Assembly: GCF_021869535.1 (NCBI RefSeq)
Contig: NW_026262701.1
Coordinates: 31,558,001 to 31,622,000 of the forward strand
Direction: 5' to 3'
DNA from: Mytilus californianus
Lineage: Eukaryota
Length of the DNA stretch: 64,000 nucleotides
Within the stretch, counting starts at the first letter, position 1; each line of letters starts with the position of its first letter. The translations under genes and the position numbers were made by a program. Below the pieces are notes generated by a model. That model was not told the origin of the DNA. It made no database searches and saw nothing but the letters and a program-made list of their open reading frames with translations. Below, one piece after another: positions 1-64,000 of this stretch.

Positions 1-585
1 TTTTTAATTTGAGTGAATACTATGCGTCTTGGAAGAAAGAAAACGAAATGGGTTCTATAACTCTGCGGTTACCTGTTCAAAGTTAAAGGTCACTTCAGTA
101 ACCAAACGAAATAAACGTTGTCTCTTTATCGTATTATTGAATTATAATATCCATTGATATCTAATTAAACATAATAAATTTTACTTATGTTCATCACTGA
201 AAGTTTCTTGAGATGGAAACTATTACTGGTACTGAAATAAGTTTCCACCACCTTAACTGTCTTTAATGTATCAATTATGTAAGAGACCTTTTTCTCAGTA
301 TGAATAGACTTTTTCGTGGTAAATTCTATTGTGGTTTGTTTTCGTTGTATTGTTAAACTATAATCACTACATCTTTGTATTGATAATAGTACATTTTACT
401 GGGATTGCTATTGTTTTTGAACGAAAAGAACAATGAACACATATCAATGTATCCGTAAAAAGGGGAGACGATACCTAGGGGATATTCAAATATTCTCATC
501 TTTGAAAATTGAATGAAAACGATACTTTATGATCCTTTTTGTCAAGATAGATTTGCAAATGTCCTTTATACTTATTCTATTATAG

Positions 586-717
586 ATGCCAATTAGAGTA
601 TATGTACCAATAGTTTCTCATGACAAAACTCTTGTTCCGGTATTGAAATATAATATAAACGGAAAGAAATGGCGAACAGGGCAGAGATTACCAGAAGTAC
701 AACTTGATGACGTTTAT
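586..717 (+). CDS. Copy 1 exon E (ZU5-1, MPIRVYVPIVSHD...KW)
   Basis: tatag| acceptor and |gtaag donor; 132 nt, same length as homologues at 29220-29351 and 55190-55321. Confidence 0.85.
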
Positions 718-3700
718 GTAAGTTAATCCATATTTCTCGGAATAGCGGGTGGTCTAGAATGCTATTTGTATATTGCAAAAGGTATATATGGAAAAAAGAA
801 TTATGGCATCAATATATAGAAGAGGCTGTCAATGTGTAACAGAACTGATGATCAAACCATCTGGAAATCTGTTAATCTCCTCCTGCTGTAATTTTTAGTT
901 GGTAAGATAAATATCAAATTCATCTTTTAATTCGAGCACAACACAGATATATGCATATCTCATTAGCAGGCTTATGACCAGAAAAGTAAATTTAACACTT
1001 GTCGCTTAACTTAAAACATCCCTTTAACCTATCATTCAAGCATTATAAATACTAATCAGCCAGCGAATGATTCCCAACAATGAATGAAAATTGACGTTTC
1101 AAGTAGAAAATATATACGGTTAAAAGAATAACAATTTCTCTTCAGGGTATCTCATTTGTTGGCGTAGAAATTCCGTTGACACAACTGAAACAACTGCAGT
1201 GTGTAGCAGTAGCTAGACATCCAAGAGATGAAACGGAGGTAGATGAAGGTGGTAAAGAGTTTGAACCAGAGGGTGATAGAAACATTAAACTAAAATTTCC
1301 TCCTGCAGCATTTCCTGGAATAACAACCGTTGCAACAGTGGTATTTTAAAGTTATCTTCAGATATATAAAAACAATCAGGCAAAAATGGCAGTTTTAATA
1401 CATTTAGGGATAACCTCTTTCTTTCTTGTTAGCAAGGCTATTTTTATTTCTAAATTCTGATATAATGTCTGCAAAATTTTCTATTTTATTCTATCGTTTG
1501 AACAATGTAAATATGCGCGCATAGGACGGACGTATCTTGTCTTTCTGGTCTTTTTTTTATCTCGCTCTTGAAAATGTCATTTTATCTTCAACTTATATTT
1601 TTTTGCATATTTGTTCCTTACATTCTAATAAATGATTACAGACTGTGCCTTGGACTCAAAATGACATCATAAATGCGTCGAAAAGACACAGAGAGTTGGA
1701 AAATATGAAAATAGCAGGTTCTTATATCAACATCTCGTGTGAAAATTCAACAAATGCAGATTCTGACCTTGAGATTTACAACCTTGGATGGGAAGGTAAG
1801 TCTTTAATTAATCCATTTAACACCAACAGTTAGAATTCAAATCATAGATTTCTTTTAAAAATTAACCACGAATGAGTGTCTGTTTAAATGAAATTGCTAT
1901 TCCATACTCTTTTTTTTTCAATAATTCTTATTGATTATTCGACAATAATCGACAGAGAATTAGTCTGTATGACGGGTCTATGTTGACGACGTTTTTGTAG
2001 ACATCTATCGCAAATAGACACTATTAAGTTTCACTGTGCTTTTATAGAGAGTTATCAAAAGTTTCATCAAGTGGATACACACCACTTTCGATTTAAGTAT
2101 TTTTTATTCGACACCGACGGTATTTATGATCACTTGTTCCAGAATCAAGCTTCATGTTAGCATGTTTTATCGTGTGATGAGAACTTGTTCACAGTTAAAC
2201 ATGTTTTCAAAATGTGCCTTCCTTGAATGAATTTACAGTGAATAAAAGTATTGGTAAAAGACATACCTTGAACCGCGAGACCCTGAGCAGATGTAGCAGG
2301 TGGATAGTTAACAACATGAATCCTGATGACATGGCTCTGCACTTAGATGATATGTTTGAGAGCGATTTTGCTGAAGAGCTAATGGTAGGCTGGTTTTGTT
2401 TCTTTTAAACAATTGTAGCAAAATGTTTTTAAATTGCGTAATCTTGATAATTTGAATAAATAAAGGCAACAGTAATATACCGCTGTTCAATAAATCGATA
2501 AAGCGAAAACAAATCCGGGTTACAAATTAAAACCGAGGGAAACACATTAACTATAAGAGGTAAACAACGGAACAACAGAAACACTGAACTGCAACAACAA
2601 CAAACGCCAACATACATAGAAACGCACTATTTGAAAACAACTGTAATATAACATTATCGTATTAAGATTAAGACGTTTCGATTTGGAAAAAAATATTTTA
2701 AATACCGGGTTTCAGTTTTTCGGTTAATTCTTTGTCAGTTTTATGCTCTCTGACATGTAGTAATTTCGGCTCTCTAAATCAATTGAAATTAGTTCTATCA
2801 AAACTTTTGATTTTTCAACCCTGTATATCACCATTCCCCATGTGAAATTAAAATATCGTCTAAAAGAAATAATCCACAATGCTTTTCAACATATAATGGT
2901 AGCATACGCTATACATTTATTACCTTGGGATACCATACGGCATATTTTGTTAATAGCAAACAAAAAGGTAAAACATGCTACACAGAGGAACAATTTTCCC
3001 CACCTTATTAGTAGCAATATACCAACTTCACCTGCATATGGGATATACATTTCTAACTCATTCGGTATTCAAGAGCTTGCAGCTGCTACTCAGACTTTAT
3101 AACACGTCACCAGTGTCTGAGCAAAAAGTTGATGAACCAGGGTAATGTCAAAGAACGTCTCGTCCTTTTTCAAAAAAAGTTCATCTGAAGATACCAAGAC
3201 CTTGTTGATAAATATTCTGTATTAACTTCACAAATAATACACGTTGGTCTTGAAGTAAAGATTATAGGTACTAACGTTGTTTATCATCTTAATTATGTGT
3301 TATAGTGTTCTTTTATTTGTCTTTGTAAATTATTACATTTACTGTTTAGTCTATTTTTGGTAATATCCATTTGATGTAGCTCGGTACTTATACGTCCCGT
3401 CATTGTGTTATTGTGCTATGATAAATTTTTGTCTTTCGTTTTCGTTTATATGCCTTTTTGTTTTTTTGTTTTTTGACATATTTGTTTGTTTTTATAGTGA
3501 TTAAGATTATAACACAATGTTAGCTGCTGTACCCCTATTTTTTACATTTTTACCTATTATGTCTGTTTGTTTTGTTCACACATTGTTGTCAATATAATGG
3601 AATTTTATACGACTGTCATACAAGTGAGAGGTTTAGCTAGCTATAAAACCAGGTTTAATCCACAGTTTTCTACATCAGAAAATGTCTGTACCAAGTCAAG

Positions 3701-6700
3701 AATATGACTATTGGTTTCCATTCGTTTGATGTCTTTGAGCTTTTGATTTTGCCATTTGATTAGGGACTTTCCGTTTTGAATTTTCCTCAGAGTTCGGTAT
3801 TTTTGTTATTTTACCTTTGACCTTAAGTCTGGTCATTCAATAGTATTTTAGAATCATGTGTCGTATAGACGGAAATTGGTATCATAATTGTTTACCACGA
3901 TTAACGATAGCAAGATTTTCTAATAGAAAAATTCATTATTATTCCTCTTAGAACCGATTTTGTACAATTTGTGTAAATACAGTTGCGTCTTGAAAGTTTG
4001 TTTTTATCTTCTATTGATTTAAGATTGTTACCTTTACAGACAAAAAATACACAAGGAGATAAGAATAGACACATTTTATATGAATTAATGGAATCAGATG
4101 ATGCCAGTATTGACACTTTCGTCGAAAATTTAAGTTCTTCACAACCAAATGTAGCAGACAAAATCATTGCTGTGAAGTCAAAAGTACAAAGTTCCAGAAA
4201 ATCCAAAGATTCAAAATACGATTTCAATTTTGCAAGTGACTTTGATCCAGGTAAACTAGCAGTTTTGACTGAGTATTTATTTTAACTAGTAGCGGGAAAT
4301 GGGAATATATCTAAAAAAAACTTTCAAATTGGACGATAATATCGAAAACGAATTTGAAATCGAACAGTACAATACGTACCAATTTAGTTAACAACAAATG
4401 CACCTAAGAAAAGCATGCAAATATAACACAAGACATATTGCCAAGAAGCTCGGATTTATAGCGTTAAAAGACACTCTGACCTAGTCGAGTGCAATTGGTT
4501 CATTCTTTTTAGTTGGTTTATTTTTGTAACGTCATGTTTAAATCAAAATGAATCTATGCTTAGTAAGCAGGTTTCTTTCCTAGGTTTACGTCAATTCAAC
4601 CTGAACAATTTATATTTTAACAAGTAGCGATTTCTTGATGAAAGGCTATTTTAATAAAAACAAATACACGGAAACGAAGAATTGACCCTGGGAAGAAATA
4701 AGTTTTACTATTAACTTTGAATAATTTCTAAACAGATTTCGAAAAGAAAGAGGGAATAGTTTATATGGTTTCCAAAGTCAGTGGCAAATCATGGGAAATA
4801 GCACCAATAGAAGAAACTGATGCTCATCCAAAAGCAAGATTCCTAAAACTTCCTGCTGGGAACAACAATTTTCAGTAAGTTGACACTTAATTAGAAACCT
4901 AATTCTAGACAATCACATTAGATAATAAATTTGGAACTTTCAATCCATATATACATTATCGATGATTTTATATTTATGTTTTATTTAGATTTATATTTTG
5001 CATACATCGCAACCCTGAAAAGCTGGGAAAAAGATGTTAACCACTTTGTACACACCAGATCTTTGATATGTATAACTTTGGCACAATCGAGTTTGGAAAT
5101 CTATTTTGTAGATTTTACATTTACAGATATTCGTATTTCTTTTTTCATTTGAAATGTATTATACTTTTAAAATTATTGAGGTGCTTATTAGTTTCAATAT
5201 TTAATAATTCAATACATGTATTTTCATCAATAAAATATTTTGCATTTATAGGGTACTGGGTCTGGTTGTTCCATTTGAGATGAAAGATGAAGTTATCTGT
5301 AAAACAGCTGAAATTCTAGAAAGTTTGAATTGTGTCACTAAGGTGTCACTGATATGTCGTCAAAAGCACGCAGATCCTCATGATGCTGTTATTCAGTGTG
5401 TCCGGACAGAAAATATAGCTGGTACTCTTCATCATTTGGATGCTTTAGGATATACAGATGGTCCACCGGAAAGCTCAGAGTTTGGGGTTGTTGATGGAGA
5501 AGAAATTGAAGTACAATACGAATCTAATTTGTATTTCGAGTATTATCAATATTCTACCTTGAAGATGAAATTTTACAGCAATCTTTCTGTCGAAAGATAT
5601 TCAGGAAATCTCCTAGTCCTTAACAAAGGCGACCAAGCCGAAGACGATAAATATCACGGACATTTTTCCTACAGTGTACTCCCTGGTCGGTTGTCCATTC
5701 CAAGGCAAGGAACATTTGTCTTATATGTGCCAAAGGTATGCATATCAGAAAATGTGAAACAAAATTCAGACAATATAAAACATAAACGAAACATACTTAT
5801 GTATATATATTCATGATTGAATATAAAACAACATGAACAATGTAAACAAAGTAAATGCACCGTACTATTTATAGTGTACCGTTCAGCGATCCTGCGAGAA
5901 TCACCAAGCTGACGTTATTCCTGTAATATACATTGTCGAACGTAATTTCTTCCAATGCATTGATTAATAGTTCATTAGTGATATTAAAACGGTAAAAGAA
6001 ACTCGACAATACATTCAGGGTAGGAAAATATTGTTCTAGTTCATTCTGAAATAGATGTTAACATGAGCGAATTGTTAAAACAACATAATGTATTTACAGC
6101 ACGTACATTTTTTTCTGACATTTTCTCAATATGTAACCATAAAGGACCAAAAGTATAGCCACATCTGCACAATAAATCGGAGCTATGCATGAAGGAGATA
6201 TATTCGTTAATTTCAAATAATTTCAACTGTAAATAACATACCAAAACACTAGAAGAGATGTATGATTAAACGAGAAAGACATGTAATAAATATAAAAAGA
6301 AGATGTGGTTTGATTGCCAATGAGACAACTCTCAACAATAGACCAAATGACACAGAAATTAACAACTATAGGTCACTGTACGGCCTTCAAAAATGAGCAA
6401 AGCCAATGCCGCATCGTCAGCTATAAAGGGCCTCGAAATGACAAATGTTTAACAATTCAATAAAGCATGTCTGTGCCATTTTATTCTTTAAAATACATTT
6501 TATTATCTTTTAACACATTTCCAGAAAGTTGGTAAAAGTTGGTAGATGTATTTAAGACAATGTGAATATGTACTCACTCTCTCTGTAAAGTATTTGATAG
6601 ATATGTAGAATATTTTGGATCATTTTTCACACAGGTATTGCGTTCATGCTTAGTTGGTATACTGTTCATGTATATATTATGTATGTTACAATACAGTAGT

Positions 6701-9694
6701 GTTTGTTTGTATCTGTACTATTTTTTTTTTAATTTAATCCAATTATAATCATTTTGTATGTTTTATAAAAAGATATCATAACCCAAAAGTGCATTTACTA
6801 TAAAGTAATTATTTTCAGCCTTTAGAAGAAAACGTCACCAACTTTCCTTATACATTGGGTGTGCCAGGTATGCTTGTCCCATATAACACAAAAAACTGTG
6901 ATAAAAAAGTGGAATACAATATCAAATCAACTCTAAAGGATAGATTTTGTATGCTACAAATAAATGGAAGTTTAATTACTGTGACTTTTATTACTTTTCT
7001 CTCTCTCTGACACCATAGATGCACAATATAATCAACAAGGGGGGCACAATACAAAGTTCCCGAAGGTCAGCAGATACTTATTTTTTTTTTAATTTCTCTG
7101 ATTGAGGAACAAAGGAAGTAAAGAAGACAGTTAGGAAAGATATACAGCCAATAGTTCAATATTGTGTTAGTTCAGTGTTCCCAGATTAGAAGCTTTTACA
7201 CGCAATGCTAAACAAAAGTAAAATTTTGTTATTAGTTTCAAAATATTGTTTCCATTATTTAAGTTTTCCACTAAAATATGACTTTCATGAATAGTACTTT
7301 ACACTGTGAAATGGCTTCCACTGGGTTCATGAACTGTATTATTTTTTTTTCCAAGAAAATAGTTCAATATAAAATTGAGAATGGAAATGGGGAATGTGTC
7401 AAAGAGACAACAACCCGACCACAGAACAGACAACAGCAGAAGGCCACCAATAGGTCTCCAATGCAGCGAGAAATTCCCGATGTTAATTTTCTAAACGTAC
7501 ATGTACATCCATCAGTTTTGTTTCCTTTTTTTATACGGATACATTTACATTTTATCTTTGAAGAATATTACATGTTTTTGGCTACGTCGGTGCCGTCTTA
7601 ATACAGAACACACGAACAGCAATAATCAGCGTGACACAGTTTTCTTTGTAAATACAAATTTTAAGTAATTTATAACGATTTCTTAAAATATTTCAGTCAA
7701 GGCATTGGCAAAGTTTATTGCTTGGCAAATTACTTGTACCAATTCTAATTCAACAAAATGGGTATGTCTTGGCAAAAATCTAACAGATGGGGACACACAG
7801 CTATATCATCAAATATTGGAAAATGTGAAAGAGCAACGGGATAATGCAGAAGAACGTGAACGTTGTGAATTGTACATTTTGTATTGGTCCAACCACCATG
7901 CACCAGATGTTACTGACAAGGTATAACGGAAACAAAAATACTTACTAAGAAACTAGTACCTCAGAAATGAAAGTGCAGAATGTTATTATATAATAAAGTG
8001 TATATGAAATGGATTTTTCAATATCAGGAGAGAGCTGTTTGATTTGTATGGGGGAGATATTAATGTGTCATTTGATATAATCTACATATTTACTGGCAAT
8101 ATCAACATGATCAACATTTGTTTTCTTTATGTGCTAGGTCAAATCTTAATTCATTTGGTTATTTGCTGTTCTTAACATTTTTGTTGATTGTATTTGATAT
8201 GTATTGCAAAAACCCGAGGGTTCCTGCTCTATCAACGACGTCCATCGAGTTGCTAATTCTAAAACCAAATAAGTGACACTCTGTCATTAGGAGTCTTAAT
8301 AAAGACTTTCTGTAATTTCGAAATGGTTTGAATGATGAGATGCAAGGAATGGTAAACGCCAATAAAAGTATACATGTATAATTAAATTCAAAAATTGCAA
8401 GCTTACTTAAGTACGACACGTCAGTTAAGGTGTCCTCCAAACTGGTTAGGATTATATTTTGATTATTCCTCAAATGCAACGTGTTGCTTACGTATGTTAT
8501 TTGTTTTTATTATAAAGATAGCGAAGATAATAGCTGCTCATCGTCATACACAGTTAGAAGCAGAAGCAAAGCAATTCATAAAACCTTTCATTCCAGGCAG
8601 AGGTAAAAACTAAATTGAAATAGTATTTATTTGAGTATCTTTAATTTAAATGAGTGTGCAGTTTGATCATGATTTTATAATGAAGTATGGGGACAATAGG
8701 TTTTTGTGGCAAATGAAGGCCCTGAATGGGCATTCTATAATTACCACTGAGCAAGCAACAACCAGTCAACATTAAGACACAACTTAAATCGTTTCAAAGA
8801 TTAATATCTAATTATTAACGTAACGCTCTGTTTAACGTCTTCCGTTTAACTTATATTTAGGCAACAGCAATTTATCGACGTTAAAAAAAGGGTTAAGAAG
8901 AGAAACCAAGGTAACAAGCAAAAATTGAAGGTGTCGCATGAACTCCAACAGGAGCGATACCGAATGCAGCAACAGGGTAAGCATCTCCTGTTATGCATGC
9001 ATCACCCGCTGGGCGAATCCACAATCAGTCGAAATGTTACAATAGAGAATAGGACACATTTTACGATTACATATATATATATATATATATTTGACGACTT
9101 TTCTGGTTTCTAAATTCGATATTGGTAAATGTGTTCTCTACAAGAAAATATATTATTAAAAGTCATTAGAAGCGCTTAGTTGGGTAAACTTGACATGGTT
9201 GAACAAAATAATACTCCCTTGCAGTCATTTAAACCAAAATAAACTATAACATGTATAACCATGAAATGTATATGTTGTTGGATTTAATTAACAATAAAAG
9301 TGTCTTTTAAATTAGTTAACAATGTTGTGAAGAACATTATGTGGGATAAAAATAATTCTTATTTTACATCAAATCATTGTAAAAATATGCTACTGCACGT
9401 TATATATATTTTTTAGGAATTTTATCAAATGATAACCTGGAAAAGATGGCTTATGTTTTAGCAAAGGATTGGGAAGTTTTTGCAAAGAAACTAGGGTTTT
9501 CGAGTGATGATATTAACAAAATAAAATCGAACCAACCTGGTGAAGTAAGACGTACACTAAGAGTGCTAGATCTCTGGCGGCTGTCAGATGGCGCTATTCA
9601 AAAGGGAACAGAGTTGGTAAAGAGTTTGCACCAAGCTGCAAGGGCAGCTCAATGTGGTGCAAAGTTACTAAGCATGATTTCTGAAGATCTATAA
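586..9694 (+). CDS. Copy 1: PIDD1/DTHD1-like ZU5-ZU5(CARD insert)-UPA-DD-DD gene, 5'-partial, 11 exons, about 698 aa in window
   Basis: Exons 586-717, 1146-1340, 1642-1795, 2239-2384, 4040-4250, 4736-4874, 5252-5735, 6819-6867, 7697-7920, 8518-8602, 9417-9694. All junctions are GT-AG, phases join into one open frame (2097 nt) ending in TAA, and homologous exons recur twice downstream. Confidence 0.9.
1146..1340 (+). CDS. Copy 1 exon F (end of ZU5-1, start of ZU5-2: GGKEFEPEGDRNIKLKFPPAAF)
   Basis: ZU5 N-terminal motif GG..(x)..v.l.FPP.AF; 195 nt, same as 58808-59002. Confidence 0.9.
1642..1795 (+). CDS. Copy 1 exon G (ZU5-2 core)
   Basis: TVPWTQNDIINASKRH...YNLGWE; ttacag| and |gtaag; 154 nt, same as 59922-60075. 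Confidence 0.9.
2239..2384 (+). CDS. Copy 1 exon H (CARD, first half)
   Basis: ETLSRCSRWIVNNMNPDDMALHLDDMFESDFAEELM matches the CARD helix 1-3 pattern; 146 nt, same as 60290-60435. Confidence 0.85.
2993..3815 (+). mobile_element. 5'-truncated Penelope-like retroelement (Naiad/Chlamys-type RT C-terminus plus tail) in the CARD intron
   Basis: With frameshifts reads PHL.SNIPTSPAYGIYISQLIR..RAC..YSDF..RHQCLSKKLMNQG..KERL. Confidence 0.75.
4040..4250 (+). CDS. Copy 1 exon I (CARD, second half, plus linker)
   Basis: TKNTQGDKNRHILYELMESDDASIDTFVENLSSSQPNVADKI matches the CARD helix 4-6 pattern (T..dk.r.lL..l......f..F...L...qp.lad.l). Confidence 0.85.
4736..4874 (+). CDS. Copy 1 exon J (C-terminal strands of ZU5-2)
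   Basis: DFEKKEGIVYMVSKVSGKSWEIAP...ARFLKLP; aacag| and |gtaag; homologue at 63882-64000. Confidence 0.85.
5252..5735 (+). CDS. Copy 1 exon K (UPA domain)
   Basis: LDALGYTDGPPESSEFGVVDGEEIEV...KFYSNL...YHGHFSY resembles the PIDD1 UPA pattern (GPEPSDTVEMFEGE..FYS..RGQVSF, recalled from memory). Confidence 0.85.
6819..6867 (+). CDS. Copy 1 exon L (49-nt linker)
   Basis: ttttcag|CCT...CCAG|gtatg; the phase 0 to 1 change is needed to join K to M. Confidence 0.7.
7697..7920 (+). CDS. Copy 1 exon M (death domain 1, helices 1-5)
   Basis: ALAKFIAWQI...KWVCLGKNL...ERCELYILYW has the DD pattern l..ia..l...W..L...L ... l..W. Confidence 0.8.
8518..8602 (+). CDS. Copy 1 exon N (end of DD1 and linker)
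   Basis: IAKIIAAHRHTQLEAEAKQFIKPFIPGR; 85 nt, same as 40605-40689. Confidence 0.8.
9417..9694 (+). CDS. Copy 1 exon O (death domain 2, terminal exon)
   Basis: LEKMAYVLAKDWEVFAKKLGFSSDDINKIK...LRVLDLW is a canonical death domain; TAA stop at 9692-9694. Confidence 0.92.
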
Positions 9695-11584
9695 CTGTAA
9701 CAAGACGATTTGAAACGTTGTTCTACTGTAATGTTGTTGCTGAAATATTTGATGTATCCAATAATTATTATATTGATATTCATGTATATATATCTATATC
9801 AAACGTTTTTCTGCATAATACAGTGGTGTGTTAAATAATCTTCATAAGGTACCGTAAATTATTTACTATCGGTTGCCTATGTCTATGCATTGCGAAAACA
9901 CTTGTGGATATTTAATGTCGTAGTTTTTGTAACTTCTTCATGTAAATCCATAGAAAGTTTATATTTTGTTTATACTTTCTTTTCCCATGAAATTCATTAA
10001 ACTAGTATCAAACCAAAAGTAATAAATATGTGGTTTAAAGTACTTAATCCTTATGTCGTGTCGTATGTCCTTTAATTGAACAGTATCTACTAAAGGAAAA
10101 AATTCAAACTTTTCCGAAAACACGTGTGGCTAAAACTGAATGAGTTATAGTTTGGTTTGTACAAGTTATTCCTTGTGTTCCTGTTGTTCCTTTGTTTTCC
10201 TCTTATAGTTGATGTGTTTCCCTCGGTTTTGGTTTGTAACCCGGATTTGTTTTCTCTCAATCGATATATGATTTTTGAAAACCGGTATACTACTGTTGCC
10301 TTTCTTTATAGGCATAATCTCTGTTTGTGATGTTTATCTGCAAATCATTTTATATGCACTTTTGTTTGTCAATTTTTCAAACAATAGAATAATAGAATAT
10401 TATGGATGTATGTGACGTCACAAATATTCATACTACGTACTTGGATGCAAATACGAAAACTTTAGTTATCAGCCAGACCCTTTTATTTTCCGTGTAATTA
10501 ATAAATAGTCATAATATACAAATGACAGCTTCTTTCCGTTACGATATTTATGTTATTATAATTGTCTTAGTTTGCCTAGCCGCATTTTAGACTGGTGGTA
10601 GAATTGAAGCATCCAATGCAAGATATCGCTTGATTTGTAAAAGTATAATATATTACTAATTTGTTAACACAAGGCTGTTTTTTAACCAGATGCCGTCAAT
10701 AACCAGATCATTGTTTGAACAATTTATATGCTTCATTCGTGACCCATGAATAAGTTTATGAGAATTTATTCATGACAAAAATATTAAAGAAAAGGACTTT
10801 ATTTAGCTGTGCTTTTGTTTTCGAATTTGTGAATATTTGTTTTTTATCGCAAATTATTTCAATTTTTGACAACACATGTAGCTATATGTATTTTGGTATA
10901 AAGCCCGTTTCAATTGGATGAAAGATAAATGTTTGGAGGCTTCTTTGAAAGAAACTGGTTTATTTCTTAAGTTGTACAGTTTTTGATTAATTTCATTTAA
11001 ATTTGTAGAATTGAAAAGTGTAAATTAAGAGACGAAATAAATGCAAACACAGAAACGTTAATGTAGAGACCTAATAATCCTAAAGAATATATTGCTTTAG
11101 ATACAAAGGTTATAGATACCAATCATTTCATTTTTGTGCACCTGAAAGATATCAGTTAATTGTTTCTTTATTTTTATTAAATATTATAAAACTGCTATTC
11201 AGTTGAAGAATGTTATAGTATTGTTTATGCAACCCTTGTATGTTTAAAGTAAACAGAGAAAGAATGTAACTTGAGTATCGTTATATTTCATAATTACAAA
11301 TGAATCTGTGGTATATTATTTTGCTAGCGTAACATACAAAACAAAATTTAATTTTGATGAAAGATAAATTTTTGGAGGCTCGCGCATTAATAATATTGGA
11401 TCAAATTTCTACCTACTTCTAGATTGGAGAAATGGTTTAGTGTTTAAATTATTTCTTTATTTAATTTCTCGGTTGACATTGTTAAAACGCTCTCCTTCCA
11501 CAGTTTGTTTGATTCATCAGATTCTTTAAAGGGAGACCTCACTTATCAGTACATAGATTTTGCCTTTTCTACAAACGTATCTGT

Positions 11585-13307
11585 AACAAAACTAGAGGCT
11601 CTCAAGAGCCTGTGTCGCTCACCTGACTCTACTTTGGTTTTAGAAATCATGTAAAGATAGATAAAAATCATAACAGATACCCAAATAATGATTGAGGCCA
11701 AATTTGGTTTAATATTGGTCCCGTTATTTAATAAAATATCCTGGTGGCCATCTTGAACAGTTAATCGGCAACAAAGTAGCAACACTTGGTCAGCACCTCA
11801 TAAGGAACATTCATGCCAAGTTTGGTTTCATTTCATTCAGTGGTTAACTCTAAAAGAAGACATTTGTATGTATTTCCCATAGGGTCCTATGTTAAACTAA
11901 GTCCCCCCTGGCGGCCATCTTGGATGATGGACTGACTGCAAAGTACCAACACTTGGTCAGCACCTCAAAAGGAACATTCATGCCATGTTTGGTTTCATTC
12001 AATTCAGTGGTTCTCAAAAAGAAGACATTTGTTTGTATTTCCCATAAGGTCCTATGTTAAACTAAGTCCCCCGATAGCGGCTATCTTGGATTATGGTTCA
12101 GCTGCAAAGAAACAACACTTGGTCAACACCTCATAAGGAACATTCATGCCATGTTTGGTTTCATTCCATTCAGTGGTTCTCTAATAGAAGACATTTGTAT
12201 GTATTTCCCATAGGGTCCTATGTGAAACTAAGTCCCCCGCTGGTGGCCATCTTGGATAATGGATTGACTACAAAGTAACAACACTTGATCAACACCTCAT
12301 AAGGAACATTCATGCCATGTTTGGTTCCATTCCATTCAGTGGTTCTCTAAAAGAAGACATTTGTATATATTTCCCATAGGGTCCTATGTTAAACTAAGTC
12401 CCCCGCTGTCGGCCATCTTGGATGATGGACCGACTGCAAAGTAACAACACTTGGTCAGCACTTCATAAGTAACAGTCATGCCATGTTTTGTTTCATTCCA
12501 TTCACTGGTTCTCTAAAAGAAGACATTTGTATGTATTTCCCATAGGGTCCTATGTTAAACTAAGTCCCCCGCTGGCGGCCATCTTGGATGATGGACCGAC
12601 TACAAAGTAACAACACTTGGTCAACACCTCATAAGGAATATTCATGCCATGTTTTGTTTCATTCCATTCAGTGGTTCTCTAATAGAAGACATTTGTATGT
12701 ATTTCCCATAGGTTCCTATGTTAAACTAAGTCCCCCGCTGGCGGCCATCTTAGATGATGGACCGACTGCAAAGTAACAACACTTGGTCAGCACTTCATAA
12801 GTAACAGTCATGCCATGTTTTGTTTCATTCCATTCACTGGTTCTCTAAAAGAAGACATTTGTATGTATTTTCCATAGGGTCCTATGTTAAACTAAGTCCC
12901 CCGCTGGCGGCCATCTTGGATGATGGACCGACTACAAAGTAACAACACTTGGTCAACACCTCATAAGGAACATTCATGTCATGTTTGGTTTTATTCCATT
13001 CACTGGTTCTCTAAAAGAAGACATTTGTATGTATTTCCCATAGGGTCCTATGTTAAACTAAGTCCCCCGCTGGCGGCCATCTTGGATGATGGATCGGCTA
13101 CAAAGTAACAACACTTGGTCAGCACCTCATAAGGAACATTCATGCCATGTTTGGTTTCATTCCATTCAGTGGTTCTCTAGGAGAAGTTCAAAATGTAAAA
13201 AAGTTAACGACGTCGACGGACGACGACGGACGACGACAGACGACGGACGACGGACGCCATGTGATGAGAAAAGCTCACTTGGCCCTTTGGGCCAGGTGAG
13301 CTAAAAA
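11585..13307 (-). mobile_element. HINE/DINE-1-like non-autonomous Helentron element with 166-bp satellite core
   Basis: On the minus strand: TTTTTAGCTCACCTG subterminal IR with short hairpin, (CGT/GTCC)n microsatellite, tandem core, then CAGGTGAGC and an AGGCTCTTGAGAGCCT hairpin before TTGTT. Confidence 0.85.
11740..13180. repeat. Tandem satellite, about 8.5 x 166 bp
   Basis: AACACTTG anchor at 11781, 11948, 12114, 12280, 12446, 12612, 12778, 12944, 13110. Confidence 0.97.
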
Positions 13308-13428
13308 GTAAGATTCTTTATGGAAAATCATGTAATATATCAGAAATAAAGTTGGTCATCATACATAAGCGAATTCAAAGATTTGATTGGTGTTCTTGTA
13401 AAAATCAAAATATACCATCTAAGCATAA

Positions 13429-13850
13429 ATAAAGGCAACAGTAGTATACCGGTGTTTAATAGTCATTAATCTATTTAACTGAAACAAATCCTGGTTACAA
13501 ACAAAAACCGAGGGAAACGCATCAACTATAAGAGGAAAACAACGGAACAACAGAAACACTTAACTGCCACAAAAACAAACGCCAACATACATAGATAATA
13601 GACTATTTGATAACAACTGCCATATTCCTGACTTGGTACAGGACATTTTAAGAAAAATGGTGGGTTTAACCTGGTTTTATGGCTAGCAAAACCTCCTGCT
13701 TATATGGCAATATTAAAAATACCGCTAAAATGACAACACTACGTGACAGGAATACAGTACAAATAAACACAAGTACACTCAGGACAGAGAAATACATAAA
13801 TAAATAATATAATAGTACATTACAACATGTAAACCACAGAATAACAACGG
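13429..13850 (+). repeat. Abundant interspersed repeat (AAATAAAGGCAACAGTAGTATACCG family)
   Basis: Further copies at about 2459-2645, 18880-19148 and 63050-63310 (+), and 10170-10305, 21440-21550 and 25860-26270 (-). Confidence 0.85.
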
Positions 13851-15909
13851 ACACCTCGGTTTTCATTTGAATATAAAAAAAGATTGTCTGATTTATATTA
13901 TGTATCAGTCAGGGGCATTACTTAAACAAGTAACTTTGAAAATTACCTATACAAGTTATGTTGAAAACGAGGCTACTTTGAATATAACTTATCGTAAATA
14001 TTATTTGTATAAGTGTCCATTCATTTAGATTTTACTAGCTTTAAAAAATTTTCACAGACATCTGGTTATTTTTCCCAAGAAATATAAAACAGATCCTCCT
14101 GAAACACTAATTGCCTTTCAAAACTCTCAATAACAAATGCACGCAATAATTTCTGAATTTACAGTATTTAAGTCTGCTTTGTTTTCTTTTGTATTTCAAT
14201 TGCCTTTGCATTTTAGAGCAGTTAAATATAAATTTGGATTTAATCTGAAGTTGATTCGGTACTTAGTAGATTTCATGGCACAATAACACTTTATTATTTA
14301 AAAAAGCATATGCAAACTCTATTTACTGATCACCTTAACTAATCATTCATTATTCAATCAATAATTTCAGATGCGGATCCAGGATTTTGAAAAAGGGAGG
14401 GGGGGTTGGGGGGTGGTGGGCGCAGGCCACCAAACAAGATAAAATTTTTAGTGGAACAGATAAAAAGTCTGATTAACCTTAAAACAAGTTTCATAAAGGG
14501 GCGGGCACCCTGGCCCCCTTAAATCCCCCTTGCATTTAATTAAAGGACTCTTTCCATTTGTTTAACTTAACGGTTATCTGTAGTACTTTTGAATTCAAAT
14601 TTAAGAAAACAATTCACAAACTTGTATAGACAGAAATAATGTGAAAAGCGTGATATCATATTGGATTTCAGCTTTTTGTTCAGTTTTCTTTGCATTGATG
14701 ATAATGCCACATGTCGAGCAGGATCTGCTTACCCTTCCGGAGCACCTGAGATCACCCCAAGTTTTTGGTAGGATTCGTGTTGTTTAGCCTTTAGTTTTCT
14801 ATGTTGTGTCATCTGTACTATTATTTGTCTGTTTGTCTTTTTATTTTGGCCATGGCGTTGTCAGTTTGTTTTCGATCTGTGAGTTTGACTGTCCCTCTGC
14901 TATCTTTCGTCCCTCGTTTAATATCCATTTAGGGCTTTTGGATGTTCAGATTTTTTCTCTTAATTTAGAGCCAGCAGCAGAACTATTTGTGACATTTTTA
15001 CCTATTGTGTTTGTTTGTTCACACATCGTTGTCAATATAATGGAATGTGATGTAACTGGCATGCAAGTGAGAGGTTTAGCTAGCTTTGAAACAAGGTTTA
15101 ATCCACCATTTTCTACATAAGAAGATGCCTGTACCAAGTCAGGAATATGACAGTTGTTATCCATTCGTTTGTTGTGTTTGAGCTTTTGATTTTGACATTT
15201 GATTAGGGACTTTCCTTTTTGAATTTTCCTCGGAGTTCAGTATTTTTGTGATTTTACTTTTTTCTTGTACAACTTATATAGTTTCTAATATTAAAGCAGG
15301 TATAATTAAAATGTTAAAATTCTGTCCACTGCGAATAAACTTTTTCCCATTCAATATCAATGTTCACAATTTCAAAGCATGTATTGTCTACCTTTTCTGT
15401 TTTTCCATATTGTATTTTATTTGTAATGCAAAGTTATATTCTATTGTTACACAAGTTCTGCTGCTGAACCCCTCTTGGTAGGAAAATATATAAGTTTTGG
15501 CATGAAATCGACGATATTTGTTCTGTTATATGAAATATCCCCCACCTCCTTTTCAAAAATCCTGGATCCGCGGAAAGGTACTTGCTTTCCTCTGAATTTG
15601 CTATTGTTACATCTGGAAAAAAAGCTACCAATAAATATGCCCGACGATCATCGATGTCACATTACAAGAACCCATCTCTTTGCTGATCATAGAAAAATAA
15701 AAGATAGTTTGGTAATATACATGTATTGTTTAAAAATCTCAAGAGAAACATTCCCATACAGAATCCCTATCAATACGTAATTTCTCCTCTCTTGATAGTG
15801 AAATTGTAAATATGTATATTGATCGGCAAGCCTCGCATCTTGAAAATTATTGTTTCGAGGAAAAAACTATTGTTTCACACTTGATGCTGTGTTAGAATGT
15901 ATAATATCA

Positions 15910-16875
15910 TTTTTGTCGAGCCTTCGACTTTAGTCGAAAAAGCGAGACATAGCGATCCTACATTCCGTCGACGTCAGCGGCATCCACAAATATCCACTCT
16001 GTGATTAAAGTTTTTGAAATTTAAATAACTTTCTTAAACTATCCTGGATTTCTACCAAACTTGTAAAACTAAAATTCCATTTTTTCCGTATTTTACTTAT
16101 GAATGGACTTAGTTTTTCTGCCGGGAAATATTACATTCACTCTGTGGTTAAAGTTTTTAAAATTTTAATAACTTTCTTAAACTATCCTGGGTTTGTACCA
16201 AACTTGGACAGAAGCTTGTTTATGATCATAAGATAGTATCCAGAAGTAAATTTTGTAAAAAAATAAATCCATTTTTTCCGTATTCCGTATTTTACTTTTA
16301 AATGGACTTAGATTTTCTGCCAGGAAACAACACATTCACTCTGTGGTTAAAGTTTTTAAAATTTTAATAACTTTCTTATATTATTTTGGATTTGTACCAA
16401 ACTTGGACATAAGCTTGTTTATGATCAAAAGCTAGTATCTAGAGGGAAATTTTGTAGAAAAATAAATCCATTTTTTCCGTATTTTACTTTTAAATGGACT
16501 TAGATTTTCTGACAGGAAACAACACAATCACTCTGTGGTTAAAGTTTTTAAATTTTTAATAACTTTCTTATACTATTTTGGATTTGTACCAAACTTAGAC
16601 AGAAGCTTGTTTATGATGAAAAGCTAGTATCTAGAAGGAAATTTTGTTTTCTTCCAGTTAAAATTACATTCAGTCTGCAGTTAAAGTTTTTAAACATTTA
16701 TTAGATTCATAAACTATCCTTGATTTTTACCACACTTGGACAGAAGCTTCTTACAATCAAAAGATAGTATCAAGTGGAATATTTTTATTGATTTACTTCC
16801 TCATTTTTGTTGAGCCTGCAATTAACAGAAAACGTAGGCGAGACACTGGGTTCCGTGGAACCCTTACGAATTTTT
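15910..16875 (+). mobile_element. HINE-like element with ~192-bp tandem core
   Basis: 5' TTTTTGTCGAGCC...GCGAGACA; core anchors at about 15997, 16140, 16339, 16531, 16673; 3' GGCGAGACA plus GGGTTCCGTGGAACCC hairpin. Confidence 0.8.
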
Positions 16876-19800
16876 ATATATGATCAGCATACAAAGTCAG
16901 AGAATCTAAGTTCTTCAATTTAAATAACTTTGTTTAATCTCATTACTGATTAAACGTTTTCAGCGCACCAGAGTAAAAACTGTCTATTTTAGATACTTTT
17001 TTTTAATATAAATCAATTTGATTCAAGTCTAAATTTTATAGTGAAATTGATATTAAAAACAATGTTCAAACAAGCTACATGTTCAAACACTGAGTTTATT
17101 TTTATATGCTTTCTAAGAATATTTATACAAAGATAGTGAAACAACGACTTGTATCCTTCCATCTATCAAATGGGTGTTTGAGAATAGAAAGCAAATTATA
17201 AGTACCAAGTTTCAGAGGAAAGTATGTTGTCAATTTTTTTCTTACAATGAGATGTTTTCAAAAACCTGTAATTACTTGAAAAAAATGACATATTCAGCCA
17301 TTCCATGACTATTTTTTTTTGTTACAAAAGTGAAGGAACATAAAATTTGGAATAGTTATTTACGAAAGTGTCGAAATTTAACTACAGTCATTACTTTTAC
17401 TCAAACTTACTGTTGTGAACTTGCAATTGCCTACGTTGAGTATACAAAATCTCCCTTTGATCTCCACTTGGCCACGAATAAGCTCACATAATTGCGTGTC
17501 CGATAAATTTGGAGTAACTATAAACTAATCTAAAAAATGGTTTTACTTCATATGTTATACCCCTCCATACGTTACCATACCTATTTAAGGAATAATTTGG
17601 GATTTTCTGTGGACCTACGCAAATTTTCAGAAAAAAGTTTCACTTCACTCGTCAATTTAGAATACTTTAACAATACTTTATAACAATAAATATAAATAAT
17701 AATGAAGCTTATTCACTCAAGATTTTGAACACTATAAGTTTTATTAATGTTCTAGTAAAAATAAGACGATCCAAGTTTAAAAAAAAAACCACGAGGTATG
17801 CACGTTTACAAAAAAACCGTAAACTCTTACCTTTTGTCACGGGACCAATGTCTTGACCTTAGAAGCCGTTAAATCGTTTGCCGTCCAACTACTGTGTTGA
17901 AGACCCATTGGTGGCCTTTGGCTGTTTTCTGCTCTTTGGTCGGGTTGATGTCTCTTTGACTCATTCCCCATTTACATTCTCAATTTTACATATGTTCCTT
18001 AAATAATTGTAATTACTTATTCTTTCAAAGATGTAAAAATAACTTAAACAAGTAGTATTTTTGTCATTATTTTTAAAGAAACCTTGTATCTCTATACTTC
18101 TTTCAAATTTAATGAATTCTTAATTTTATGTGATGAAATGATGTAAAATTTCATAAAAACTACATTTAGTTTCTATTGAAATTTAAAATAACCCTTCTGA
18201 GTAATTTGATAATGTTTAAAAACTAAATTTACCTGTACAAGCAACTAAAAAAAATAACTTGTTTAAGTAACGCCCCTGACTGATGTAAAGCTTTATACAT
18301 GTATTACTTTGTTTGACATATTCACCATAAGAGGAGACTATTGTTCAAACTGGAATTTAAGACATAAAAACACAGAGACATAATTTCACTCCTATGCATG
18401 AGAATTAAAAAAAAAGTGTCACAAACTACATGCCTTAAAGAGAGAGTTAAAACATAAATAATACAAACAACAACGGGTAATGTAACGATAAGATCTATTT
18501 AGAAAGAAGTTAGAGAATACTAAATTAGGGAGATGTGGTATGATTGCTAATGACACAACTATCAAACAAAGCCAAAATGACGTGAATTCAAGCAACTCAA
18601 AGTCACAACGGCCCCCAACAATGAGAAAATCACATACTGTAAAGCCAGATATAAAAAGCCAGAACTGACAAAATGTGAAACAATTAAAACGAAAAAACGA
18701 AAAACCAACGTTATGATTCATGTAAAAAAAAACGAAAAAGTAACAAACAACAACATACGACAACCACTAAATTATTTCAAAAGACACAAAGTACCGATCT
18801 AAGCCTATAAACATTACTGTGGATTCATTACTATTACTGGAATACAAATGTTCGTGGATTTCATGGGTATAGGTAAATACTGGCAACAGTAGTATACCGG
18901 TGTTCAAAAGTCTTAAATCGATTGAGAGAAAACAAATCCGGGTTACAAACTAAAACCAAGAGAAACACATCAACTATAAGATGAAAACAAATGAACAACA
19001 GGAACACTGAAGTGCAACAAAAACAAACGCCAACATACATAGGAACGAACTATTTGATAACAACTGCCATATTCCTGACATGGTACAAGACAATATAAGA
19101 AAAAATGGTGGGTTGAACCTGGTTTAATGGCTAGCCAAACCTCCCGCTATCTAAAATCACGTATCCTAATAGTAAACAAAATAAAATTTACTATATGCCT
19201 GTATGCTTGTTTGCAAATTTTGCCAAAACTTCAATTTGTTCTATAATGCACGAAAATTGGTATCCAAGAAACTACAATTTATCTTTAATACACGAAAATT
19301 TGTATCCACGGAATAAATTCACAGTAACATATAAATCTTTTTCTCCCAGACAAAAGTATCAATTATTACACATCCAACAGGTTAAGTGTAAAAAGGTCTT
19401 TAACGGTATGAGAAAAGCATGACCGTGTGTAATGCCAACATATAAGTACATAATATCGACATGATGTATGACCATAGGTTTTTATAAATGTATAGCAATA
19501 CATATTAGTGTATGTTTAACCTAAACAAAAAAAAACATTTTAGTACCGATAAAAATAATATTCAAACATCTTGATACGGTGTTAAAATCATTAGTGTACT
19601 TCGATCATATATACATTTATCTGCTTTATCCGCTGTAGTATATCCTCTATTCCATCGCATGGCGTGCAGATACATGTATCTCAGTTAATACGTTACGCTT
19701 GAGCATGTTCAGACTAAATGGATTCGTTCACATGAGTATGCTCCTGACACAAAAACTGCTTCATCAGAATTATGAAATGCACCTTGTCTTGTAAGGAGTA

Positions 19801-22800
19801 CATCCAATGCACTTTAAGACAAATTAAATTTTACATTACTATGTGCAGTGGTTATCGGTACAACTTATTGAAATAACTACAGGAAAACTATATAAAATTC
19901 TTGAATTTTATGCGAGACTCCAATTCGAATTTATTTTTTTTAAGTTATGTTCATTCTTATTTGACTTTGGAATGACTAGTTCATCAAGAATATTTGTACT
20001 TTTTCATTTGATCTTTTTGGCAAGTAAAAATAAAGTTTGTTCAATGATAACTTCAAATTAACTTTTACTATAAAAAAAAAAGGAGATAGGATGGAAAACA
20101 GCCCAACATTTTGTATGATAATAATTGAACAAGTTTTACGGCTGAAAGATTTCTCCAATGGTATTCTTTTTTTTATATATCTTTTACGCTTATAAAATTA
20201 AATGATATTCATCTTAAATAAATCAATTGTTATACAATGTACAGTGTCTTTCATTTCAATTTACATTTTCAAGGCGACCTGTTTCAAACTGAAAACAATG
20301 TGCATGGATTCTATATTTTCAAATTAATGATTTAGATATATACTTTTCTTACTAAAGCTAAAATTGTAAACCGTGTGTGTCGTATGTATATTTGTAAAAA
20401 ATACATTTTGATGATTCTTCAAAATACGATTTTGCTTCGTTTGCATAGTTATCAGTAAGTGGTTGTTTAAAAATTGATAAATTTATCTAAATAATATGAG
20501 CTTTAAAAATTTGGGTACCCCAGAAAATATTAATAACACTATATATATATTTCATTTCGTTTGAAATTGGGTTTTGCCGTTTGGTATTTGTATTAATTAT
20601 ATATAGATGGGAACTAGTGTAACTAGTTCTGAAACTAGTTCTGCAAGAGTATGTACTATTTATAAAGTTTGATGTTACGTGTACAAGGCACGAGAAAAGT
20701 TTTGGCGGTTTCTACGGGTGGAGTTTTATGGTACTATATAAGGTTTGGCATTTAAATGTATTAGTATCGAAGATGCTCGCAGTTACGTCGAATCTTCACG
20801 AAGTTAGTCACATTAGTATATATACAGTGGCAGTTTAAAATACATGACATATATGTGTCAAATAACGACAATAAAGTTTCGTAGTCATAACAATCATTAT
20901 GGTCAATACTATATAGATTAAACACTGCTTGTCGACCTTGATTTGAAAATATTTTCTGAGTTGGCAAACATATTGCAATTAAAAAACATAACACTATTAA
21001 GAATATAGAGTAATCATCTATTTCAATCGATTTTAATTTAAAAACAAATTTTCTTCAAGTTTAACCTCTATTTCTGAAAACTACAGATTTTGTTTTTGCT
21101 AGGTTTATATACAAATACTTTCTAAGTTTATAGGACTGACGACCCTGGTGCATTATTTATATTTCCTCTTCATTTACATTCAGTGAAGTAGATAGAGAAA
21201 ATAAGGATATTCTTTTCAATAGACCATTATTGCGCACGCGAAAATTTTCCATCTTATTTGACATATGACTTGCTATTGATATAAAATCTGATGAATTTCT
21301 ATCTAAATCTGTTATTACAACACTATCTAATGTTGGTTTTTTTTAATAAAATACTCAAATCAGCAATACATCCATTTCCCTTTATTTAACATATTTAAAA
21401 TTAGGGCATGAATGTGGAAGGGTAAAAATGACATCTGTTGTACCATACTGTGTTGTGTTTCCCTCAGTTTTAGTTTGGAACCCGGATTTGTTTTTTTCTC
21501 AATTGATTTATGAATTTCGAACAGCGGTATACTACGGTTGCCTTTATTTATCTTTTGTACCATAACCTGGTCCGTGATAACAACATTTTCATCAATTCAT
21601 TTCAGCAAATGTTCAGTAGTCTGGTATTTATTAAGGATATCAAAAAATTATCAACAGTCGATACCAAGGAAATGACTTGATAGATGTAAGCAAATTTATT
21701 AAATTGAAATTGAATTAACAAACAGAACTCTATTTACAGCAAGTTGATAAATAATGGAAAGTTCTGAAATATTAGATTACATATCAACTTGGTTTTATTT
21801 TTAATCTAGTCCAAAATTGAGAATACATCCTCATACTGTTAGGGTAATTCCCATATAAAGACGTCCATAATCGTTTTTGTAAAAACATCATAGAATCAAA
21901 GGCAAAAACTCATAAATTGTTAGGGTTCACAGCCCATCCTTTTCTCTGAAAATGCTGGACCCACTGCTGATAACTGGACAAACCTGTATATTGCATTCGG
22001 AATGTGAAAATATGGAAAGAATATGACGTCAATAATAACTTGACAAAATCAAAGTTTATTCATCTAAAGAAAAACACTGTGTTTGTATAATGTTAATGAA
22101 ATGCACCTTGTCATGTAAGGAGTACATCCTACGCACTTTAAGACAAATTAAATTTTACATTTTGGTTTGAAGGAATATCGGATCAAAATAAACATTGCAA
22201 ATGCAAAACGTCAATTATCTAGTTTCATTTAATCAAGCAAAATCATAACAAAGACATGTCAGATTACATGCATTTTTTTTATTGGAAAAAAAATGATCAG
22301 AAGTCTGGTGGCAATGCAATAACACAGGACGAATGTATGATAAGGCCACTTGTTGATCCCTTCATTCAAAAGCACAAATCATTATAAATCTATGAAATAA
22401 AATCCTTCAGATATTCAAAATACTTTCTTTTAACCTTCAAATTTTATAAAGCATTTCAGGAAAAACGTTCAAGATTCTACCATAATGACATCTTTTTCAA
22501 ACCTTCCTATTACATGCGAAAAAAATGTATTTTCCGTCAGAAAATACAAATATTAATTATGAACAAACATAAATAACCAAGCACATGTCTACATCATTAC
22601 GTGATGTGACCACATTTGACTTCATACATACTGCAGCGATGCGAAATTGGTTGATTCAACTGCTGAATTCAAGCTTACGGTGCTCATTTAACAGTCCTAA
22701 TGAAGAGTCTAATCTTAGCATTGCCCGGCTTTTGCTAAATATTTTGTACTTTTTGGTTGATAAGCTCTTTGTTTTTTTAATATGTTTCACATTTCTAAAT

Positions 22801-23166
22801 ATTTTGGCCTCGATCAACATCGAAGAGACAGTTATTGTCGAACAGTGCATCTGGTGAAGGCAAATTGGTACCGTTAATGTTAATGAAAAGTTTAAGGGAC
22901 CGATTGACGTCAATCAAACTCATCTCATAAACGTTCAAGCCCATGTGTGATTTAAAAAGAGGGAAAGGATGCTATAAATTATAAATCAAAAGTCGAAACA
23001 AACACCAGTCTGAAAGAGTCTATTAAAAAAACTAAAGATTGGGCTGCACGAATCTCGAATTGTCAACAGCCTTGTCGGTTTCTATGATTAAATGTGCGCA
23101 CATTTGTGCATCTTCTGACAAAATAACCACGATCAGATAAACAAATACTTATTTGAAATGCATATA

Positions 23167-23612
23167 TCGAAAATCGTTGAACGATGTGGGCGAAATAATT
23201 AAATCAAACTTTGTTTCTTTATAATACTGCGAATTTTAATGGTCAATTTATTACAATACTTCAATTAAATTAATGGGCGACACCATAACGAGATTATTGT
23301 AATATATAATTAATTTTATTATTCCCTAAACTTAATTTTTCCAATAAAGTGATAGGTTATCAAATATTGTAAGTTGTTATGATTTTGCCCAACTAAAATG
23401 ATTATTTAGATAGTGTCGAAAATCGTTGAACGATGAGCGCGAAATTTATACATCAAAATTTACAAACATCTCTATGATACTGCCTATTTTCAGTCATGAC
23501 AATGCTTCAGTTAAACTAATGGGCGACACCATAAAGAGATTATTGTAATATATAATTAATTTTATTGTTCCTTAAACTTAATTTTTCAATACAAAATATA
23601 GGTTATCCAACA
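23167..23612. repeat. Two-unit tandem duplication, period 249 bp
   Basis: TCGAAAATCGTTGAACGATG at 23167 and 23416, with shared downstream ATGGGCGACACCATA...ATAGGTTATC. Confidence 0.9.
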
Positions 23613-23899
23613 TATCTTTTTTAAAAACGACAATAACAAGACAGCAGGATCAAAAAGTTATCGCAGTTATTTAAAGCAGATTTAGTATACCAAATATGCT
23701 GGTAATGAAATCAAATTTCGTTTATTATTATATCGGCAGCTGATATTAAGAATATTTTACAATACCGTCCACGACATGGCAAGTAGAATCAATCTTGCAT
23801 AACGCCTACTAGAGAGAAAACAAATTCTTCAGAGTTTTTAAAAAATGAATAAAATAAACTTTCGATTTCTTTTTTAATTAGTCATTTTACAAATTGTTA

Positions 23900-24300
23900 A
23901 TAAGGGTATCTCTAGTTTTATGGCCCACGTTGAGTATCTCTTAATTTTGCAAGCCGGCAATAGTTAAGTTTGACTACTAGTATGTAAAATACCGGGTAAC
24001 CCCGAAATCCTTGACTCCCCTCACCCTATGCTGACAGTCTCGTACGGGTCTAGGGCATAAGGTCTCTAAGCCATTTCAAACGCCATATCTACCTATACCT
24101 CTTGTATTATGGCCTATGATGAGAATCTCTTTTAATTTGGCCAACAGTCAATAGTTTTGATGGACTATGAAACATACCGGGTAACCGCAAACCCCGCATT
24201 CTATGCTGAAAAAACTCATAAGGGTCTAGGGCATAGGCGCTATGATCCATTTTAAAGGCAATGTCTACCTCTACCTCTGTTATTATGGCCCACGTGGAGT
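23900..24300. repeat. Degenerate tandem repeat, period about 180-190 bp
   Basis: TTATGGCC anchors at 23918, 24107 and 24283; shared GGGTCTAGGGCATA, CTATGCTGA and ATACCGGGTAAC. Confidence 0.75.
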
Positions 24301-25112
24301 CCCCCCCCCCCCCTTTCACCGCTTCTATGCTGGTAATGGCCCGATTATTTTTAGTTTTATTACTCTGATTGATATCCCCAGCTTTGAATAATGATTGATA
24401 TAGTAAATCATTTTTTTTCTGCTTTTTCATAAATTGTAGAAGTCCTTGTTTGTATGATCTGTTTAAAATGGTAGATGCATGGTCTATTTTAAGACATGAA
24501 GTACTTTTGATATGGGACTAGATTATGGCAATTCATTCCGTTTAAATTTTTTTCAGTTTATATGTAATGTTTAATTGTAAAATCACTAAATAAATTTTAG
24601 AATTCAAATACTTCGAGAGGTTAGAGATATTTATAAAAACTGTTTCATATGGATTGCCAATTTTCAAGAAGCAAATATGGATATTTCATCGCCATCGTTC
24701 TTTTTTTTTTCTCTTAATTCATAGTAATCGTTTAATTTCTACATTAAATCATCCTTTTATCTATTGTTGGTGCAGTAGAAATTATCTCGCTAATCATAGA
24801 ATTTTAAACGATTCGGTTCTTGGTTCTGTGTTAATGAAGGCTTTAACAAATTCTGTTTACTTTTATTTTAAATGTTGTTAAAAGAAGACACCTATTGATT
24901 TAGATTTTATATTGCTAGAAATAGCCATAAATAGCAGAACCATATTAGATATTTACAGCAACAATTTATTCTCATAATCTTTTAATTACCCACACTTCTT
25001 TATTGAATGCGGCCTCATCTCATAATCGCTATTACAGGTTAGCCTCACCAGCTAGCTTCACACTAGTTTCGTATTGCTCAGTTTTAAGGATTCTGTGAAG
25101 TGCTGTGTGGAT

Positions 25113-25151
<39 letters not shown>

Positions 25152-25249
25152 ACTAAATATTGTTTGAATTCTTTTTTCGGCTGTTTTCTTTTTTCGGCTG
25201 CTTGTTATATATAAGCTCACCCGTTTCTTGTTATAATATTCTTTCGATA

Positions 25250-25640
25250 ACACACCTGGTAAACCATCAAATCTCAACCAATTGGTTACGCGAGTAAAAA
25301 CTATACTGGCACTTCCTGATGAGCTTTTCTGGTATAAAATATCAAATTCATAAATAGGGTAGGAGACTTTTTTTCAATTTATTGTCAATCTTTGATCTTT
25401 TTGCTAAATAGGAGAATGCCATAAATAACTAAATAAAAAGTTTGTCTCATCTTTTACTCGAACCAATGTAATTTCAAATAGCATCGAAATGCTTTTTATC
25501 CTATAGGTAAATGGTGCCAGTACAGTCAGTTACCCTATCTACATTTCTTACATTTTATACCAGAAAAACTTAAAAGGGAGTGCCAGTAAACTTTTTTCTC
25601 GCTTAACCATTTGGATGAGATTTGATGATTCAACAGGCGT
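25250..25640. mobile_element. MITE with ~90-bp imperfect TIRs
   Basis: CATCAAATCTCAACCAATTGGTTACGCGAG...TTTTCTGGTATAAAAT at 25265-25341 is the inverted copy of 25552-25627; no clear TSD. Confidence 0.7.
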
Positions 25641-26683
25641 GGAAAAGATTCATTACCAAGGAATTGTAGCATTTAGTCCACCATCACCCCTACTGCATCT
25701 ATTTGACAATGTTATATTGAAATATGGCCTACAAATAAAAAAAAAGTATATTCATACATACAAGTATGATACATTCGTGTGACGCACAGTTTATATAATT
25801 CGTTTGTGGTGTCCTGGTGTACTGTCGTAAATTCATGGGAGGTGTTCGTTTTTATTCTGTGGTTTTAATGTTGTAATGCACTATTTTATTATTTATTTAT
25901 ATTTTTCTCTGTCCTGAGTGTTCTTGTGTTTATTTGAACTGTATTCCTGTCACGTAATGTTGTCATTTTAGCGGTATTTTTTTAACATTGCTATATAAGC
26001 GGGAGGTTTGGCTAGCCATAAAACCAGTTTCAACCCACCAATGTTTCTTAAAATGTCCTGTACCAAGTCAGGAATATGGCAGTTGTTATCAAATAGTCCG
26101 TTTCTATGTTGGCGTCTGTTTTTGTTGCAGTTCAGTGTTTCTGTTGTTCAGTTGTTTTCCTCTTATAGTTGATGTGTTTCATTTTGTTTTGGTTTGTGAC
26201 CCGGATTTGTATTCGCTTAATCGATTTATGACTATTGAACAGTGGTGTACTACTGTTGCCTTTATTTATGATATTAAAAAGTGAAATAATTCTTTATATC
26301 AATTTTTTTTTCATTCATCTTTTCTATTTGTCTAGTAAAATGTATATTGCTATCTAAGCTTTTCTCCAAATGTGACCTACCAAATTACACTTATAACCGG
26401 GTTTGTATTCAAATGAGCAATACGATGGGTGCCACAAGTACAGCAGGATCAGCTTACCTTTCCGGAGCACCAGAGATAATTCCCGGTTTTTGTTATGGTT
26501 TGTGTCGCTCAGTCTTTAGTTTTCTATGTTGTGTTTTGTGTACGGTTATTTTTCTTTCGGTCTTTTTCTTTTTTTTTTTTGCCATGGCGTTGTCAGTTAA
26601 ATTTAGACTTGTGAGTTTGAATATGCCTTTAGTATCTTTCACCTCTCTCTTATTGTCAGTTTTTGTGTTTACCGACACTTGAG

Positions 26684-26891
26684 CCCTATTGGTTATATCG
26701 TTGTTGCCAGTTTTTTTGTTGGATGAAGCCTAATGCCCGGAGATAACCATCGACAGTTGGCAGGGAAACTGGCAATCCTGGTCAATATCAGATTGAAGTC
26801 AAACTCACTTTCCACAAGCGGGATTCGAACTCACAACCTCAGTGTTGACAGGCTAGTGATACAGTAAATGAATCACTGAGACCACTCGCCC
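26684..26891 (-). mobile_element. tRNA-derived SINE
   Basis: Minus strand GGGCGAGTGG (A-box remnant)...GAGTTCGAATCCC (B-box), then a GGTTATCTCCGGG...AAAACTG...CGATATAAC body typical of mollusc SINEs. Confidence 0.7.
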
Positions 26892-27615
26892 ACAATTGGT
26901 AAAATCACAAAAAATACTGAACTCCGAGGAAAATTCAAAAAGGAAAGTCCCTAATCAAATGGCAAAATCAAAAGCTCAAACACATCAAACGAATGGATAC
27001 CAACAAAGGCCTCCTATTCAATGGCAGAAAGATCATAAAAGTAGAATTATAAGGAGGATGTATTTCCAACGTTAAATCATGTGAAAATTATCTATTATTT
27101 CTTACATGTTTGGAATCTCAACTACAATAGTTTAATTTAAACTTGATTTTTTTATGGAGTTTATTGAGATAGAACAAAATTATTATTATGTTTTATAAAT
27201 TTTATGATATAGTCGTCATCTCAATTTTTCCGAGTTAGCATTTCGTAATTAGAAAATGAATGCTATACTGCTATGAAAAATTGAATTATTCCTATCCCTT
27301 ATCTTCCGTAAACACAGTTAGATCAGGTATCGATGTGGCTAAATTAACAACATTGCAAAGTTTATAATAGTTTGGAACTGCATTCGTCTATTGATTACTC
27401 ATGCTTGATCAATCACATGCAAAGTGGTAATTTTAAAGAAATACATCTTGAGATGTATGAATGCAAAAGTATTGCTTGAGAACGTTACTGCTGTATATGA
27501 AAATATTGTAGTAATTTTCCGTTTTCCAAAAAGTATTTTCAAAATCTTGAAATATTTGCTCTAGTTTTGCCTTATTTGAAGAGACATTTATTGTCGAAAT
27601 GCGAATGTGATGCAG

Positions 27616-28469
27616 TAAAATGTGTACCTGTAATATCATTTCATCCAATAGGGGCGACATTGATATTAAAAAAGTAGAACAAGTTCAGACAATGCAAAGA
27701 CTTGCAAAACAACAACAAGAACTGATGGAGTTCACAACAAAGACCACACAATTGGTTATGAAGATTGAAAGTAACGCAGCTCTGTTTCTATCTGATATAA
27801 CTGGGGTTAAAAGTCAAATGAAGCAATGATCTGATGGGTTAGAAACATTGGAAGAGAAAAACGAGAAATAAAAGAGACAGAAGAAAGGAAGAAAAGGGAA
27901 AAAGAATTAGCAGAGCAAACAAAAAGGAAACAGGAAGAACGGAAGGAAAGAGAACATGAAGAAGCAGAACGGCAAAAAAAAAAGAAAAGAAGAACGGATG
28001 AAAAATGAACAGAAAGAAGCAAAACAAACAAGCAGAACGGAAAAAAACAGGAAGAAGCAGAACGGAAGAAAAAAAGAACAGTAAGAAGTGATTCGGAAGA
28101 AAAAAGAACAAGAAGAATGGAAGAAAAAAAGAACAGGAAGATACAGAACGGAAGAAAAAAGAAAAGGAAGATACAGAACGGAAGAAAAAAGAACAAGAAA
28201 AAGCAGAACGGAAGAAAAAAAGAACAGGAAGAAGCAGAACGGAAGAAAAAAGAACAGGATGAAGCGGTAAGGAAAAAAAAAGAACAGGAAGAACGGAAGA
28301 AAAACGAACAGGAAGAACGGAAAAAAAGAACTTGAAGAACGAAAGAAAGAAGAAAATGAAGAAGCTGAAAAGCGAAAAAAAGAACAAGAGGGACGAGAAG
28401 CCGGGAAAAATCGCCGAAAACAAGAGGAAGAAAAGAAAATGAGGGATTGAAAAACTGGCTTCCCAATAT
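27616..28469 (+). pseudogene. Copy 2 exon C with expanded E/K/R minisatellite
   Basis: DIDIKKVEQVQTMQRLAKQQQELME aligns with 51629-52048; premature TGA at 27827-27829; frameshifts in A-runs; conserved AT|gt donor at 28470. Confidence 0.85.
27930..28400 (+). repeat. Purine-rich coding minisatellite (30-bp and 24-bp units, EQEEAERKKK)
   Basis: Repeated GAACAGGAAGAAGCAGAACGGAAGAAAAAA variants. Confidence 0.85.
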
Positions 28470-31400
28470 GTAAGTTCGCCTTATTTGCTTTCTCTTTCTG
28501 AAATATTTATGGTCATATAGCAGTTCATTTAAAATGTTCATTTAAACAGTTTCTAATATATAGCAATTCCTAATTCATTACATACAATATCATCAATTTG
28601 TATGAAGATAAAGATATATGACAACGAAAAAGCTTCTAATTGACAATAAAACATCGAATGACATAAACATATTGTTTTCAGATGTATACAAATTTATACA
28701 CAATATGTCAAGCTGTAAATATCACCGATTCTAGAAAATTCACTACGAAAACTATATATAATTGGTGATATACACATTTCGTCCATTTATTAAGATATCA
28801 CAATTAAAGACGAAACAAAGTCTGCCAGGAAATCTGCTGTGTTATTTTTACAATGCCTGATGGAACTCAGAACAGCGATTTTGCCAAAGCTATGACTCTG
28901 TTGAAGACCTCGATAAATGTTTGAAAACCTATGACGAAACGAAAACTTATATCCCCTGTTATCACAATCCAGCCACAGAAGAGCAAAGAGACTATGTTAT
29001 GCAATTAACATTGTGCAATTAAGATGTAACAATTCCGATTTTTGGTTGTTAGTCTTAACAAACATTTTTAATATTGACTGCATCGCAAAGATTTATATTG
29101 ATTAATTCCAATAGGTAAAATTATGATCAGTATTTCAATGCGTAAATTATAACATATTAATTACATATATAATGTTATAAATTTATGTACTGACAAATAA
29201 CATTTTGTTTACATTTTAGTTGCCAATGCGAGTGTATGTTCCAATAGTATCGCATTATGGTAACCTTTTACCAACACTGAAGTTCTCAATCAAAGGTCAG
29301 AAATGGAGATCAGGAAAATCACTTCCAGAAATTACACTGCCAAATGTACAGGTTAGTAAAATAAAGATTACTTGAAGTAGTTATAATAGTACATTAAAAA
29401 TAAATCCGCGCTTTGTTTATCATTTCAAATAACTTTTCGTTTATTAATTACCAGAATGTTTCTTTGTTTAATGTTGTTTTTGAAACTATGGTCATACATG
29501 TTATATTCAAGTGTAATTATGCGAAGAAATTGTAGTTAATTGATATAGGTAACCTTAAGGTATCTTACATTGTCACTGTAACATATTCTCTTGTTAGCTT
29601 CCAGCAATTGAACTGCAAAGATACTCACCATGGTCGATTTAAAGAACGATGTCAATCGAGATTTCGATCTCAGGATTGATTTAATCATTGACTTAATCTA
29701 GTCATGCATCTTCAATAAGAATAAGAAAAGTTAAAGAATACACGTAAAGATTTTTGACTCGACATCATTTTTACGTGTCAGGGAAGCTGATATTTTTCTA
29801 TTATATAACTGTTCCATCAAAGAAAGGAAAATGATAATAATAAGTAGTTGTTCTCAGTTTAAGGAAATCTTTACAACAGAACGTAATTGTTTAAAGTAAG
29901 ATCAATTAAACAGCAACAACACACAAAAAAACAAACATTTAGACATGAGCAAAATGTCTTCAACAAAAGAAAAATATCCTTAAGATTTGTCAAGATTTAA
30001 ATGAACTCGATACTAAACAACTATGAACAGATTTTACAGACACTAATAAAGATCTGCCCTAAACATTCATTTTTGTTAACGACAAAAGTATTAAGATCTC
30101 AAACTTCCCACTAACAGGAACATAATTGTTCACCTATATGTATTTGTTTTATTTTTTGCTACCCTTTTCTATTTATATTGGTCAGTGGATTAAGAAAATA
30201 TACACCTGTATTGTCAAATTGAACTAAATTAGCATGCAAGGTTAAGAATTAATGGTTTTATCTAATTACAGAAGATTTTCTTAAACCGTTACGTTGATCA
30301 ATAGAAATTATCTTACATAGAATATGAAAAAAGAATTTTTTTTTACCACATAGCGTAGTCATATCAATTACAAAAATTCTGAAATAACAAAAAAAAATTG
30401 GCCAATGACTATTTCATGTGATAAACTAAATATATTTTTGAAAATATTCCTTTCATATTGAGCTGCAATCGAAATGATAAAGTAACTCTTCATAATAAAA
30501 GAAACTAATAAAATATTTGCAAAGTGAACGTACTGATATTGTTCTAAATAGTAATTATGCGCTTTCTCTGTATTTTTTGCTCATTGAATTATCTCCACAG
30601 TAATTTTTATTTCGACTTTGAGAATGAACGGACTAGTCGGTTCCTCTGTTAAATTTTTTTTTAGTAATTTCTTTTAATATGAATATTTTGATATTAAGTT
30701 CAAAGGTTCATCAATGGTTAGGCTGTGAAAAGCAATTCTAACAAATCATTTTCTTACGTGCATTGTAATCTAATAAGTTAACCGACATTTTTACCAAAAT
30801 TTGGTACAGAGATATCATTTTGTGTAACTTATCAACCGTGTATGTGTTATCGCTGCAAATAATACTTTCCTAAACGACACTTCGTGAATGTCAGTTTACG
30901 CGACTTACCAAAAAGCAGATTTAGACACGTCAGGTGCATTATATCCCGTTACTCCCCTAGCAGCTGGTGACTAGTTATCATAGTATAAAACATTAAATAA
31001 TTTGTGTTCATTCCAGTTCAATAATACCCACTTCGTTAGCACTATTTGTGTTTGCGTTATCTCTCACTTTCAAAATCGCACATAATTTTTTTTTTTTTTT
31101 GGGGAAAAAGCTAAAGTGTATTATAATTGTGATACATATTTCTTCATGAAAAAAAAATTGTAGTTTTGATTGGAAGTAAATTGTACGGGTTATTGTTATG
31201 ATTATTTAGTATTATATTAATGTATGCAAATCAAATATATATATTTAAAGAAACTTGTGCTGGATGAAAATACATTTTTTTTCGATTTTTCAAGTCTCCA
31301 ATTTCATCACAGGAACTGGAGAATCAAACATTTGACGCCTCGTTAAACGGCAACTGAATTCACCGATAAACATATCAATTCCATAAATACATTTTAGATA

Positions 31401-31620
31401 ATTAGAAACGTTACTTAGATGACTGTTTTGTATTGTGGACATTAATTTGGAGAAATTAAATGAATTTAGAAATGTAATCAATAATATCAACAAAAGTATC
31501 CATTTCACTTTGGAATATAGCGATAGACAGATACACAATTACCGTTTAATGATACATACATATAATGATGGTATCCGTATTTTGCGTTTTATAACATTGT
31601 TGTTATAATTCTAAAACTAG

Positions 31621-31795
31621 GATGTTTGCTTTGTTGGAGTGGAAATGCCCATTAAGCAATTGGAGAACATGCAGTGTGTTGCTGTTGCAAGACATAAACG
31701 TCATGAAACTACAGTTGACGAGAGAGGAAAAGTTTTTGAACTAAAGATTGACAGCAATATGAAAGTCAAGTCGAAAAACTATTGTTGCAACAAAG
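31621..31795 (+). pseudogene. Copy 2 exon F with 20-nt deletion removing FPxxAFxG
   Basis: 175 nt versus 195 nt in copies 1 and 3. Confidence 0.85.
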
Positions 31796-34244
31796 GTATA
31801 TATTGTGAAAGCTATCTTACTAATATAACATGACAAAGTTGGGAAAGCAATGTTGCTGAAATGGAATATATATGTATGCATTATAAGAATATTGCAGCTG
31901 CACAATAACAATTTCGACAAAGCTACATATAAAAAAGATCAAACATAAGTATAAAAACGAGCATAAAAACAATGACAGTATAAGATATAAGTCATAGTTT
32001 AATCATATATTCAAAAAAAAGAGTTGGATAATACTATTGGGATATTCCAAAGGTATGAAAAGTTGTCGACTCATCTTCTCTATCGTCAATTAAGATAATT
32101 TTTAAAATAGTATTTTTTTCATAATTTTAGTAATGCCTTTCATACACCCCGTTCAACCAACGTTTACTTAGTTTAGCTTTATTTAGATAGAATTATGTAT
32201 GTATTGGAAGCTATGCTGCATTTAAACGTTTTAACTTCAAGATCTACAATGATTAAATACATAGATTATATGAAACATATCAATAAATGTAATGAATAGA
32301 CATTAGAGGCTGCGACAAATATTTTCTCACCTTTTTGGGGATTTCTAGAAATGTTTAACATTCGACAAAACTTTCAGTATGAGTGATCAAAAACATGAAA
32401 AAACACTACGGTTTTTGCAGTGTGAGGCCGTCACGACACTATGATAATTTTGACATTGTGAACATATATATCCGGACATCACATTAACCAAACTTTACAA
32501 TACTAATGAATTCAATGAAGAATTATGCCAGACAATGGGATAAACACGAAAATAGAGACGTGAATGTGTTAAGGCTGTGAGGTCGTTAATCCAAATAAAA
32601 TGATAGGTCTATGAACACACATGCTACATTCATCTTCAAAGACACAAACGTGGCTTTAAACTTCTGTTACCTGCATAACAAATATGGTGCTGTCCTCGTA
32701 TATAAAGCCCCGAATAACAGTATTTTTATGAGTACATCAAATTACATAAACTGATGGATAACGGAATAAGTATTGATTTTTCACTTTGGAATTCAACATA
32801 TACGCCAACGAGACTTATAAATAAGATAATTTTTAACAATCATAGGTCTGTTATATGTACCTTTGGAATTTGTATCAGAAATGAATACTAACTTGATCTT
32901 CATTCACTGTACTGGATATCAAAATTGCAAAGGTTGCCTTTGGTTTACTTTTACAAATTGTGACTTGGATGGAGAGTTGTCTCATTGGCACTCATACCAC
33001 ATCTTCTTATATCTATTACAAGCAAAGTTAAAGTGTAGGGTCTGTCAAGTGCCCTACAACACCGGGCCTCAGAGTTACTGTGAAAATCCCTTCTCTATAG
33101 TCGGTGTTGACCAGATGTTTGTCATGAAAAATAGGCTTCTCTACTAAATCAGATGTTGCTTATGTGAAATTCGAAAGATATGTAACAGTACATACAATCT
33201 AAGTATTATTCCTATTGCAATGGTATAAATATGTAGGCATCTGAACCGCGATGGTACTCCGTGTTGGTCACGCTAAAAAAGGTTAGACTCTGAAGTGTGT
33301 TTTTTATCATTTTGAAGTGCGGTGGTGGCATTGTGTCGCTATCTTGTTGATAGCTACGAGGAAGTGAGTTGGTGATAACGATGAAGTGTGATGGATTACA
33401 TAAACAACATTTTTACTATGTTTTTCACGTTCATTTGTCAATGTACAAGATAATTTTTTGTTAGAGGAGGCTTTTCAGGTTGCTACGTAAATCATCGAGA
33501 GTATGCAGGACGATCTCTCATTTAGTATGAAAGGACATACATAATATGAAATATTGTCTTATTTTGTGTTGCAAACACCGTTTAAAAAGATGAAACTTTA
33601 GTATAAGCAAAGTACTGACATATGATAATTAAACATATATCATTTTGTCATTTAATCCTAATTAGCATGGTAAACAGGCTAATTACAGGTAATCATTCTT
33701 TTAACGATTCGATTATTTCAATCATTCATATCATCGATAACAAAATGCCATAGATTTTTATTGATAACAATGAAATCAAATTTCATCTAAGTAATAAAAA
33801 ATCTACTTTTTAATATAATTACACATCTGCATGTAGATTTTTAGCTAGCTATCACGCGTCATATAGACCATAGCATATCAGCTAAAGGACCATCACACTC
33901 TGACGAAAACCATCGTCCTTCAGCATAACCATAATCCTACATTTCATTAAAAACAGCTAATTACCTGTTTTATATTGCCAAATCGATGTCAAGACTGATG
34001 AATACATGCAAACATATAAAAACTTCTATTATCGTGTATGTTATAGTTACCAAATTAAAAAGTGTTGGGAATGTATAGATACTGTGCTTTCGAGTGAAAT
34101 TTAGTCCATCCTATGGTGTATCTACACATAGCCAATCACTTTTTTTTTTTGGTAAATGACATGTGTCAAAGTTCACAACTGATATCACGTGATGAAAAGT
34201 ACTTTTCCCGCTGCATTATTAATCTGCGGGTTTCATTCGTCTGA

Positions 34245-35045
34245 AATGGCTGCAAAAATGGAGGTCTGTGACATTGACTTTTTAAACTTTTTCTACAACA
34301 GTAAACTTTTCGGGCTCAGAGGAGTGGACGATCATCGGAACTTCTGTCCGTGGACTTGTTCGAACTTGGAAATGATCAGACGGGAAGCTATATTTTATTC
34401 AAGGGCAGAGCCAACAAAACGTACTATGGTAAGTGTCATTTTTCTTACAATTTTGTAGTATTTGTGCTTTTATTGTGTATTTCAATTGGTTCTTTTGTGT
34501 ATTTGGGTCATTAACACTTGACTGACGGTTTTCAGAAAATCCAGGTGTCTTCGTCGAGGTCCGCGCTACAACAGGTGCTTCTTTTATGGAAAACAATAAG
34601 GTAAACACGGGTATATTGTGTCGTGTGACGGTGTGTATGCTTATTACATTTTACCCAATCCAGGCCAAATAAAATTGTTTTATATTTCAATAATCAGTTT
34701 TGTTCAATGTATGATTTTTATGTCACTGAATGTCAATACTTAATTTTTTTTCAGGTGGACTCAAATCAGTGGAACTTCAGTGCCCAAATCCTAAAACACT
34801 ACCTTCAAAACCCTGTACTTTTCAAGAAATATCACGGAACAGTATTTGAATATTGTACGTGATCTGAATGGGACAGCCATTTACAAGAGACCTCTAGATT
34901 AAGGACGTACATGTAAAGTTTGGTGAACAGTCAGTAGGCGTTTTCAAAGTATCTAATATCATGAAAACGGAAAATCGTGAACCATCAAATAGTGCTAGAG
35001 GAGGCTTTGGAAGTTTGTTGACTGGATGCATGTTCAATTCTAATA
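34245..35045 (+). pseudogene. Decayed unidentified intron-containing gene nested in the copy-2 F-G intron
   Basis: Donor GTAAGT at 34429, acceptor 34535/6, donor 34601, acceptor 34754/5; a frame is continuous across both introns but needs frameshifts elsewhere. Confidence 0.45.
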
Positions 35046-35914
35046 ATGGAAGTTAATTACAATGTATATGAGTGATTGATTCAGTATTTGTGGATTATGT
35101 TGAATGGTTTTGGTGTCTTTCATTCAAAGGAATGTTTTTATAATGGAATTATGTGCACCTTTTTTTTTGTAGTGAATTTGTTTGCATTATGGAATCATGT
35201 GCATCTTTTTTGGTAGGATTCGAGGATTTATATGTGTGTCGTTCAGTCTCACATTTTTTTTTAAAAATACTACAGTTATTAAAATTCATTGTTATACTTA
35301 TTATATGAAAAAGAAAGGATACGGGGTATTCACCAATGAGACAATTACCCAACACTTTACTTTTAGGGTTGAAAAATATTCCAGGAAAAAAAATGTGTTA
35401 CATTGTAGTTTCTGGCTAAAAGTGTAAGGTATCTAACATATACCACAGGGCCATTTTCAAGCAACTGGTAAACCAATCAGAGGGCAGACATGGAACTGTG
35501 GTGTATGTGTAGATACCCTCATACTTTTTCAACTGAAAATCAAACAAACTATGGTACATTTGCTGATAGTGATACACATAATTAACCATGAATGTAAGCG
35601 ACATATATTTATAGACATATATATTGTGTGTTGCATGTGTATAAAAGGAGATTTCCCAAGATAAACAACGTTAGATCGTTCATTCTTTGAAATCATCAGC
35701 TGATTTTGGTAAAGTTACTGTCACAGACGGAAACATTGTACAAAAACCATATAAACATGTTTGCTGTCCCTGTTATTTATTAAATTTCTTTTGAATGATA
35801 TAATTATTATTTCCTGAAGCTGCTTATTCATTTATTCTTGTGAGACAACGCTGGACAAAGGTATTTTGTACATCGAAAATTACGGATTGAAATCTAAAAA
35901 CTATTTTTGTCTTT

Positions 35915-36280
35915 CAGATTGGGAACAGTTATAACAACCGTTATGGAGAATCTGTGCGACAGATGACCACAAATGTAATCATATTGCCGTAGCCACAATT
36001 CCATCTTTCTCTCTTCGATCGCGACATTACCGAATCAGACTTATCATATGGTTTATACTTGCTTTATCAACACGTAGGGTGTCATATGGGGAGCATCTGA
36101 ATTCACGCCGGGTTTTTGTGAGATTCGTCTTGATCGGTTTTTAGTTTTATATGTAGTGTTTTGTGAACTTGTGAACTTGCTCGTCTTTTCGTCGTATTTC
36201 GGTTTTTTGGGGGGTTTTTTTTGCCATGGCATTGTCAGGTTTTCTTTGACTTTTGAATACCTTCTTAGTATCTTCCGCCT
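35915..36280 (+). mobile_element. Penelope-like 3' tail remnant
   Basis: RYGESV.QMTT-like ORF end plus tail; related pieces at 14700-14930, 26350-26680 and 62290-62520 (minus strand). Confidence 0.55.
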
Positions 36281-37859
36281 TTTTAACTTCTACTAACAAA
36301 ATGAATCCGATGATGCCATACAAGATTGATCTCAGTAACACAGATGCTTATAGCAGTATGATGGCATGTTTTATACAAAAGGGTAAGGTTGTCGGGAAAG
36401 CAAATTTAAGGTGTGGAAAGAATAATTTTTATTACTTTTTATGTGCATTTTATAAATTTTTTAAATTTGTTTGGACATTCAGATACAGTTCAACTAGTTT
36501 AAAATAAATACAAAATTAAATGAAAATCCGAAATTCTGACCGGCCCCTCTGCTTTAAAATGTAAAAACTATTGACAATATTATTATTTCGAACAAAATAA
36601 ATTTCACTGAAGTACAAGGAGTTTGCAGGATTCTTAATTTCATCTGTACATATTTTAGTAAAGGAGGGAGATTTTATAGGTGTAAAAACTCATAAAAGAT
36701 ACCAGGCTTATAATTTGGTACGCTAGACAGCGTTTCGTCTACACAAGGTTTATCCATGGCACTCGAATCAAAACAGTTAAAAGGCTTAATCAAAAGCAAA
36801 ATTAAATAGCATTGAAAACAAACAATTTCGAAAACTTATACAAAACGATTAAAGCTGTCTAATCCTTGTGGTAGGAATACATCAGTGTTTACAATAGTTC
36901 AACATTTAATAAACTGTAAGTTTAAAGGAAATAAGTATTTCAATGATGTTTCATGTAATAAACAAAACATGACGATGCTCTCAAGAACGAAGAGTTAAAC
37001 AGCAGATCCGTCGACCCAGTTGTTGTAAAAACTCCCCAAGGCTAGGCTAATAACTTGGTACGCCTGATGCGAGTTTCATCAAACAGAGGACTCATCAACG
37101 GGGTTCAAATTAAAATAATTGGAAGGTCAAATCAAGTCGATGCTAAAGTAAAACGAAAACCGAAAATTCCCAATAGTTGTGTCAACAACAGTTTAGGCTG
37201 TCTATGTCATGAGATAGAAAAACCTCATTGTTTCCAGTAATTTAACATTTCTCATATTAGTAACACAAACGAGCTGACTATTGGCTGGTGACATCGACCC
37301 AGTTGTTGTAAGAACTCATCAATGATACCAAAAGAGACGACAATATAAAAAATACTAGGAAATTGTAATTTACAGAAACGGCACTTTTATAGTACATCAT
37401 GAACTATTTTTCGTTGAGGTTTTTAACTGTGCAATGTACTAACAATTTGAGGGAAAATAATAATACGTTTCTTTTTATAACTCTCTTGTATATCAGCAGC
37501 TTCGTTATGTTTTAGGAAGATTTTCATATAAAAATTTGATAATTCATTTTCTAAGAACTACTTTATTACGCAAAACAACATTTTTGTTATAAGATCCATT
37601 TTTATTTTTGTATAATGCTTTGCATTGTATTTAATCAAACAATAATTGCTTAATCAAGTTAAATTTGTGTTGCTGAAAGCAGTTCCATGGACTCATGCCG
37701 ACATAAAAAATGCACCAAAGAAGCACAAGGAGTTGCAAAATATTAAAACAGCCTGTTCCTATAAATATTATAGATATATCATGCGAACATTCAACAAAGG
37801 CAGATTCAGATTCAGAGATGTATGATTTTGGGTGGGTTGGTAAGTTTTTTATGAATATA

Positions 37860-38053
37860 NNNNNNNNNNNNNNNNNNNNNNNNNNNNNNNNNNNNNNNNN
37901 NNNNNNNNNNNNNNNNNNNNNNNNNNNNNNNNNNNNNNNNNNNNNNNNNNNNNNNNNNNNNNNNNNNNNNNNNNNNNNNNNNNNNNNNNNNNNNNNNNNN
38001 NNNNNNNNNNNNNNNNNNNNNNNNNNNNNNNNNNNNNNNNNNNNNNNNNNNNN
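37860..38053. other. Assembly gap (194 N)
   Basis: Run of N; true size unknown. Confidence 1.
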
Positions 38054-40874
38054 ACTTAATCAAGTTATTTTTTTGTTGTTGAAGGCAGAAGGGGACAAGA
38101 ATTGTATGATCCTACGTCATTTGCATGATTCTGATTCAGATGGTGATTTCGATAAATTGTTAAACGGGTTGAAATCTGCCCAACCGAATGTGGCAAACAG
38201 AATTACTTCGGTTAAAAATCAACTCAAGTTGTCTAGAAAACAGAAAACACGGACGCCGAGGATAACTTTGCTAGTGACTTTGATCCAGATATGAAGATAT
38301 ATCAGTAGCAAAATCAGGAAGTTAATTAAATAAGCTCATGGTCAAGTTTTGTTCTATTATTCTACATACAAAATAGCATATTGTATATACAAAGTATTAA
38401 GCTTAAGCTTTTATGTTCACAAGAGGGATTGCAATCTATGTTTTAAAAATTAATTTGAAATTTAAGTCCCATATTGAATCTTGTGCACTGTATTACAAAA
38501 AGAAATTATTAAAAAAGTGTGCATCTTTTAAGACCGTATCAGGTATCCGGCTGAAGAACTAGCCCGTTCAGATTCATTTACAAACAGTGTGATTGCTATG
38601 TTATATTCAACATTTTGGTACTTATTGCTCATAAAAACACACTTCAGCAGTATTAAAATTTCTTTGTTATCTAAACTGATTGAATTATAGGAGAGGTTAG
38701 TACATTCAAACAAAAATGATTAGTTAACACTAAATCGTTGTGAAACGCATAAATATCTCAATTTCTTTAATTACTTTACCCCCACACAAATACGATACGT
38801 ATACACTGAGGATAGTGTTTTAAACCGTACATGAGACCATCTGTCCTTCAACAATTCCTTGTTCTCGCAATGAGAGTGTCTTAAGTTTTGTGAAATCCCC
38901 TTCAAAATTGAATGACGATTATCACTCATTTAAACGGACTGGCATGGCAATACAGATATTGTTTGACTCATATTTGCTGTTCTAAATTCGGAAATCATTT
39001 TGAATTCAGGAAAATATATTATCAGCCTCATGCACAACTATGATTCTTTGTTCGGATTAAGTTTTACTGTATGTCCTTTTTTGTTTAATTAGCTCTTCAA
39101 CGTGTGCATATGTTTTCTTTTTCGATTATTATAGCCTCCAGCCTCACTGCATAATTATTTATTGTCAAAATGCGCATATGATGCAGTAAAATTGTTACCG
39201 ATAACCAATGAACCTGTAATTAATGGCCATATTTTGCAAGGTAGCCTATACAGATATCCCCTATTTTTGTCGCCAAGATTGTATCTCCAAATTTCTTGTA
39301 CTAGCTTCAAATTTGTATGAAAGTTGCCTCTTGTCAAACTCTTGGATGTGTTCGACTCTAGGTTCATAAAAAGGGAACCATTGTTTAATAAAATAGTATA
39401 ACAACTACCGAACTCCAAAGTAATTTAAAAAAAGGGGGAAGTCCATAAAAATGGACAAAATCAAAAGTTAACAATCAACGGAACAACTTAAACACAACTG
39501 TTATATTTCTGACATGGAAAACGGGGGATTTGGGAAAATATTTGATTTCAATTATTGTCGCAAAAATATCATCCTCATAATTTAGCAAACCCCTTCAATA
39601 TTGCATATTGGTATACATATCCATTTAAGCTCTTATCGCCATATGGCTTGGCATCTTTAATTTTTAATCAGATCCTCGACAAATGTGTATGAAGGATTTC
39701 ATTGATTAAAAAAGTTCATATTACTTGTTATCCATAAAGCCAAGATTAGATTCCTTTCAATTTTGGTTGAAGATTTCTTCTCATCATATCATTGGATGAT
39801 TTGTAAAAACAGAATAAATTTGAAATGGAATTTCTCTTAGTATTTCATTTACAGAAGAACAAGAACCTAACTAGCAGTTCACTCACAAACTTATAGTTCA
39901 TTTCATTTCATTTCAGATCAGATCAATGACATATGAAAAATCTCATTAACTTATGTATATGGATATATATATAAAAGGAATATACCACACAGTCCAGTTC
40001 AAAAGAAGCGAAAAGAGGGAAATATTATGAATTAACAGTAGACAGAAATTGCTTAGTCTATTTTTTGGGGGCAGGGATGCCCACACAATCACTGAAAAAA
40101 TATATAAATACCAGTTGTAAATCTTCATATTCTGTACAAGAATGTTTGTAAGTTTGGTTGAGTTATGTCAATCTGTTTTCAAGGAGTTGCGAATTAAACG
40201 AGAGTGACACGAAGACGCAATTTTTTTTTAATATTTCGGATTTAAGTGTAGGGAGAGACGAAATATCATATTGTAAGAGATACGATGGAGCATGTTTTGC
40301 TAATGATATTCTTTAGAGATGAAGCTAACGCGATCTTTCTATTCACTGATATACAAAACGTCAGGTTATATTCCTGTGAAGTAATAAAGTATTTATGTCT
40401 TGACGTCACAATTCTAAAATCAGAGAAAAGCAGGAAAATTGGACTTCATTATCAAATTTTGACCAGTTGAATATAAATCAAGTGATTAACACATTAATTA
40501 GAAAAATATAGTCATGACTCAAAGATGCATTTAGATGATAGAGATTGCCTCTGAAGGTGAATGTTGTGTATGCTACAATTATTCAGTATGTATGATATTT
40601 TTAGGTTGAAAAGATAATAACGTCTCATCATGATGCAAAATTGGAATTAGAAGCGCATCAGTTCATCAAACCATACCTGCCTGGAAAAGGTATAAGTATA
40701 ACTTGATGAACATGGCCGTTATGTAATATCATCGTGTTATGCAATAAACTTTACTACTTTGTATTTTTTAATAGGGATCTAATCTGTGTTGGTAATTAAT
40801 TACACTAATCATTCTGTCGTATACATGTTTAAATATCCGCCATCAAATACCAAAGAAAAGCCTATAACGTTCTA

Positions 40875-41501
40875 ACGTCAGAGTACCCAAATTGCACCGA
40901 GTACCCAAATTTCACCTATTCAGCAAAAATAGCAGCGGGAATCTTACAAGTTTCCCTTGAGACTAAACAATTTGTATTTTCATGATTTGACATTATACAC
41001 GTCTTTCAACATAGGTAGGCTATATTTGAATATACACAAAACGTTCACAGTATCTTTCAATAGATGATGTATTCACGAGAAAAAGTAAAATCTACGGAAC
41101 GTCGCCATGGTCCACAAATAGTCATCCTTTAAAAATGGGCAAATAAAATATGTTACAAGCATCCATTTCTTTAAATATGAAAAGTAAACATGGACTACTG
41201 TCAAATTGTTCTAAATATTTGAAGAAATAAAACAAAACATCTGTTATTCGATTTTTAAGGATGTGAATTTAAGCATGGATGCAATTTGTGTACTCCTCAT
41301 TACAGAGTCATGGGTCGTTTGGAGGTTGGTTCAAACCCATTTTTCTATGATTCAAGATGGATTCAAAATTAAATTAGTGTAACTATATAGTAAATAAGGA
41401 TACATCTACAAAATAAACACAGAATGGAAACTTTTGTCTGGATCATAAATAAACGTAGGTGAAAAAAAGTCAAAATAGGTGCAATTTGGGTACCCTCACG
41501 T
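40875..41501. mobile_element. MITE with ~25-bp TIRs (Tc1/mariner-pogo-like)
   Basis: ACGTCAGAGTACCCAAATTGCACC matches the reverse complement of GGTGCAATTTGGGTACCCTCACGT; TA-like flanks. Confidence 0.7.
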
Positions 41502-41869
41502 AATATGATAAACAAAAGAGGCATTAAAGTCGAAAGCAACTTATGTTTACAACTTTTTAAACGCTCAATGACTTAATTCACTGTGTTTAAAATACTGAAG
41601 TGTTTTGTTTTTTATTAAATATGTATGGACTTTAAGGCTATAGTCGACAGATAGTCTTTGTAATTACCAATAACATATGTTGTTATAAATCAAAATATGG
41701 TATTATCTTAATATTATTTTATGCTATTTCCAACGACGTAACAGCATAATACACATTGAAATGACAATATAATGATCAATTTTTTAACTCGGTTTTCATA
41801 CAAATATAATCATAGTAGAAGGTATCTTTTTATTTTTCACTATGAACGTATTTTTTAATGAATTTGTTG

Positions 41870-42150
41870 GAATATTTTCCAACGATACCTTAGAGAGAAT
41901 GTCATTTGCAATAGCTGGTGAGTGGGAATCTATGGCGAAGAGACTTGGTTTTACCAATGATGAAATAAATCAAATCAAAGATAGTCAACCGGGAGCAGTC
42001 AGACAGACACTAAAAATGTTAGATTTATGGCGACTGTCAGATAGCGCGATAGCCTCAGGAACAGATCTTGTGAAAACTTTCCATGAAACAGCAAAATCAG
42101 CGCAGTGTGGAGCAAAATTGCTAACCTGTATCTCTAAACATGCAAACTGA
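41870..42150 (+). pseudogene. Copy 2 exon O (death domain 2)
   Basis: Open frame homologous to 9417-9694, but preceded by ...GTTG instead of ...AG. Confidence 0.88.
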
Positions 42151-42829
42151 GCGTGCCTGAAATACGCATGAAATCTTATTCATAACATGTTAACTGAGTG
42201 ATGACGTTTATAATTATATTAATAAAAAAAGAATGTAGTATATAATTTCAAACATATGCAAACATATGTTAACTGTTTTATAATCTTTTTTTAAGTATAA
42301 ATGTGTATTGCTGTATATGTAGTGACAGCAATAACAGACGTTTACAATAAATTAGTTTAAAAAAGTGATTAGCAAAAACATCCAACAGATAATACGTATT
42401 CTCTTATGACTGTCGCCTGTTGACTGTATCTCGCACGAAGAGATATTTCTATTATTATACTGCAAAGGGTGTGATACGAGTAAGTGATACGAAAAATATT
42501 TGAATTTGATTGGTTTAGCAAGCAATGTCCGCAATGCAAATCCACGCTCGGTCTCTTGTCACAATCGTGATTAGGTCACACTTGTAACATTACACGACTT
42601 TTCTGTTAGTTTAACATCAAAGACTGCAAAAACGTATCGTAGACGAAACGCGCGTCTGGCGCAAATACAAAATTTCAATCCTGGTATCTATGATGAGTTA
42701 TTCGTAAGTGAGTTGAGTTGAAATAGATCGTATTGGTCAACCAATGCGAGTCCGTAAACTTATGCATTGTCGATTTCAGTTGTTTTTTTTCAGTAGTTTT
42801 ACTTTGTGTAAATGTGTAAGAAGCACACC

Positions 42830-43125
42830 CTGCTTAAGAAGTTCATATAGTGAGAACTCTCAAGTATCAATTGAGATAATATGTGCCAAAAGATTGGACA
42901 GAGCGTATGTTACAGGAAAGTTAACGATTTGAAAGTTGAATTCATCATTTTTGTTATAGATTCTAGCTTTACGTCGTTCATTGGTGTCAATATCGAGAAA
43001 CAAATTAAGATAGGAAGCAATCAAACTATTTTCAGTAGTATCGTTAATTGCAAATTCCTTAAGATATATAGGTATCTCACTGCAATAAAGATTATTGAGT
43101 GATATGAAATCATCGATGTATCTTA
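42830..43125 (-). mobile_element. Decayed Penelope-like RT fragment
   Basis: RYIDDFISLNN...ASYLNLFLDID...IYNKNDEFNFQIVNFP. Confidence 0.8.
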
Positions 43126-45756
43126 AAGTAAGGGTGTACAATTGGTACTCATTGAAATACCTTATGTGTGTTAAAATATCAATTCAACAAACCCCACAAA
43201 TAGTTTGTCGATCAAAAAGGCCATCATTTTGATGATATCATCCGCGGTGTATATGTTTTTGGAACATGTGCAGTTCACCACAAAATAATCTATGATTCCC
43301 ATTCTTATAGAAAAAGCTCTTGTTTAATTGGACAATGTGCTCGATCTTTACATTAAGCATAGATGGGGGAAATCAAAAATTCTGATATTACTGCAATATT
43401 TCACCGGTTTTTGGTAAAATTGGTGATCTAGGGGAAATAACTGCCTTAAAAAGTCATCTCCAAATTTCATTAATTGAGATTTATAATAGGATTTCTTTTT
43501 CCTTACTATTCTTAGTATGTTTATAAAATTTAACAGACGTGAACTAACGATGGACGCTTATTAATGACAATAGGTTACACTGGTTCAACTGGTCCCTTGG
43601 GGACAGGAGAATACCAGCTTTATGCGTTAACAGGGCCATTGATAATAAACATGCATCCAGATCGATATGTGTCTTCCAAGAACTATAAGATGTTTAAACA
43701 ATGTAATGATTTGCATGTCCAATAAAATTCTTAAAAAAATAAATGACTAAATAATAAAAAAAAGAGAGGCGAAATATACCAAAGGGACATTCAAATTCAT
43801 AATTCAAAAAATAATATGATTACGTCATGGCAAATAAAGGAAAAGACCAAAAGACATGAACTTTCGGCCCAAAAAAGACCTATTAAGGCTGATTGCAGGA
43901 TTTTTTCGAAGCAGCAGCTGGTTTCTTTTCTTTTTTTCAATGCACGTGATTCCTTCAATTTTTGTTAGTTACCTTTACTTGTCTTCTTAATCGATTTATG
44001 AGATTTGAACATCGACAAACTACTGTTGTCTCTTATATAAATGCTTCTACATTTAAAAAGCTAGGTCCCTTTTTAGGCTTTAATCCCCACTATAACCAAA
44101 TGTTTCTCTTCAAAGAATATTTGGTATTTATGGATAAGTGTATATTGAGATTCTTTTGCACAGTACTCTCGAATTCTAGAAAAATGAACAGTGAATAAAC
44201 AATGAAAACATTATGCTTTTCACAAAGCCTGGTTTAACTTCGTCGTAACCTATACTAATGTAAACCGTAATGTTAACGAATACATTTTTGAAGCGATATT
44301 TCAAACAAATTTGGTAAATAATTCAAATAGAAAGATACCTTCTTTCAAATTGCAAACTTTATCACTTTTTAAATATAGATTTGACAAGCTAGATTATATC
44401 TTCTTGTTGAGAATTGACGTTTTCAATGTATGATCTAGTTGATTTGATGAGTTAAGAGCTTCGCGTTTTACTGTTATCAATGTTATTTTTGATGGAAAAG
44501 AAAACAATGATTCCCTCTTAAAAGACGATATTGAAAAAAATGAGATGTGGTTTAATTGCCATTGAGACAACTATCCATAAAGATCAAATGACCAGCAATA
44601 CACACAAAACACACAAACAAGATGTGATAAGCATGGTAAATACGTGCATTTTAAATGCACGTCATTATTTGTAAACTCAAGTATTCAGAACTGAAAGTTT
44701 TCTATAAAAAAAATTCATAACGTATTTACCTACTAACAACACAATTTGTTGACTGGCGTAAGCATTTTTGCATGTAGCAAGTCAGGAATATGACAGTTAT
44801 TTTTCGCTAGTTTCGTTGATTGAAAACATTTGACTTTGTCAGTTTTTATGGGCTTCCTCTTTTGAATTTAACTGGGAGTTCGGTATTTTTGTTATACTTT
44901 TTTGAGAAGCTTTCAAAAGTAACATGTCAACTTGTTTTTACAAATTGATCAATAAAAATGCTAACTTCCTCATCACGGCATTGTACTTTAGGGACAATTC
45001 CAATGCTCGCGATCGTCTATTCCTTTTATGCAACGCCTATAATGTTGAAGTCATGAAATCTCAGAATTAAATACTAATGCATAATATACAATGTTTGGAT
45101 GCACAGCCCGTTCTATTTCTATGAATTTAGCGTATCCGCCGCTTAAAATCGGTTATGTGAAGTGTTTGAAAAATATATGACAATTATAATTTTTGACAAA
45201 ATATGTAATTCATGTAAGGAAAGAACATATTTATTTGTATTGTGTGAATGAAATGGTCCATTTATCCCTGAATACACTGTACGCATGTTTTTTTTTTATC
45301 TGAATTTACCTCATGATCTTAATGAATATCTGACCAAATAATCGTTAGAAACGCGATACATCAATACGATAATAGCATTTGATTATTCCCCGTGAACTGG
45401 ATATTTTTTCTTAAAGTATGTTTGTCTAAGATATCTGTGATTTAAACGTTACTATTGGATTTTCAATTAATTGTCATCATAAAGGTATGTTGATAAATTA
45501 TTTGCTTTCAATGAATGGAACAAGACATTTAAACGAGGAAGTCTAAAAAAATTAAAAGAGTGCAAAATAAAAACAAAAGAAAATTCCAGATTACTTGAAT
45601 TTTTATTGAAAACACACAAAGTGCCCTTCATGATCAGTAAATAGGTGATAATGTCCCCACAAAGGGATAGGTATGGCAACCCAACGACAAAAAAATAACC
45701 AATATACATCAAGAAGACAACAAACTGTCGTCAACAATTGACTGGTGATTGCTGGC

Positions 45757-45788
<32 letters not shown>

Positions 45789-48138
45789 CTAATGTTAAAT
45801 ATTTATTTTAAAACGAAAACTTTGTTTGCAACAGGAATAGTTTACAAATAGCTGGTAACAGTTCTTTTTCAGAAACACAACTGCCATTGGGTATTTTTTT
45901 TAATGAAAATCATACCCAAAAAAGAAAATTATTCATTAGATAAGTTTGTTGAATTAGCTTCATCCCACAAGTAAATGGTGTTGCAAGATACCGGTAAACA
46001 TGTTTTGAGGTCGTATACATAAGATTTTCATTTACCACCAGGTTGAAATTATTGAATTTATTACCGTCTTATTCAAACAATTTAGAGAGGTAATGTGTAT
46101 TGCTTTTATCTTTTAAAACATTAAATGATCTATATTTGAAAAGAGTATTGAATAAATAAGGCATAATAAATCAAATACAAAATCATTGAGATGTTGAAGG
46201 ACTCCAAAGTATGGTTTAGTGCACAACGTCTTTCTTTTTTAATACAATAGCCGGGAACTTTTGTTAATAGTTCTGATTTATAGATTCAGCAAATATTTAA
46301 AAAAAATTGTCCACTGTCAAATTTTTGGCATGTGAAATAAAGCAAGTAAAACTGAAATTTATAGATACATGCACGTATCCTGATAATGCCGATCAAGTAT
46401 AGAACGCGATTGAAATAAGGTAAGAGTGTTTAACAATATTGTAATGTAATACAATGATTGACGATTATACCAACTGGACAGTTCTTTATTCATGTTGTTT
46501 TTCCTGATTACGATTTTTGTCACACAAAACAATAACGGTAGTTTAACAGAATTCGGAAAATTTGTTTCTTGACTGTTACGACAATATTCTTTCGTTTCAA
46601 TTTCAAAACAAAATATAGAACTGAATTTGAGAGGGGCATTAGCTGCAAAACATATTACCACCGAATCGATTCAAACTCTTAAAGTTCTATGAATACATAC
46701 TAAAATGTTATTCGGAACTACAAAAGTTTCATAATAAACAATGCATAAAGTATCAACGTTTCGTGTGTATTCTTGCATGGACACAATCAAATTCGTCATC
46801 GACTTGACCAGCGAAAAATAACGATGGGCATATGTGACCGTTTTTAAAATTATAAATATAAACAGACAGTAAACATAAAAGCAAACCTACAGGTGAGCAA
46901 TTTCAGCACCATTATGTCGATTTTCTTATTTCTGTAGGATCTCATTTCACCGATAAAATCATCCAAATGAAAGGTAAGTCATTTATTCATAACCTGTATA
47001 AGACTGATATTTTTTTGCGAGTCGAATCAATCAGCAAAATGGGTCTTCCTGATGTGGTGTTCACGGTTTTTTTTATTTTAACCAAAATCCGTCTCGATCA
47101 CTGGACAATCTAAGCAAATGAGAAGCTTAGAGTTAGATTTAAGGTTGCATGAATACGGACCAAAATGAGGTCATGTATGGTTTACAAGACAATACATTGT
47201 AATATATCGTTGTTTTACAAAATTTCACAAATTTAGTTATTGCTAATAGCAAATTACTATTTCAATATTCCTTTATTTTCATATTTTGATTTTGTTGTCT
47301 AAATCGTGGCTAATGTTCCTTGATCAATATGGAATATGCTATTTTTCAGATTCTACCAGAAACTTATTTCATTATTGAAGATAATTACAACAAAATATAA
47401 GTACATTTTTTTCACTGGTCAAATCTTTATCTTTCAAAACATTCTTATAAACTGCCACGCCATGAATACATTCAACGCCGATCTCCGTTTTGTTTTTTAG
47501 CATGAACGTTTCATAACTGTTACTCTAAATACAGAAACAACAGAAAAAACAACGTGACTGTCCAAAGTCATGATCATCTGCAGTGGCTGTTGTTTTATAT
47601 ATATACCTTTAAATAGTATATGCAGACGTGTCTATCTGTAAATGTGAAGAACTATAAGGTTGAGCTGTAGCTGTCTTTTTTGTGTATCGTATAAGAGAAA
47701 AAACAAAGGATATGGGGTATCCATTCATGACACAAAATCAGTACATGCACAGCAAAAAACACACAAAAAGCTAAGGAACAGCACTTTTATTGATTTTCTT
47801 CATCTCAAAGTCAAAGTGAGGCCTTTAACACCGGGTAAACAAACTCTCACACAATTTTAAGACAGCCTTTAGCATCGGGTTCAGCGGGATTCTTTGCAAA
47901 ATAATTCGGTTGACTTTGTATGATGTAACACCACGAAATCTAGCATGGTGAAAAAGAACATACCGGAAAGCAGTACATATTTACGTATGTCTACGTGTTT
48001 GTCTCATTGACGTGGTCATCTCTTTTCCGTCAGAGTAACTCGGTTAACATAATGTTACTTTATATAACTCTGTAATTATAAGAGTTACTTTATAAAGTAT
48101 TGATCCAATATAATTAACACTATTTGAACAGTACAAAA

Positions 48139-48409
48139 ATGGTTGACATCGAGGCATTACACTTATTACGTCAGCGAAAAGCGGCGCTAACAAAATTACC
48201 AAACCCAGCCAACCCAAACATATCATTTGAGAAATATGAAAAAGCCGTATCCAGAACGATGACGAGGACACATACAGAAATTGAAAAAGTATCAAAATAT
48301 GCCAAAGAGATCTTAGAAGAACTCGAGAATGTCAGAGAAGTGGTTAAAAACTGCAGCGTCAAAATTGGTGAACAATTGCAAGTGTTTATGAAAAGGAACA
48401 TGTTAAAAA
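48139..48409 (+). CDS. Copy 3 exon A (start ATG; predicted helical/coiled-coil segment)
   Basis: MVDIEALHLLRQRK...EIEKVSKYAKEILEELENVREVVKN; |gtacgt donor, phase 1 fits exon B. No homologue in the window to confirm it. Confidence 0.65.
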
Positions 48410-49724
48410 GTACGTACTATGTATTGTATGTTCCTAAACACACATAAGTTATCGAAAATCATTTAGATATTCGGGCGTGACTGGATTGTAAGGTTCATGA
48501 ATGAAAAGAAAACTTTACTTATGGTGCATCAGCTTATGTTGAAATTAATAGTAGTATGATGTTGCCGTAAAATAAATTACTTTAATTTCCTAGAAATTGT
48601 CGATTCAAAACAGATATCAACAGGAGCAATATGTTATTTGACTGTTTGTGATATGTACGTTTCATTAAATTTGAGATTATGGTTGAAATAATAATTGGTT
48701 TCCTTACTTCAAGTCTTATTTTTTTAATGTAGTTATTTTTGATAAAAAGCAAAGTTGTTAATACATGGAATTGGTGTTAATAATTGTTCCCTTTTGATCA
48801 TATATGTCTTCATATGATTCGGTACTTATATATATCATTGGATTCACATATTTCGTTTTGAACGTTTGTGATGACGGGTAAGTCACGAGTGTTATTTCCT
48901 TTATTTACATTATTTTGGTTACCGATTTTTGAACGTCACCACAATTCAAAAACAATTCTAAACTTATTGAAAGACACATCACTAAAAACGATTAAAGTAA
49001 ATGTCACGTTGATTTTAAAGAGACAACACCTTTCCCTGATTCTTTTAATAAACAAACTATTTCTCTACAATACTGCAATCAATGCACGACAAAAGAACAA
49101 TTTAGAGTTTTTTTAATGAATGAGTTACACTTTGCTAATTGGACATCAATGACGTCATTGAACTGGTGACCCGTACTTTGACGTAATAACATATGCAGTA
49201 TGACATCGTAAATGTACGGGGAAATGAACGAAAGAGAAAGTCGTCTATTTACTTAAACTAACAGACGACTACATAAACATGATCAATAAAAAAAAAGAAT
49301 GTAAGGAATTTATAACTTTCTCGTTTCTTAATCTGATTTCATTCATTTAATCATTAGTGTTTCTGACATATTGTTATTTTGGAAGACGACAAAAAGACAC
49401 AATATAAGAGAGACAAATACAGTAAGCAATTTCCGAGTACTGAACATGCTGAAAAAGAAATCACGTTATCTCACACTCTGTTAAAAGTTGTTGAAATCTG
49501 AGACTAGTTTATTCATCAACAACATGGATAGTGCATGCAGAAGCGATATTGGTCAATGCTTAGAAAACAATTGTGTATACAGAATTTCGAACAGAAATGA
49601 AATAAAAGAATCATGTTTTTAAAACTTAGTCGTCTTACGATCTATAATGATATCGATACAAATACAAAATGCAACAATCTCTCATTAACATAACATAACT
49701 TTTATAAAGAAGTCTACTAAATAA

Positions 49725-50497
49725 AACAAAAAAGCGTTGAACAGTCACCCGCGTTGGACATATTTTATCTGTTCAGGGGAAATAATTCAAAAAAATATTC
49801 GTTTTACATTTTGATGAATATCTTACAAGAAATGTAGGCATGAGATCACAAACATTGTAATTTTCTATTTCCAAGTGGAATAAATCCAGTAAAAAAATTG
49901 GTCGGTACTCTTCAAAGACCCCAGAAATGTAGGTGTGAGAGTACTTATAATGCAATGTTCAATATAAATAACATTTCGAAGAGACAGAACTCCTTTCAAA
50001 ATAATATTTATATAGATGATTTTTAACTCACCCAAGACATTACTAATATAAGCCTATGATATCAATTTAAGAAATATCTGTCAAGAATTGTACACTTGGG
50101 AGAGCTTGCAATGCACATTTCTATAGATTTTACACTTTTATAAGGGACATAACTCCTGAACAAATAATAGATACGCGCTGATTTTTGAACTCGTCCAAGA
50201 AATTGCTGATATAAACCGACATTAATTGCATAACAATCCAACAAGAAATATAAGCTTGAGAGTACTTACAATGCAATTTTCTATGTACAAATATTTCCTA
50301 GAGGTATAACTCTTTTGAAAATACTTGGTCGACACTGCTAATATAAATTTATGATATAATTTTTTATAAAAATCTGATAAAAAATGAAGACGAGAGTTTT
50401 CTTACAAGACCAGACAGACGTACACACTAACGCACAGACTGATGGACGGCCGGTAATTTTATATCTTACGCAACGCGTCGCGCGGGGGACAAAAAAA
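49725..50497 (-). mobile_element. Decayed HINE-like element with ~160-bp core
   Basis: Minus-strand 5' end TTTTTGTCCCCCGCG with GTCY-like microsatellite, matching CGCGGGTGAC near the 3' end; degenerate GAGAGTACTT(A/C)CAATGCA repeats. Confidence 0.6.
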
Positions 50498-50660
50498 GCA
50501 TGTTATTTTCTTCATATTCAGATATGGAGAGAAAAATATTATTCTTGTCTTAATTTTATTATCCCACAATCTTATAATAAAATCTATTTTACATAGTTTT
50601 TAAATGTGTACCCCATGATGTAATGGTTTTTAGTTGTAGATATGTTACGTTCTTTTGCAG

Positions 50661-50712
50661 ATGAGTTATCACCACAACATGTACACGGACATGTAGGAAT
50701 GTCGCCGACTAG
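50661..50712 (+). CDS. Copy 3 exon B (52 nt)
   Basis: tcttttgcag| and |gtaatt; the phase 1 to 2 change bridges A and C in frame. Confidence 0.6.
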
Positions 50713-51628
50713 GTAATTGAAATTATTTAATGTAGTTTATCTACCGAATGAATTACAGTAAATGTTATCAATGTACAAACAATCTGACAGTAAGGCAAGA
50801 TTTAAATTCATTTCGTTAAATAAATGCATCGGAGAAAACTACACTGAGACACTAATGTTAAGGAATTGACCAGCCAAAACAACAGAAACACGTTGCAGTT
50901 TGTTTTGTTTTATTTTAATAATTCAAACGAACTTTTGTTTAACTCGAAGAACAATTGTTTGTTAAAAATACAAAACAAATCGCACATTTATTAAGGCTGT
51001 CTAATTGAAAGTATTAAATCATAACTAACAAGGGACGGTTAAAACTCATTTGAAGTCAAATGCGGGCTTTGGTTGGATTTGTATTGCTCAGTTCTTTGGA
51101 TTATATGTTGTGTTTTGAGGACTTTTGCTTTTATTGTTTATATGTTTTCCTTCTGTCAGAGTGTTCTTTATCTTTCTTTTGCCACGTATAGCTCTTTTTA
51201 ACCCCTTGATATTTTTTACCTATGTTTTATAATATATTGGAGAAAAGACCACTCTTCACCTTTCTTTTCAATTCGGTTTTAACCTAAGAATTGTAATCCA
51301 CCATGCATCATACTTCCTGCATCTTTTCGTGATTTAATACTAAAATCAGGCTTGCAAATAAAAGTCACAGTATTCATATACAAATACATAAAAACAAAAC
51401 AAAAGGTGAAATACTCCTATGTCAGTCCTTTCTTTCGTTTTTGTTCTCCTTATCTTTCTTGTCTGGTCAAATACTATTGTCATCTGTGGTTATTGTGCCT
51501 TTAATGTTTGTTTGAGAAATAAACTGCTATACATAAAAACTCAGGCAACTTGTAGTAATTAGCAAAAATGTATCTTTAATTGCAAATGTTAGGTAAAATT
51601 CTTTGTATGTTTTGGATATTTTCTCTAG

Positions 51629-52048
51629 AAGTGCTCCACTTGTACCAAATAAGAACGATATTGACATGAAGCAACTAGAGCAAGTTCAGAAAATGCAGAG
51701 ACTTGCAAAACAACAACAAGAACTGATGGAGCTCATAGCGAAAACGGAACAACTTGTTTTGAAGATTGGAAGTAAAGCAGCGTTATCTCAATCCGATATA
51801 ACCGGTGTTACAAGTCAATTAATACAATGGTGTGATGGCTTAGAAACATTGGAAGAAAAGAAAAGAAGACTACAAGAGGAAAAGGAAGAGGAAGAAAGAA
51901 AGACAATGGAAAAAGAAGATGCAGAACGGAAGATAAAAGAAGAGGAAGAACGAAAAAAAGAGAAAGAAGAGCGAGAAGCTGAGGAGAAACGAAGAAAACT
52001 AGACGAAGAAAAGAAAAAGAGAGATTGGAAAACCTGGCCACCTTTCAT
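51629..52048 (+). CDS. Copy 3 exon C (helical segment plus E/K/R-rich tract)
   Basis: Open ORF 51603-52052; homologous to 27616-28469. Confidence 0.85.
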
Positions 52049-52415
52049 GTAATTTTGTCTAATGTGTTTTCTCTTTCTGAAATATTGATATATATACATT
52101 AATGGCTGTTCCTTTGAATACTATCAAATATGCAGTAATTCCGAATATGTTATTTATAATATTACCCGTTGATGAATAAACAGAGATGTGGGATACGTCA
52201 ATGAAAAGGCTGTTCCATCTCACAAAACCCAGATGTCAGTAACATATGGCTTGCAACATTTAACAACTGTATATAACATTTCAAGGTGTAAATAGTCCCG
52301 ATTCAAGAAAAATTGTGAATTACGTAAACACATGCTATCAAAGATTTATGACAGCATGTGTTTATTCTTTGTCTCTGCTACATTTAATGATTAACTCTTT
52401 CGTCCTTTTATCTAG

Positions 52416-52626
52416 TTATTACAATCCAAGACAAAACAAGTTCAGTCAGGATATCTGCTGTGTCATTTATACAATGCCTGATGGAACTCAAGATAGTGAT
52501 TTTAGCTGCCAAGGCTCTGATGCTGGTGAAGATCTAGATAAATGTTTGGAAACCAATGACGAACAAGTTATATTCTCTGTTATCAGAATCAAACCGCAGA
52601 AGGTCAAAAAGACGTTTGAGGTTTAT
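52416..52626 (+). CDS. Copy 3 exon D (ZU5-1 N-terminal part)
   Basis: QDICCVIYTMPDG...VIFSVIRIKP (copy 2 reads LISPVITIQP, a typical ZU5 motif). The donor could be at 52620 or 52626. Confidence 0.75.
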
Positions 52627-53603
52627 GTCAGTTTGTTTTATATATTATGTTATTTGAATGGTGTAATGTTACTTAATTTATTTGTAGATTGAGTGCAAAC
52701 AAATATCTTCCTGCTTTGATAATTCATATTGACCTTCGGGTTATTGATACATTCCCACGATTTGACCATACAATGCTTCCTTTGAGTATAGTTATTTGTA
52801 AAAGTACTGTTCAATATAAAGTATTTCATTTCGATAAGACATGTAATGTTCCTGGTCGTCATTTAGTTTTGATACTTATTTTTTAGTTTGATTTTTTTTT
52901 TAACCTTAAATGTAAGACGTGCTCATATTTATTTGGTCGTCTTTATCTTTATGCTCATATCGCTTTTCTATCTGATTCTGTATTTGAATTATTTTTTTAG
53001 CAATAGTGTTAGTTTTAATGTTTTGAGTTTGGAGATCTAACGGTTTTCTTTTCAAATTAGGTTATTTCATTTGCTTTATTGCAAACCCCTGATTTTACAA
53101 AAGTTTATAAATATTTATATACTGGTTAACTAGCGAATAAACGATATTTTCTACTCTTATGTTGAACAAAAAATGTGTGCCTGTATGTTTGTTTTCACTA
53201 ATTATTAAGTAATTCATGATTAATCTATCATCAACTATACTAGACACTCTTTTACTTGAAATTGTTCCATAACTATAAAATAAAACAGTGATAAAGTTGG
53301 TTTTTTCATCTGTAAGTCCTTTTACGTTAAGCGAGCATATATATTTGTCTTTTATCATTTTGAATATTGTTTTAATTGTCATAAAGTATGTTGTTTACAA
53401 TATTAAGACATTCAAAGTACACCTGAGTAGATTGTGTTATTAATTTAGAATAATGTTAAACCTGATAACTTAGTGAATATGTTATTCAAAGTTGTAGATT
53501 AATTGTGAATACGTTTATTAAAATAACAATGTTGGTAAGCATATGACTTTTAAAACAATTCCGTTTCTGGACGTTACACCGAGATCTTGAGATATCGTTT
53601 CCC

Positions 53604-54532
53604 TTTTTAGCTCATCCGGCCGAAAGTCCAATTGAGTTTTTCTCATCACTTTGAGTCCGTCGTCAGTCGTCGTCGTCTTCCGTTAACTTATTGCAAAAAG
53701 CTTCTCCTCTGAAACTACTGGACCAAGTTTAACCAAACTTGGCAATAAATCATTATTGGGGTATCTAGTTTAAACACAAATGTATCCAATGACCATACCT
53801 ATCAACCAAGATGACCGATATGGCTACAAATACAACATAGGGGTAAAACGTAAGTTTTGTCTATTATCATGAAAACCGCTATAAATATAGAAAATCTGAC
53901 AGGGAACAATGTTGAGAATATTGAGATCTACCTGCTGTCCTTCTTATAGGAGTTATAACTCTTACATGTCAAATTTTATCTTTTTTTTGACAATAATTGT
54001 AAAAACTATAATAGATACAGTGAGAGAAGTTTTGTTTTCAGGAAACATTATTAGCAAATCAAGATCTTCAAATAAGTCAGCATGACTGAAATGGTATGTT
54101 GACTCTTAATTGAAGTTATTGTCCTTTAATGACGATTTTTCTCAATTTCTTTGATTTTAGCTTTTTATTTTGAAAACTATAATATATAGATTGAAACTTT
54201 ATATAGTAAACTTGATCAGCAAGACCAGATCTACAAATAAGCCATCATGGCTGAAATCTTTAGTTGACACATTTTTGGAGTTATTTCCTTTTAAAGATAT
54301 TTTTACCATTTTTCGGAGTTGTTGCCTATTATCTTTAAAAGTGTAATAGATACATAGAAATTTTGAAAAGCAAAAATGGTCAGCAGGACAAGATCTACAA
54401 ATATGACAACATGACTGAAATTTTCAGCTAAATCTTTACAAAGTTATTGCCCTTTCAGTATGATTTTTACCAAACAATGGCTATTATTGAAAATGCAGGT
54501 GAGCGACAAAGATTCTTTAGATTCTCTAGTTT
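53604..54532 (+). mobile_element. HINE-like element (termini related to 11585-13307) with ~165-bp degenerate core
   Basis: TTTTTAGCTCA...TTCTCATCAC, GTCCGTCGTC microsatellite, AGATCTACAAATA repeats, 3' CAGGTGAGCGA...CTCTAGTTT. Confidence 0.8.
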
Positions 54533-55189
54533 GCTGTTACTATTGCAGTCAAAGTCCCGTGGTTAAAAGACTAGTTTTTTAACGTGTTAAATTTAACTTT
54601 GATAATAAGATTTGAGTTGCTAATTGATGTTTAAAGAGATTTGCGTCTTGTACAATATATACGATATACTAAAAATATATACGATATACTAAAACGAATG
54701 AATGACAATAGATCAAGGGTATAAAACATGCGCATATAATGTAAAATTTGTATGATAAAACAGAGAACACCTATTTTATGTTATACAGTCCTTTGGTTTT
54801 TCTGTTGAGCAAGTCTAACTAATTGTATATAGGACACTACATATTATACAAAGAAATAAAGAAACAAATATCCGTACTATGTCGCAAAACTTTTGATATA
54901 TTAACTGAATACATCGTTGTACAAAGAGTGCAACCAGTCCATACATTTAGTGTATTTTAGAAATGCATACACCACAATTTTTGTATATCTGGCTTGAAAA
55001 TGTGCATAAATGTTTAAATTGCATAAAAACGTTACTAAAACTCACAGTAAAGACATGTTTAAAGTAATGCAATCGTTTGAATTTTGAGCGTGAATACACA
55101 TGATCTATATTGCTATATTTAACATGACATGAATTTCATAGAAATATTGTAATTGTGCTGATTTTTAAAGAATTTCTAAAACATTTTAG

Positions 55190-55321
55190 TTACCTATGCG
55201 AGTGTATGTACCAATAGTATCACATGATGAGAGCCTTCAACCAACACTGAAGTTCTCAATTAAAGGTTCGAAATGGAAAACTGGAAACCCACTTCCAGAC
55301 ATACAACTGCCACAAATGCAA
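55190..55321 (+). CDS. Copy 3 exon E (ZU5-1)
   Basis: LPMRVYVPIVSHD...KW; 132 nt. Confidence 0.85.
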
Positions 55322-56504
55322 GTTAGTTAATTTAGCCTTTGATTTTGAGATTTTATCAGAATTTAATCAATGAAATCAAATTAGAAAAAAATCATGTACC
55401 GATCATTCCATTTTACGACTTCAAATAAGCAGAGACTTAGAAATTGATCATTTTATTAACTGTTCCATGAAAAATTCGTAGTATTGTATTTATCGAATTA
55501 TCTTACTGAATATCTTAACATGTAGCATTTATACTAGTGGCCTATCAAAGTGATCAAGTCTTCAATATTAAGAACCTACTTCCATTGGTGTATACAAAAA
55601 ACAAAGCCCAACAATAACAACTTGTTAGCTTTAGTTAGTTTTCTGCATTTATTTTCTGTCGTTCGTCATCAATTTCTTCATCTTTCGGTTGGGCCAAACG
55701 TTTCAGATTTTTCTTCAATTCCTGTTGTATTTATAAAGGGACGTAACACTGATACTAACCGTATATCAAAATAAAACACGCACACTAACCCCATATTAAA
55801 TATACAGGGTCTCCACGTGTTTGCTTTTAACCAATTATATCCTAGAAATGTATAGGAGGAAAGATAAAACTAGTTACAAGGACAATCACAGATGTACCAT
55901 AAATACCTATTTCCCTAAACGACAAAGAAAGTATTAACATAATTATATCTTTTAAAGCAACAAGACAATTTCAAAGCTCCCTGAATTTGGACCAGCACAA
56001 GAAAAAAATTAACGGGATTTGTTTTTGTAATATCTCCAACTTTTCCCTTACTTTCAACTGGGTTCAACTGACTTTTGTACTTTCCTTTTTTCTATCCTTT
56101 ATTAATACCGTTCAGTGGAATACCAAAATATTCAATTTTATTTTCAAATTGAACCAAATAAGCATGAATTGTAAGACAAAGTAGTTGTATTCATGTATTT
56201 CAAAGAAATTATATTAGTATGTGCAAAAGTCTTTCATCAAAAATAAGCAAAGAATTCATTTTGAAAACATATTAGAAAATTTACTTGGTTTTGTATTTAT
56301 ATCCAGGTCCAATATTTTAGGGGAATGAGCATGTATTTCCTACATATTTCTTCGACTAGTATTTTGATATTAAGTACATTCTGCAATACATATTCAGTAA
56401 TGTTTCAATGATTTTAAATTTAAAAAAATAAATTCAAGGTTGGTCATCATTACATATTTCCTCAGATAGAATTTTCTTATACTTTGCCAACATGTAGATT
56501 TTAC

Positions 56505-57840
56505 CTTAAAATTGAGAATGGAAATGGGGAATGTGTCAAAGAGACAACAACCCGACCAAAGAGCAGAAAACAGCCGAAGGCCACCAATGGGTCTTCAACA
56601 CAGCGAGAAAATCCCGCACTCGTTTGCGGGCTTCTCCTGGCCCCTAAACAAAAATGTGTACTAGTTCAATAAAAATGGACGTCACACTAAACTAAAAAAC
56701 ATATAAATGAACTAAAATTAAAAAACATACAAGACCAACAAAGGCCAGAGGCTCCTGACTTGGGACAGGCGCAAAAATGCGGCAGGGTTAAATATGTTTT
56801 GTGAGATCTAAACCCTTCCCTATACCTCTAGCCAATGTAGAATAAACAAACACACATCAATACGCACAGTAAAACTCAGTTTAAAAGAAGTTCGAGTCCG
56901 ATGTCAGAATAAGTAACAAAAGAAACTAAGCAAAATGACAATGATACATAAATTAACAAAGGACTACTAGCAGTTACTGACATGACAGCTCCAGACCTCA
57001 ATCAAACTGATTGACATATTATGTCTTCATGATTTGAATATCAAGCACAATCCCTCCCGTTAGGGATTAAGTATCATACCATCATAACCTATGAGAAGAA
57101 CATAACCCGTATCATGCCAACAACTCGTTTTAGAATAAATGTGTTTATTTCCGATGCAAAGACCCTATGAGTTAATCAATATTAATACCAAAATATGTCA
57201 TCTATAATGACCTGACAACAGTATTGTAACTACTTCTGAATAAGCCTGTTTAAAGGTTTGGTTAGCTTTTGAGGTGAATGTCGACATTTTTGTACTTTGT
57301 ATAGAATATTATCATAAAAATTGGATGTGAAATAACTGAACGTATAAGATATCTGCATGTTGATTTATATTTACGAATGATGTCCTTGTACCGATGATAA
57401 AATTAAGTAAATGTTTTGACTAGTTTGTGATATCGAAAACCCTGGTGTAATAATTTTTCAGTAATACAGAGATTTCTTTCGTTAAAATCAAATACGTTGT
57501 AACATACACGAGCGAATCGAACAAGTTGAAATATATAAACACCATAAGATGGTAACAAGGGAACGTCACCATCTAAAAATGAATAAACAACAATAGGAAA
57601 TGAAAAACCATCTCTTTTATCGTAAATTTTGGTATTAAGCTTCCCGTTAAAGATATAGATATCAAGATTCAGGAAATGACAGTGTTCATTGTTAGTATTA
57701 GCTTTATTTAAAGTCAGTTCAGCAGGATAAATCTCTTTAGTGAACATACTGAAGTCGTCACTATTGAGAGTCAATATATCATCCAAATATCTAAAAGTGT
57801 TATTAAATCTATGTATCAGATGCTGTTTTGATGGGTCTTT
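56505..57840 (-). mobile_element. 5'-truncated Penelope-like retroelement (RT domain end and thumb)
   Basis: ORF 57403-57786: DDIL...FLNLDI...KIYDKRDGFSFPIV...PSYGVYIFQLVRFARVC, followed by the abundant repeat tail. Confidence 0.85.
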
Positions 57841-58807
57841 GCTGATTTAAGTCATAAAATGTAACTCATAAAAATACAGAAACAGATCCGCAATAAAAGG
57901 TACACAGTAAGTCCCCATTGGATTTCCGATAACTTGACGATCTACGGAATCTCCATAGCGAACAAAAATGTTATCTAGTAAAAATTCAAGAGCAGTTGTC
58001 GTATCAAAGCAGGTCCAATTGACATAGTTCTTTTGTTTGTTTTTACTAAAAAAATGACCTAAAAGAGTTTGAACATATATATTCGCATTCTGACTTTTTA
58101 AATACCCATTTAATTAGGTGTGTATTTTTTTTCTTAATAAGATCATGAGGCAAAGTTTTAATCCTAATAAGATTATGAGGCATACTTTTTTTCAAATTTT
58201 ATAATACAAAGTATAGGTCAGTGTTCCATTTTTGAAGGTACAAGTTGTGCAAAATTTGCATAAATTATTCTTAAAAAAAACGTTTTGGTCAGTTTGAAGA
58301 AATCTATAAGATAGAATTTTGAAATAAAATAAAAGAAGATGGGCTTTATGATAAGAAAAACTGTGTCACCACACTTGTTTACCTGCTACAAGTTAAAGTT
58401 GAAATTTTATTAACATTCCTTTGTGATTTATTAATATAATAGTTATCCACCTTATATGGCTAAGTTGAAAAAAATAATGGAAAAAAACATGTATTTGGTA
58501 TGAGTAAAAACAGTTGAAACAATGCAATAAATCGTTTATTTTTCTTTATTTGTATAAACAGTTTTACACGTAAATTGCATTTCTGTCTTACGATTTGTAA
58601 ATTTAAGAAAAGAATTAGACAGATTGTTATTTTACAATCCAAAATGGAGATATAGAGTTAATCTACCTTAATCAATCAAAAAATCAAAGATGTATGCCCT
58701 TAAACGTCTATCTTTATTTAATCGTTATCCGTTTATTCAATAAATGAAATAAATATATCATCAGTATTTTGCAGTAAATAACTTACTTTTTGACATTTTA
58801 AAACTAG

Positions 58808-59002
58808 GATGTTTCCTTCGTTGGAGTAGAAATACCCATTAATGAATTAGAGAACATCCAGTGTGTTGCTGTTGCTCGACATAAACTTCATGAAACTGAA
58901 GTCGACGAAGAAGGAAAAGTTGTTGAACCAGTCGTTGACAGAAATATCAAAGTCAAGTTTCCACAGAGAGCGTTTGCAGGAAAAACTATTGTTGCTACAA
59001 AG
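58808..59002 (+). CDS. Copy 3 exon F
   Basis: DVSFVGVEIP...NIKVKFPQRAF; 195 nt, open. Confidence 0.88.
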
Positions 59003-59921
59003 GTATTGACTGTAAACACTAAATACAACGGGAATGCCAGTGTTTCAAACATAAGATATTGTATACATTTGTTTCTCACCTTTACAAAAGGATATATGAT
59101 GCACTAATACAAGGTATTCAATAATAAAAAGTTTATGAAACAGATGTATAAATGAAAATGACACTTTATTAATTTCGTGCGTTCAAAGAACTTTTGTGGA
59201 TTTATCTTCATCATGTACGCTCAAGCTAAAAAATACGAATGCCAAGAATGTATATGACTTAAACACGTGGAGAGCTATATAACGAAAAGGAACCTTAGGA
59301 AATAGCTGAATTCATTCACGGTCATCTTTGCCTGAGGGAGTTGGAACCTTAGTTTCTTAATATACTCTAAATTTATCAACGGAGAGTTGAAGAAAAATTT
59401 GTTAAAAATCATGTTAGTTCCATAGCACTGACTATTGAGATATTGATACCCTCAGCGACTAAGAATCATTCAGTACAAATGTATGGTTTATGCGTAAAAA
59501 GCGATAAAAATATGACTTGTTCACCTTAAGTGGGATTTCTGGACAATTTTACCGCATAATTTTTTTTATAAGTATATGTTCAATTTCGTTGTGATGTTAT
59601 ACAGACAATAGGAGCGATCTTTGGTAGAAATCCTACTATTCATCACTGCAAAGTAAAAAATGAACCTTCATGATTTTTTTATGTGATACTCTCTTATCTG
59701 GTATATTAACAACTTCGTTTAATATTTCTATATTATTACTTTTTTAAACTCATTAGATAGCACATTTGTTTAAAGAACGAATAAATCTCGTTTGACAACA
59801 TTTTTTTCGGTTGGTTTATATATATTAAGGATCCATATTTTCTGTATTCAAAGTTACGTTTATATCATATAAGTTATCAAACAATGAGTTCGTCCTTAAT
59901 CAAGTTCATATTTTGTTAAAG

Positions 59922-60075
59922 GCAGTACCATGGACTTATAAGGATATCAAAAATGCATCAAAGAAACACAAAGAGCTGCAAAATATTAAAACAGCCGACT
60001 CTTATATAGACATATCGTGTGAAAATTTCACAAAGGAAGATCCAGATTTAGAAATGTTCGACTTTGGATGGGTTG
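59922..60075 (+). CDS. Copy 3 exon G
   Basis: AVPWTYKDIKNASKKH...FDFGWV; 154 nt, open. Confidence 0.88.
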
Positions 60076-60289
60076 GTAAGTGTCGTTGAATATATTTAAA
60101 CGATTGCTTTAGATTAATCCATCATAATCGTCTTCTTCTTCTTCGTCTTCTTCTTTTCGTTTTTTTTCTCCTTCTGGTTTTGTCTCGTATTAAAAATAAT
60201 ACACACACTTTAGGAGATGTGTTATTCAAACATATAAATTTCTACAGTTACAATATAAGAAAATAATCTTTCTTCTATCTATATTTCAG

Positions 60290-60435
60290 TTGATAAAAAA
60301 ATACAAACGAATCATTCTGTTAACCAAGAGACTCTTAAAAGATGTAGCAGATGGGTTGTGAATCATTTAAACCCTGATGAAACTGTTTTACCATTAGATG
60401 ATGTCTTTGATAGTGATTTTGTGGAAGACCTAAAG
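60290..60435 (+). CDS. Copy 3 exon H (CARD, first half)
   Basis: ETLKRCSRWVVNHLNPDETVLPLDDVFDSDF; 146 nt. Confidence 0.88.
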
Positions 60436-61102
60436 GTAAGATTTTCTGAAAAATCTAAAGTATTCAGATTCTCTCAAACAAGAAACTTTCTAACTAGACA
60501 TATTTAAAAGGTTTATAGATTTTTAAAAAATAATATAAGAGGATTTGCTAGACATCATGGCCAGAAAAAAGACAATCAATACTCTTATAATCAATCTGCA
60601 CAAATTTAAGACTCAACCAAAAACCGGGGTTGATCTCAGGTGTTTCAGAGGGGTAAGAAGATCTTGTTTCATCAGGAAAGCTGTTCTTTTATTATATGAA
60701 AAAAAAATTTTTTTGTTAAATTTCGGTGATATATTGCATGCAGAAAGTCTTCAACAATAAATATGTTACCTCATATCAAAGTCAACACGTACATGTACCT
60801 GAATATTATTTTCTGAACAAACAACTCCTGGTAGCGATTTGAAACTTTTATTTGGTTGTCAAAACATTTTTCCCGATTTAATGATTTGTTCGAATGCAAA
60901 TATGATGCATCGTCCTACTGACACCAAGAACCCTTAAATTATGAAAAAAACATTCTGAACTTATTGGATAGGCAAGAGATTCAATTATCAAATATTGTAA
61001 AAAAAAATGCGAACGCTTGCTTTATGATTAAGATATAATATTATTATTTGTTTGGTATTATATCCGTATGTTTATACTTGTTAATGATGTCTTTATTGGC
61101 AG

Positions 61103-61316
61103 ACAAAAGAGACAGAGGGTGACAAGAATCGCTTGATTCTTCGTCATGTGCACGATTCTGATTCAGATAGTGATTTCGATAAATTTTTGGACGGATTAAA
61201 ATCTTCCCAACCAAATGTGGCAAATAGAATACATTCTGTTAAAAACCAAGTCATGCTGTCTAGAAAAACTGAAGACACGGACACTGAGGATAACATTGCC
61301 AGTGACTTTGATCCAG
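61103..61316 (+). CDS. Copy 3 exon I (CARD, second half)
   Basis: TEGDKNRLILRHV...FDKFLDGLKSSQPNVANRI; 214 nt. Confidence 0.88.
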
Positions 61317-61564
61317 GTACTAGGATTTTATAAACGTGTTCTCATTTATTAACAACTCAATGCAGAATAAAAAGTATTTAAATATACTTATAATATGATA
61401 TCAGTGTCATTGTTATTTGGAATACATATTTATTATTTTTGTTTCAAATTTAAACTCATTATTACTTACTGCAATAGTAAACAAACTTTGTTATTTAAAA
61501 GAGGCTGAAGAAAAAGCAAGATAATTTTCAAAACTTAAACATAAGTCGAAGAGATACTGAAAAA

Positions 61565-61900
61565 AGTAAAATCACAAAAATACTGAACTCCGAGGAAAAT
61601 TTAAAACGGAAAGTCCCTTATCAAATGGCAAAATCAAATAATAAAACACATCAAACGAATCGACAACAACTGTTATATTCCTGACTTGGTACAGGCATTT
61701 CCAAATGTAGAAAACGGTGAAACGAACCTGGTTTTATAGCGCTAAATCTCTCACTTGTATGACAGTCGCATCAAATTCCATTATATTTACAACGATGCGT
61801 GAACAAAACAGACATAATAGGTAACATTGTCAAAATATGGGTACAACATTCATAACTGTGTCACAATCTCAAAACAAACAAACTTTTAACAAAGAAGCAC
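61565..61900 (+). repeat. Abundant interspersed repeat (GTAAAATCACAAAAATACTGAACTCCGAGG family)
   Basis: Further copies at about 26899-27000 (+), and 3600-3815, 14990-15260 and 44770-44900 (-). Confidence 0.85.
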
Positions 61901-62829
61901 AAAAAGCATCTATCAAATTTAACAACCACATTAATTGCTTACTTATATATGTATTTTAAATCAACCCATAAAGGATTGAAATACTTAAGGTCCTGCGACT
62001 GCATTCACATCTACTCTTAGTGTAGAGTCGCGTGTTTGACGCCAGAAAATGTAAACGTCACACAGGAAGAAATATAAAATAATTTTGTCGTTCAAAGTAT
62101 TTTCAAAATTATAATTTCACATGGGGAATGGTGGTATACAGGGTTGAAAAATCAAAAGTTTTTGTTAGAACTAATTTCAGAAAAAGCTATGCTATGGCAA
62201 ATAAAAAACAAAAAAAGCGTCCGTATATTTAAACTAATAGAAATGAATGAATTGTCCAATTGACTCAGAATTAAGGGATCAGTAATTTACCGATGTTCAA
62301 ATCCCGTAAATTGATTAAGAAGAAACAAATCAAAGTAACAAACCACAAGTGAAGGAATAGCATGAACTCCAAAAGAAATGAGCTTTGGGGCGTCGACAGG
62401 GTAATCGTCTCCGGATATACAATCATTACCTGCCATGCGAACACCACTTAGTAGAAATGTCACAATTGGGAATAGGACATAGTCGGTAACATTACGGATC
62501 AGAGGACTATACCGGTGTCTGAGGATCAAAGACCGCGAAAATAAGTCGCAGTGAATAGAGACAACGTATCGGTCAACTTATGCGTGATGGTGACCGTAAA
62601 AGCTGAACAGTGTCAGGAATATGACAGTTGTAATCAATTCGTGGTTGATATAGTCTAACGTTTGTTTTTGTCAGATTTTTATGGATTTCCCACTTCTTGA
62701 ATATACTCTGAAGTGCGGTATTTTTGTTTAAAACTTTTTTTACCACCTACTCTGTTGGAGCAGCTTTTATGTAAGAAGCACAACCCATTTAAAGAATGCC
62801 GTAGAAGTTGAAAATATAAACGAGCGTAA

Positions 62830-63045
62830 TGTATTAAATGCGATATGTAAACGAATCATACGATAGAGCAGAGGGTATGATACTGCTGAAATGTTGCATG
62901 TTGATAACTGGAAAGTTGACATCATCACCTTTGTAATAGATTTGCAGTCGACCATCTGTGTCAATATCGAGGAAAAGATCAAGATATGAAGCAGACCTTC
63001 TACTCTCGATAGTAGCTGTAATCTTAAGTTCACTAGGATATATCG
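62830..63045 (-). mobile_element. Decayed Penelope-like RT fragment
   Basis: PSELKIT...SASYLDLFLDIDTDGRLQIY..DDVNFPVIN in an alternative minus-strand frame. Confidence 0.7.
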
Positions 63046-63881
63046 GGTGTAAATAAAGGCAACAGTAGTATACCGCTGTTCAAAAGTCATAAATCGATTG
63101 CGATAAAACAAATCCAGGTTAAACTTGGTTGTATGGCTAGCCAAACCTCCCGCTTGTATGGCAATGTTAAAAAATATCACTAAAATGACATTACTACGTG
63201 ACAGAAACACAGCACAAACACACGCAAAAACACTCATCACGGAGAAACGCACAAATAAATCATATAATAGTCGATACAACATGTAAACCGCAGAATAACA
63301 ACGAACATCTTCCATTCAGGACAGACAGCACAGGACATCACAAACAGTAAGGTATTTTTGTAACGAATATAAACACATATCAGAATGTGGGTATTTAGAA
63401 ACAAGACAACATCATTATATCTGAAAGTGAAATTAAAGAACGTTACAAGATTTTGGTCTTCGAAAAGGTTCTGTACGATCTATGCTTCTTGTCAGTACAA
63501 AAACAAGTCGGTCAGTAGTGGTGCACAGTAAGTAGCAATGGAAATGACGGCTGTCTGCGCTGAACTATCAATCCACCAAACCCAACAAACATGTACATGA
63601 TAATAAAAATAGATCCCGCGTTCTGATGATATCGTCTTCGGTAAATTTGTTATGGGAATCAGTGTTTTTCTTCACAGATTAAGATTTTTCATGACTTAAA
63701 ACAAGAAATTTTTAACAGGATTCCAACTTTTGTAAAAAAAAAACAGTCTATGAACTGACCCGATAAGCAATCTTTTAATTGGATATGGGGATAAGAAGTT
63801 ATAAGCGTAGAAAAATATAAATGATATTGATATTAAAAATGTATTCTATAATGATTATAATTGACAGAATTTTTTCAACAG

Positions 63882-64000
63882 ATTTTGAAAAGAAAGACGG
63901 TACTATTTGTGTAGTTTCAAAGGTGACAGGAAAGAGTAGGGAGGTTGTACCAATAGAGGCATCTGAAGAACATCCATAAGCAAGATTCCTGAAACTTCCG
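63882..64000 (+). pseudogene. Copy 3 exon J with in-frame TAA
   Basis: DFEKKDGTICVVSK...EEHP*ARFLKLP versus DAHPKARFLKLP in copy 1. Confidence 0.88.

Follow-up and report, generated by a model that had tools for sequence, protein, structure and literature searches.

Several described proteins combine ZU5, UPA and death-fold domains. PIDD1 possesses a ZU5-ZU5-UPA-DD core (DD, death domain), preceded by a leucine-rich repeat (LRR) region, and receives its CARD from the adaptor RAIDD in the PIDDosome (PIDD1-RAIDD-caspase-2), where DD assembly gathers CARDs. Human DTHD1 (Q6ZMT9), which is poorly characterised, also shows ZU5-ZU5-UPA with a death domain after the UPA. Ankyrins carry a comparable, uncleaved supramodule with one DD and no CARD, and SH3BP4 and MACC1 comprise an SH3 domain, one ZU5, a UPA and tandem death domains. 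A ZU5-UPA module that bears a CARD has known precedents in NLRP1 and CARD8 (FIIND-CARD), in which the CARD is C-terminal, after the UPA, and activation needs SF/S autoproteolysis. In these two proteins the UPA promotes CARD filament formation (PMC7794386), and a serine following a buried phenylalanine is needed for cleavage in CARD8, NLRP1 and PIDD (PMC3210808). Here we describe a mussel gene whose product is predicted to combine a ZU5-ZU5-UPA core of the PIDD/DTHD1/ankyrin type with three death-fold domains.

Gene structure and expression of LOC127700211

The window analysed is a stretch of 64,000 nucleotides from Mytilus californianus. Eleven exons on its + strand at 586-9694 splice into 698 codons in a single frame, with AG...GT at every border, and over all 698 residues the spliced translation matches positions 182-879 of XP_052059590.1 (hereafter P0052) at 100% identity. 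P0052 is the uncharacterised protein LOC127700211 isoform X3 and serves as the reference for residue numbering. RNA contigs from three runs contain the joints 1340|1642, 1795|2239, 2384|4040, 4250|4736 and 4874|5252, and the loose end that one contig shows at 1146 matches exon 1 at its 3' end; exons 1-7 are joined in these contigs exactly as modelled. LOC127700211 is therefore an expressed gene, its frame intact, transcribed and correctly spliced in three runs, and the eleven in-frame exons proposed in a preliminary description of this DNA are real. The ATG at 586, where the same description begins, is not the start codon: it lies directly 3' of an acceptor site and is internal, since a further 181 to 302 N-terminal residues are encoded upstream of the window. 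The window consequently holds the last 11 exons, or 3' two-thirds of the gene, and only the C-terminal strands of the first ZU5 domain (ZU5-1), where the same description had counted two ZU5-like repeats. A tRNA-derived element was also looked for in the window, and none was found.

In order, exon 1 of the window (586..717; residues 182-225), an internal exon flanked by an AG acceptor at 584-585 and a GTAAGT donor, encodes late ZU5-1 strands, and exon 2 (1146..1340; residues 226-290) encodes the ZU5-1 end, the junction 'GISFVGVEI' and the first strands of ZU5-2 (strands 228-292). The second ZU5 domain is split: exon 3 (1642..1795; residues 291-341), which ends in phase 1, encodes its first part, and exon 6 (4736..4874; residues 461-506) the part in which the beta-sandwich resumes after the CARD (strands 468-499). 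Between them, exon 4 (2239..2384; residues 342-390) encodes the first half of the CARD, and exon 5 (4040..4250; residues 391-460), again ending in phase 1, its second half and an acidic linker. The last ZU5-2 strand, the junction 'NNNFQVLGL' and the entire UPA fall in exon 7 (5252..5735; residues 507-668), for which 46 relatives were found, the top match being 58% identical. A short linker from the UPA to the first death domain (DD1) is encoded by exon 8 (6819..6867; residues 669-684), DD1 helices 1-4 by exon 9 (7697..7920; residues 685-759), helices 5-6 by exon 10 (8518..8602; residues 760-787), and the second death domain (DD2), a canonical one (Pfam PF00531), by exon 11 (9417..9694, stop included; residues 788-879).

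Predicted domain architecture

In the AlphaFold2 (AF2) model of P0052 (pLDDT 83.3, pTM 0.63), the predicted domain order is coiled coil, ZU5-1, ZU5-2 (with a surface loop that holds a nested CARD), UPA, DD1 and DD2, the KE-rich coiled coil (residues 1-103) being encoded upstream of the window. The best match in the PDB was the ankyrin-B ZU5-ZU5-UPA-DD structure (4d8o; Foldseek E 7e-17; VIA Z 14.9 over residues 107-669), one of the solved supramodules of ankyrin-B/G/R (4d8o, 3ud1, 6m3q), and an ankyrin ZU5 (3f59) aligned to model residues 251..513; unlike ankyrins, the mussel protein has neither ANK repeats nor evidence of spectrin binding. Among Swiss-Prot structures, human DTHD1 (E 2.3e-26, residues 107-777) and PIDD1 (E 4e-22 and 1e-21) were the top matches, which bears out the comparison with PIDD and DTHD1 made in the preliminary description, and an ESM Atlas shape search likewise placed DTHD1 and PIDD clusters nearest. 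Residues 107-777 align with DTHD1 166-761, the death domain of which would be the counterpart of DD1; however, the aligned DTHD1 lacks a counterpart of the nested CARD or of DD2, and identity is only 13%. SH3BP4 and MACC1, which had also been cited for comparison, matched across ZU5-UPA-DD-DD (E about 1e-8; query residues 252-876), with no CARD in either and with low TM scores (0.14). Two ZU5 beta-sandwiches, a UPA and a death domain are thus modelled in succession in a single chain, which supports a ZU5-ZU5-UPA-DD core of the DTHD1/PIDD/ankyrin type.

Profile searches captured little of this architecture. Pfam ZU5 (PF00791) and UPA gave nothing on P0052 and its pieces even at E up to 10, a ZU5 match among the relatives being confined to the distant Lingula relative P0036, and across the single exons and P0052 DD2 was the only domain called. 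Given that ZU5, UPA and DD1 had no Pfam match and the CARD fell below threshold, these calls rest on AF2 models, which were made from shallow alignments of 13-19 sequences. Since one of six domains is called, Pfam-based architecture surveys miss most of the LOC127700211 product. The ZU5-ZU5(CARD)-UPA-DD-DD layout read from the DNA is thus supported, mostly by predicted structure. No description of it was found in the literature on ZU5 with CARD, death domain, or bivalves and Mytilus; the gene itself is already annotated in RefSeq, though uncharacterised, and has paralogues.

Upon inspection of the two ZU5 junctions, the residue after the phenylalanine was found to be valine at the ZU5-1 end ('ISF-V') and glutamine at the ZU5-2 end ('NNF-Q'), and Ser, Thr and Cys are absent from the nucleophile position at both P0052 junctions. 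Across the family the position is occupied by V/I/A at the first junction and Q/K/D/E/V at the second, with Ser in one paralogue only. Judged from these residues, PIDD- or NLRP1-style processing is unlikely, because the self-cleavage serine is missing at both junctions, and we rejected autoproteolysis for lack of the required serine (PMC3210808). These observations bear on whether the protein could be an NLRP1/CARD8- or PIDD-like sensor, in which ZU5 self-cleavage and loss of an N-terminal fragment would free a signalling fragment. Such a sensor would draw on the same vocabulary of ZU5-UPA plus CARD as FIIND-CARD proteins, the rat NLRP1 FIIND matches the UPA at Z 9 (VIA), and an ESM Atlas feature search with the CARD segment placed FIIND-CARD clusters nearest (scores about 0.7, a lead only). 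In contrast to NLRP1 and CARD8, the mussel CARD lies within ZU5-2 and two DDs follow the UPA; the CARD is consequently N-terminal to the would-be cleavage site, and a released UPA-DD-DD fragment would lose it. Coupled with the Val and Gln substitutions, this makes a proteolytic sensor very improbable. Pfam FIIND also had no match on P0052, which does not qualify as a FIIND-CARD protein. PIDD1 orthology was rejected as well, because Pfam LRR had no match on P0052, where a coiled coil stands in place of the LRR region, and the HFS motifs are absent at both junctions. The preliminary description had overlooked the N-terminal coiled coil and upstream exons, the NLRP1/CARD8 precedent and the missing autocleavage serine.

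The CARD is predicted to occupy residues 350-444, inserted in a loop of ZU5-2, as a six-helix death fold in which the first helix is broken into 352-359 and 361-367 and five further helical elements follow, and its nearest solved structures are CARDs. The Apaf-1 CARD aligned to residues 350-438 at Z 10.8-10.9 and rmsd 2.1-2.4 Å over 87-88 residues (VIA; best alignment Z 10.8, rmsd 2.1 Å, 87 of 92 residues), and the RIG-I CARD at Z 10.0, although for helical bundles such as the CARD and DD1 a VIA Z of about 10 is not decisive alone. With the full model as query, CARD chains mapped to 350-438 only and all DD chains to 787-879. Pfam CARD (PF00619) matched P0052 over profile positions 2-82 of 85 at 14.6-15.8 bits (E 0.014-0.034), short of the gathering cut-off of 23.9; the earlier CARD call is therefore upheld by structure (Apaf-1 CARD, Z 10.8) but not by the Pfam threshold (15.8 against 23.9 bits). 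The same profile was nevertheless the commonest match among family segments (6 of 15, best E 5.7e-6), and scallop proteins carry a CARD at the equivalent position (15-22.5 bits, E 1e-4 to 0.025). A family-profile search against PDB sequences was led by the CARDs of CED-3, ICEBERG, CARD8 and RAIDD, and a scallop-only CARD profile retrieved just the Apaf-1 CARD, at E about 0.2 and behind a designed helical protein. An hhalign comparison of family alignments A2 and A6 was left out because A2 already includes two scallop rows and is not independent. A CARD held in a ZU5 loop could be sterically barred from filament formation.

Of the two death domains, DD2 is readily recognised, scoring 37.1 bits on exon 11 and 33 bits on P0052 with Pfam PF00531 (cut-off 22.6), and residues 787-879 matched the DD chains of AnkG, FADD, PIDD and RIPK1 at Z 10-12 (VIA), including AnkG at Z 12.4 and rmsd 2.1 Å and PIDD (2of5_H) at Z 11.3. 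DD1, by contrast, is a death fold by modelled structure only, without a sequence signal. Its AF2 model shows six helices (pLDDT 86.8); the top 12 Foldseek matches were all DDs (probability 0.41-0.96, E 0.4-1.7), and when 48,161 chains were searched without bias by VIA, death folds made up nearly all of the top 50, led by the FADD DD (Z 10.4) and including the PIDD DD (Z 8.7) and AnkG DD (Z 8.4). Pfam Death matched none of 13 family segments of DD1, and a DD1 family profile searched against PDB sequences returned no DD and nothing relevant. The earlier DD1 call accordingly stands on structure (FADD DD, Z 10.4) and fails by sequence profile (0 of 13 for Pfam), and its predicted placement among the DDs, as opposed to PYDs or CARDs, is only moderately secure. 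By position, DD1 is the divergent death domain directly after the UPA, as in DTHD1 and UNC5, and DD2 is an additional canonical one. Aligned with DD2 by hhalign, neither DD1 (probability 0.5%) nor the CARD gave a significant match, and only a short 'W..L...L' stretch of helix 2 was aligned.

Family distribution and the CARD cassette

LOC127700211 belongs to a tandemly duplicated gene family that occurs in mussels and scallops. Both groups carry the CARD insert, which the unionid relatives lack, the Sinanodonta homologues possessing DD1 and DD2 and no CARD insert. Conservation of the CARD matches that of the other domains, at 89-91% among orthologues and about 56% among paralogues. Two copies neighbouring LOC127700211 appear damaged, and together with the want of sequence resemblance between DD1 and any known DD this could be taken to mean that the gene is an evolutionary by-product, a young, fast-evolving duplicate whose CARD and DD1 have degenerated into structural filler and lack partners. 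We consider this quite improbable, as the LOC127700211 frame is intact and its transcripts are correctly spliced in the three RNA runs, and between Mytilus orthologues the conservation of CARD and DD1 stands at 82-97%, both domains also being kept in scallops.

As a pair, exons 4 and 5 are bounded by phase 1-1 introns and thus make up a frame-neutral cassette, an arrangement found in LOC127700211 (gene A) and in paralogue C. One predicted isoform of M. galloprovincialis, P0063, a single automatic gene model from this other species, skips exactly residues 342-460. The cassette-skipping joint was not seen in M. californianus RNA among assembled contigs, which drop rare forms and were the only RNA data with coverage of these exons, a raw-read run having no depth at this place.

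Proposed function and its significance

On balance, the LOC127700211 product is most likely an uncleaved, self-associating cytosolic adaptor with candidate DD and CARD partners; its self-association, every partner that it may bind and any part that it plays in cell death or immunity are what we infer. The coiled coil, and possibly also the UPA, would gather copies of the protein, DD2 would bind death-domain partners, and the clustered CARDs may then bind a CARD partner, with caspase-2-type initiator caspases as the most interesting candidates. Skipping of the phase 1-1 cassette would yield a CARD-less isoform, a possible decoy.

DD assembly gathering CARDs would be logic shared with the PIDDosome, from which the mussel protein differs in having its CARD in cis and two DDs. 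By this analogy, a protein uniting PIDD and RAIDD in one chain and recruiting a CARD caspase is a reasonable hypothesis. In its full form, the adaptor would be a single-chain PIDDosome-like platform that activates caspase-2-type CARD caspases in pteriomorph bivalves and in which coiled coil and DDs oligomerise, the nested CARD nucleates caspase CARDs without RAIDD/CRADD, and cassette splicing switches between active and decoy forms; we regard this complete scheme as unlikely. A CRADD homologue has been reported in bivalves, and a built-in CARD is therefore not needed to reach caspase-2.

The architecture speaks equally for a hub or regulator of immune or NF-kB-type signalling instead of a caspase platform, one that would wire or damp innate immune pathways, its CARD binding CRADD or BCL10-like, RLR/MAVS-like or NLR-like proteins and its DDs binding MyD88, IRAK, FADD or receptor DDs. 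The family is a tandem expansion specific to its lineage in which some copies are decaying, a pattern typical of immune genes, and expansions of death-fold adaptors with shuffled architectures are documented in sessile marine animals (PMC8195603). Nothing separates such a hub from the caspase reading, however, and the best CARD structure matches are apoptosome-type (Apaf-1, CED-3) rather than BCL10 or MAVS, which is weak either way; we consider an immune hub less probable than the adaptor that we favour.

The layout of the mussel protein bears on the question of how CARD initiator caspases are activated in molluscs. A 2024 survey reported that molluscs, annelids and brachiopods have lost Apaf-1 and found no PIDD in lophotrochozoans, which left CRADD as the sole candidate activator (PMC11463336), and the CARD caspases of bivalves are all caspase-2-like (PMC7836458). 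Being transcribed and combining a core of PIDD/DTHD1 type with two DDs and a CARD of its own, the mussel and scallop protein therefore provides a concrete, clonable platform candidate. It would also offer a natural case in which a death-fold domain has been put into the loop of another domain via a frame-neutral exon cassette; if it is an immune adaptor instead, it would add to the shuffled death-fold architectures of sessile marine animals.

Gene model and transcription of gene A

Eleven exons of gene A (LOC127700211) were found from stop-free stretches of the plus strand between 586 and 9694 and checked against the DNA (586-717, 1146-1340, 1642-1795, 2239-2384, 4040-4250, 4736-4874, 5252-5735, 6819-6867, 7697-7920, 8518-8602 and 9417-9694), with canonical AG/GT borders throughout and phases giving a single open frame of 698 codons that ends in TAA. 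With the largest exon as query, 46 relatives were identified among 1.84 billion representative proteins; the best full-length one, used in turn as the query of a word-indexed search, led to a group of Mytilus proteins. Over all 698 residues, the spliced translation matches residues 182-879 of one of these, P0052 (XP_052059590.1), with 100% identity. P0052 is the RefSeq 'uncharacterized protein LOC127700211 isoform X3' from Mytilus californianus, which bears out the exon chain proposed in the preliminary description. The gene is already annotated in RefSeq, without a name. It begins before the window does: isoforms X1 to X3 have 181 to 302 further residues encoded upstream, and the ATG codon at 586 is internal, by chance directly after an acceptor site.

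Four RNA runs were aligned to positions 1100-5800 of the window. Assembled contigs from three runs (1668, 2055 and 3201 nt) joined 1340 to 1642, 1795 to 2239, 2384 to 4040, 4250 to 4736 and 4874 to 5252, all with GT..AG borders, and a loose contig end at 1146 matched the end of exon 1. Since these contigs join exons across 1795-4736, both exons encoding the nested CARD (exons 4 and 5) are present in the dominant transcript. A joint between exons 3 and 6 was not seen among the assembled contigs, from which rare forms are dropped, or in the raw-read run, which lacked exon depth. Within intron 4 (2356-3925), contig depth exceeded that of the exons by factors ranging from hundreds to tens of thousands, with numerous variant letters and loose ends, pointing to repeated elements abundant in transcripts elsewhere rather than expression of the intron.

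Domain architecture of P0052

In Pfam searches of P0052 and its exons, only the last exon was called (Death, 33-37 bits; cut-off 22.6). An AlphaFold2 model built from a 19-sequence family alignment was confident (pLDDT 83.3, pTM 0.63), comprising a long N-terminal helix (P0052 residues 1-103), beta domains (110-249 and 253-336), a helical bundle with a low-confidence linker on either side (352-444), further strands (468-513), a mixed domain (519-667), and two six-helix bundles (683-783 and 792-878). The top Foldseek match in the PDB was the ankyrin-B ZU5-ZU5-UPA-DD tandem 4d8o (E 7e-17; Z 14.9 over residues 107-669 by VIA-align), followed by ankyrin ZU5A-ZU5B pairs and UNC5b. Among reviewed proteins, the best match was human DTHD1 (E 2.3e-26, query 107-777), with PIDD1 also among the best (E about 1e-21 to 4e-22), and then ankyrins, SH3BP4/MACC1 (query 252-876) and UNC5; a shape search of the ESM Atlas was in agreement. 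VIA-align placed one ankyrin ZU5 (3f59) across residues 251..513, and ZU5-2 is therefore a single sandwich interrupted by the helical insert.

All CARD chains in the VIA table aligned to this insert (residues 350-438), including Apaf-1 (1cy5; Z 10.8, rmsd 2.1 Å, 87/92 residues), the CARD disk 5wvc (Z 10.9) and RIG-I (Z 10.0), and all DD chains in the table went to residues 787-879. The first helix of the modelled insert is split (352-359 and 361-367); a broken first helix is a hallmark of CARDs. Sequence support for this predicted CARD is sub-threshold but consistent: the Pfam CARD profile matched P0052 near its full length at E 0.014-0.034, was the commonest Pfam match in 15 family segments (6/15, best E 5.7e-6), and occurred at the matching position in 4/5 scallop relatives, while a family-profile search of the PDB was led by the CARDs of CED-3, ICEBERG, CARD8 and RAIDD (E 0.02-0.11). 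Conservation of the CARD equals that of the other domains (89-91% among orthologues, about 56% among paralogues).

For DD1 no sequence signal was found. Modelled alone, it formed a confident six-helix bundle (pLDDT 86.8, pTM 0.82); the top 12 Foldseek matches were all death domains, with weak E-values, and an unbiased VIA search against 48,161 chains gave death-fold domains for nearly all of its top 50, led by the DDs of FADD (Z 10.4), PIDD (8.7) and AnkG (8.4). As the DTHD1 and UNC5 DDs align to DD1 in the reviewed-protein structure search, DD1 is the DD native to the supramodule, and DD2 an additional canonical one. The ZU5-ZU5(CARD)-UPA-DD-DD architecture put forward in the preliminary description thus has good support.

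The CARD cassette and tandem copies

The introns on either side of exons 4 and 5 are both phase 1, so that skipping the pair would keep the frame and give an uninterrupted ZU5-2. P0063 (XP_076112118.1), a predicted isoform X3 of the M. galloprovincialis orthologue LOC143080263, lacks exactly residues 342-460, joining the equivalent of residue 341 straight to 461, with precisely the two CARD exons gone. Isoform X2 of LOC143080263 begins within the CARD. Mytilus species carry the insert, as do the scallops Pecten, Mizuhopecten, Ylistrum and Argopecten; it is absent from Sinanodonta homologues, which retain both DD1 and DD2. In a Lingula relative, ZU5 is accompanied by two DDs.

An acidic motif, FASDFDPDF, straddles the exon 5/6 border (4226-4250 and 4736-4745) in the low-confidence linker C-terminal to the CARD. 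It is near-invariant in Mytilus paralogues of at least 46% overall identity, is retained as SDFDPDF in P0010 (about 36% identical), and is missing from P0057 and P0007, the paralogues that diverge most. It may be a protease site or a short linear motif.

Two further copies share the strand of gene A. Copy B (about 27.6-42.1 kb; 27647-42147) has coiled-coil and ZU5 exons; its equivalents of exons 3-5 (37664-38290) are contiguous, without introns and with small frame shifts, around an N run at 37860-38053. Equivalents of exons 6-9 (the end of ZU5-2, UPA and the start of DD1) were not found before 40605, where a DD1-end exon (40605-40694) is followed by a DD2 exon (41869-42147). Copy B has the look of a pseudogene, rearranged or partly retro-processed, unless the assembly is at fault around the gap. 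The minus strand holds the longest ORF in the window (244 aa, 27807-28541), which has no Pfam match and lies opposite copy B's KE-rich coiled-coil exon; given this overlap, the ORF is probably an artefact, the antisense of low-complexity coding sequence. Copy C (about 48.1 kb, from 48130, to 64000) follows the exon plan of gene A, including a phase 1-1 CARD cassette (about 60290-60435 and 61100-61316), and is truncated by the window end. An in-frame TAA in its exon 6 equivalent (63977-63979), a Lys in relatives, suggests that copy C may be a pseudogene or truncated allele. Given the state of both copies, gene A is the intact gene in a tandem array that is decaying.

Autocleavage and putative function

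CARD8, NLRP1 and PIDD are cut after the Phe of SF/S or HF/S, with the following Ser required (PMC3210808). The equivalent junctions in P0052 are F-V and F-Q; across the family, Phe is followed by V/I/A at site one and Q/K/D/E/V at site two, with Ser at the autocleavage position in one paralogue only. Since the Ser is missing nearly family-wide, the family is predicted to be uncleaved, like ankyrins and UNC5.

A literature search found no published description of the ZU5-ZU5(CARD)-UPA-DD-DD layout. NLRP1/CARD8, unmentioned in the preliminary description, are the known precedent for a ZU5-UPA module that bears a CARD; P0052 differs from them in the position of its CARD, the predicted lack of autoproteolysis and the presence of two DDs. 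Apaf-1 is reported missing from molluscs, and no PIDD was found in a lophotrochozoan survey (PMC11463336); bivalve CARD caspases are caspase-2-like, with CARDs of two exons (PMC7836458). Given this molluscan context, the earlier suggestion that the scaffold could recruit a CARD caspase is plausible. P0052 is most likely an uncleaved oligomeric death-fold adaptor acting through homotypic CARD and DD contacts, for which direct caspase recruitment is a possible output among several.

Follow-up and report, generated by a model that had tools for sequence, protein, structure and literature searches.

The closest described relatives of the protein family encoded at this locus combine a ZU5/UPA frame with death-fold domains. 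Ankyrins have a ZU5-ZU5-UPA-DD supramodule and UNC5b a ZU5-UPA-DD one, accompanied by ankyrin repeats or a receptor ectodomain; PIDD1 (LRR-ZU5-ZU5-UPA-DD) is the central component of the PIDDosome, and NLRP1 and CARD8 likewise have, in their FIIND, a ZU5/UPA frame joined to death-fold domains. Lineage-specific tandem expansions have been described for oyster IAPs (PMC8917759), Mytilus coruscus caspases (PMC10967218) and innate immune families of C. gigas (PMC4346834), and gene presence/absence variation has been described in mussels (Gerdol et al. 2020, PMC7653742, for M. galloprovincialis; also PMC10514466). Here we analyse a 64,000-nt stretch of the Mytilus californianus genome (the window), which is very probably a slice of an old head-to-tail array shaped by tandem duplication followed by birth and death, with most births preceding the Mytilus split. 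Our literature search found no paper describing this protein family.

The window lies within an array of ten loci

Searches with tblastn revealed three colinear plus-strand copies with matching exon series in the window (E-values 1e-10 to 1e-39; Table 1), and together with exon maps they confirm the three same-strand paralogues, one intact and one heavily decayed, proposed in a first-pass annotation. Of the exon sizes listed there (132, 195, 154, 146 and 85 nt), copy 1 has all and copy 3 the first four; the corresponding exons of copy 2 measure 132, 175, 160 and 85 nt. The possible fourth copy was not found in the window; an orphan CARD-half exon 12.6 kb beyond the window end is the closest additional fragment. 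The expectation that the array runs past both edges was correct: ten same-strand loci with the same exon series extend over 740 kb (G000:C121, 30.97-31.71 Mb), and one extra copy lies on the minus strand at 3.17 Mb, remote from the array. Our exon-level reading covers the array apart from 31.642-31.692 Mb, the remote copy and the extent of the C/F duplicate described below.

Exon sizes and phases are kept across the array, with AG/GT throughout. Only the exons align between copies; the introns are not alignable and differ in length. Four of the ten loci (A, D, F and copy 1) show no damage in any exon checked, two (C and J) carry a single stop, and the remaining four (loci B and E and copies 2 and 3) are decayed, each by several differing lesions. 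The dead copies have no lesion in common, indicating that their lesions are independent. A TGA assigned to the large exon of locus J falls in intron read-through, outside the exon. Retrocopying was rejected as the origin of the copies because introns are kept.

Table 1 Features of the three copies in window coordinates.
Feature	Position	Strand	Remarks
Copy 1 exon Ea, first ZU5-like part	586..717	+	132 nt, AG/GT, phase 0-0, no stop
Copy 1 exon Eb	1146..1340	+	195 nt
Copy 1 exon Ec	1642..1795	+	154 nt, phase 1 at end
Copy 1 exon Ed, CARD-like insert, first half	2239..2384	+	146 nt
Copy 1 exon Ee, CARD-like insert, second half	4040..4250	+	211 nt
Copy 1 exon Ef	4736..4874	+	139 nt
Copy 1 exon Eg, second ZU5 / UPA part	5252..5735	+	484 nt; HFS motif 5661-5669
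Copy 1 mini-exon Eg2	6819..6867	+	49 nt; required for frame from Eg to Eh
Copy 1 exon Eh, helical region ahead of death domain	7697..7920	+	224 nt
Copy 1 exon Ei	8518..8602	+	85 nt
Copy 1 last exon Ej, death domain and TAA stop	9417..9694	+	278 nt; Pfam Death PF00531
Copy 2 coiled-coil exon, K/E-rich	27641..28700	+	Broken by stops and frameshifts; 30-nt tandem repeat 27936-28293
Copy 2 exon E0	28795..29002	+	Frameshifted, stops, donor lost
Copy 2 exon Ea	29220..29351	+	132 nt, open
Copy 2 exon Eb	31621..31795	+	175 nt vs 195; 20-nt frameshifting deletion
Copy 2 exon Ec	37680..37839	+	160 nt; first base lost (1 nt), 7-nt insertion; donor GTAAGT kept
Assembly gap	37860..38053		Expected place of exon Ed (first CARD half) and two introns
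Second Ec-type acceptor (cttaatcaagtt...aag) fused to exon Ee	38054..38084	+	Adjoins gap on right
Copy 2 exon Ee	38085..38291	+	First 9 nt absent, 1-nt deletion, donor GT>AT
Copy 2 stretch expected for Ef, Eg, Eg2, Eh	38292..40604	+	2.3 kb vs 4.3 kb in copy 1
Copy 2 exon Ei	40605..40689	+	85 nt, open, AG/GT
Copy 2 death-domain exon	41870..42150	+	Frame open; acceptor AG to TG at 41868-41869
Copy 3 exon 1	48139..48393	+	Open
Copy 3 coiled-coil exon	51633..52076	+	Open
Copy 3 exon E0	52416..52620	+
Copy 3 exon Ea	55190..55321	+	132 nt
Copy 3 exon Eb	58808..59002	+	195 nt
Copy 3 exon Ec	59922..60075	+	154 nt
Copy 3 exon Ed, first CARD half	60290..60435	+	146 nt
Copy 3 exon Ee, second CARD half	61103..61316	+	214 nt
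Copy 3 exon Ef	63882..64000 (ends 64020, past window)	+	139 nt; TAA stop 63977-63979

Copy 1 and the predicted architecture of the family

Copy 1 corresponds to the RefSeq gene LOC127700211 (model P0062) with a 100% match, and our exon model yields the same 698 residues. All of its exons are bounded by AG..GT and lack internal stops, and its three 5′ exons sit 0.6-7.6 kb upstream of the window. An orthologue exists in M. coruscus (P0063), and another was identified on a Logan contig with ~76% intron identity. Copy 1 thus appears to be a working gene, as judged from its intact frame, purifying selection, its orthologue and the automatic RefSeq model.

The family is predicted to consist, in order, of a coiled coil, a ZU5-ZU5-UPA frame of the ankyrin/UNC5/PIDD1 type with a two-exon CARD-like insert, a helical region and a death domain. 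The fold is based on a model of P0001, a family member from M. edulis (pLDDT 75.8) and a paralogue-level stand-in that is 58% identical in the largest exon. Foldseek matched this model to the ZU5-ZU5-UPA-DD of ankyrin-B (4D8O; E 7.6e-16) and to UNC5b (E 2.4e-6), and VIA gave Z 15.1 for the ZU5-ZU5-UPA part (residues 1-537) and Z 12.2 for the death domain. Ankyrins (PDB 4D8O, 6M3Q, 3UD1) and UNC5b (3G5B) were the best structural matches (VIA Z 15.1 and 13.7), the C-terminal death domain being closest to that of ankyrin-G (Z 12.2, rmsd 1.6 Å); a sequence profile also matched the ankyrin-2 death domain (E 4.3e-6). Unlike ankyrins and UNC5b, however, the mussel proteins have neither ankyrin repeats nor a receptor ectodomain, begin with a K/E-rich coiled coil and carry a CARD-like bundle inserted into the frame, and sequence identity to these proteins is only 9-15%.

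At the sequence level, Pfam Death (PF00531) matched window positions 9410-9685 with E 2.5e-9 (37.6 bits, cut-off 22.6). Pfam searches of single exons returned this death domain and a weak CARD match and nothing else. The CARD profile (PF00619) scored 12.5 bits on copy 1 exon Ee alone (E 0.16, under the Pfam gathering score) and 22.5 bits at the homologous position of a Pecten homologue (cut-off 23.9), and nowhere in the family did CARD exceed the Pfam threshold. A profile of exon Ee found no CARD among PDB sequences, and the CARD region had no match in the ESM Atlas. In the P0001 model, residues 218-316 match the Apaf-1/caspase-9 CARD disk with Z 9.2 and the CARDs of Apaf-1, caspase-1, CARD9, NOD1, NLRC4 and NLRP1 with Z 7.6-8.5, but voltage-sensor helix bundles score the same, Z 8-9 being reached also by unrelated four-helix bundles. 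Pfam ZU5 gave no score on the mussel proteins, was detected in one of ten aligned relatives (E 0.019) and matched the Lingula protein P0034 (E 1.5e-6).

The P0001 model also matched the PIDD death domain (2OF5_H; Z 11.2) and the FIIND-UPA of NLRP1/CARD8 (Z 8.2-9.0), and the death domains of CRADD and PIDD were among the sequence matches. The mussel proteins differ from PIDD1 in lacking LRRs (no LRR match was obtained), in carrying the CARD-like domain inside the frame and not at an end, and in that HFS is not conserved: copy 1 has the motif, as does P0063, its orthologue in M. coruscus, whereas the other lineages lack it. By analogy with PIDD1 and ankyrin-type modules, the intact proteins would most likely act as oligomerising platforms, recruiting partners with CARDs and death domains for signalling in cell death or innate immunity. 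We consider this uncharacterised family, with its coiled coil, ZU5-ZU5-UPA frame, inserted CARD-like bundle and death domain, a more interesting object than the array itself.

Copy 2 is decayed and split by an assembly gap

Copy 2 has frameshifts in five exons, deletions of four exons and at least two lost splice sites, and is dead whatever the gap holds. Its exon 1 was looked for and not found, and none of Ef, Eg, Eg2 and Eh was detected in the stretch between Ee and Ei. The copy is interrupted by a scaffold gap, the length of which is an estimate. On the left, the sequence stops 20 nt past the start of the intron that follows Ec (donor GTAAGT at 37840); on the right, it resumes with an acceptor that matches the copy's own Ec acceptor with a local score of 21, the 99.9th percentile of random windows. 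The interval matching the gap in copies 1 and 3 comprises exon Ed and 0.9-2.1 kb of intron. This interval and the repeated Ec acceptor indicate that the gap flanks are not continuous, and the apparent open reading frame at 37710-38294, which runs through the Ns, is therefore an artefact. The exon maps thus correct one trap, in that part of the seeming decay of copy 2 sits in an unreadable assembly gap.

Because the gap splits copy 2 and its right flank repeats a left-side acceptor, copy 2 may not be a single locus. It is possible, though on balance unlikely, that two partial paralogues were joined here, or two haplotypes of which one lacks Ec and Ed (a 300-nt in-frame exon loss). Consistent with such a junction, the Ec acceptor motif occurs on either side of the gap, and the right flank, made up of the acceptor, GCAG and Ee without its first 9 nt, resembles a microhomology junction; Ec and Ed together measure 300 nt, and the gap length is only estimated. 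However, both flanks show the same similarity ranking to the other loci, with F and E closest (~84%), and the exon order and spacing are consistent with one decayed locus.

The duplications are old and the retained copies are constrained

In the phylogenetic tree, locus A branches off first and copy 1 next, leaving a clade of eight that has 100/100 support. Nucleotide identity is 50-52% between A and all others, 64-67% between copy 1 and the younger clade, 79-90% within that clade and 99.6% for the C/F pair; the exons of copies 1, 2 and 3 are 64-82% identical. Synonymous divergence (dS) exceeds 2 for copy 1 versus the rest, is 0.3-0.7 within the younger clade and falls to 0.006 for C/F. Orthologue pairs in M. 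coruscus, M. edulis or M. galloprovincialis, sampled from public protein models only, were recovered for A, copy 1, B, D and copy 3 with support 1.0, suggesting that most duplications are older than the Mytilus radiation. Copies 1, 2 and 3 each sit in a different orthologue group.

The count of 28/49 identical positions between copies 1 and 3 in the first CARD half was reproduced exactly. Copies 2 and 3 had been tied together by shared acceptor strings (at 31613/58800 and 29211/55181) and an extra codon in the DSDSD(G/S)DFDK motif. These features are real, and both copies did split after copy 1 (100/100), but they mark no special tie, being common to the whole younger clade; accordingly, exon Ee of copy 1 is one codon shorter than that of every younger copy. 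A sister relationship of copies 2 and 3 was not recovered: two trees show a polytomy, and in another copy 3 pairs with P0060 of M. galloprovincialis. Concerted evolution was rejected on the 64-90% identity and the cross-species orthologue groups: paralogues group by orthologue across species and not by species, indicating no homogenisation.

Pairwise dN/dS ranges from 0.08 to 0.34 in the domain partitions Ea to Ej and reaches 0.67 in the short N-terminal exon E0. Lineage-specific changes have an N/S of ~0.6 in intact F and of 2.6-5 in the 5′ halves of dead H2, B and E. The retained members are thus under purifying selection.

These data argue against the fast-turnover locus of the first-pass annotation, and an arms race with rapid birth and loss, positive selection on the CARD or other domains and varying copy number is unlikely. 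It would be in keeping with the CARD being the most diverged partition between copy 1 and the rest (59-63% nucleotide identity versus 66-70% elsewhere), with dN being greatest in E0 and next in the CARD, with an N/S of 2.1 in the 5′ half of intact locus D, with the near-identity of C and F, of which C has a stop, and with the presence/absence variation documented for M. galloprovincialis (PMC7653742). Yet CARD dN/dS (0.11-0.34) is no higher than that of other domains, and the per-domain comparison found no excess of replacement changes in any domain. Moreover, the dS values of 0.3-0.7 and >2 mark old duplicates, five lineages have orthologues in other Mytilus, and dN/dS is mostly 0.1-0.3. The array gains and loses copies slowly, an ordinary case of a common bivalve-genome pattern.

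The part of the earlier claim that concerned birth-and-death evolution was borne out by the mixed ages, the separate lesions of each dead copy and the lack of homogenisation. With tandem paralogues, pseudogenes bearing independent lesions, no homogenisation and purifying selection on retained members, the array reads as a birth-and-death multigene family in the sense of Nei and Rooney. In the proposed scenario, repeated tandem DNA duplication would have enlarged the array, with unequal crossing-over as the putative route because introns are kept and all copies lie on one strand; flanking homology does not survive. Some copies (copy 1 and loci A, D and F) would have been kept for long by purifying selection, and others (copies 2 and 3, B and E, with single stops in C and J) would have died singly by their own nonsense, frameshift, splice-site or deletion lesions. 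With duplications mostly predating the Mytilus species split, species would retain different members.

Like the described bivalve expansions, the array is a tandem family of the death pathway in which some members are retained and others decayed, but its members are old and purifying selection dominates. As a well-resolved addition to the known death-fold and immune gene expansions of bivalves, it comes with exon maps of ten loci that tell live from dead copies and show an old array, conserved across Mytilus.

Copy 3 carries further lesions beyond the window

Copy 3 had been credited with a single stop. This holds inside the window, where exon Ef carries a TAA; past the window end, however, we found a TGA, loss of a donor (GT>AT) and the absence of the last two (death-domain) exons. 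The near-intact look of copy 3 is thus a second trap, produced by where the window ends. Just ahead of the stop, at 63938-63940, a family-invariant Trp is replaced by Arg.

CARD16, CARD17 and CARD18, beside human CASP1, are CARD-only tandem duplicates with early stops just after the CARD. Copy 3 is also cut by an early stop after its CARD, and by analogy it might be retained as a shortened coiled-coil/ZU5/CARD protein that lacks UPA and death domain, serving as a decoy or regulator, a role that we regard as very unlikely. All eight copy 3 exons before the first stop (~1.7 kb coding) are open with intact splice sites, and its lesions (4/4) all fall in the downstream third (binomial estimate p ~0.01-0.04). 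Against retention, the part upstream of the stop is not better conserved, changes specific to copy 3 having an N/S of 1.8 upstream and 1.0 downstream, so that, in contrast to the CASP1 locus, there is no sign of constraint retained there; the invariant Trp is lost; and P0060, the copy 3 orthologue of M. galloprovincialis, is full length and has a death domain. A stop with several downstream exon junctions normally triggers nonsense-mediated decay, which is expected for copy 3 with at least three such junctions. No copy 3 protein was present among the public models listed.

The C/F pair

Loci C and F lie 321.5 kb apart and are 98.2-99.3% identical (0.7-1.8% differing) over 26 kb holding the gene. 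The genome heterozygosity of this individual is 2.73% (PMC9710001). As the divergence of the gene region is below this value, C/F, the youngest birth, could be an uncollapsed haplotig instead of a duplication. The array is a multicopy death-fold family of the sort that the first-pass annotation linked to mussel presence/absence variation, and C/F could be a hemizygous or duplicated segment. That some dead members are in fact kept, either copy 3 as a death-domain-less decoy or C/F as a segregating presence/absence or null polymorphism, is quite unlikely; if true, the array would act as an adjustable dosage system for a PIDD-like platform.

That the copies as a whole are assembly artefacts, uncollapsed haplotigs or mis-joins, is highly improbable: the scaffold gap in copy 2 with its repeated Ec acceptor and the low C/F divergence would fit, but copies 1-3 differ in intron lengths and lesions, belong to different orthologue groups and lie in a window of contiguous HiFi sequence with one gap excepted, and for these three copies haplotigs, already judged unlikely in the first-pass annotation, are ruled out by the 64-82% exon identity and unalignable introns. 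Outside the gene region, in the 4 kb upstream, C and F differ by 7-10%.

Three paralogues in the window and an array beyond it

Comparison of the window (32% GC, a single run of Ns) with itself at the DNA and protein level returned three colinear match series on the + strand (E 1e-10 to 1e-39), in agreement with the three same-strand paralogues, copies 1, 2 and 3, reported by a first-pass annotation. The M. californianus assembly that contains the window has 175 contigs (1.65 Gb); for the reference genome, 176 scaffolds are reported, the mitochondrial one counted (PMC9710001). Exons were mapped with two public protein models of family relatives, P0001 (M. edulis) and P0006 (M. coruscus), both retrieved via the largest exon. 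We searched the window genes one exon at a time, substituted public models for full-length proteins and concatenated exon alignments solely for substitution counts and trees. Exons are named E0 and Ea to Ej, of which Ed and Ee encode a CARD-like insert, Eg is the large exon, Eg2 a 49-nt mini-exon and Ej carries the death domain. The exon sizes claimed earlier (132, 195, 154, 146 and 85 nt) were all recovered, as were the hand count of 28/49 for the first CARD half of copies 1 and 3 and, in copies 2 and 3, two acceptor strings and an extra codon.

Copy 1, described as intact, has AG..GT boundaries throughout, compatible phases and no internal stop, and our exon model equals RefSeq LOC127700211 (P0062) in sequence and length; three more of its exons lie 0.6-7.6 kb 5' to the window. 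Exon-by-exon genome searches placed ten same-strand family loci at 30.97-31.71 Mb, confirming that the array continues past the window edges, and a broken copy on the opposite strand at 3.17 Mb. This dispersed copy is on the same chromosome at a distance of 28 Mb; its large exon contains two TGA codons, and its death-domain exon shows 57% identity with that of copy 1. When all exons of the ten loci were scored for lesions, A, D, F and copy 1 were intact in every exon checked, C and J had one stop apiece, and B, E, copy 2 and copy 3 each carried a different set of multiple lesions. The public protein of locus A is XP_052060881.1 (Mytilus californianus).

Positions of features in and around the array (bare coordinates, window; G000:C121, contig holding the window)
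Feature	Position	Strand	Remark
Copy 1 exons, first part	586-717, 1146-1340, 1642-1795, 2239-2384, 4040-4250, 4736-4874, 5252-5735	+	guide-protein mapping
Copy 1 exons, second part	6819-6867 (49-nt mini-exon), 7697-7920, 8518-8602, 9417-9694	+	guide-protein mapping
HFS tripeptide	5661-5669		copy 1 UPA exon
~200-bp interspersed repeat	2456-2649, 10175-10309, 13425-13625, 18874-19072, 21451-21551, 26074-26269	both orientations
Second interspersed repeat family	3501-3818, 14983-15264, 26898-27004, 44769-44906, 61557-61872
Satellite	11771-13186		166-bp unit, 8.5 units, 91% matches; 18-kb spacer, copies 1-2
Repeat	16061-16647		192-bp unit, 3 units; 18-kb spacer, copies 1-2
Tandem repeat	27936-28293		30-nt unit, ~12 units, 74% matches; copy 2 coiled-coil exon
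Run of Ns	37860-38053		copy 2
3' flank of gap	38054-38084		31 nt, repeats 37649-37679 (Ec acceptor region)
Related ORF fragments	57403-57786 (copy 3 intron), 42860-43141 (directly after copy 2)	-
Copy 3 stop	63977-63979		TAA
Orphan CARD exon	G000:C121:31634598-31634828		one TAA
Loci C and F	G000:C121:31118001-31148000, 31440001-31470000		near-identical
Dispersed copy	G000:C121:3167002-3178899	minus

An old array under slow birth and death

By maximum likelihood, the exon alignments gave a tree with locus A outermost and copy 1 next, in which the remaining eight loci formed one clade with support of 100/100. Because this clade excludes copy 1, copies 2 and 3 split after it, as had been proposed; the acceptors and extra codon cited for that order are present in both copies but are common to the whole younger clade. 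Synonymous divergence (dS) exceeded 2 between copy 1 and the others, was 0.3-0.7 within the clade and fell to 0.006 between C and F. Once public models of other Mytilus species were added, cross-species orthologue pairs were found for A, copy 1, B, D and copy 3 (support 1.0), indicating that the array predates the Mytilus radiation. The copy 1 orthologue is also on a genomic contig of another sample, with introns ~76% identical, and the copy 3 orthologue of M. galloprovincialis is a full-length model including the death domain. Mytilus species differ in the members they have lost. The array, with its intact loci and its differently damaged dead ones, evolves by birth and death as suggested, but slowly: the high dS, the orthologues and the age of the array do not support the fast turnover claimed.

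The sole apparently recent birth is the C/F pair, whose members are 321.5 kb apart and 99.6% identical in exons. Over the 26 kb holding the gene they share 98.2-99.3% identity, with a few indels, and the 4 kb upstream give 90-93%. In the 49-nt mini-exon, locus C has a stop at the position of a Glu in F. Since divergence in the gene region is below the heterozygosity of the sequenced animal (2.73%; PMC9710001), the pair may represent an uncollapsed haplotig or else a very recent segmental duplication.

In each domain partition (Ea to Ej) dN/dS was 0.08-0.34, and the CARD exons were no exception; it reached 0.67 in E0, a short N-terminal exon. The ratio of non-synonymous to synonymous lineage-specific changes (N/S) was ~0.6 in intact F and 2.6-5 in the 5' halves of dead copies. 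For copy 3 it was 1.8 upstream and 1.0 downstream, which points to a recent loss of constraint and to no special protection of the open upstream part.

Decay of copies 2 and 3

Copy 3 had been credited with a single stop, and inside the window this is so: eight exons are open before the TAA, which is accompanied by a Trp>Arg change at a site invariant across the family. Beyond the window end, however, it has a TGA and a lost large-exon donor (GT>AT), and its last two exons left no trace within 17.5 kb, even with the closest orthologue as query. A possible fourth copy in the window was not borne out: we found none there, and the nearest candidate, 12.6 kb past its end, is an orphan second-half CARD exon with no family exons adjoining, a relic of another copy, now lost, that lay between copy 3 and locus J. 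Two related ORF fragments, sharing 49% identity across 51 aa, one in a copy 3 intron and one directly after copy 2, had no Pfam match and are probably mobile-element relics.

Copy 2 is heavily decayed, as annotated. Its exon 1 was not found, E0 and the coiled-coil exon both contain frameshifts and stops, Eb has lost 20 nt, Ec has indels of -1 and +7, a 1-nt deletion disrupts Ee, whose donor is changed as well (GT>AT), and Ef, Eg, Eg2 and Eh are missing; the death-domain exon keeps an open frame behind an acceptor changed from AG to TG. Its K/E-rich coiled-coil exon contains a 30-nt tandem repeat. This charged stretch varies widely in length among copies and species and is long in M. galloprovincialis P0047.

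The assembly gap lies within copy 2. On its 5' side, exon Ec is followed by 20 nt of intron beginning with the donor GTAAGT, and on its 3' side a 31-nt flank repeats the Ec acceptor region (local score 21, the 99.9th percentile of random windows), whose cttaatcaagt...aag/GCAG motif is conserved among the younger copies. The flank abuts Ee, without its first 9 nt, directly. Between Ec and Ee, copies 1 and 3 have exon Ed together with 0.9-2.1 kb of intronic sequence. A direct Ec-Ee join would be out of frame, the phase being 1 at the end of Ec and 0 at the start of Ee. Together, the repeated acceptor, shortened Ee, missing Ed interval and phases indicate that the flanks are discontinuous, and an ORF running across the Ns (37710-38294) was rejected as an artefact. 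Either the gap conceals exon Ed of copy 2 or that exon has been deleted, and the fusion of flank and Ee resembles a deletion junction with microhomology (GCAG) or a scaffolder's joining of two haplotypes. Copy 2 is dead irrespective of what the gap contains.

A ZU5-UPA-death domain protein family

Pfam placed a death domain on the last exon of copy 1 (E 2.5e-9), the only domain above threshold in the family protein; a scallop relative has a sub-threshold CARD at the homologous position. Fold comparison was made on the AlphaFold model of P0001 (pLDDT 75.8), which matched the ankyrin-B ZU5-ZU5-UPA-DD tandem (E 7.6e-16) as well as UNC5b. By VIA-align, residues 1-537 matched ankyrin ZU5-ZU5-UPA (Z 15.1), residues 647-748 death domains (Z 11-12) and residues 218-316 CARDs (Z 8-9); for this last helical bundle, the modelled fold is suggestive, not decisive, of CARD identity. 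By analogy, the family protein would likely be a PIDD1-like oligomerising platform. HFS, the self-cleavage motif of PIDD1, is in the UPA exon of copy 1 and is kept in the M. coruscus orthologue P0063, and it is missing from all other family lineages.

Repeats

Copies 1 and 2 are separated by an 18-kb spacer that contains a 166-bp satellite and a 192-bp repeat. A ~200-bp interspersed repeat (80-91% identity) is placed in a copy 1 intron and the spacer; this and a second interspersed family are probably SINE- or MITE-like elements.

What the first reader, a model, noticed from the sequence alone, without database searches (positions are those of the whole stretch)
2239..4250. CARD nested inside ZU5-2 as a symmetric phase 1-1, frame-neutral two-exon cassette
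Seen: exon G ends in phase 1 and exon I ends in phase 1; H+I = 357 nt (360 nt in copy 3), both multiples of 3. The flanking exons G and J carry the N- and C-terminal strands of one ZU5 (…DLEIYNL… before, …IVYMVSK…W… after), so by alignment to PIDD1 ZU5-2 (from memory) the CARD sits in the variable loop between them. Established: symmetric 1-1 modules are the signature of exon shuffling. Inference: the CARD was shuffled into a ZU5 loop, and skipping H+I would give an in-frame CARD-less isoform (…GWE-D-FEKK…), a possible on/off switch for caspase recruitment.
Basis: partly seen in the sequence, partly recalled or inferred. Interest (0 to 1): 0.82.

Follow-up and report, generated by a model that had tools for sequence, protein, structure and literature searches.

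The report
CARD domain spliced into a ZU5 loop
A California mussel gene for a ZU5-ZU5-UPA-death-domain scaffold carries a caspase-recruitment domain (CARD) inside a loop of its second ZU5 domain, encoded by a two-exon, frame-neutral cassette that sits where CARD-less relatives have a single phase-1 intron, which makes it a clean and apparently undescribed case of domain-in-domain exon shuffling.

Summary
Exons H (2239-2384, 146 nt) and I (4040-4250, 211 nt) are real. Transcript contigs from three studies splice them G-H-I-J at GT..AG sites. Together they are 357 nt and lie between two phase-1 introns.

The gene is Mytilus californianus LOC127700211 (XP_052059590.1), 100% identical to the spliced exons.

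An AlphaFold model (pLDDT 83.6) shows the two flanks forming one ZU5 sandwich (ankyrin-B ZU5, Z 13.7-13.9). The insert forms a CARD (caspase-9 CARD, Z 11.3, rmsd 1.8 Å). The whole protein is ZU5-ZU5(CARD)-UPA-DD-DD, closest to the ankyrin-B ZU5-ZU5-UPA-DD tandem (E 3e-17).

CARD-less relatives in Sinanodonta, Mercenaria and Lingula keep one phase-1 intron at the same loop. Scallop relatives have the same two-exon 1-1 cassette. On a tree built without the cassette, CARD-bearing genes fall on one side of a single branch. This supports exon shuffling into an old intron.

The isoform switch is only partly supported. NCBI annotates a M. galloprovincialis isoform that lacks exactly these 119 residues, but I saw no G-J junction in M. 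californianus.

Window copies 2 and 3 are pseudogene-like.

The scan's other note on this stretch gives the same architecture.

The parts
586..717 (+). Coding exon, C-terminal strands of ZU5-1 (P0057 residues 182-225)
   Evidence: Transcript contigs in X1 and X5, joint 717>1146; 100% tblastn match to P0057
1146..1340 (+). Coding exon, end of ZU5-1 and first strands of ZU5-2 (P0057 226-290); both flanking introns are phase 0
   Evidence: Joints 717>1146 and 1340>1642 in three runs
1642..1795 (+). Exon G: N-terminal half of ZU5-2 up to the strand ...DLEIY... (P0057 291-341); ends in phase 1
   Evidence: strand at model residues 87-92
1796..2238 (+). Phase-1 intron, upstream half of the ancestral ZU5-loop intron
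   Evidence: GT..AG joint in X1, X5, X18
2239..2384 (+). Exon H: short linker plus CARD helices 1a, 1b, 2, 3 (P0057 342-390); 146 nt; enters in phase 1, ends in phase 0
2385..4039 (+). Phase-0 intron inside the CARD, after helix 3. It is filled with high-copy repeats. The intron is at the same CARD position in the Pecten maximus homologue.
   Evidence: Joint 2384>4040; depth in the thousands over 2350-3960; repeat families D7, D10; Pecten exon map
4040..4250 (+). Exon I: CARD helices 4-6 plus a roughly 23-residue low-confidence linker (P0057 391-461); 211 nt; ends in phase 1
4251..4735 (+). Phase-1 intron, downstream half of the ancestral ZU5-loop intron; the split codon G|AT is the same as in CARD-less relatives
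   Evidence: Joint 4250>4736
4736..4874 (+). Exon J: C-terminal ZU5-2 strands (IVYMVSKV, then invariant Trp, P0057 W480); ends in phase 2
5252..5735 (+). Exon K: last ZU5-2 strand (NFQ in place of the HFS motif) and the UPA domain (P0057 507-668)
   Evidence: Joint 4874>5252 in X1 and X18
6816..9691 (+). Remaining 3' coding exons, limits approximate from tblastn: about 6816-6866, 7687-7923 (first death-fold domain), 8539-8604, 9401-9691 (terminal Death domain)
   Evidence: Pfam Death E 3.5e-09 on 9383-9691; two six-helix bundles in the full model
29220..42147 (+). Copy 2, a degenerate paralogue. G 37673-37856 has a frameshift, the exon H position lies under the N run 37860-38053, I 38085-38290 has a frameshift, J and K were not found, and the DD exon is at 41863-42147.
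   Evidence: it does not match any annotated protein at 95% or more
55190..64000 (+). Copy 3, a pseudogene-like paralogue. G ends at 60075, H 60290-60435, I 61103-61316 (360 nt, still open), J starts at 63882 with an in-frame TAA at 63977-63979 and W>R. There is a further stop in exon K beyond the window.

Best explanation
Exons H and I of Mytilus californianus LOC127700211 encode a complete CARD with flexible linkers on both sides. The CARD is inserted into a surface loop of the second ZU5 domain of a ZU5-ZU5-UPA-DD-DD scaffold protein.

The cassette was inserted by exon shuffling into an older phase-1 intron that interrupts this ZU5 loop. The insertion happened before mussels (Mytilida) and scallops (Pectinida) diverged. 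The old intron was thereby split into the two phase-1 introns now flanking H+I. Because the cassette is 1-1 symmetric, the ZU5 reading frame and fold were preserved.

Shown: exon structure and constitutive inclusion in three transcript assemblies; the one-ZU5-plus-CARD fold at model level; the intron in CARD-less relatives; the same cassette in scallops.

Inferred: the protein works as a death-fold signalling hub. Its C-terminal death domains would contact DD partners and its internal CARD would recruit a CARD-bearing caspase or adaptor directly, doing in one chain what PIDD1 plus RAIDD do in two. Occasional skipping of H+I would then give a CARD-less variant that folds but cannot signal.
For: Exons and junctions. 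Identity with XP_052059590.1.

Fold:
- Model of P0057:245-525 has pLDDT 83.6 and pTM 0.82. Strands lie at 9-92 and 224-269, helices at 108-211.
- VIA-align gives Z 13.9 and 13.7 to ankyrin-B ZU5 across model 4..281, and Z about 10 to the single ZU5-ANK domain across 8..269.
- It gives Z 11.3, rmsd 1.8 Å over 89 residues to caspase-9 CARD. Nearly every helical match in the top 50 is a natural CARD; one row is a de novo designed protein.
- Helix 1 is broken into two (108-115 and 117-123), as in CARDs.

Sequence:
- Pfam CARD matches 6 of 15 cassette homologues, best E 6.7e-6.
- The Pecten homologue matches CARD at E 1.2e-4.
- A cassette profile against PDB sequences returns many CARDs at E 0.03-1.6.

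Whole protein: Foldseek E 3e-17 to the ankyrin-B ZU5-ZU5-UPA-DD tandem and 6e-6 to UNC5b.

Relatives without the insert have only 11-36 residues at that point. They carry a phase-1 intron there: Sinanodonta P0034 and P0045, Mercenaria P0032 and Lingula P0041.

The Pecten cassette is two exons of 164+169 = 333 nt, phase 1-1, with an internal phase-0 intron at the same CARD position.

In a tree built on non-cassette columns, the CARD+ rows form one side of a branch (support 94/90), so one change suffices.

Skipped isoform: M. galloprovincialis X3 equals X1 minus exactly 119 residues.
Against: The P0057 cassette itself scores below Pfam's CARD gathering threshold (15.2 bits against 23.9). Pfam ZU5 does not match the flanks at all. 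Both domain calls therefore rest mainly on a predicted structure built from a shallow alignment of 25 sequences.

No donor CARD gene was found. In the species' own genome the cassette matches only the tandem cluster of this family.

The tree has 20 rows, long branches and no firm root. One loss instead of one gain is not formally excluded.

No binding partner, caspase or otherwise, was tested.

No G-J junction was seen in M. californianus.
Confidence: 0.8

Rival explanations
1. The cassette is a regulated alternative-splicing switch. Inclusion gives a caspase-recruiting scaffold and skipping of H+I gives a CARD-less decoy, with the ratio set by tissue or immune state.
For: Skipping is frame-neutral. 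NCBI annotates exactly this product for the M. galloprovincialis orthologue, plus an H-only-skipped form (X2). CARD-less relatives show that the ZU5 tolerates a short loop of 11-16 residues there.
Against: All three transcript contigs across the region include H and I, and no 1795>4736 joint was listed. None of the three annotated M. californianus isoforms skips the cassette; they differ at the N terminus and at the terminal DD. The X2 form, with H skipped and the frame broken, suggests some of this is splicing noise. The support behind the Gnomon model could not be inspected, and contigs hide minor isoforms.
Confidence: 0.25
2. The nested CARD is ancestral to this bivalve/brachiopod family, and the CARD-less genes lost exons H+I by precise deletion. 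The shared phase-1 intron would then be what remains after the loss.
For: One change on the tree fits loss as well as gain when the root is unknown. A 1-1 cassette can be deleted without breaking the frame.
Against: The CARD-less state is found in Lingula (a brachiopod outgroup), Unionida and Venerida. The solved ZU5 domains of ankyrins and UNC5b align without such an insert. CARD+ genes were found only in Mytilida and Pectinida. Gain is therefore the more parsimonious reading.
Confidence: 0.1
3. The helical insert is a generic death-fold or helical bundle that arose by expansion of the ZU5 loop. On this reading it is not a true CARD and has no caspase-recruiting role.
For: Sequence scores are weak (Pfam 15.2 bits; PDB profile E 0.03 or worse). 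The tool itself warns that Z below about 13 for helical bundles can reflect a common arrangement.
Against: Nearly every helical match in the top 50 is a CARD; one is a de novo design and none is a DD, DED or PYD. Rmsd is 1.8-2.2 Å over the full domain, and helix 1 is kinked. Independent Pfam CARD hits occur in 6 of 15 homologues. A two-exon module with its own conserved internal intron is not what loop expansion would give.
Confidence: 0.07

Closest known systems
Ankyrin-B/-R/-G ZU5-ZU5-UPA-DD tandem (PDB 4d8o, 3ud1, 6m3q)
   Same: Same order of folds: ZU5, ZU5, UPA, death domain. It is the best structural match of the whole model (E 3e-17) and of the ZU5 that hosts the insert (Z 13.7-13.9).
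   Different: Ankyrins have no CARD in the second ZU5, have one DD rather than two, and carry ankyrin repeats at the N terminus. The mussel protein has a charged coiled-coil N terminus instead. Sequence identity is about 8-12%.
PIDD1 (LRR-ZU5-ZU5-UPA-DD) with RAIDD/CRADD (CARD-DD) in the PIDDosome
   Same: Both are ZU5-ZU5-UPA-DD death-fold scaffolds. Functionally, a DD platform is coupled to a CARD that recruits an initiator caspase (established knowledge; reviewed in PMC9162469).
   Different: Here the CARD is in the same chain, inside ZU5-2. There are no LRRs. The HFS autocleavage motif at the ZU5-2/UPA junction reads NFQ. Orthology to PIDD1 was not shown.
NLRP1 and CARD8 FIIND-CARD (ZU5-UPA-CARD)
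   Same: These combine a ZU5-UPA module with a CARD in one protein for caspase activation (PMC3210808, PMC7794386). There is a weak structural match to the rat NLRP1 FIIND (7crw_A, E 8e-3).
   Different: In NLRP1 and CARD8 the CARD follows the UPA at the C terminus and is released by autoproteolysis at SF|S. Here the CARD is nested in a ZU5 loop, the nucleophilic serine is absent, and two DDs follow the UPA.
Classical phase 1-1 exon-shuffled modules (Patthy's rule; EGF, kringle and similar modules)
   Same: A symmetric 1-1 module inserted into a phase-1 intron of the recipient, preserving the frame (established knowledge).
   Different: The classical cases are mostly extracellular modules added between domains. 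Here an intracellular death-fold module of two exons lands inside another domain's fold.

Membership tests
CARD (death-fold superfamily, Pfam PF00619) | Sequence match to the family profile above the curated threshold | tested here: inconclusive
   P0057:342-461 scores 15.2 bits, E 0.022, covering profile positions 3-82 of 85, against a gathering score of 23.9. Six of 15 homologous cassettes match, best E 6.7e-6. The Pecten homologue scores 22.5 bits.
CARD (death-fold superfamily, Pfam PF00619) | Six-helix antiparallel bundle with helix 1 kinked into H1a/H1b, superposing on solved CARDs better than on DD, DED or PYD | tested here: met
   Model helices 108-115 and 117-123, then four or five more. 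Caspase-9 CARD Z 11.3, rmsd 1.8 Å over 89 residues; Apaf-1 CARD Z 10.6. Nearly all helical hits in the top 50 are CARDs, apart from one de novo design. This is model-level evidence only.
CARD (death-fold superfamily, Pfam PF00619) | Homotypic CARD-CARD binding or filament formation with a caspase or adaptor | not tested
   No partner was identified and no complex prediction was run.
ZU5 domain (Pfam PF00791) | Sequence match to the family profile | tested here: not met
   No ZU5 hit on P0057, on P0057:230-345 or on P0057:455-680 at E up to 1. Only the Lingula relative has a weak ZU5 hit.
ZU5 domain (Pfam PF00791) | Beta-sandwich fold superposing on solved ZU5 domains, with strands from both sides of the insert in one domain | tested here: met
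   Z 13.9/13.7, rmsd 2.7-2.8 Å over 138-141 residues to ankyrin-B ZU5 across model 4..281. Z about 10 to single-domain ZU5-ANK chains across model 8..269. The tryptophan P0057 W480 is invariant in 25 of 25 aligned sequences, including CARD-less ones.
ZU5-UPA-DD supramodule proteins (ankyrin, UNC5, PIDD) | ZU5 followed by UPA and a C-terminal death domain | tested here: met
   The full model matches 4d8o at E 3e-17 and UNC5b 3g5b at E 6e-6. Pfam Death matches at residues 795-863, E 6.7e-8.
Autoprocessing ZU5/FIIND proteins (PIDD1, NLRP1, CARD8, UNC5CL) | H/S-F-S motif with a nucleophilic serine at the end of the ZU5 | tested here: not met
   The ZU5-2/UPA junction reads N-F-Q in P0057 and has no serine at that position in any aligned family member. 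The ZU5-1/ZU5-2 junction reads L-Q-C.
Exon-shuffled module (Patthy's phase-compatibility rule) | Module bounded by introns of the same phase, with length a multiple of 3 | tested here: met
   Phase 1-1 with 357 nt here, 360 nt in copy 3 and 333 nt in Pecten.
Exon-shuffled module (Patthy's phase-compatibility rule) | The recipient lineage has an intron of the same phase at the insertion point | tested here: met
   Phase-1 intron at the homologous loop in Sinanodonta (two genes), Mercenaria and Lingula. The codon is split G|AT, as in the mussel exon J, in the Sinanodonta and Mercenaria genes, and G|CC in Lingula.
Exon-shuffled module (Patthy's phase-compatibility rule) | An identifiable donor gene with the module bounded by the same intron phases | tested here: not met
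   A six-frame search of the species' own genome with the cassette finds only the tandem cluster of this family on one chromosome. The Atlas feature search gave no usable hit.

The most novel reading that the evidence does not exclude
In pteriomorph bivalves a ZU5-ZU5-UPA-DD scaffold acquired its own CARD inside a ZU5 loop, which would make it a single-chain PIDDosome-like platform. The cell would tune it by including or skipping the frame-neutral H+I cassette. The CARD-less isoform would act as a dominant-negative decoy, and the ZU5/UPA/DD supramodule would mask or expose the tethered CARD.
Probability: 0.2. Interest if true: 0.78.

Novelty: new variant of a known kind. Interest (0 to 1): 0.62.

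Why it matters
Domain-in-domain insertions are rare among death-fold signalling proteins. I found no paper describing a CARD nested in a ZU5 (four full-text searches; two papers read). The genes themselves are annotated only as uncharacterized.

The case is unusually complete for exon shuffling. The recipient's phase-1 intron survives in outgroups, and the module keeps its own internal intron across mussels and scallops. The insertion also preserves the host fold in the model.

Functionally it suggests that bivalves, whose apoptosis and innate-immune gene families are greatly expanded, fused the platform role (PIDD-like) and the adaptor role (RAIDD-like) into one chain. That gives a directly testable handle on how initiator caspases are recruited in molluscs.

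Tried and rejected
- **Pfam on single exons**: only the terminal Death domain hit. CARD and ZU5 are invisible exon by exon.
- **Word search with exon K**: this returned only exon-sized fragments because of the length filter. The best one (P0001) lies on a genomic contig, not a transcript contig. I therefore used the representative search, which gave the full-length relatives.
- **Raw-read RNA run X21**: zero depth on all exons, with about 6% of the run read, so it says nothing about junction frequencies.
- **G-J junction**: no 1795>4736 joint was listed. Contigs drop minor isoforms and 15 joints were not shown, so this is not evidence of absence.
- **Protein Atlas feature search with the CARD**: no usable hit.
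- **Donor search in the species' own genome**: only family members in the tandem cluster matched.
- **Copies 2 and 3 as the annotated neighbours** LOC127700210 or LOC127700212: rejected, since identity is only about 86%.
- **Model without the cassette**: I did not type spliced sequences into any tool; all protein work used P0057 and other stored ids.
- **N run 37860-38053**: not filled or looked up.
- **Complex prediction**: not run, because no partner is claimed.


Full report
**What is in the window**

The window is AT-rich animal DNA (GC about 0.32). It holds three tandem paralogues of one gene on the + strand.

I read exon limits for copy 1 from the sequence and tested them with public runs. 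Assembled transcript contigs from three runs in three different studies (X1, X5, X18) each cross the region. They show GT..AG joints at 717>1146, 1340>1642, 1795>2239, 2384>4040 and 4250>4736; X1 and X18 also show 4874>5252.

This gives the following exons:
- G 1642-1795
- H 2239-2384 (146 nt)
- I 4040-4250 (211 nt)
- J 4736-4874
- K 5252-5735

H+I is 357 nt. G and I both end in phase 1. The intron inside the cassette is phase 0. Intron phases along this stretch are 0,0,1,0,1,2,0, so the symmetry is not a property of the whole gene.

**Which gene**

Single exons gave no Pfam signal except the terminal Death domain. A word search with exon K found only fragments. The representative search with exon K found full-length relatives.

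A second word search and local BLAST showed that the spliced copy-1 translation is 100% identical over 487 residues to P0057. P0057 is XP_052059590.1, [quoted passage not shown], 879 aa. The cassette is P0057 residues 342-461. The window is at chromosome-scale contig C121:31558001-31622000 of that genome.

**Is the insert a CARD?**

- By sequence the signal is weak but consistent.
  - The P0057 cassette matches Pfam CARD over nearly the whole profile, but at 15.2 bits, below the gathering score.
  - Six of 15 homologous cassettes match, best E 6.7e-6.
  - The Pecten maximus homologue matches at E 1.2e-4.
  - A profile of the 15 cassettes against PDB sequences returns CED-3, CARD8, ICEBERG, RAIDD, caspase-9, NLRC4 and ASC CARDs at E 0.03-1.6.
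- By structure the signal is clear.
  - An AlphaFold model of P0057:245-525 (25-sequence alignment, pLDDT 83.6, pTM 0.82) has a helical bundle at model residues 108-200 with helix 1 broken in two.
  - VIA-align gives Z 11.3, rmsd 1.8 Å over 89 residues to caspase-9 CARD, and Z 10-10.6 to Apaf-1 CARD.
  - Nearly every helical hit in the top 50 is a natural CARD; one row is a de novo designed protein.
- The CARD core is P0057 350-438. It is tethered by a short low-confidence linker on the N side and about 23 low-confidence residues on the C side, all inside H+I.

**Is it nested in one ZU5?**

Yes, at model level. Strands from exon G (and the exon before it) and from exons J and K superpose together on single ZU5 domains:
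- Ankyrin-B ZU5 in 6m3q and 4d8o: Z 13.9 and 13.7, 138-141 residues aligned across model 4..281.
- Isolated ZU5-ANK chains of 150 residues: Z about 10 across model 8..269.

Pfam's ZU5 profile does not see these flanks, so the assignment is structural.

The tryptophan just after (P0057 W480) is the only invariant column in the 25-sequence alignment, CARD-less members included.

A second model of P0057:118-879 (pLDDT 84.5) shows ZU5, ZU5 with the CARD, UPA, and two six-helix bundles. Its best PDB match is the ankyrin-B ZU5-ZU5-UPA-DD tandem (E 3e-17), followed by UNC5b (E 6e-6). This agrees with the scan's other first-reader note on the stretch.

**Relatives with and without the cassette**

Local BLAST and MAFFT show two classes of relative.
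- The first class is colinear through the cassette. It includes all Mytilus paralogues, Pecten maximus P0037 and Argopecten irradians P0047.
- The second class has the two ZU5 halves joined by only 11-36 residues. It includes Sinanodonta woodiana P0034 and P0045, Mercenaria mercenaria P0032 and Lingula anatina P0041.

I fetched the genomic loci of the CARD-less genes and mapped their exons. All four have a phase-1 intron exactly at that short linker. In the Sinanodonta and Mercenaria genes the G-like exon is 51 codons long, as in the mussel. The following exon starts with the split codon G|AT in three of the four genes, as mussel exon J does (G|CC in Lingula).

The Pecten gene has the same two-exon cassette: 164+169 = 333 nt, phase 1-1, with an internal phase-0 intron at the same CARD position. 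A divergent M. coruscus paralogue has it too.

A maximum-likelihood tree on non-cassette columns (20 rows) puts all 16 CARD+ rows on one side of a branch (support 94/90), so one change explains the distribution. With a brachiopod, a unionid and a venerid lacking the insert, and solved ZU5 domains lacking it, a single gain before the mussel-scallop split is the simplest reading. The tree is small, has long branches and is unrooted, so loss is not excluded.

A two-exon module with a conserved internal intron argues for DNA-level shuffling and against retroposition. No donor was found. In the M. californianus genome the cassette matches only about ten copies in a 720-kb tandem cluster of this family.

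**The isoform claim**

The 90% cluster of P0057 contains three NCBI isoforms of the M. galloprovincialis orthologue LOC143080263. Isoform X3 (XP_076112118.1, 477 aa) equals X1 (596 aa) minus exactly the 119 cassette residues and reads ...LGWE|DFEKK.... Isoform X2 joins G to I, which breaks the frame and restarts from an ATG in another frame of G.

The M. californianus isoforms X1-X3 all retain the cassette and differ elsewhere. In my single read-laying run only the inclusion path appeared in contigs, and the raw-read run had no reads on the gene. Skipping is therefore plausible and annotated in a sister species, but its frequency and any regulatory meaning are unknown.

**Mechanism**

Shown: a transcribed, intact gene for a ZU5-ZU5(CARD)-UPA-DD-DD protein with a charged coiled-coil N terminus.

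Inferred from what ZU5-UPA-DD proteins and CARDs do elsewhere: it is a death-fold hub whose DDs engage DD partners and whose CARD recruits a CARD caspase or adaptor. That would merge the PIDD1 and RAIDD roles in one chain.

It is not a demonstrated PIDD1 orthologue. It has no LRRs, and the autocleavage motif at the ZU5-2/UPA junction reads NFQ with no serine in any family member.

**Other copies in the window**

Copy 2 has frameshifts in G and I and no J or K. Its exon H position lies under the N run, which I left alone.

Copy 3 keeps an open 360-nt cassette. It has TAA in J at 63977-63979, W>R at the invariant tryptophan, and a second stop in exon K just beyond the window.

Neither copy matches an annotated protein closely. 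They are decaying paralogues and are weak as independent witnesses.

**Novelty**

Four full-text searches and two papers read turned up ZU5-UPA-CARD (NLRP1, CARD8) and ZU5-ZU5-UPA-DD (PIDD1, ankyrins), but no CARD nested in a ZU5. The library is incomplete, so this is absence of evidence only. I rate the finding a new variant of a known kind.

Noticed in passing
window 2385-4039: The intron between exons H and I is packed with high-copy repeats. Contig depth reaches thousands to tens of thousands over 2350-3960 in all runs. Parts recur in the window (2451-2619 at 13426 and 18874; 3571-3818 at 15014, and inverted near 61550-61820). These are probably SINE- or MITE-like elements that are transcribed, or embedded in many transcripts.
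   Followed up: partly
window 11741-13198: A tandem satellite of about nine copies of a 166-bp unit (81-100% identical, varying with the repeat block) lies between copy 1 and copy 2. Its frames give repeated open ORFs (VPRWRPSWMMDRLQSNN...).
   Followed up: no
window 37860-38053: A run of 194 N sits exactly where exon H of copy 2 would be expected, between G (ends about 37838) and I (starts about 38085). It was left as it is.
   Followed up: no
window 1146-1340 (P0057 about 241-249): The junction between ZU5-1 and ZU5-2 reads L-Q-C-V-A-V-A-R, with a cysteine at the position of the nucleophilic serine of the PIDD1 HFS motif. The Q-C is conserved in the Mytilus paralogues. Whether it supports any autoprocessing is unknown.
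   Followed up: no
window 27611-28541 and 51597-52120: Lys/Glu-rich coiled-coil exons with 25-31-nt internal repeats form the N-terminal parts of copies 2 and 3. They match the charged N terminus of P0057 (residues about 50-105), whose own exons lie upstream of the window.
   Followed up: partly
G000:C121:30987001-31704347: The family forms a tandem array of about ten cassette-bearing copies over roughly 720 kb, all on the + strand. At least two further copies carry in-frame stops in exon I (near 31081011 and 31634595). Two pairs (31131577/31132337 and 31453215/31453975) give identical scores, which suggests a recent segmental duplication or an assembly duplicate.
   Followed up: partly
P0067 (LOC127700211 isoform X2) versus window 8539-9691: One annotated M. 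californianus isoform replaces the terminal Death domain with a short alternative C terminus. The documented alternative splicing in this species therefore removes a DD, not the CARD.
   Followed up: no
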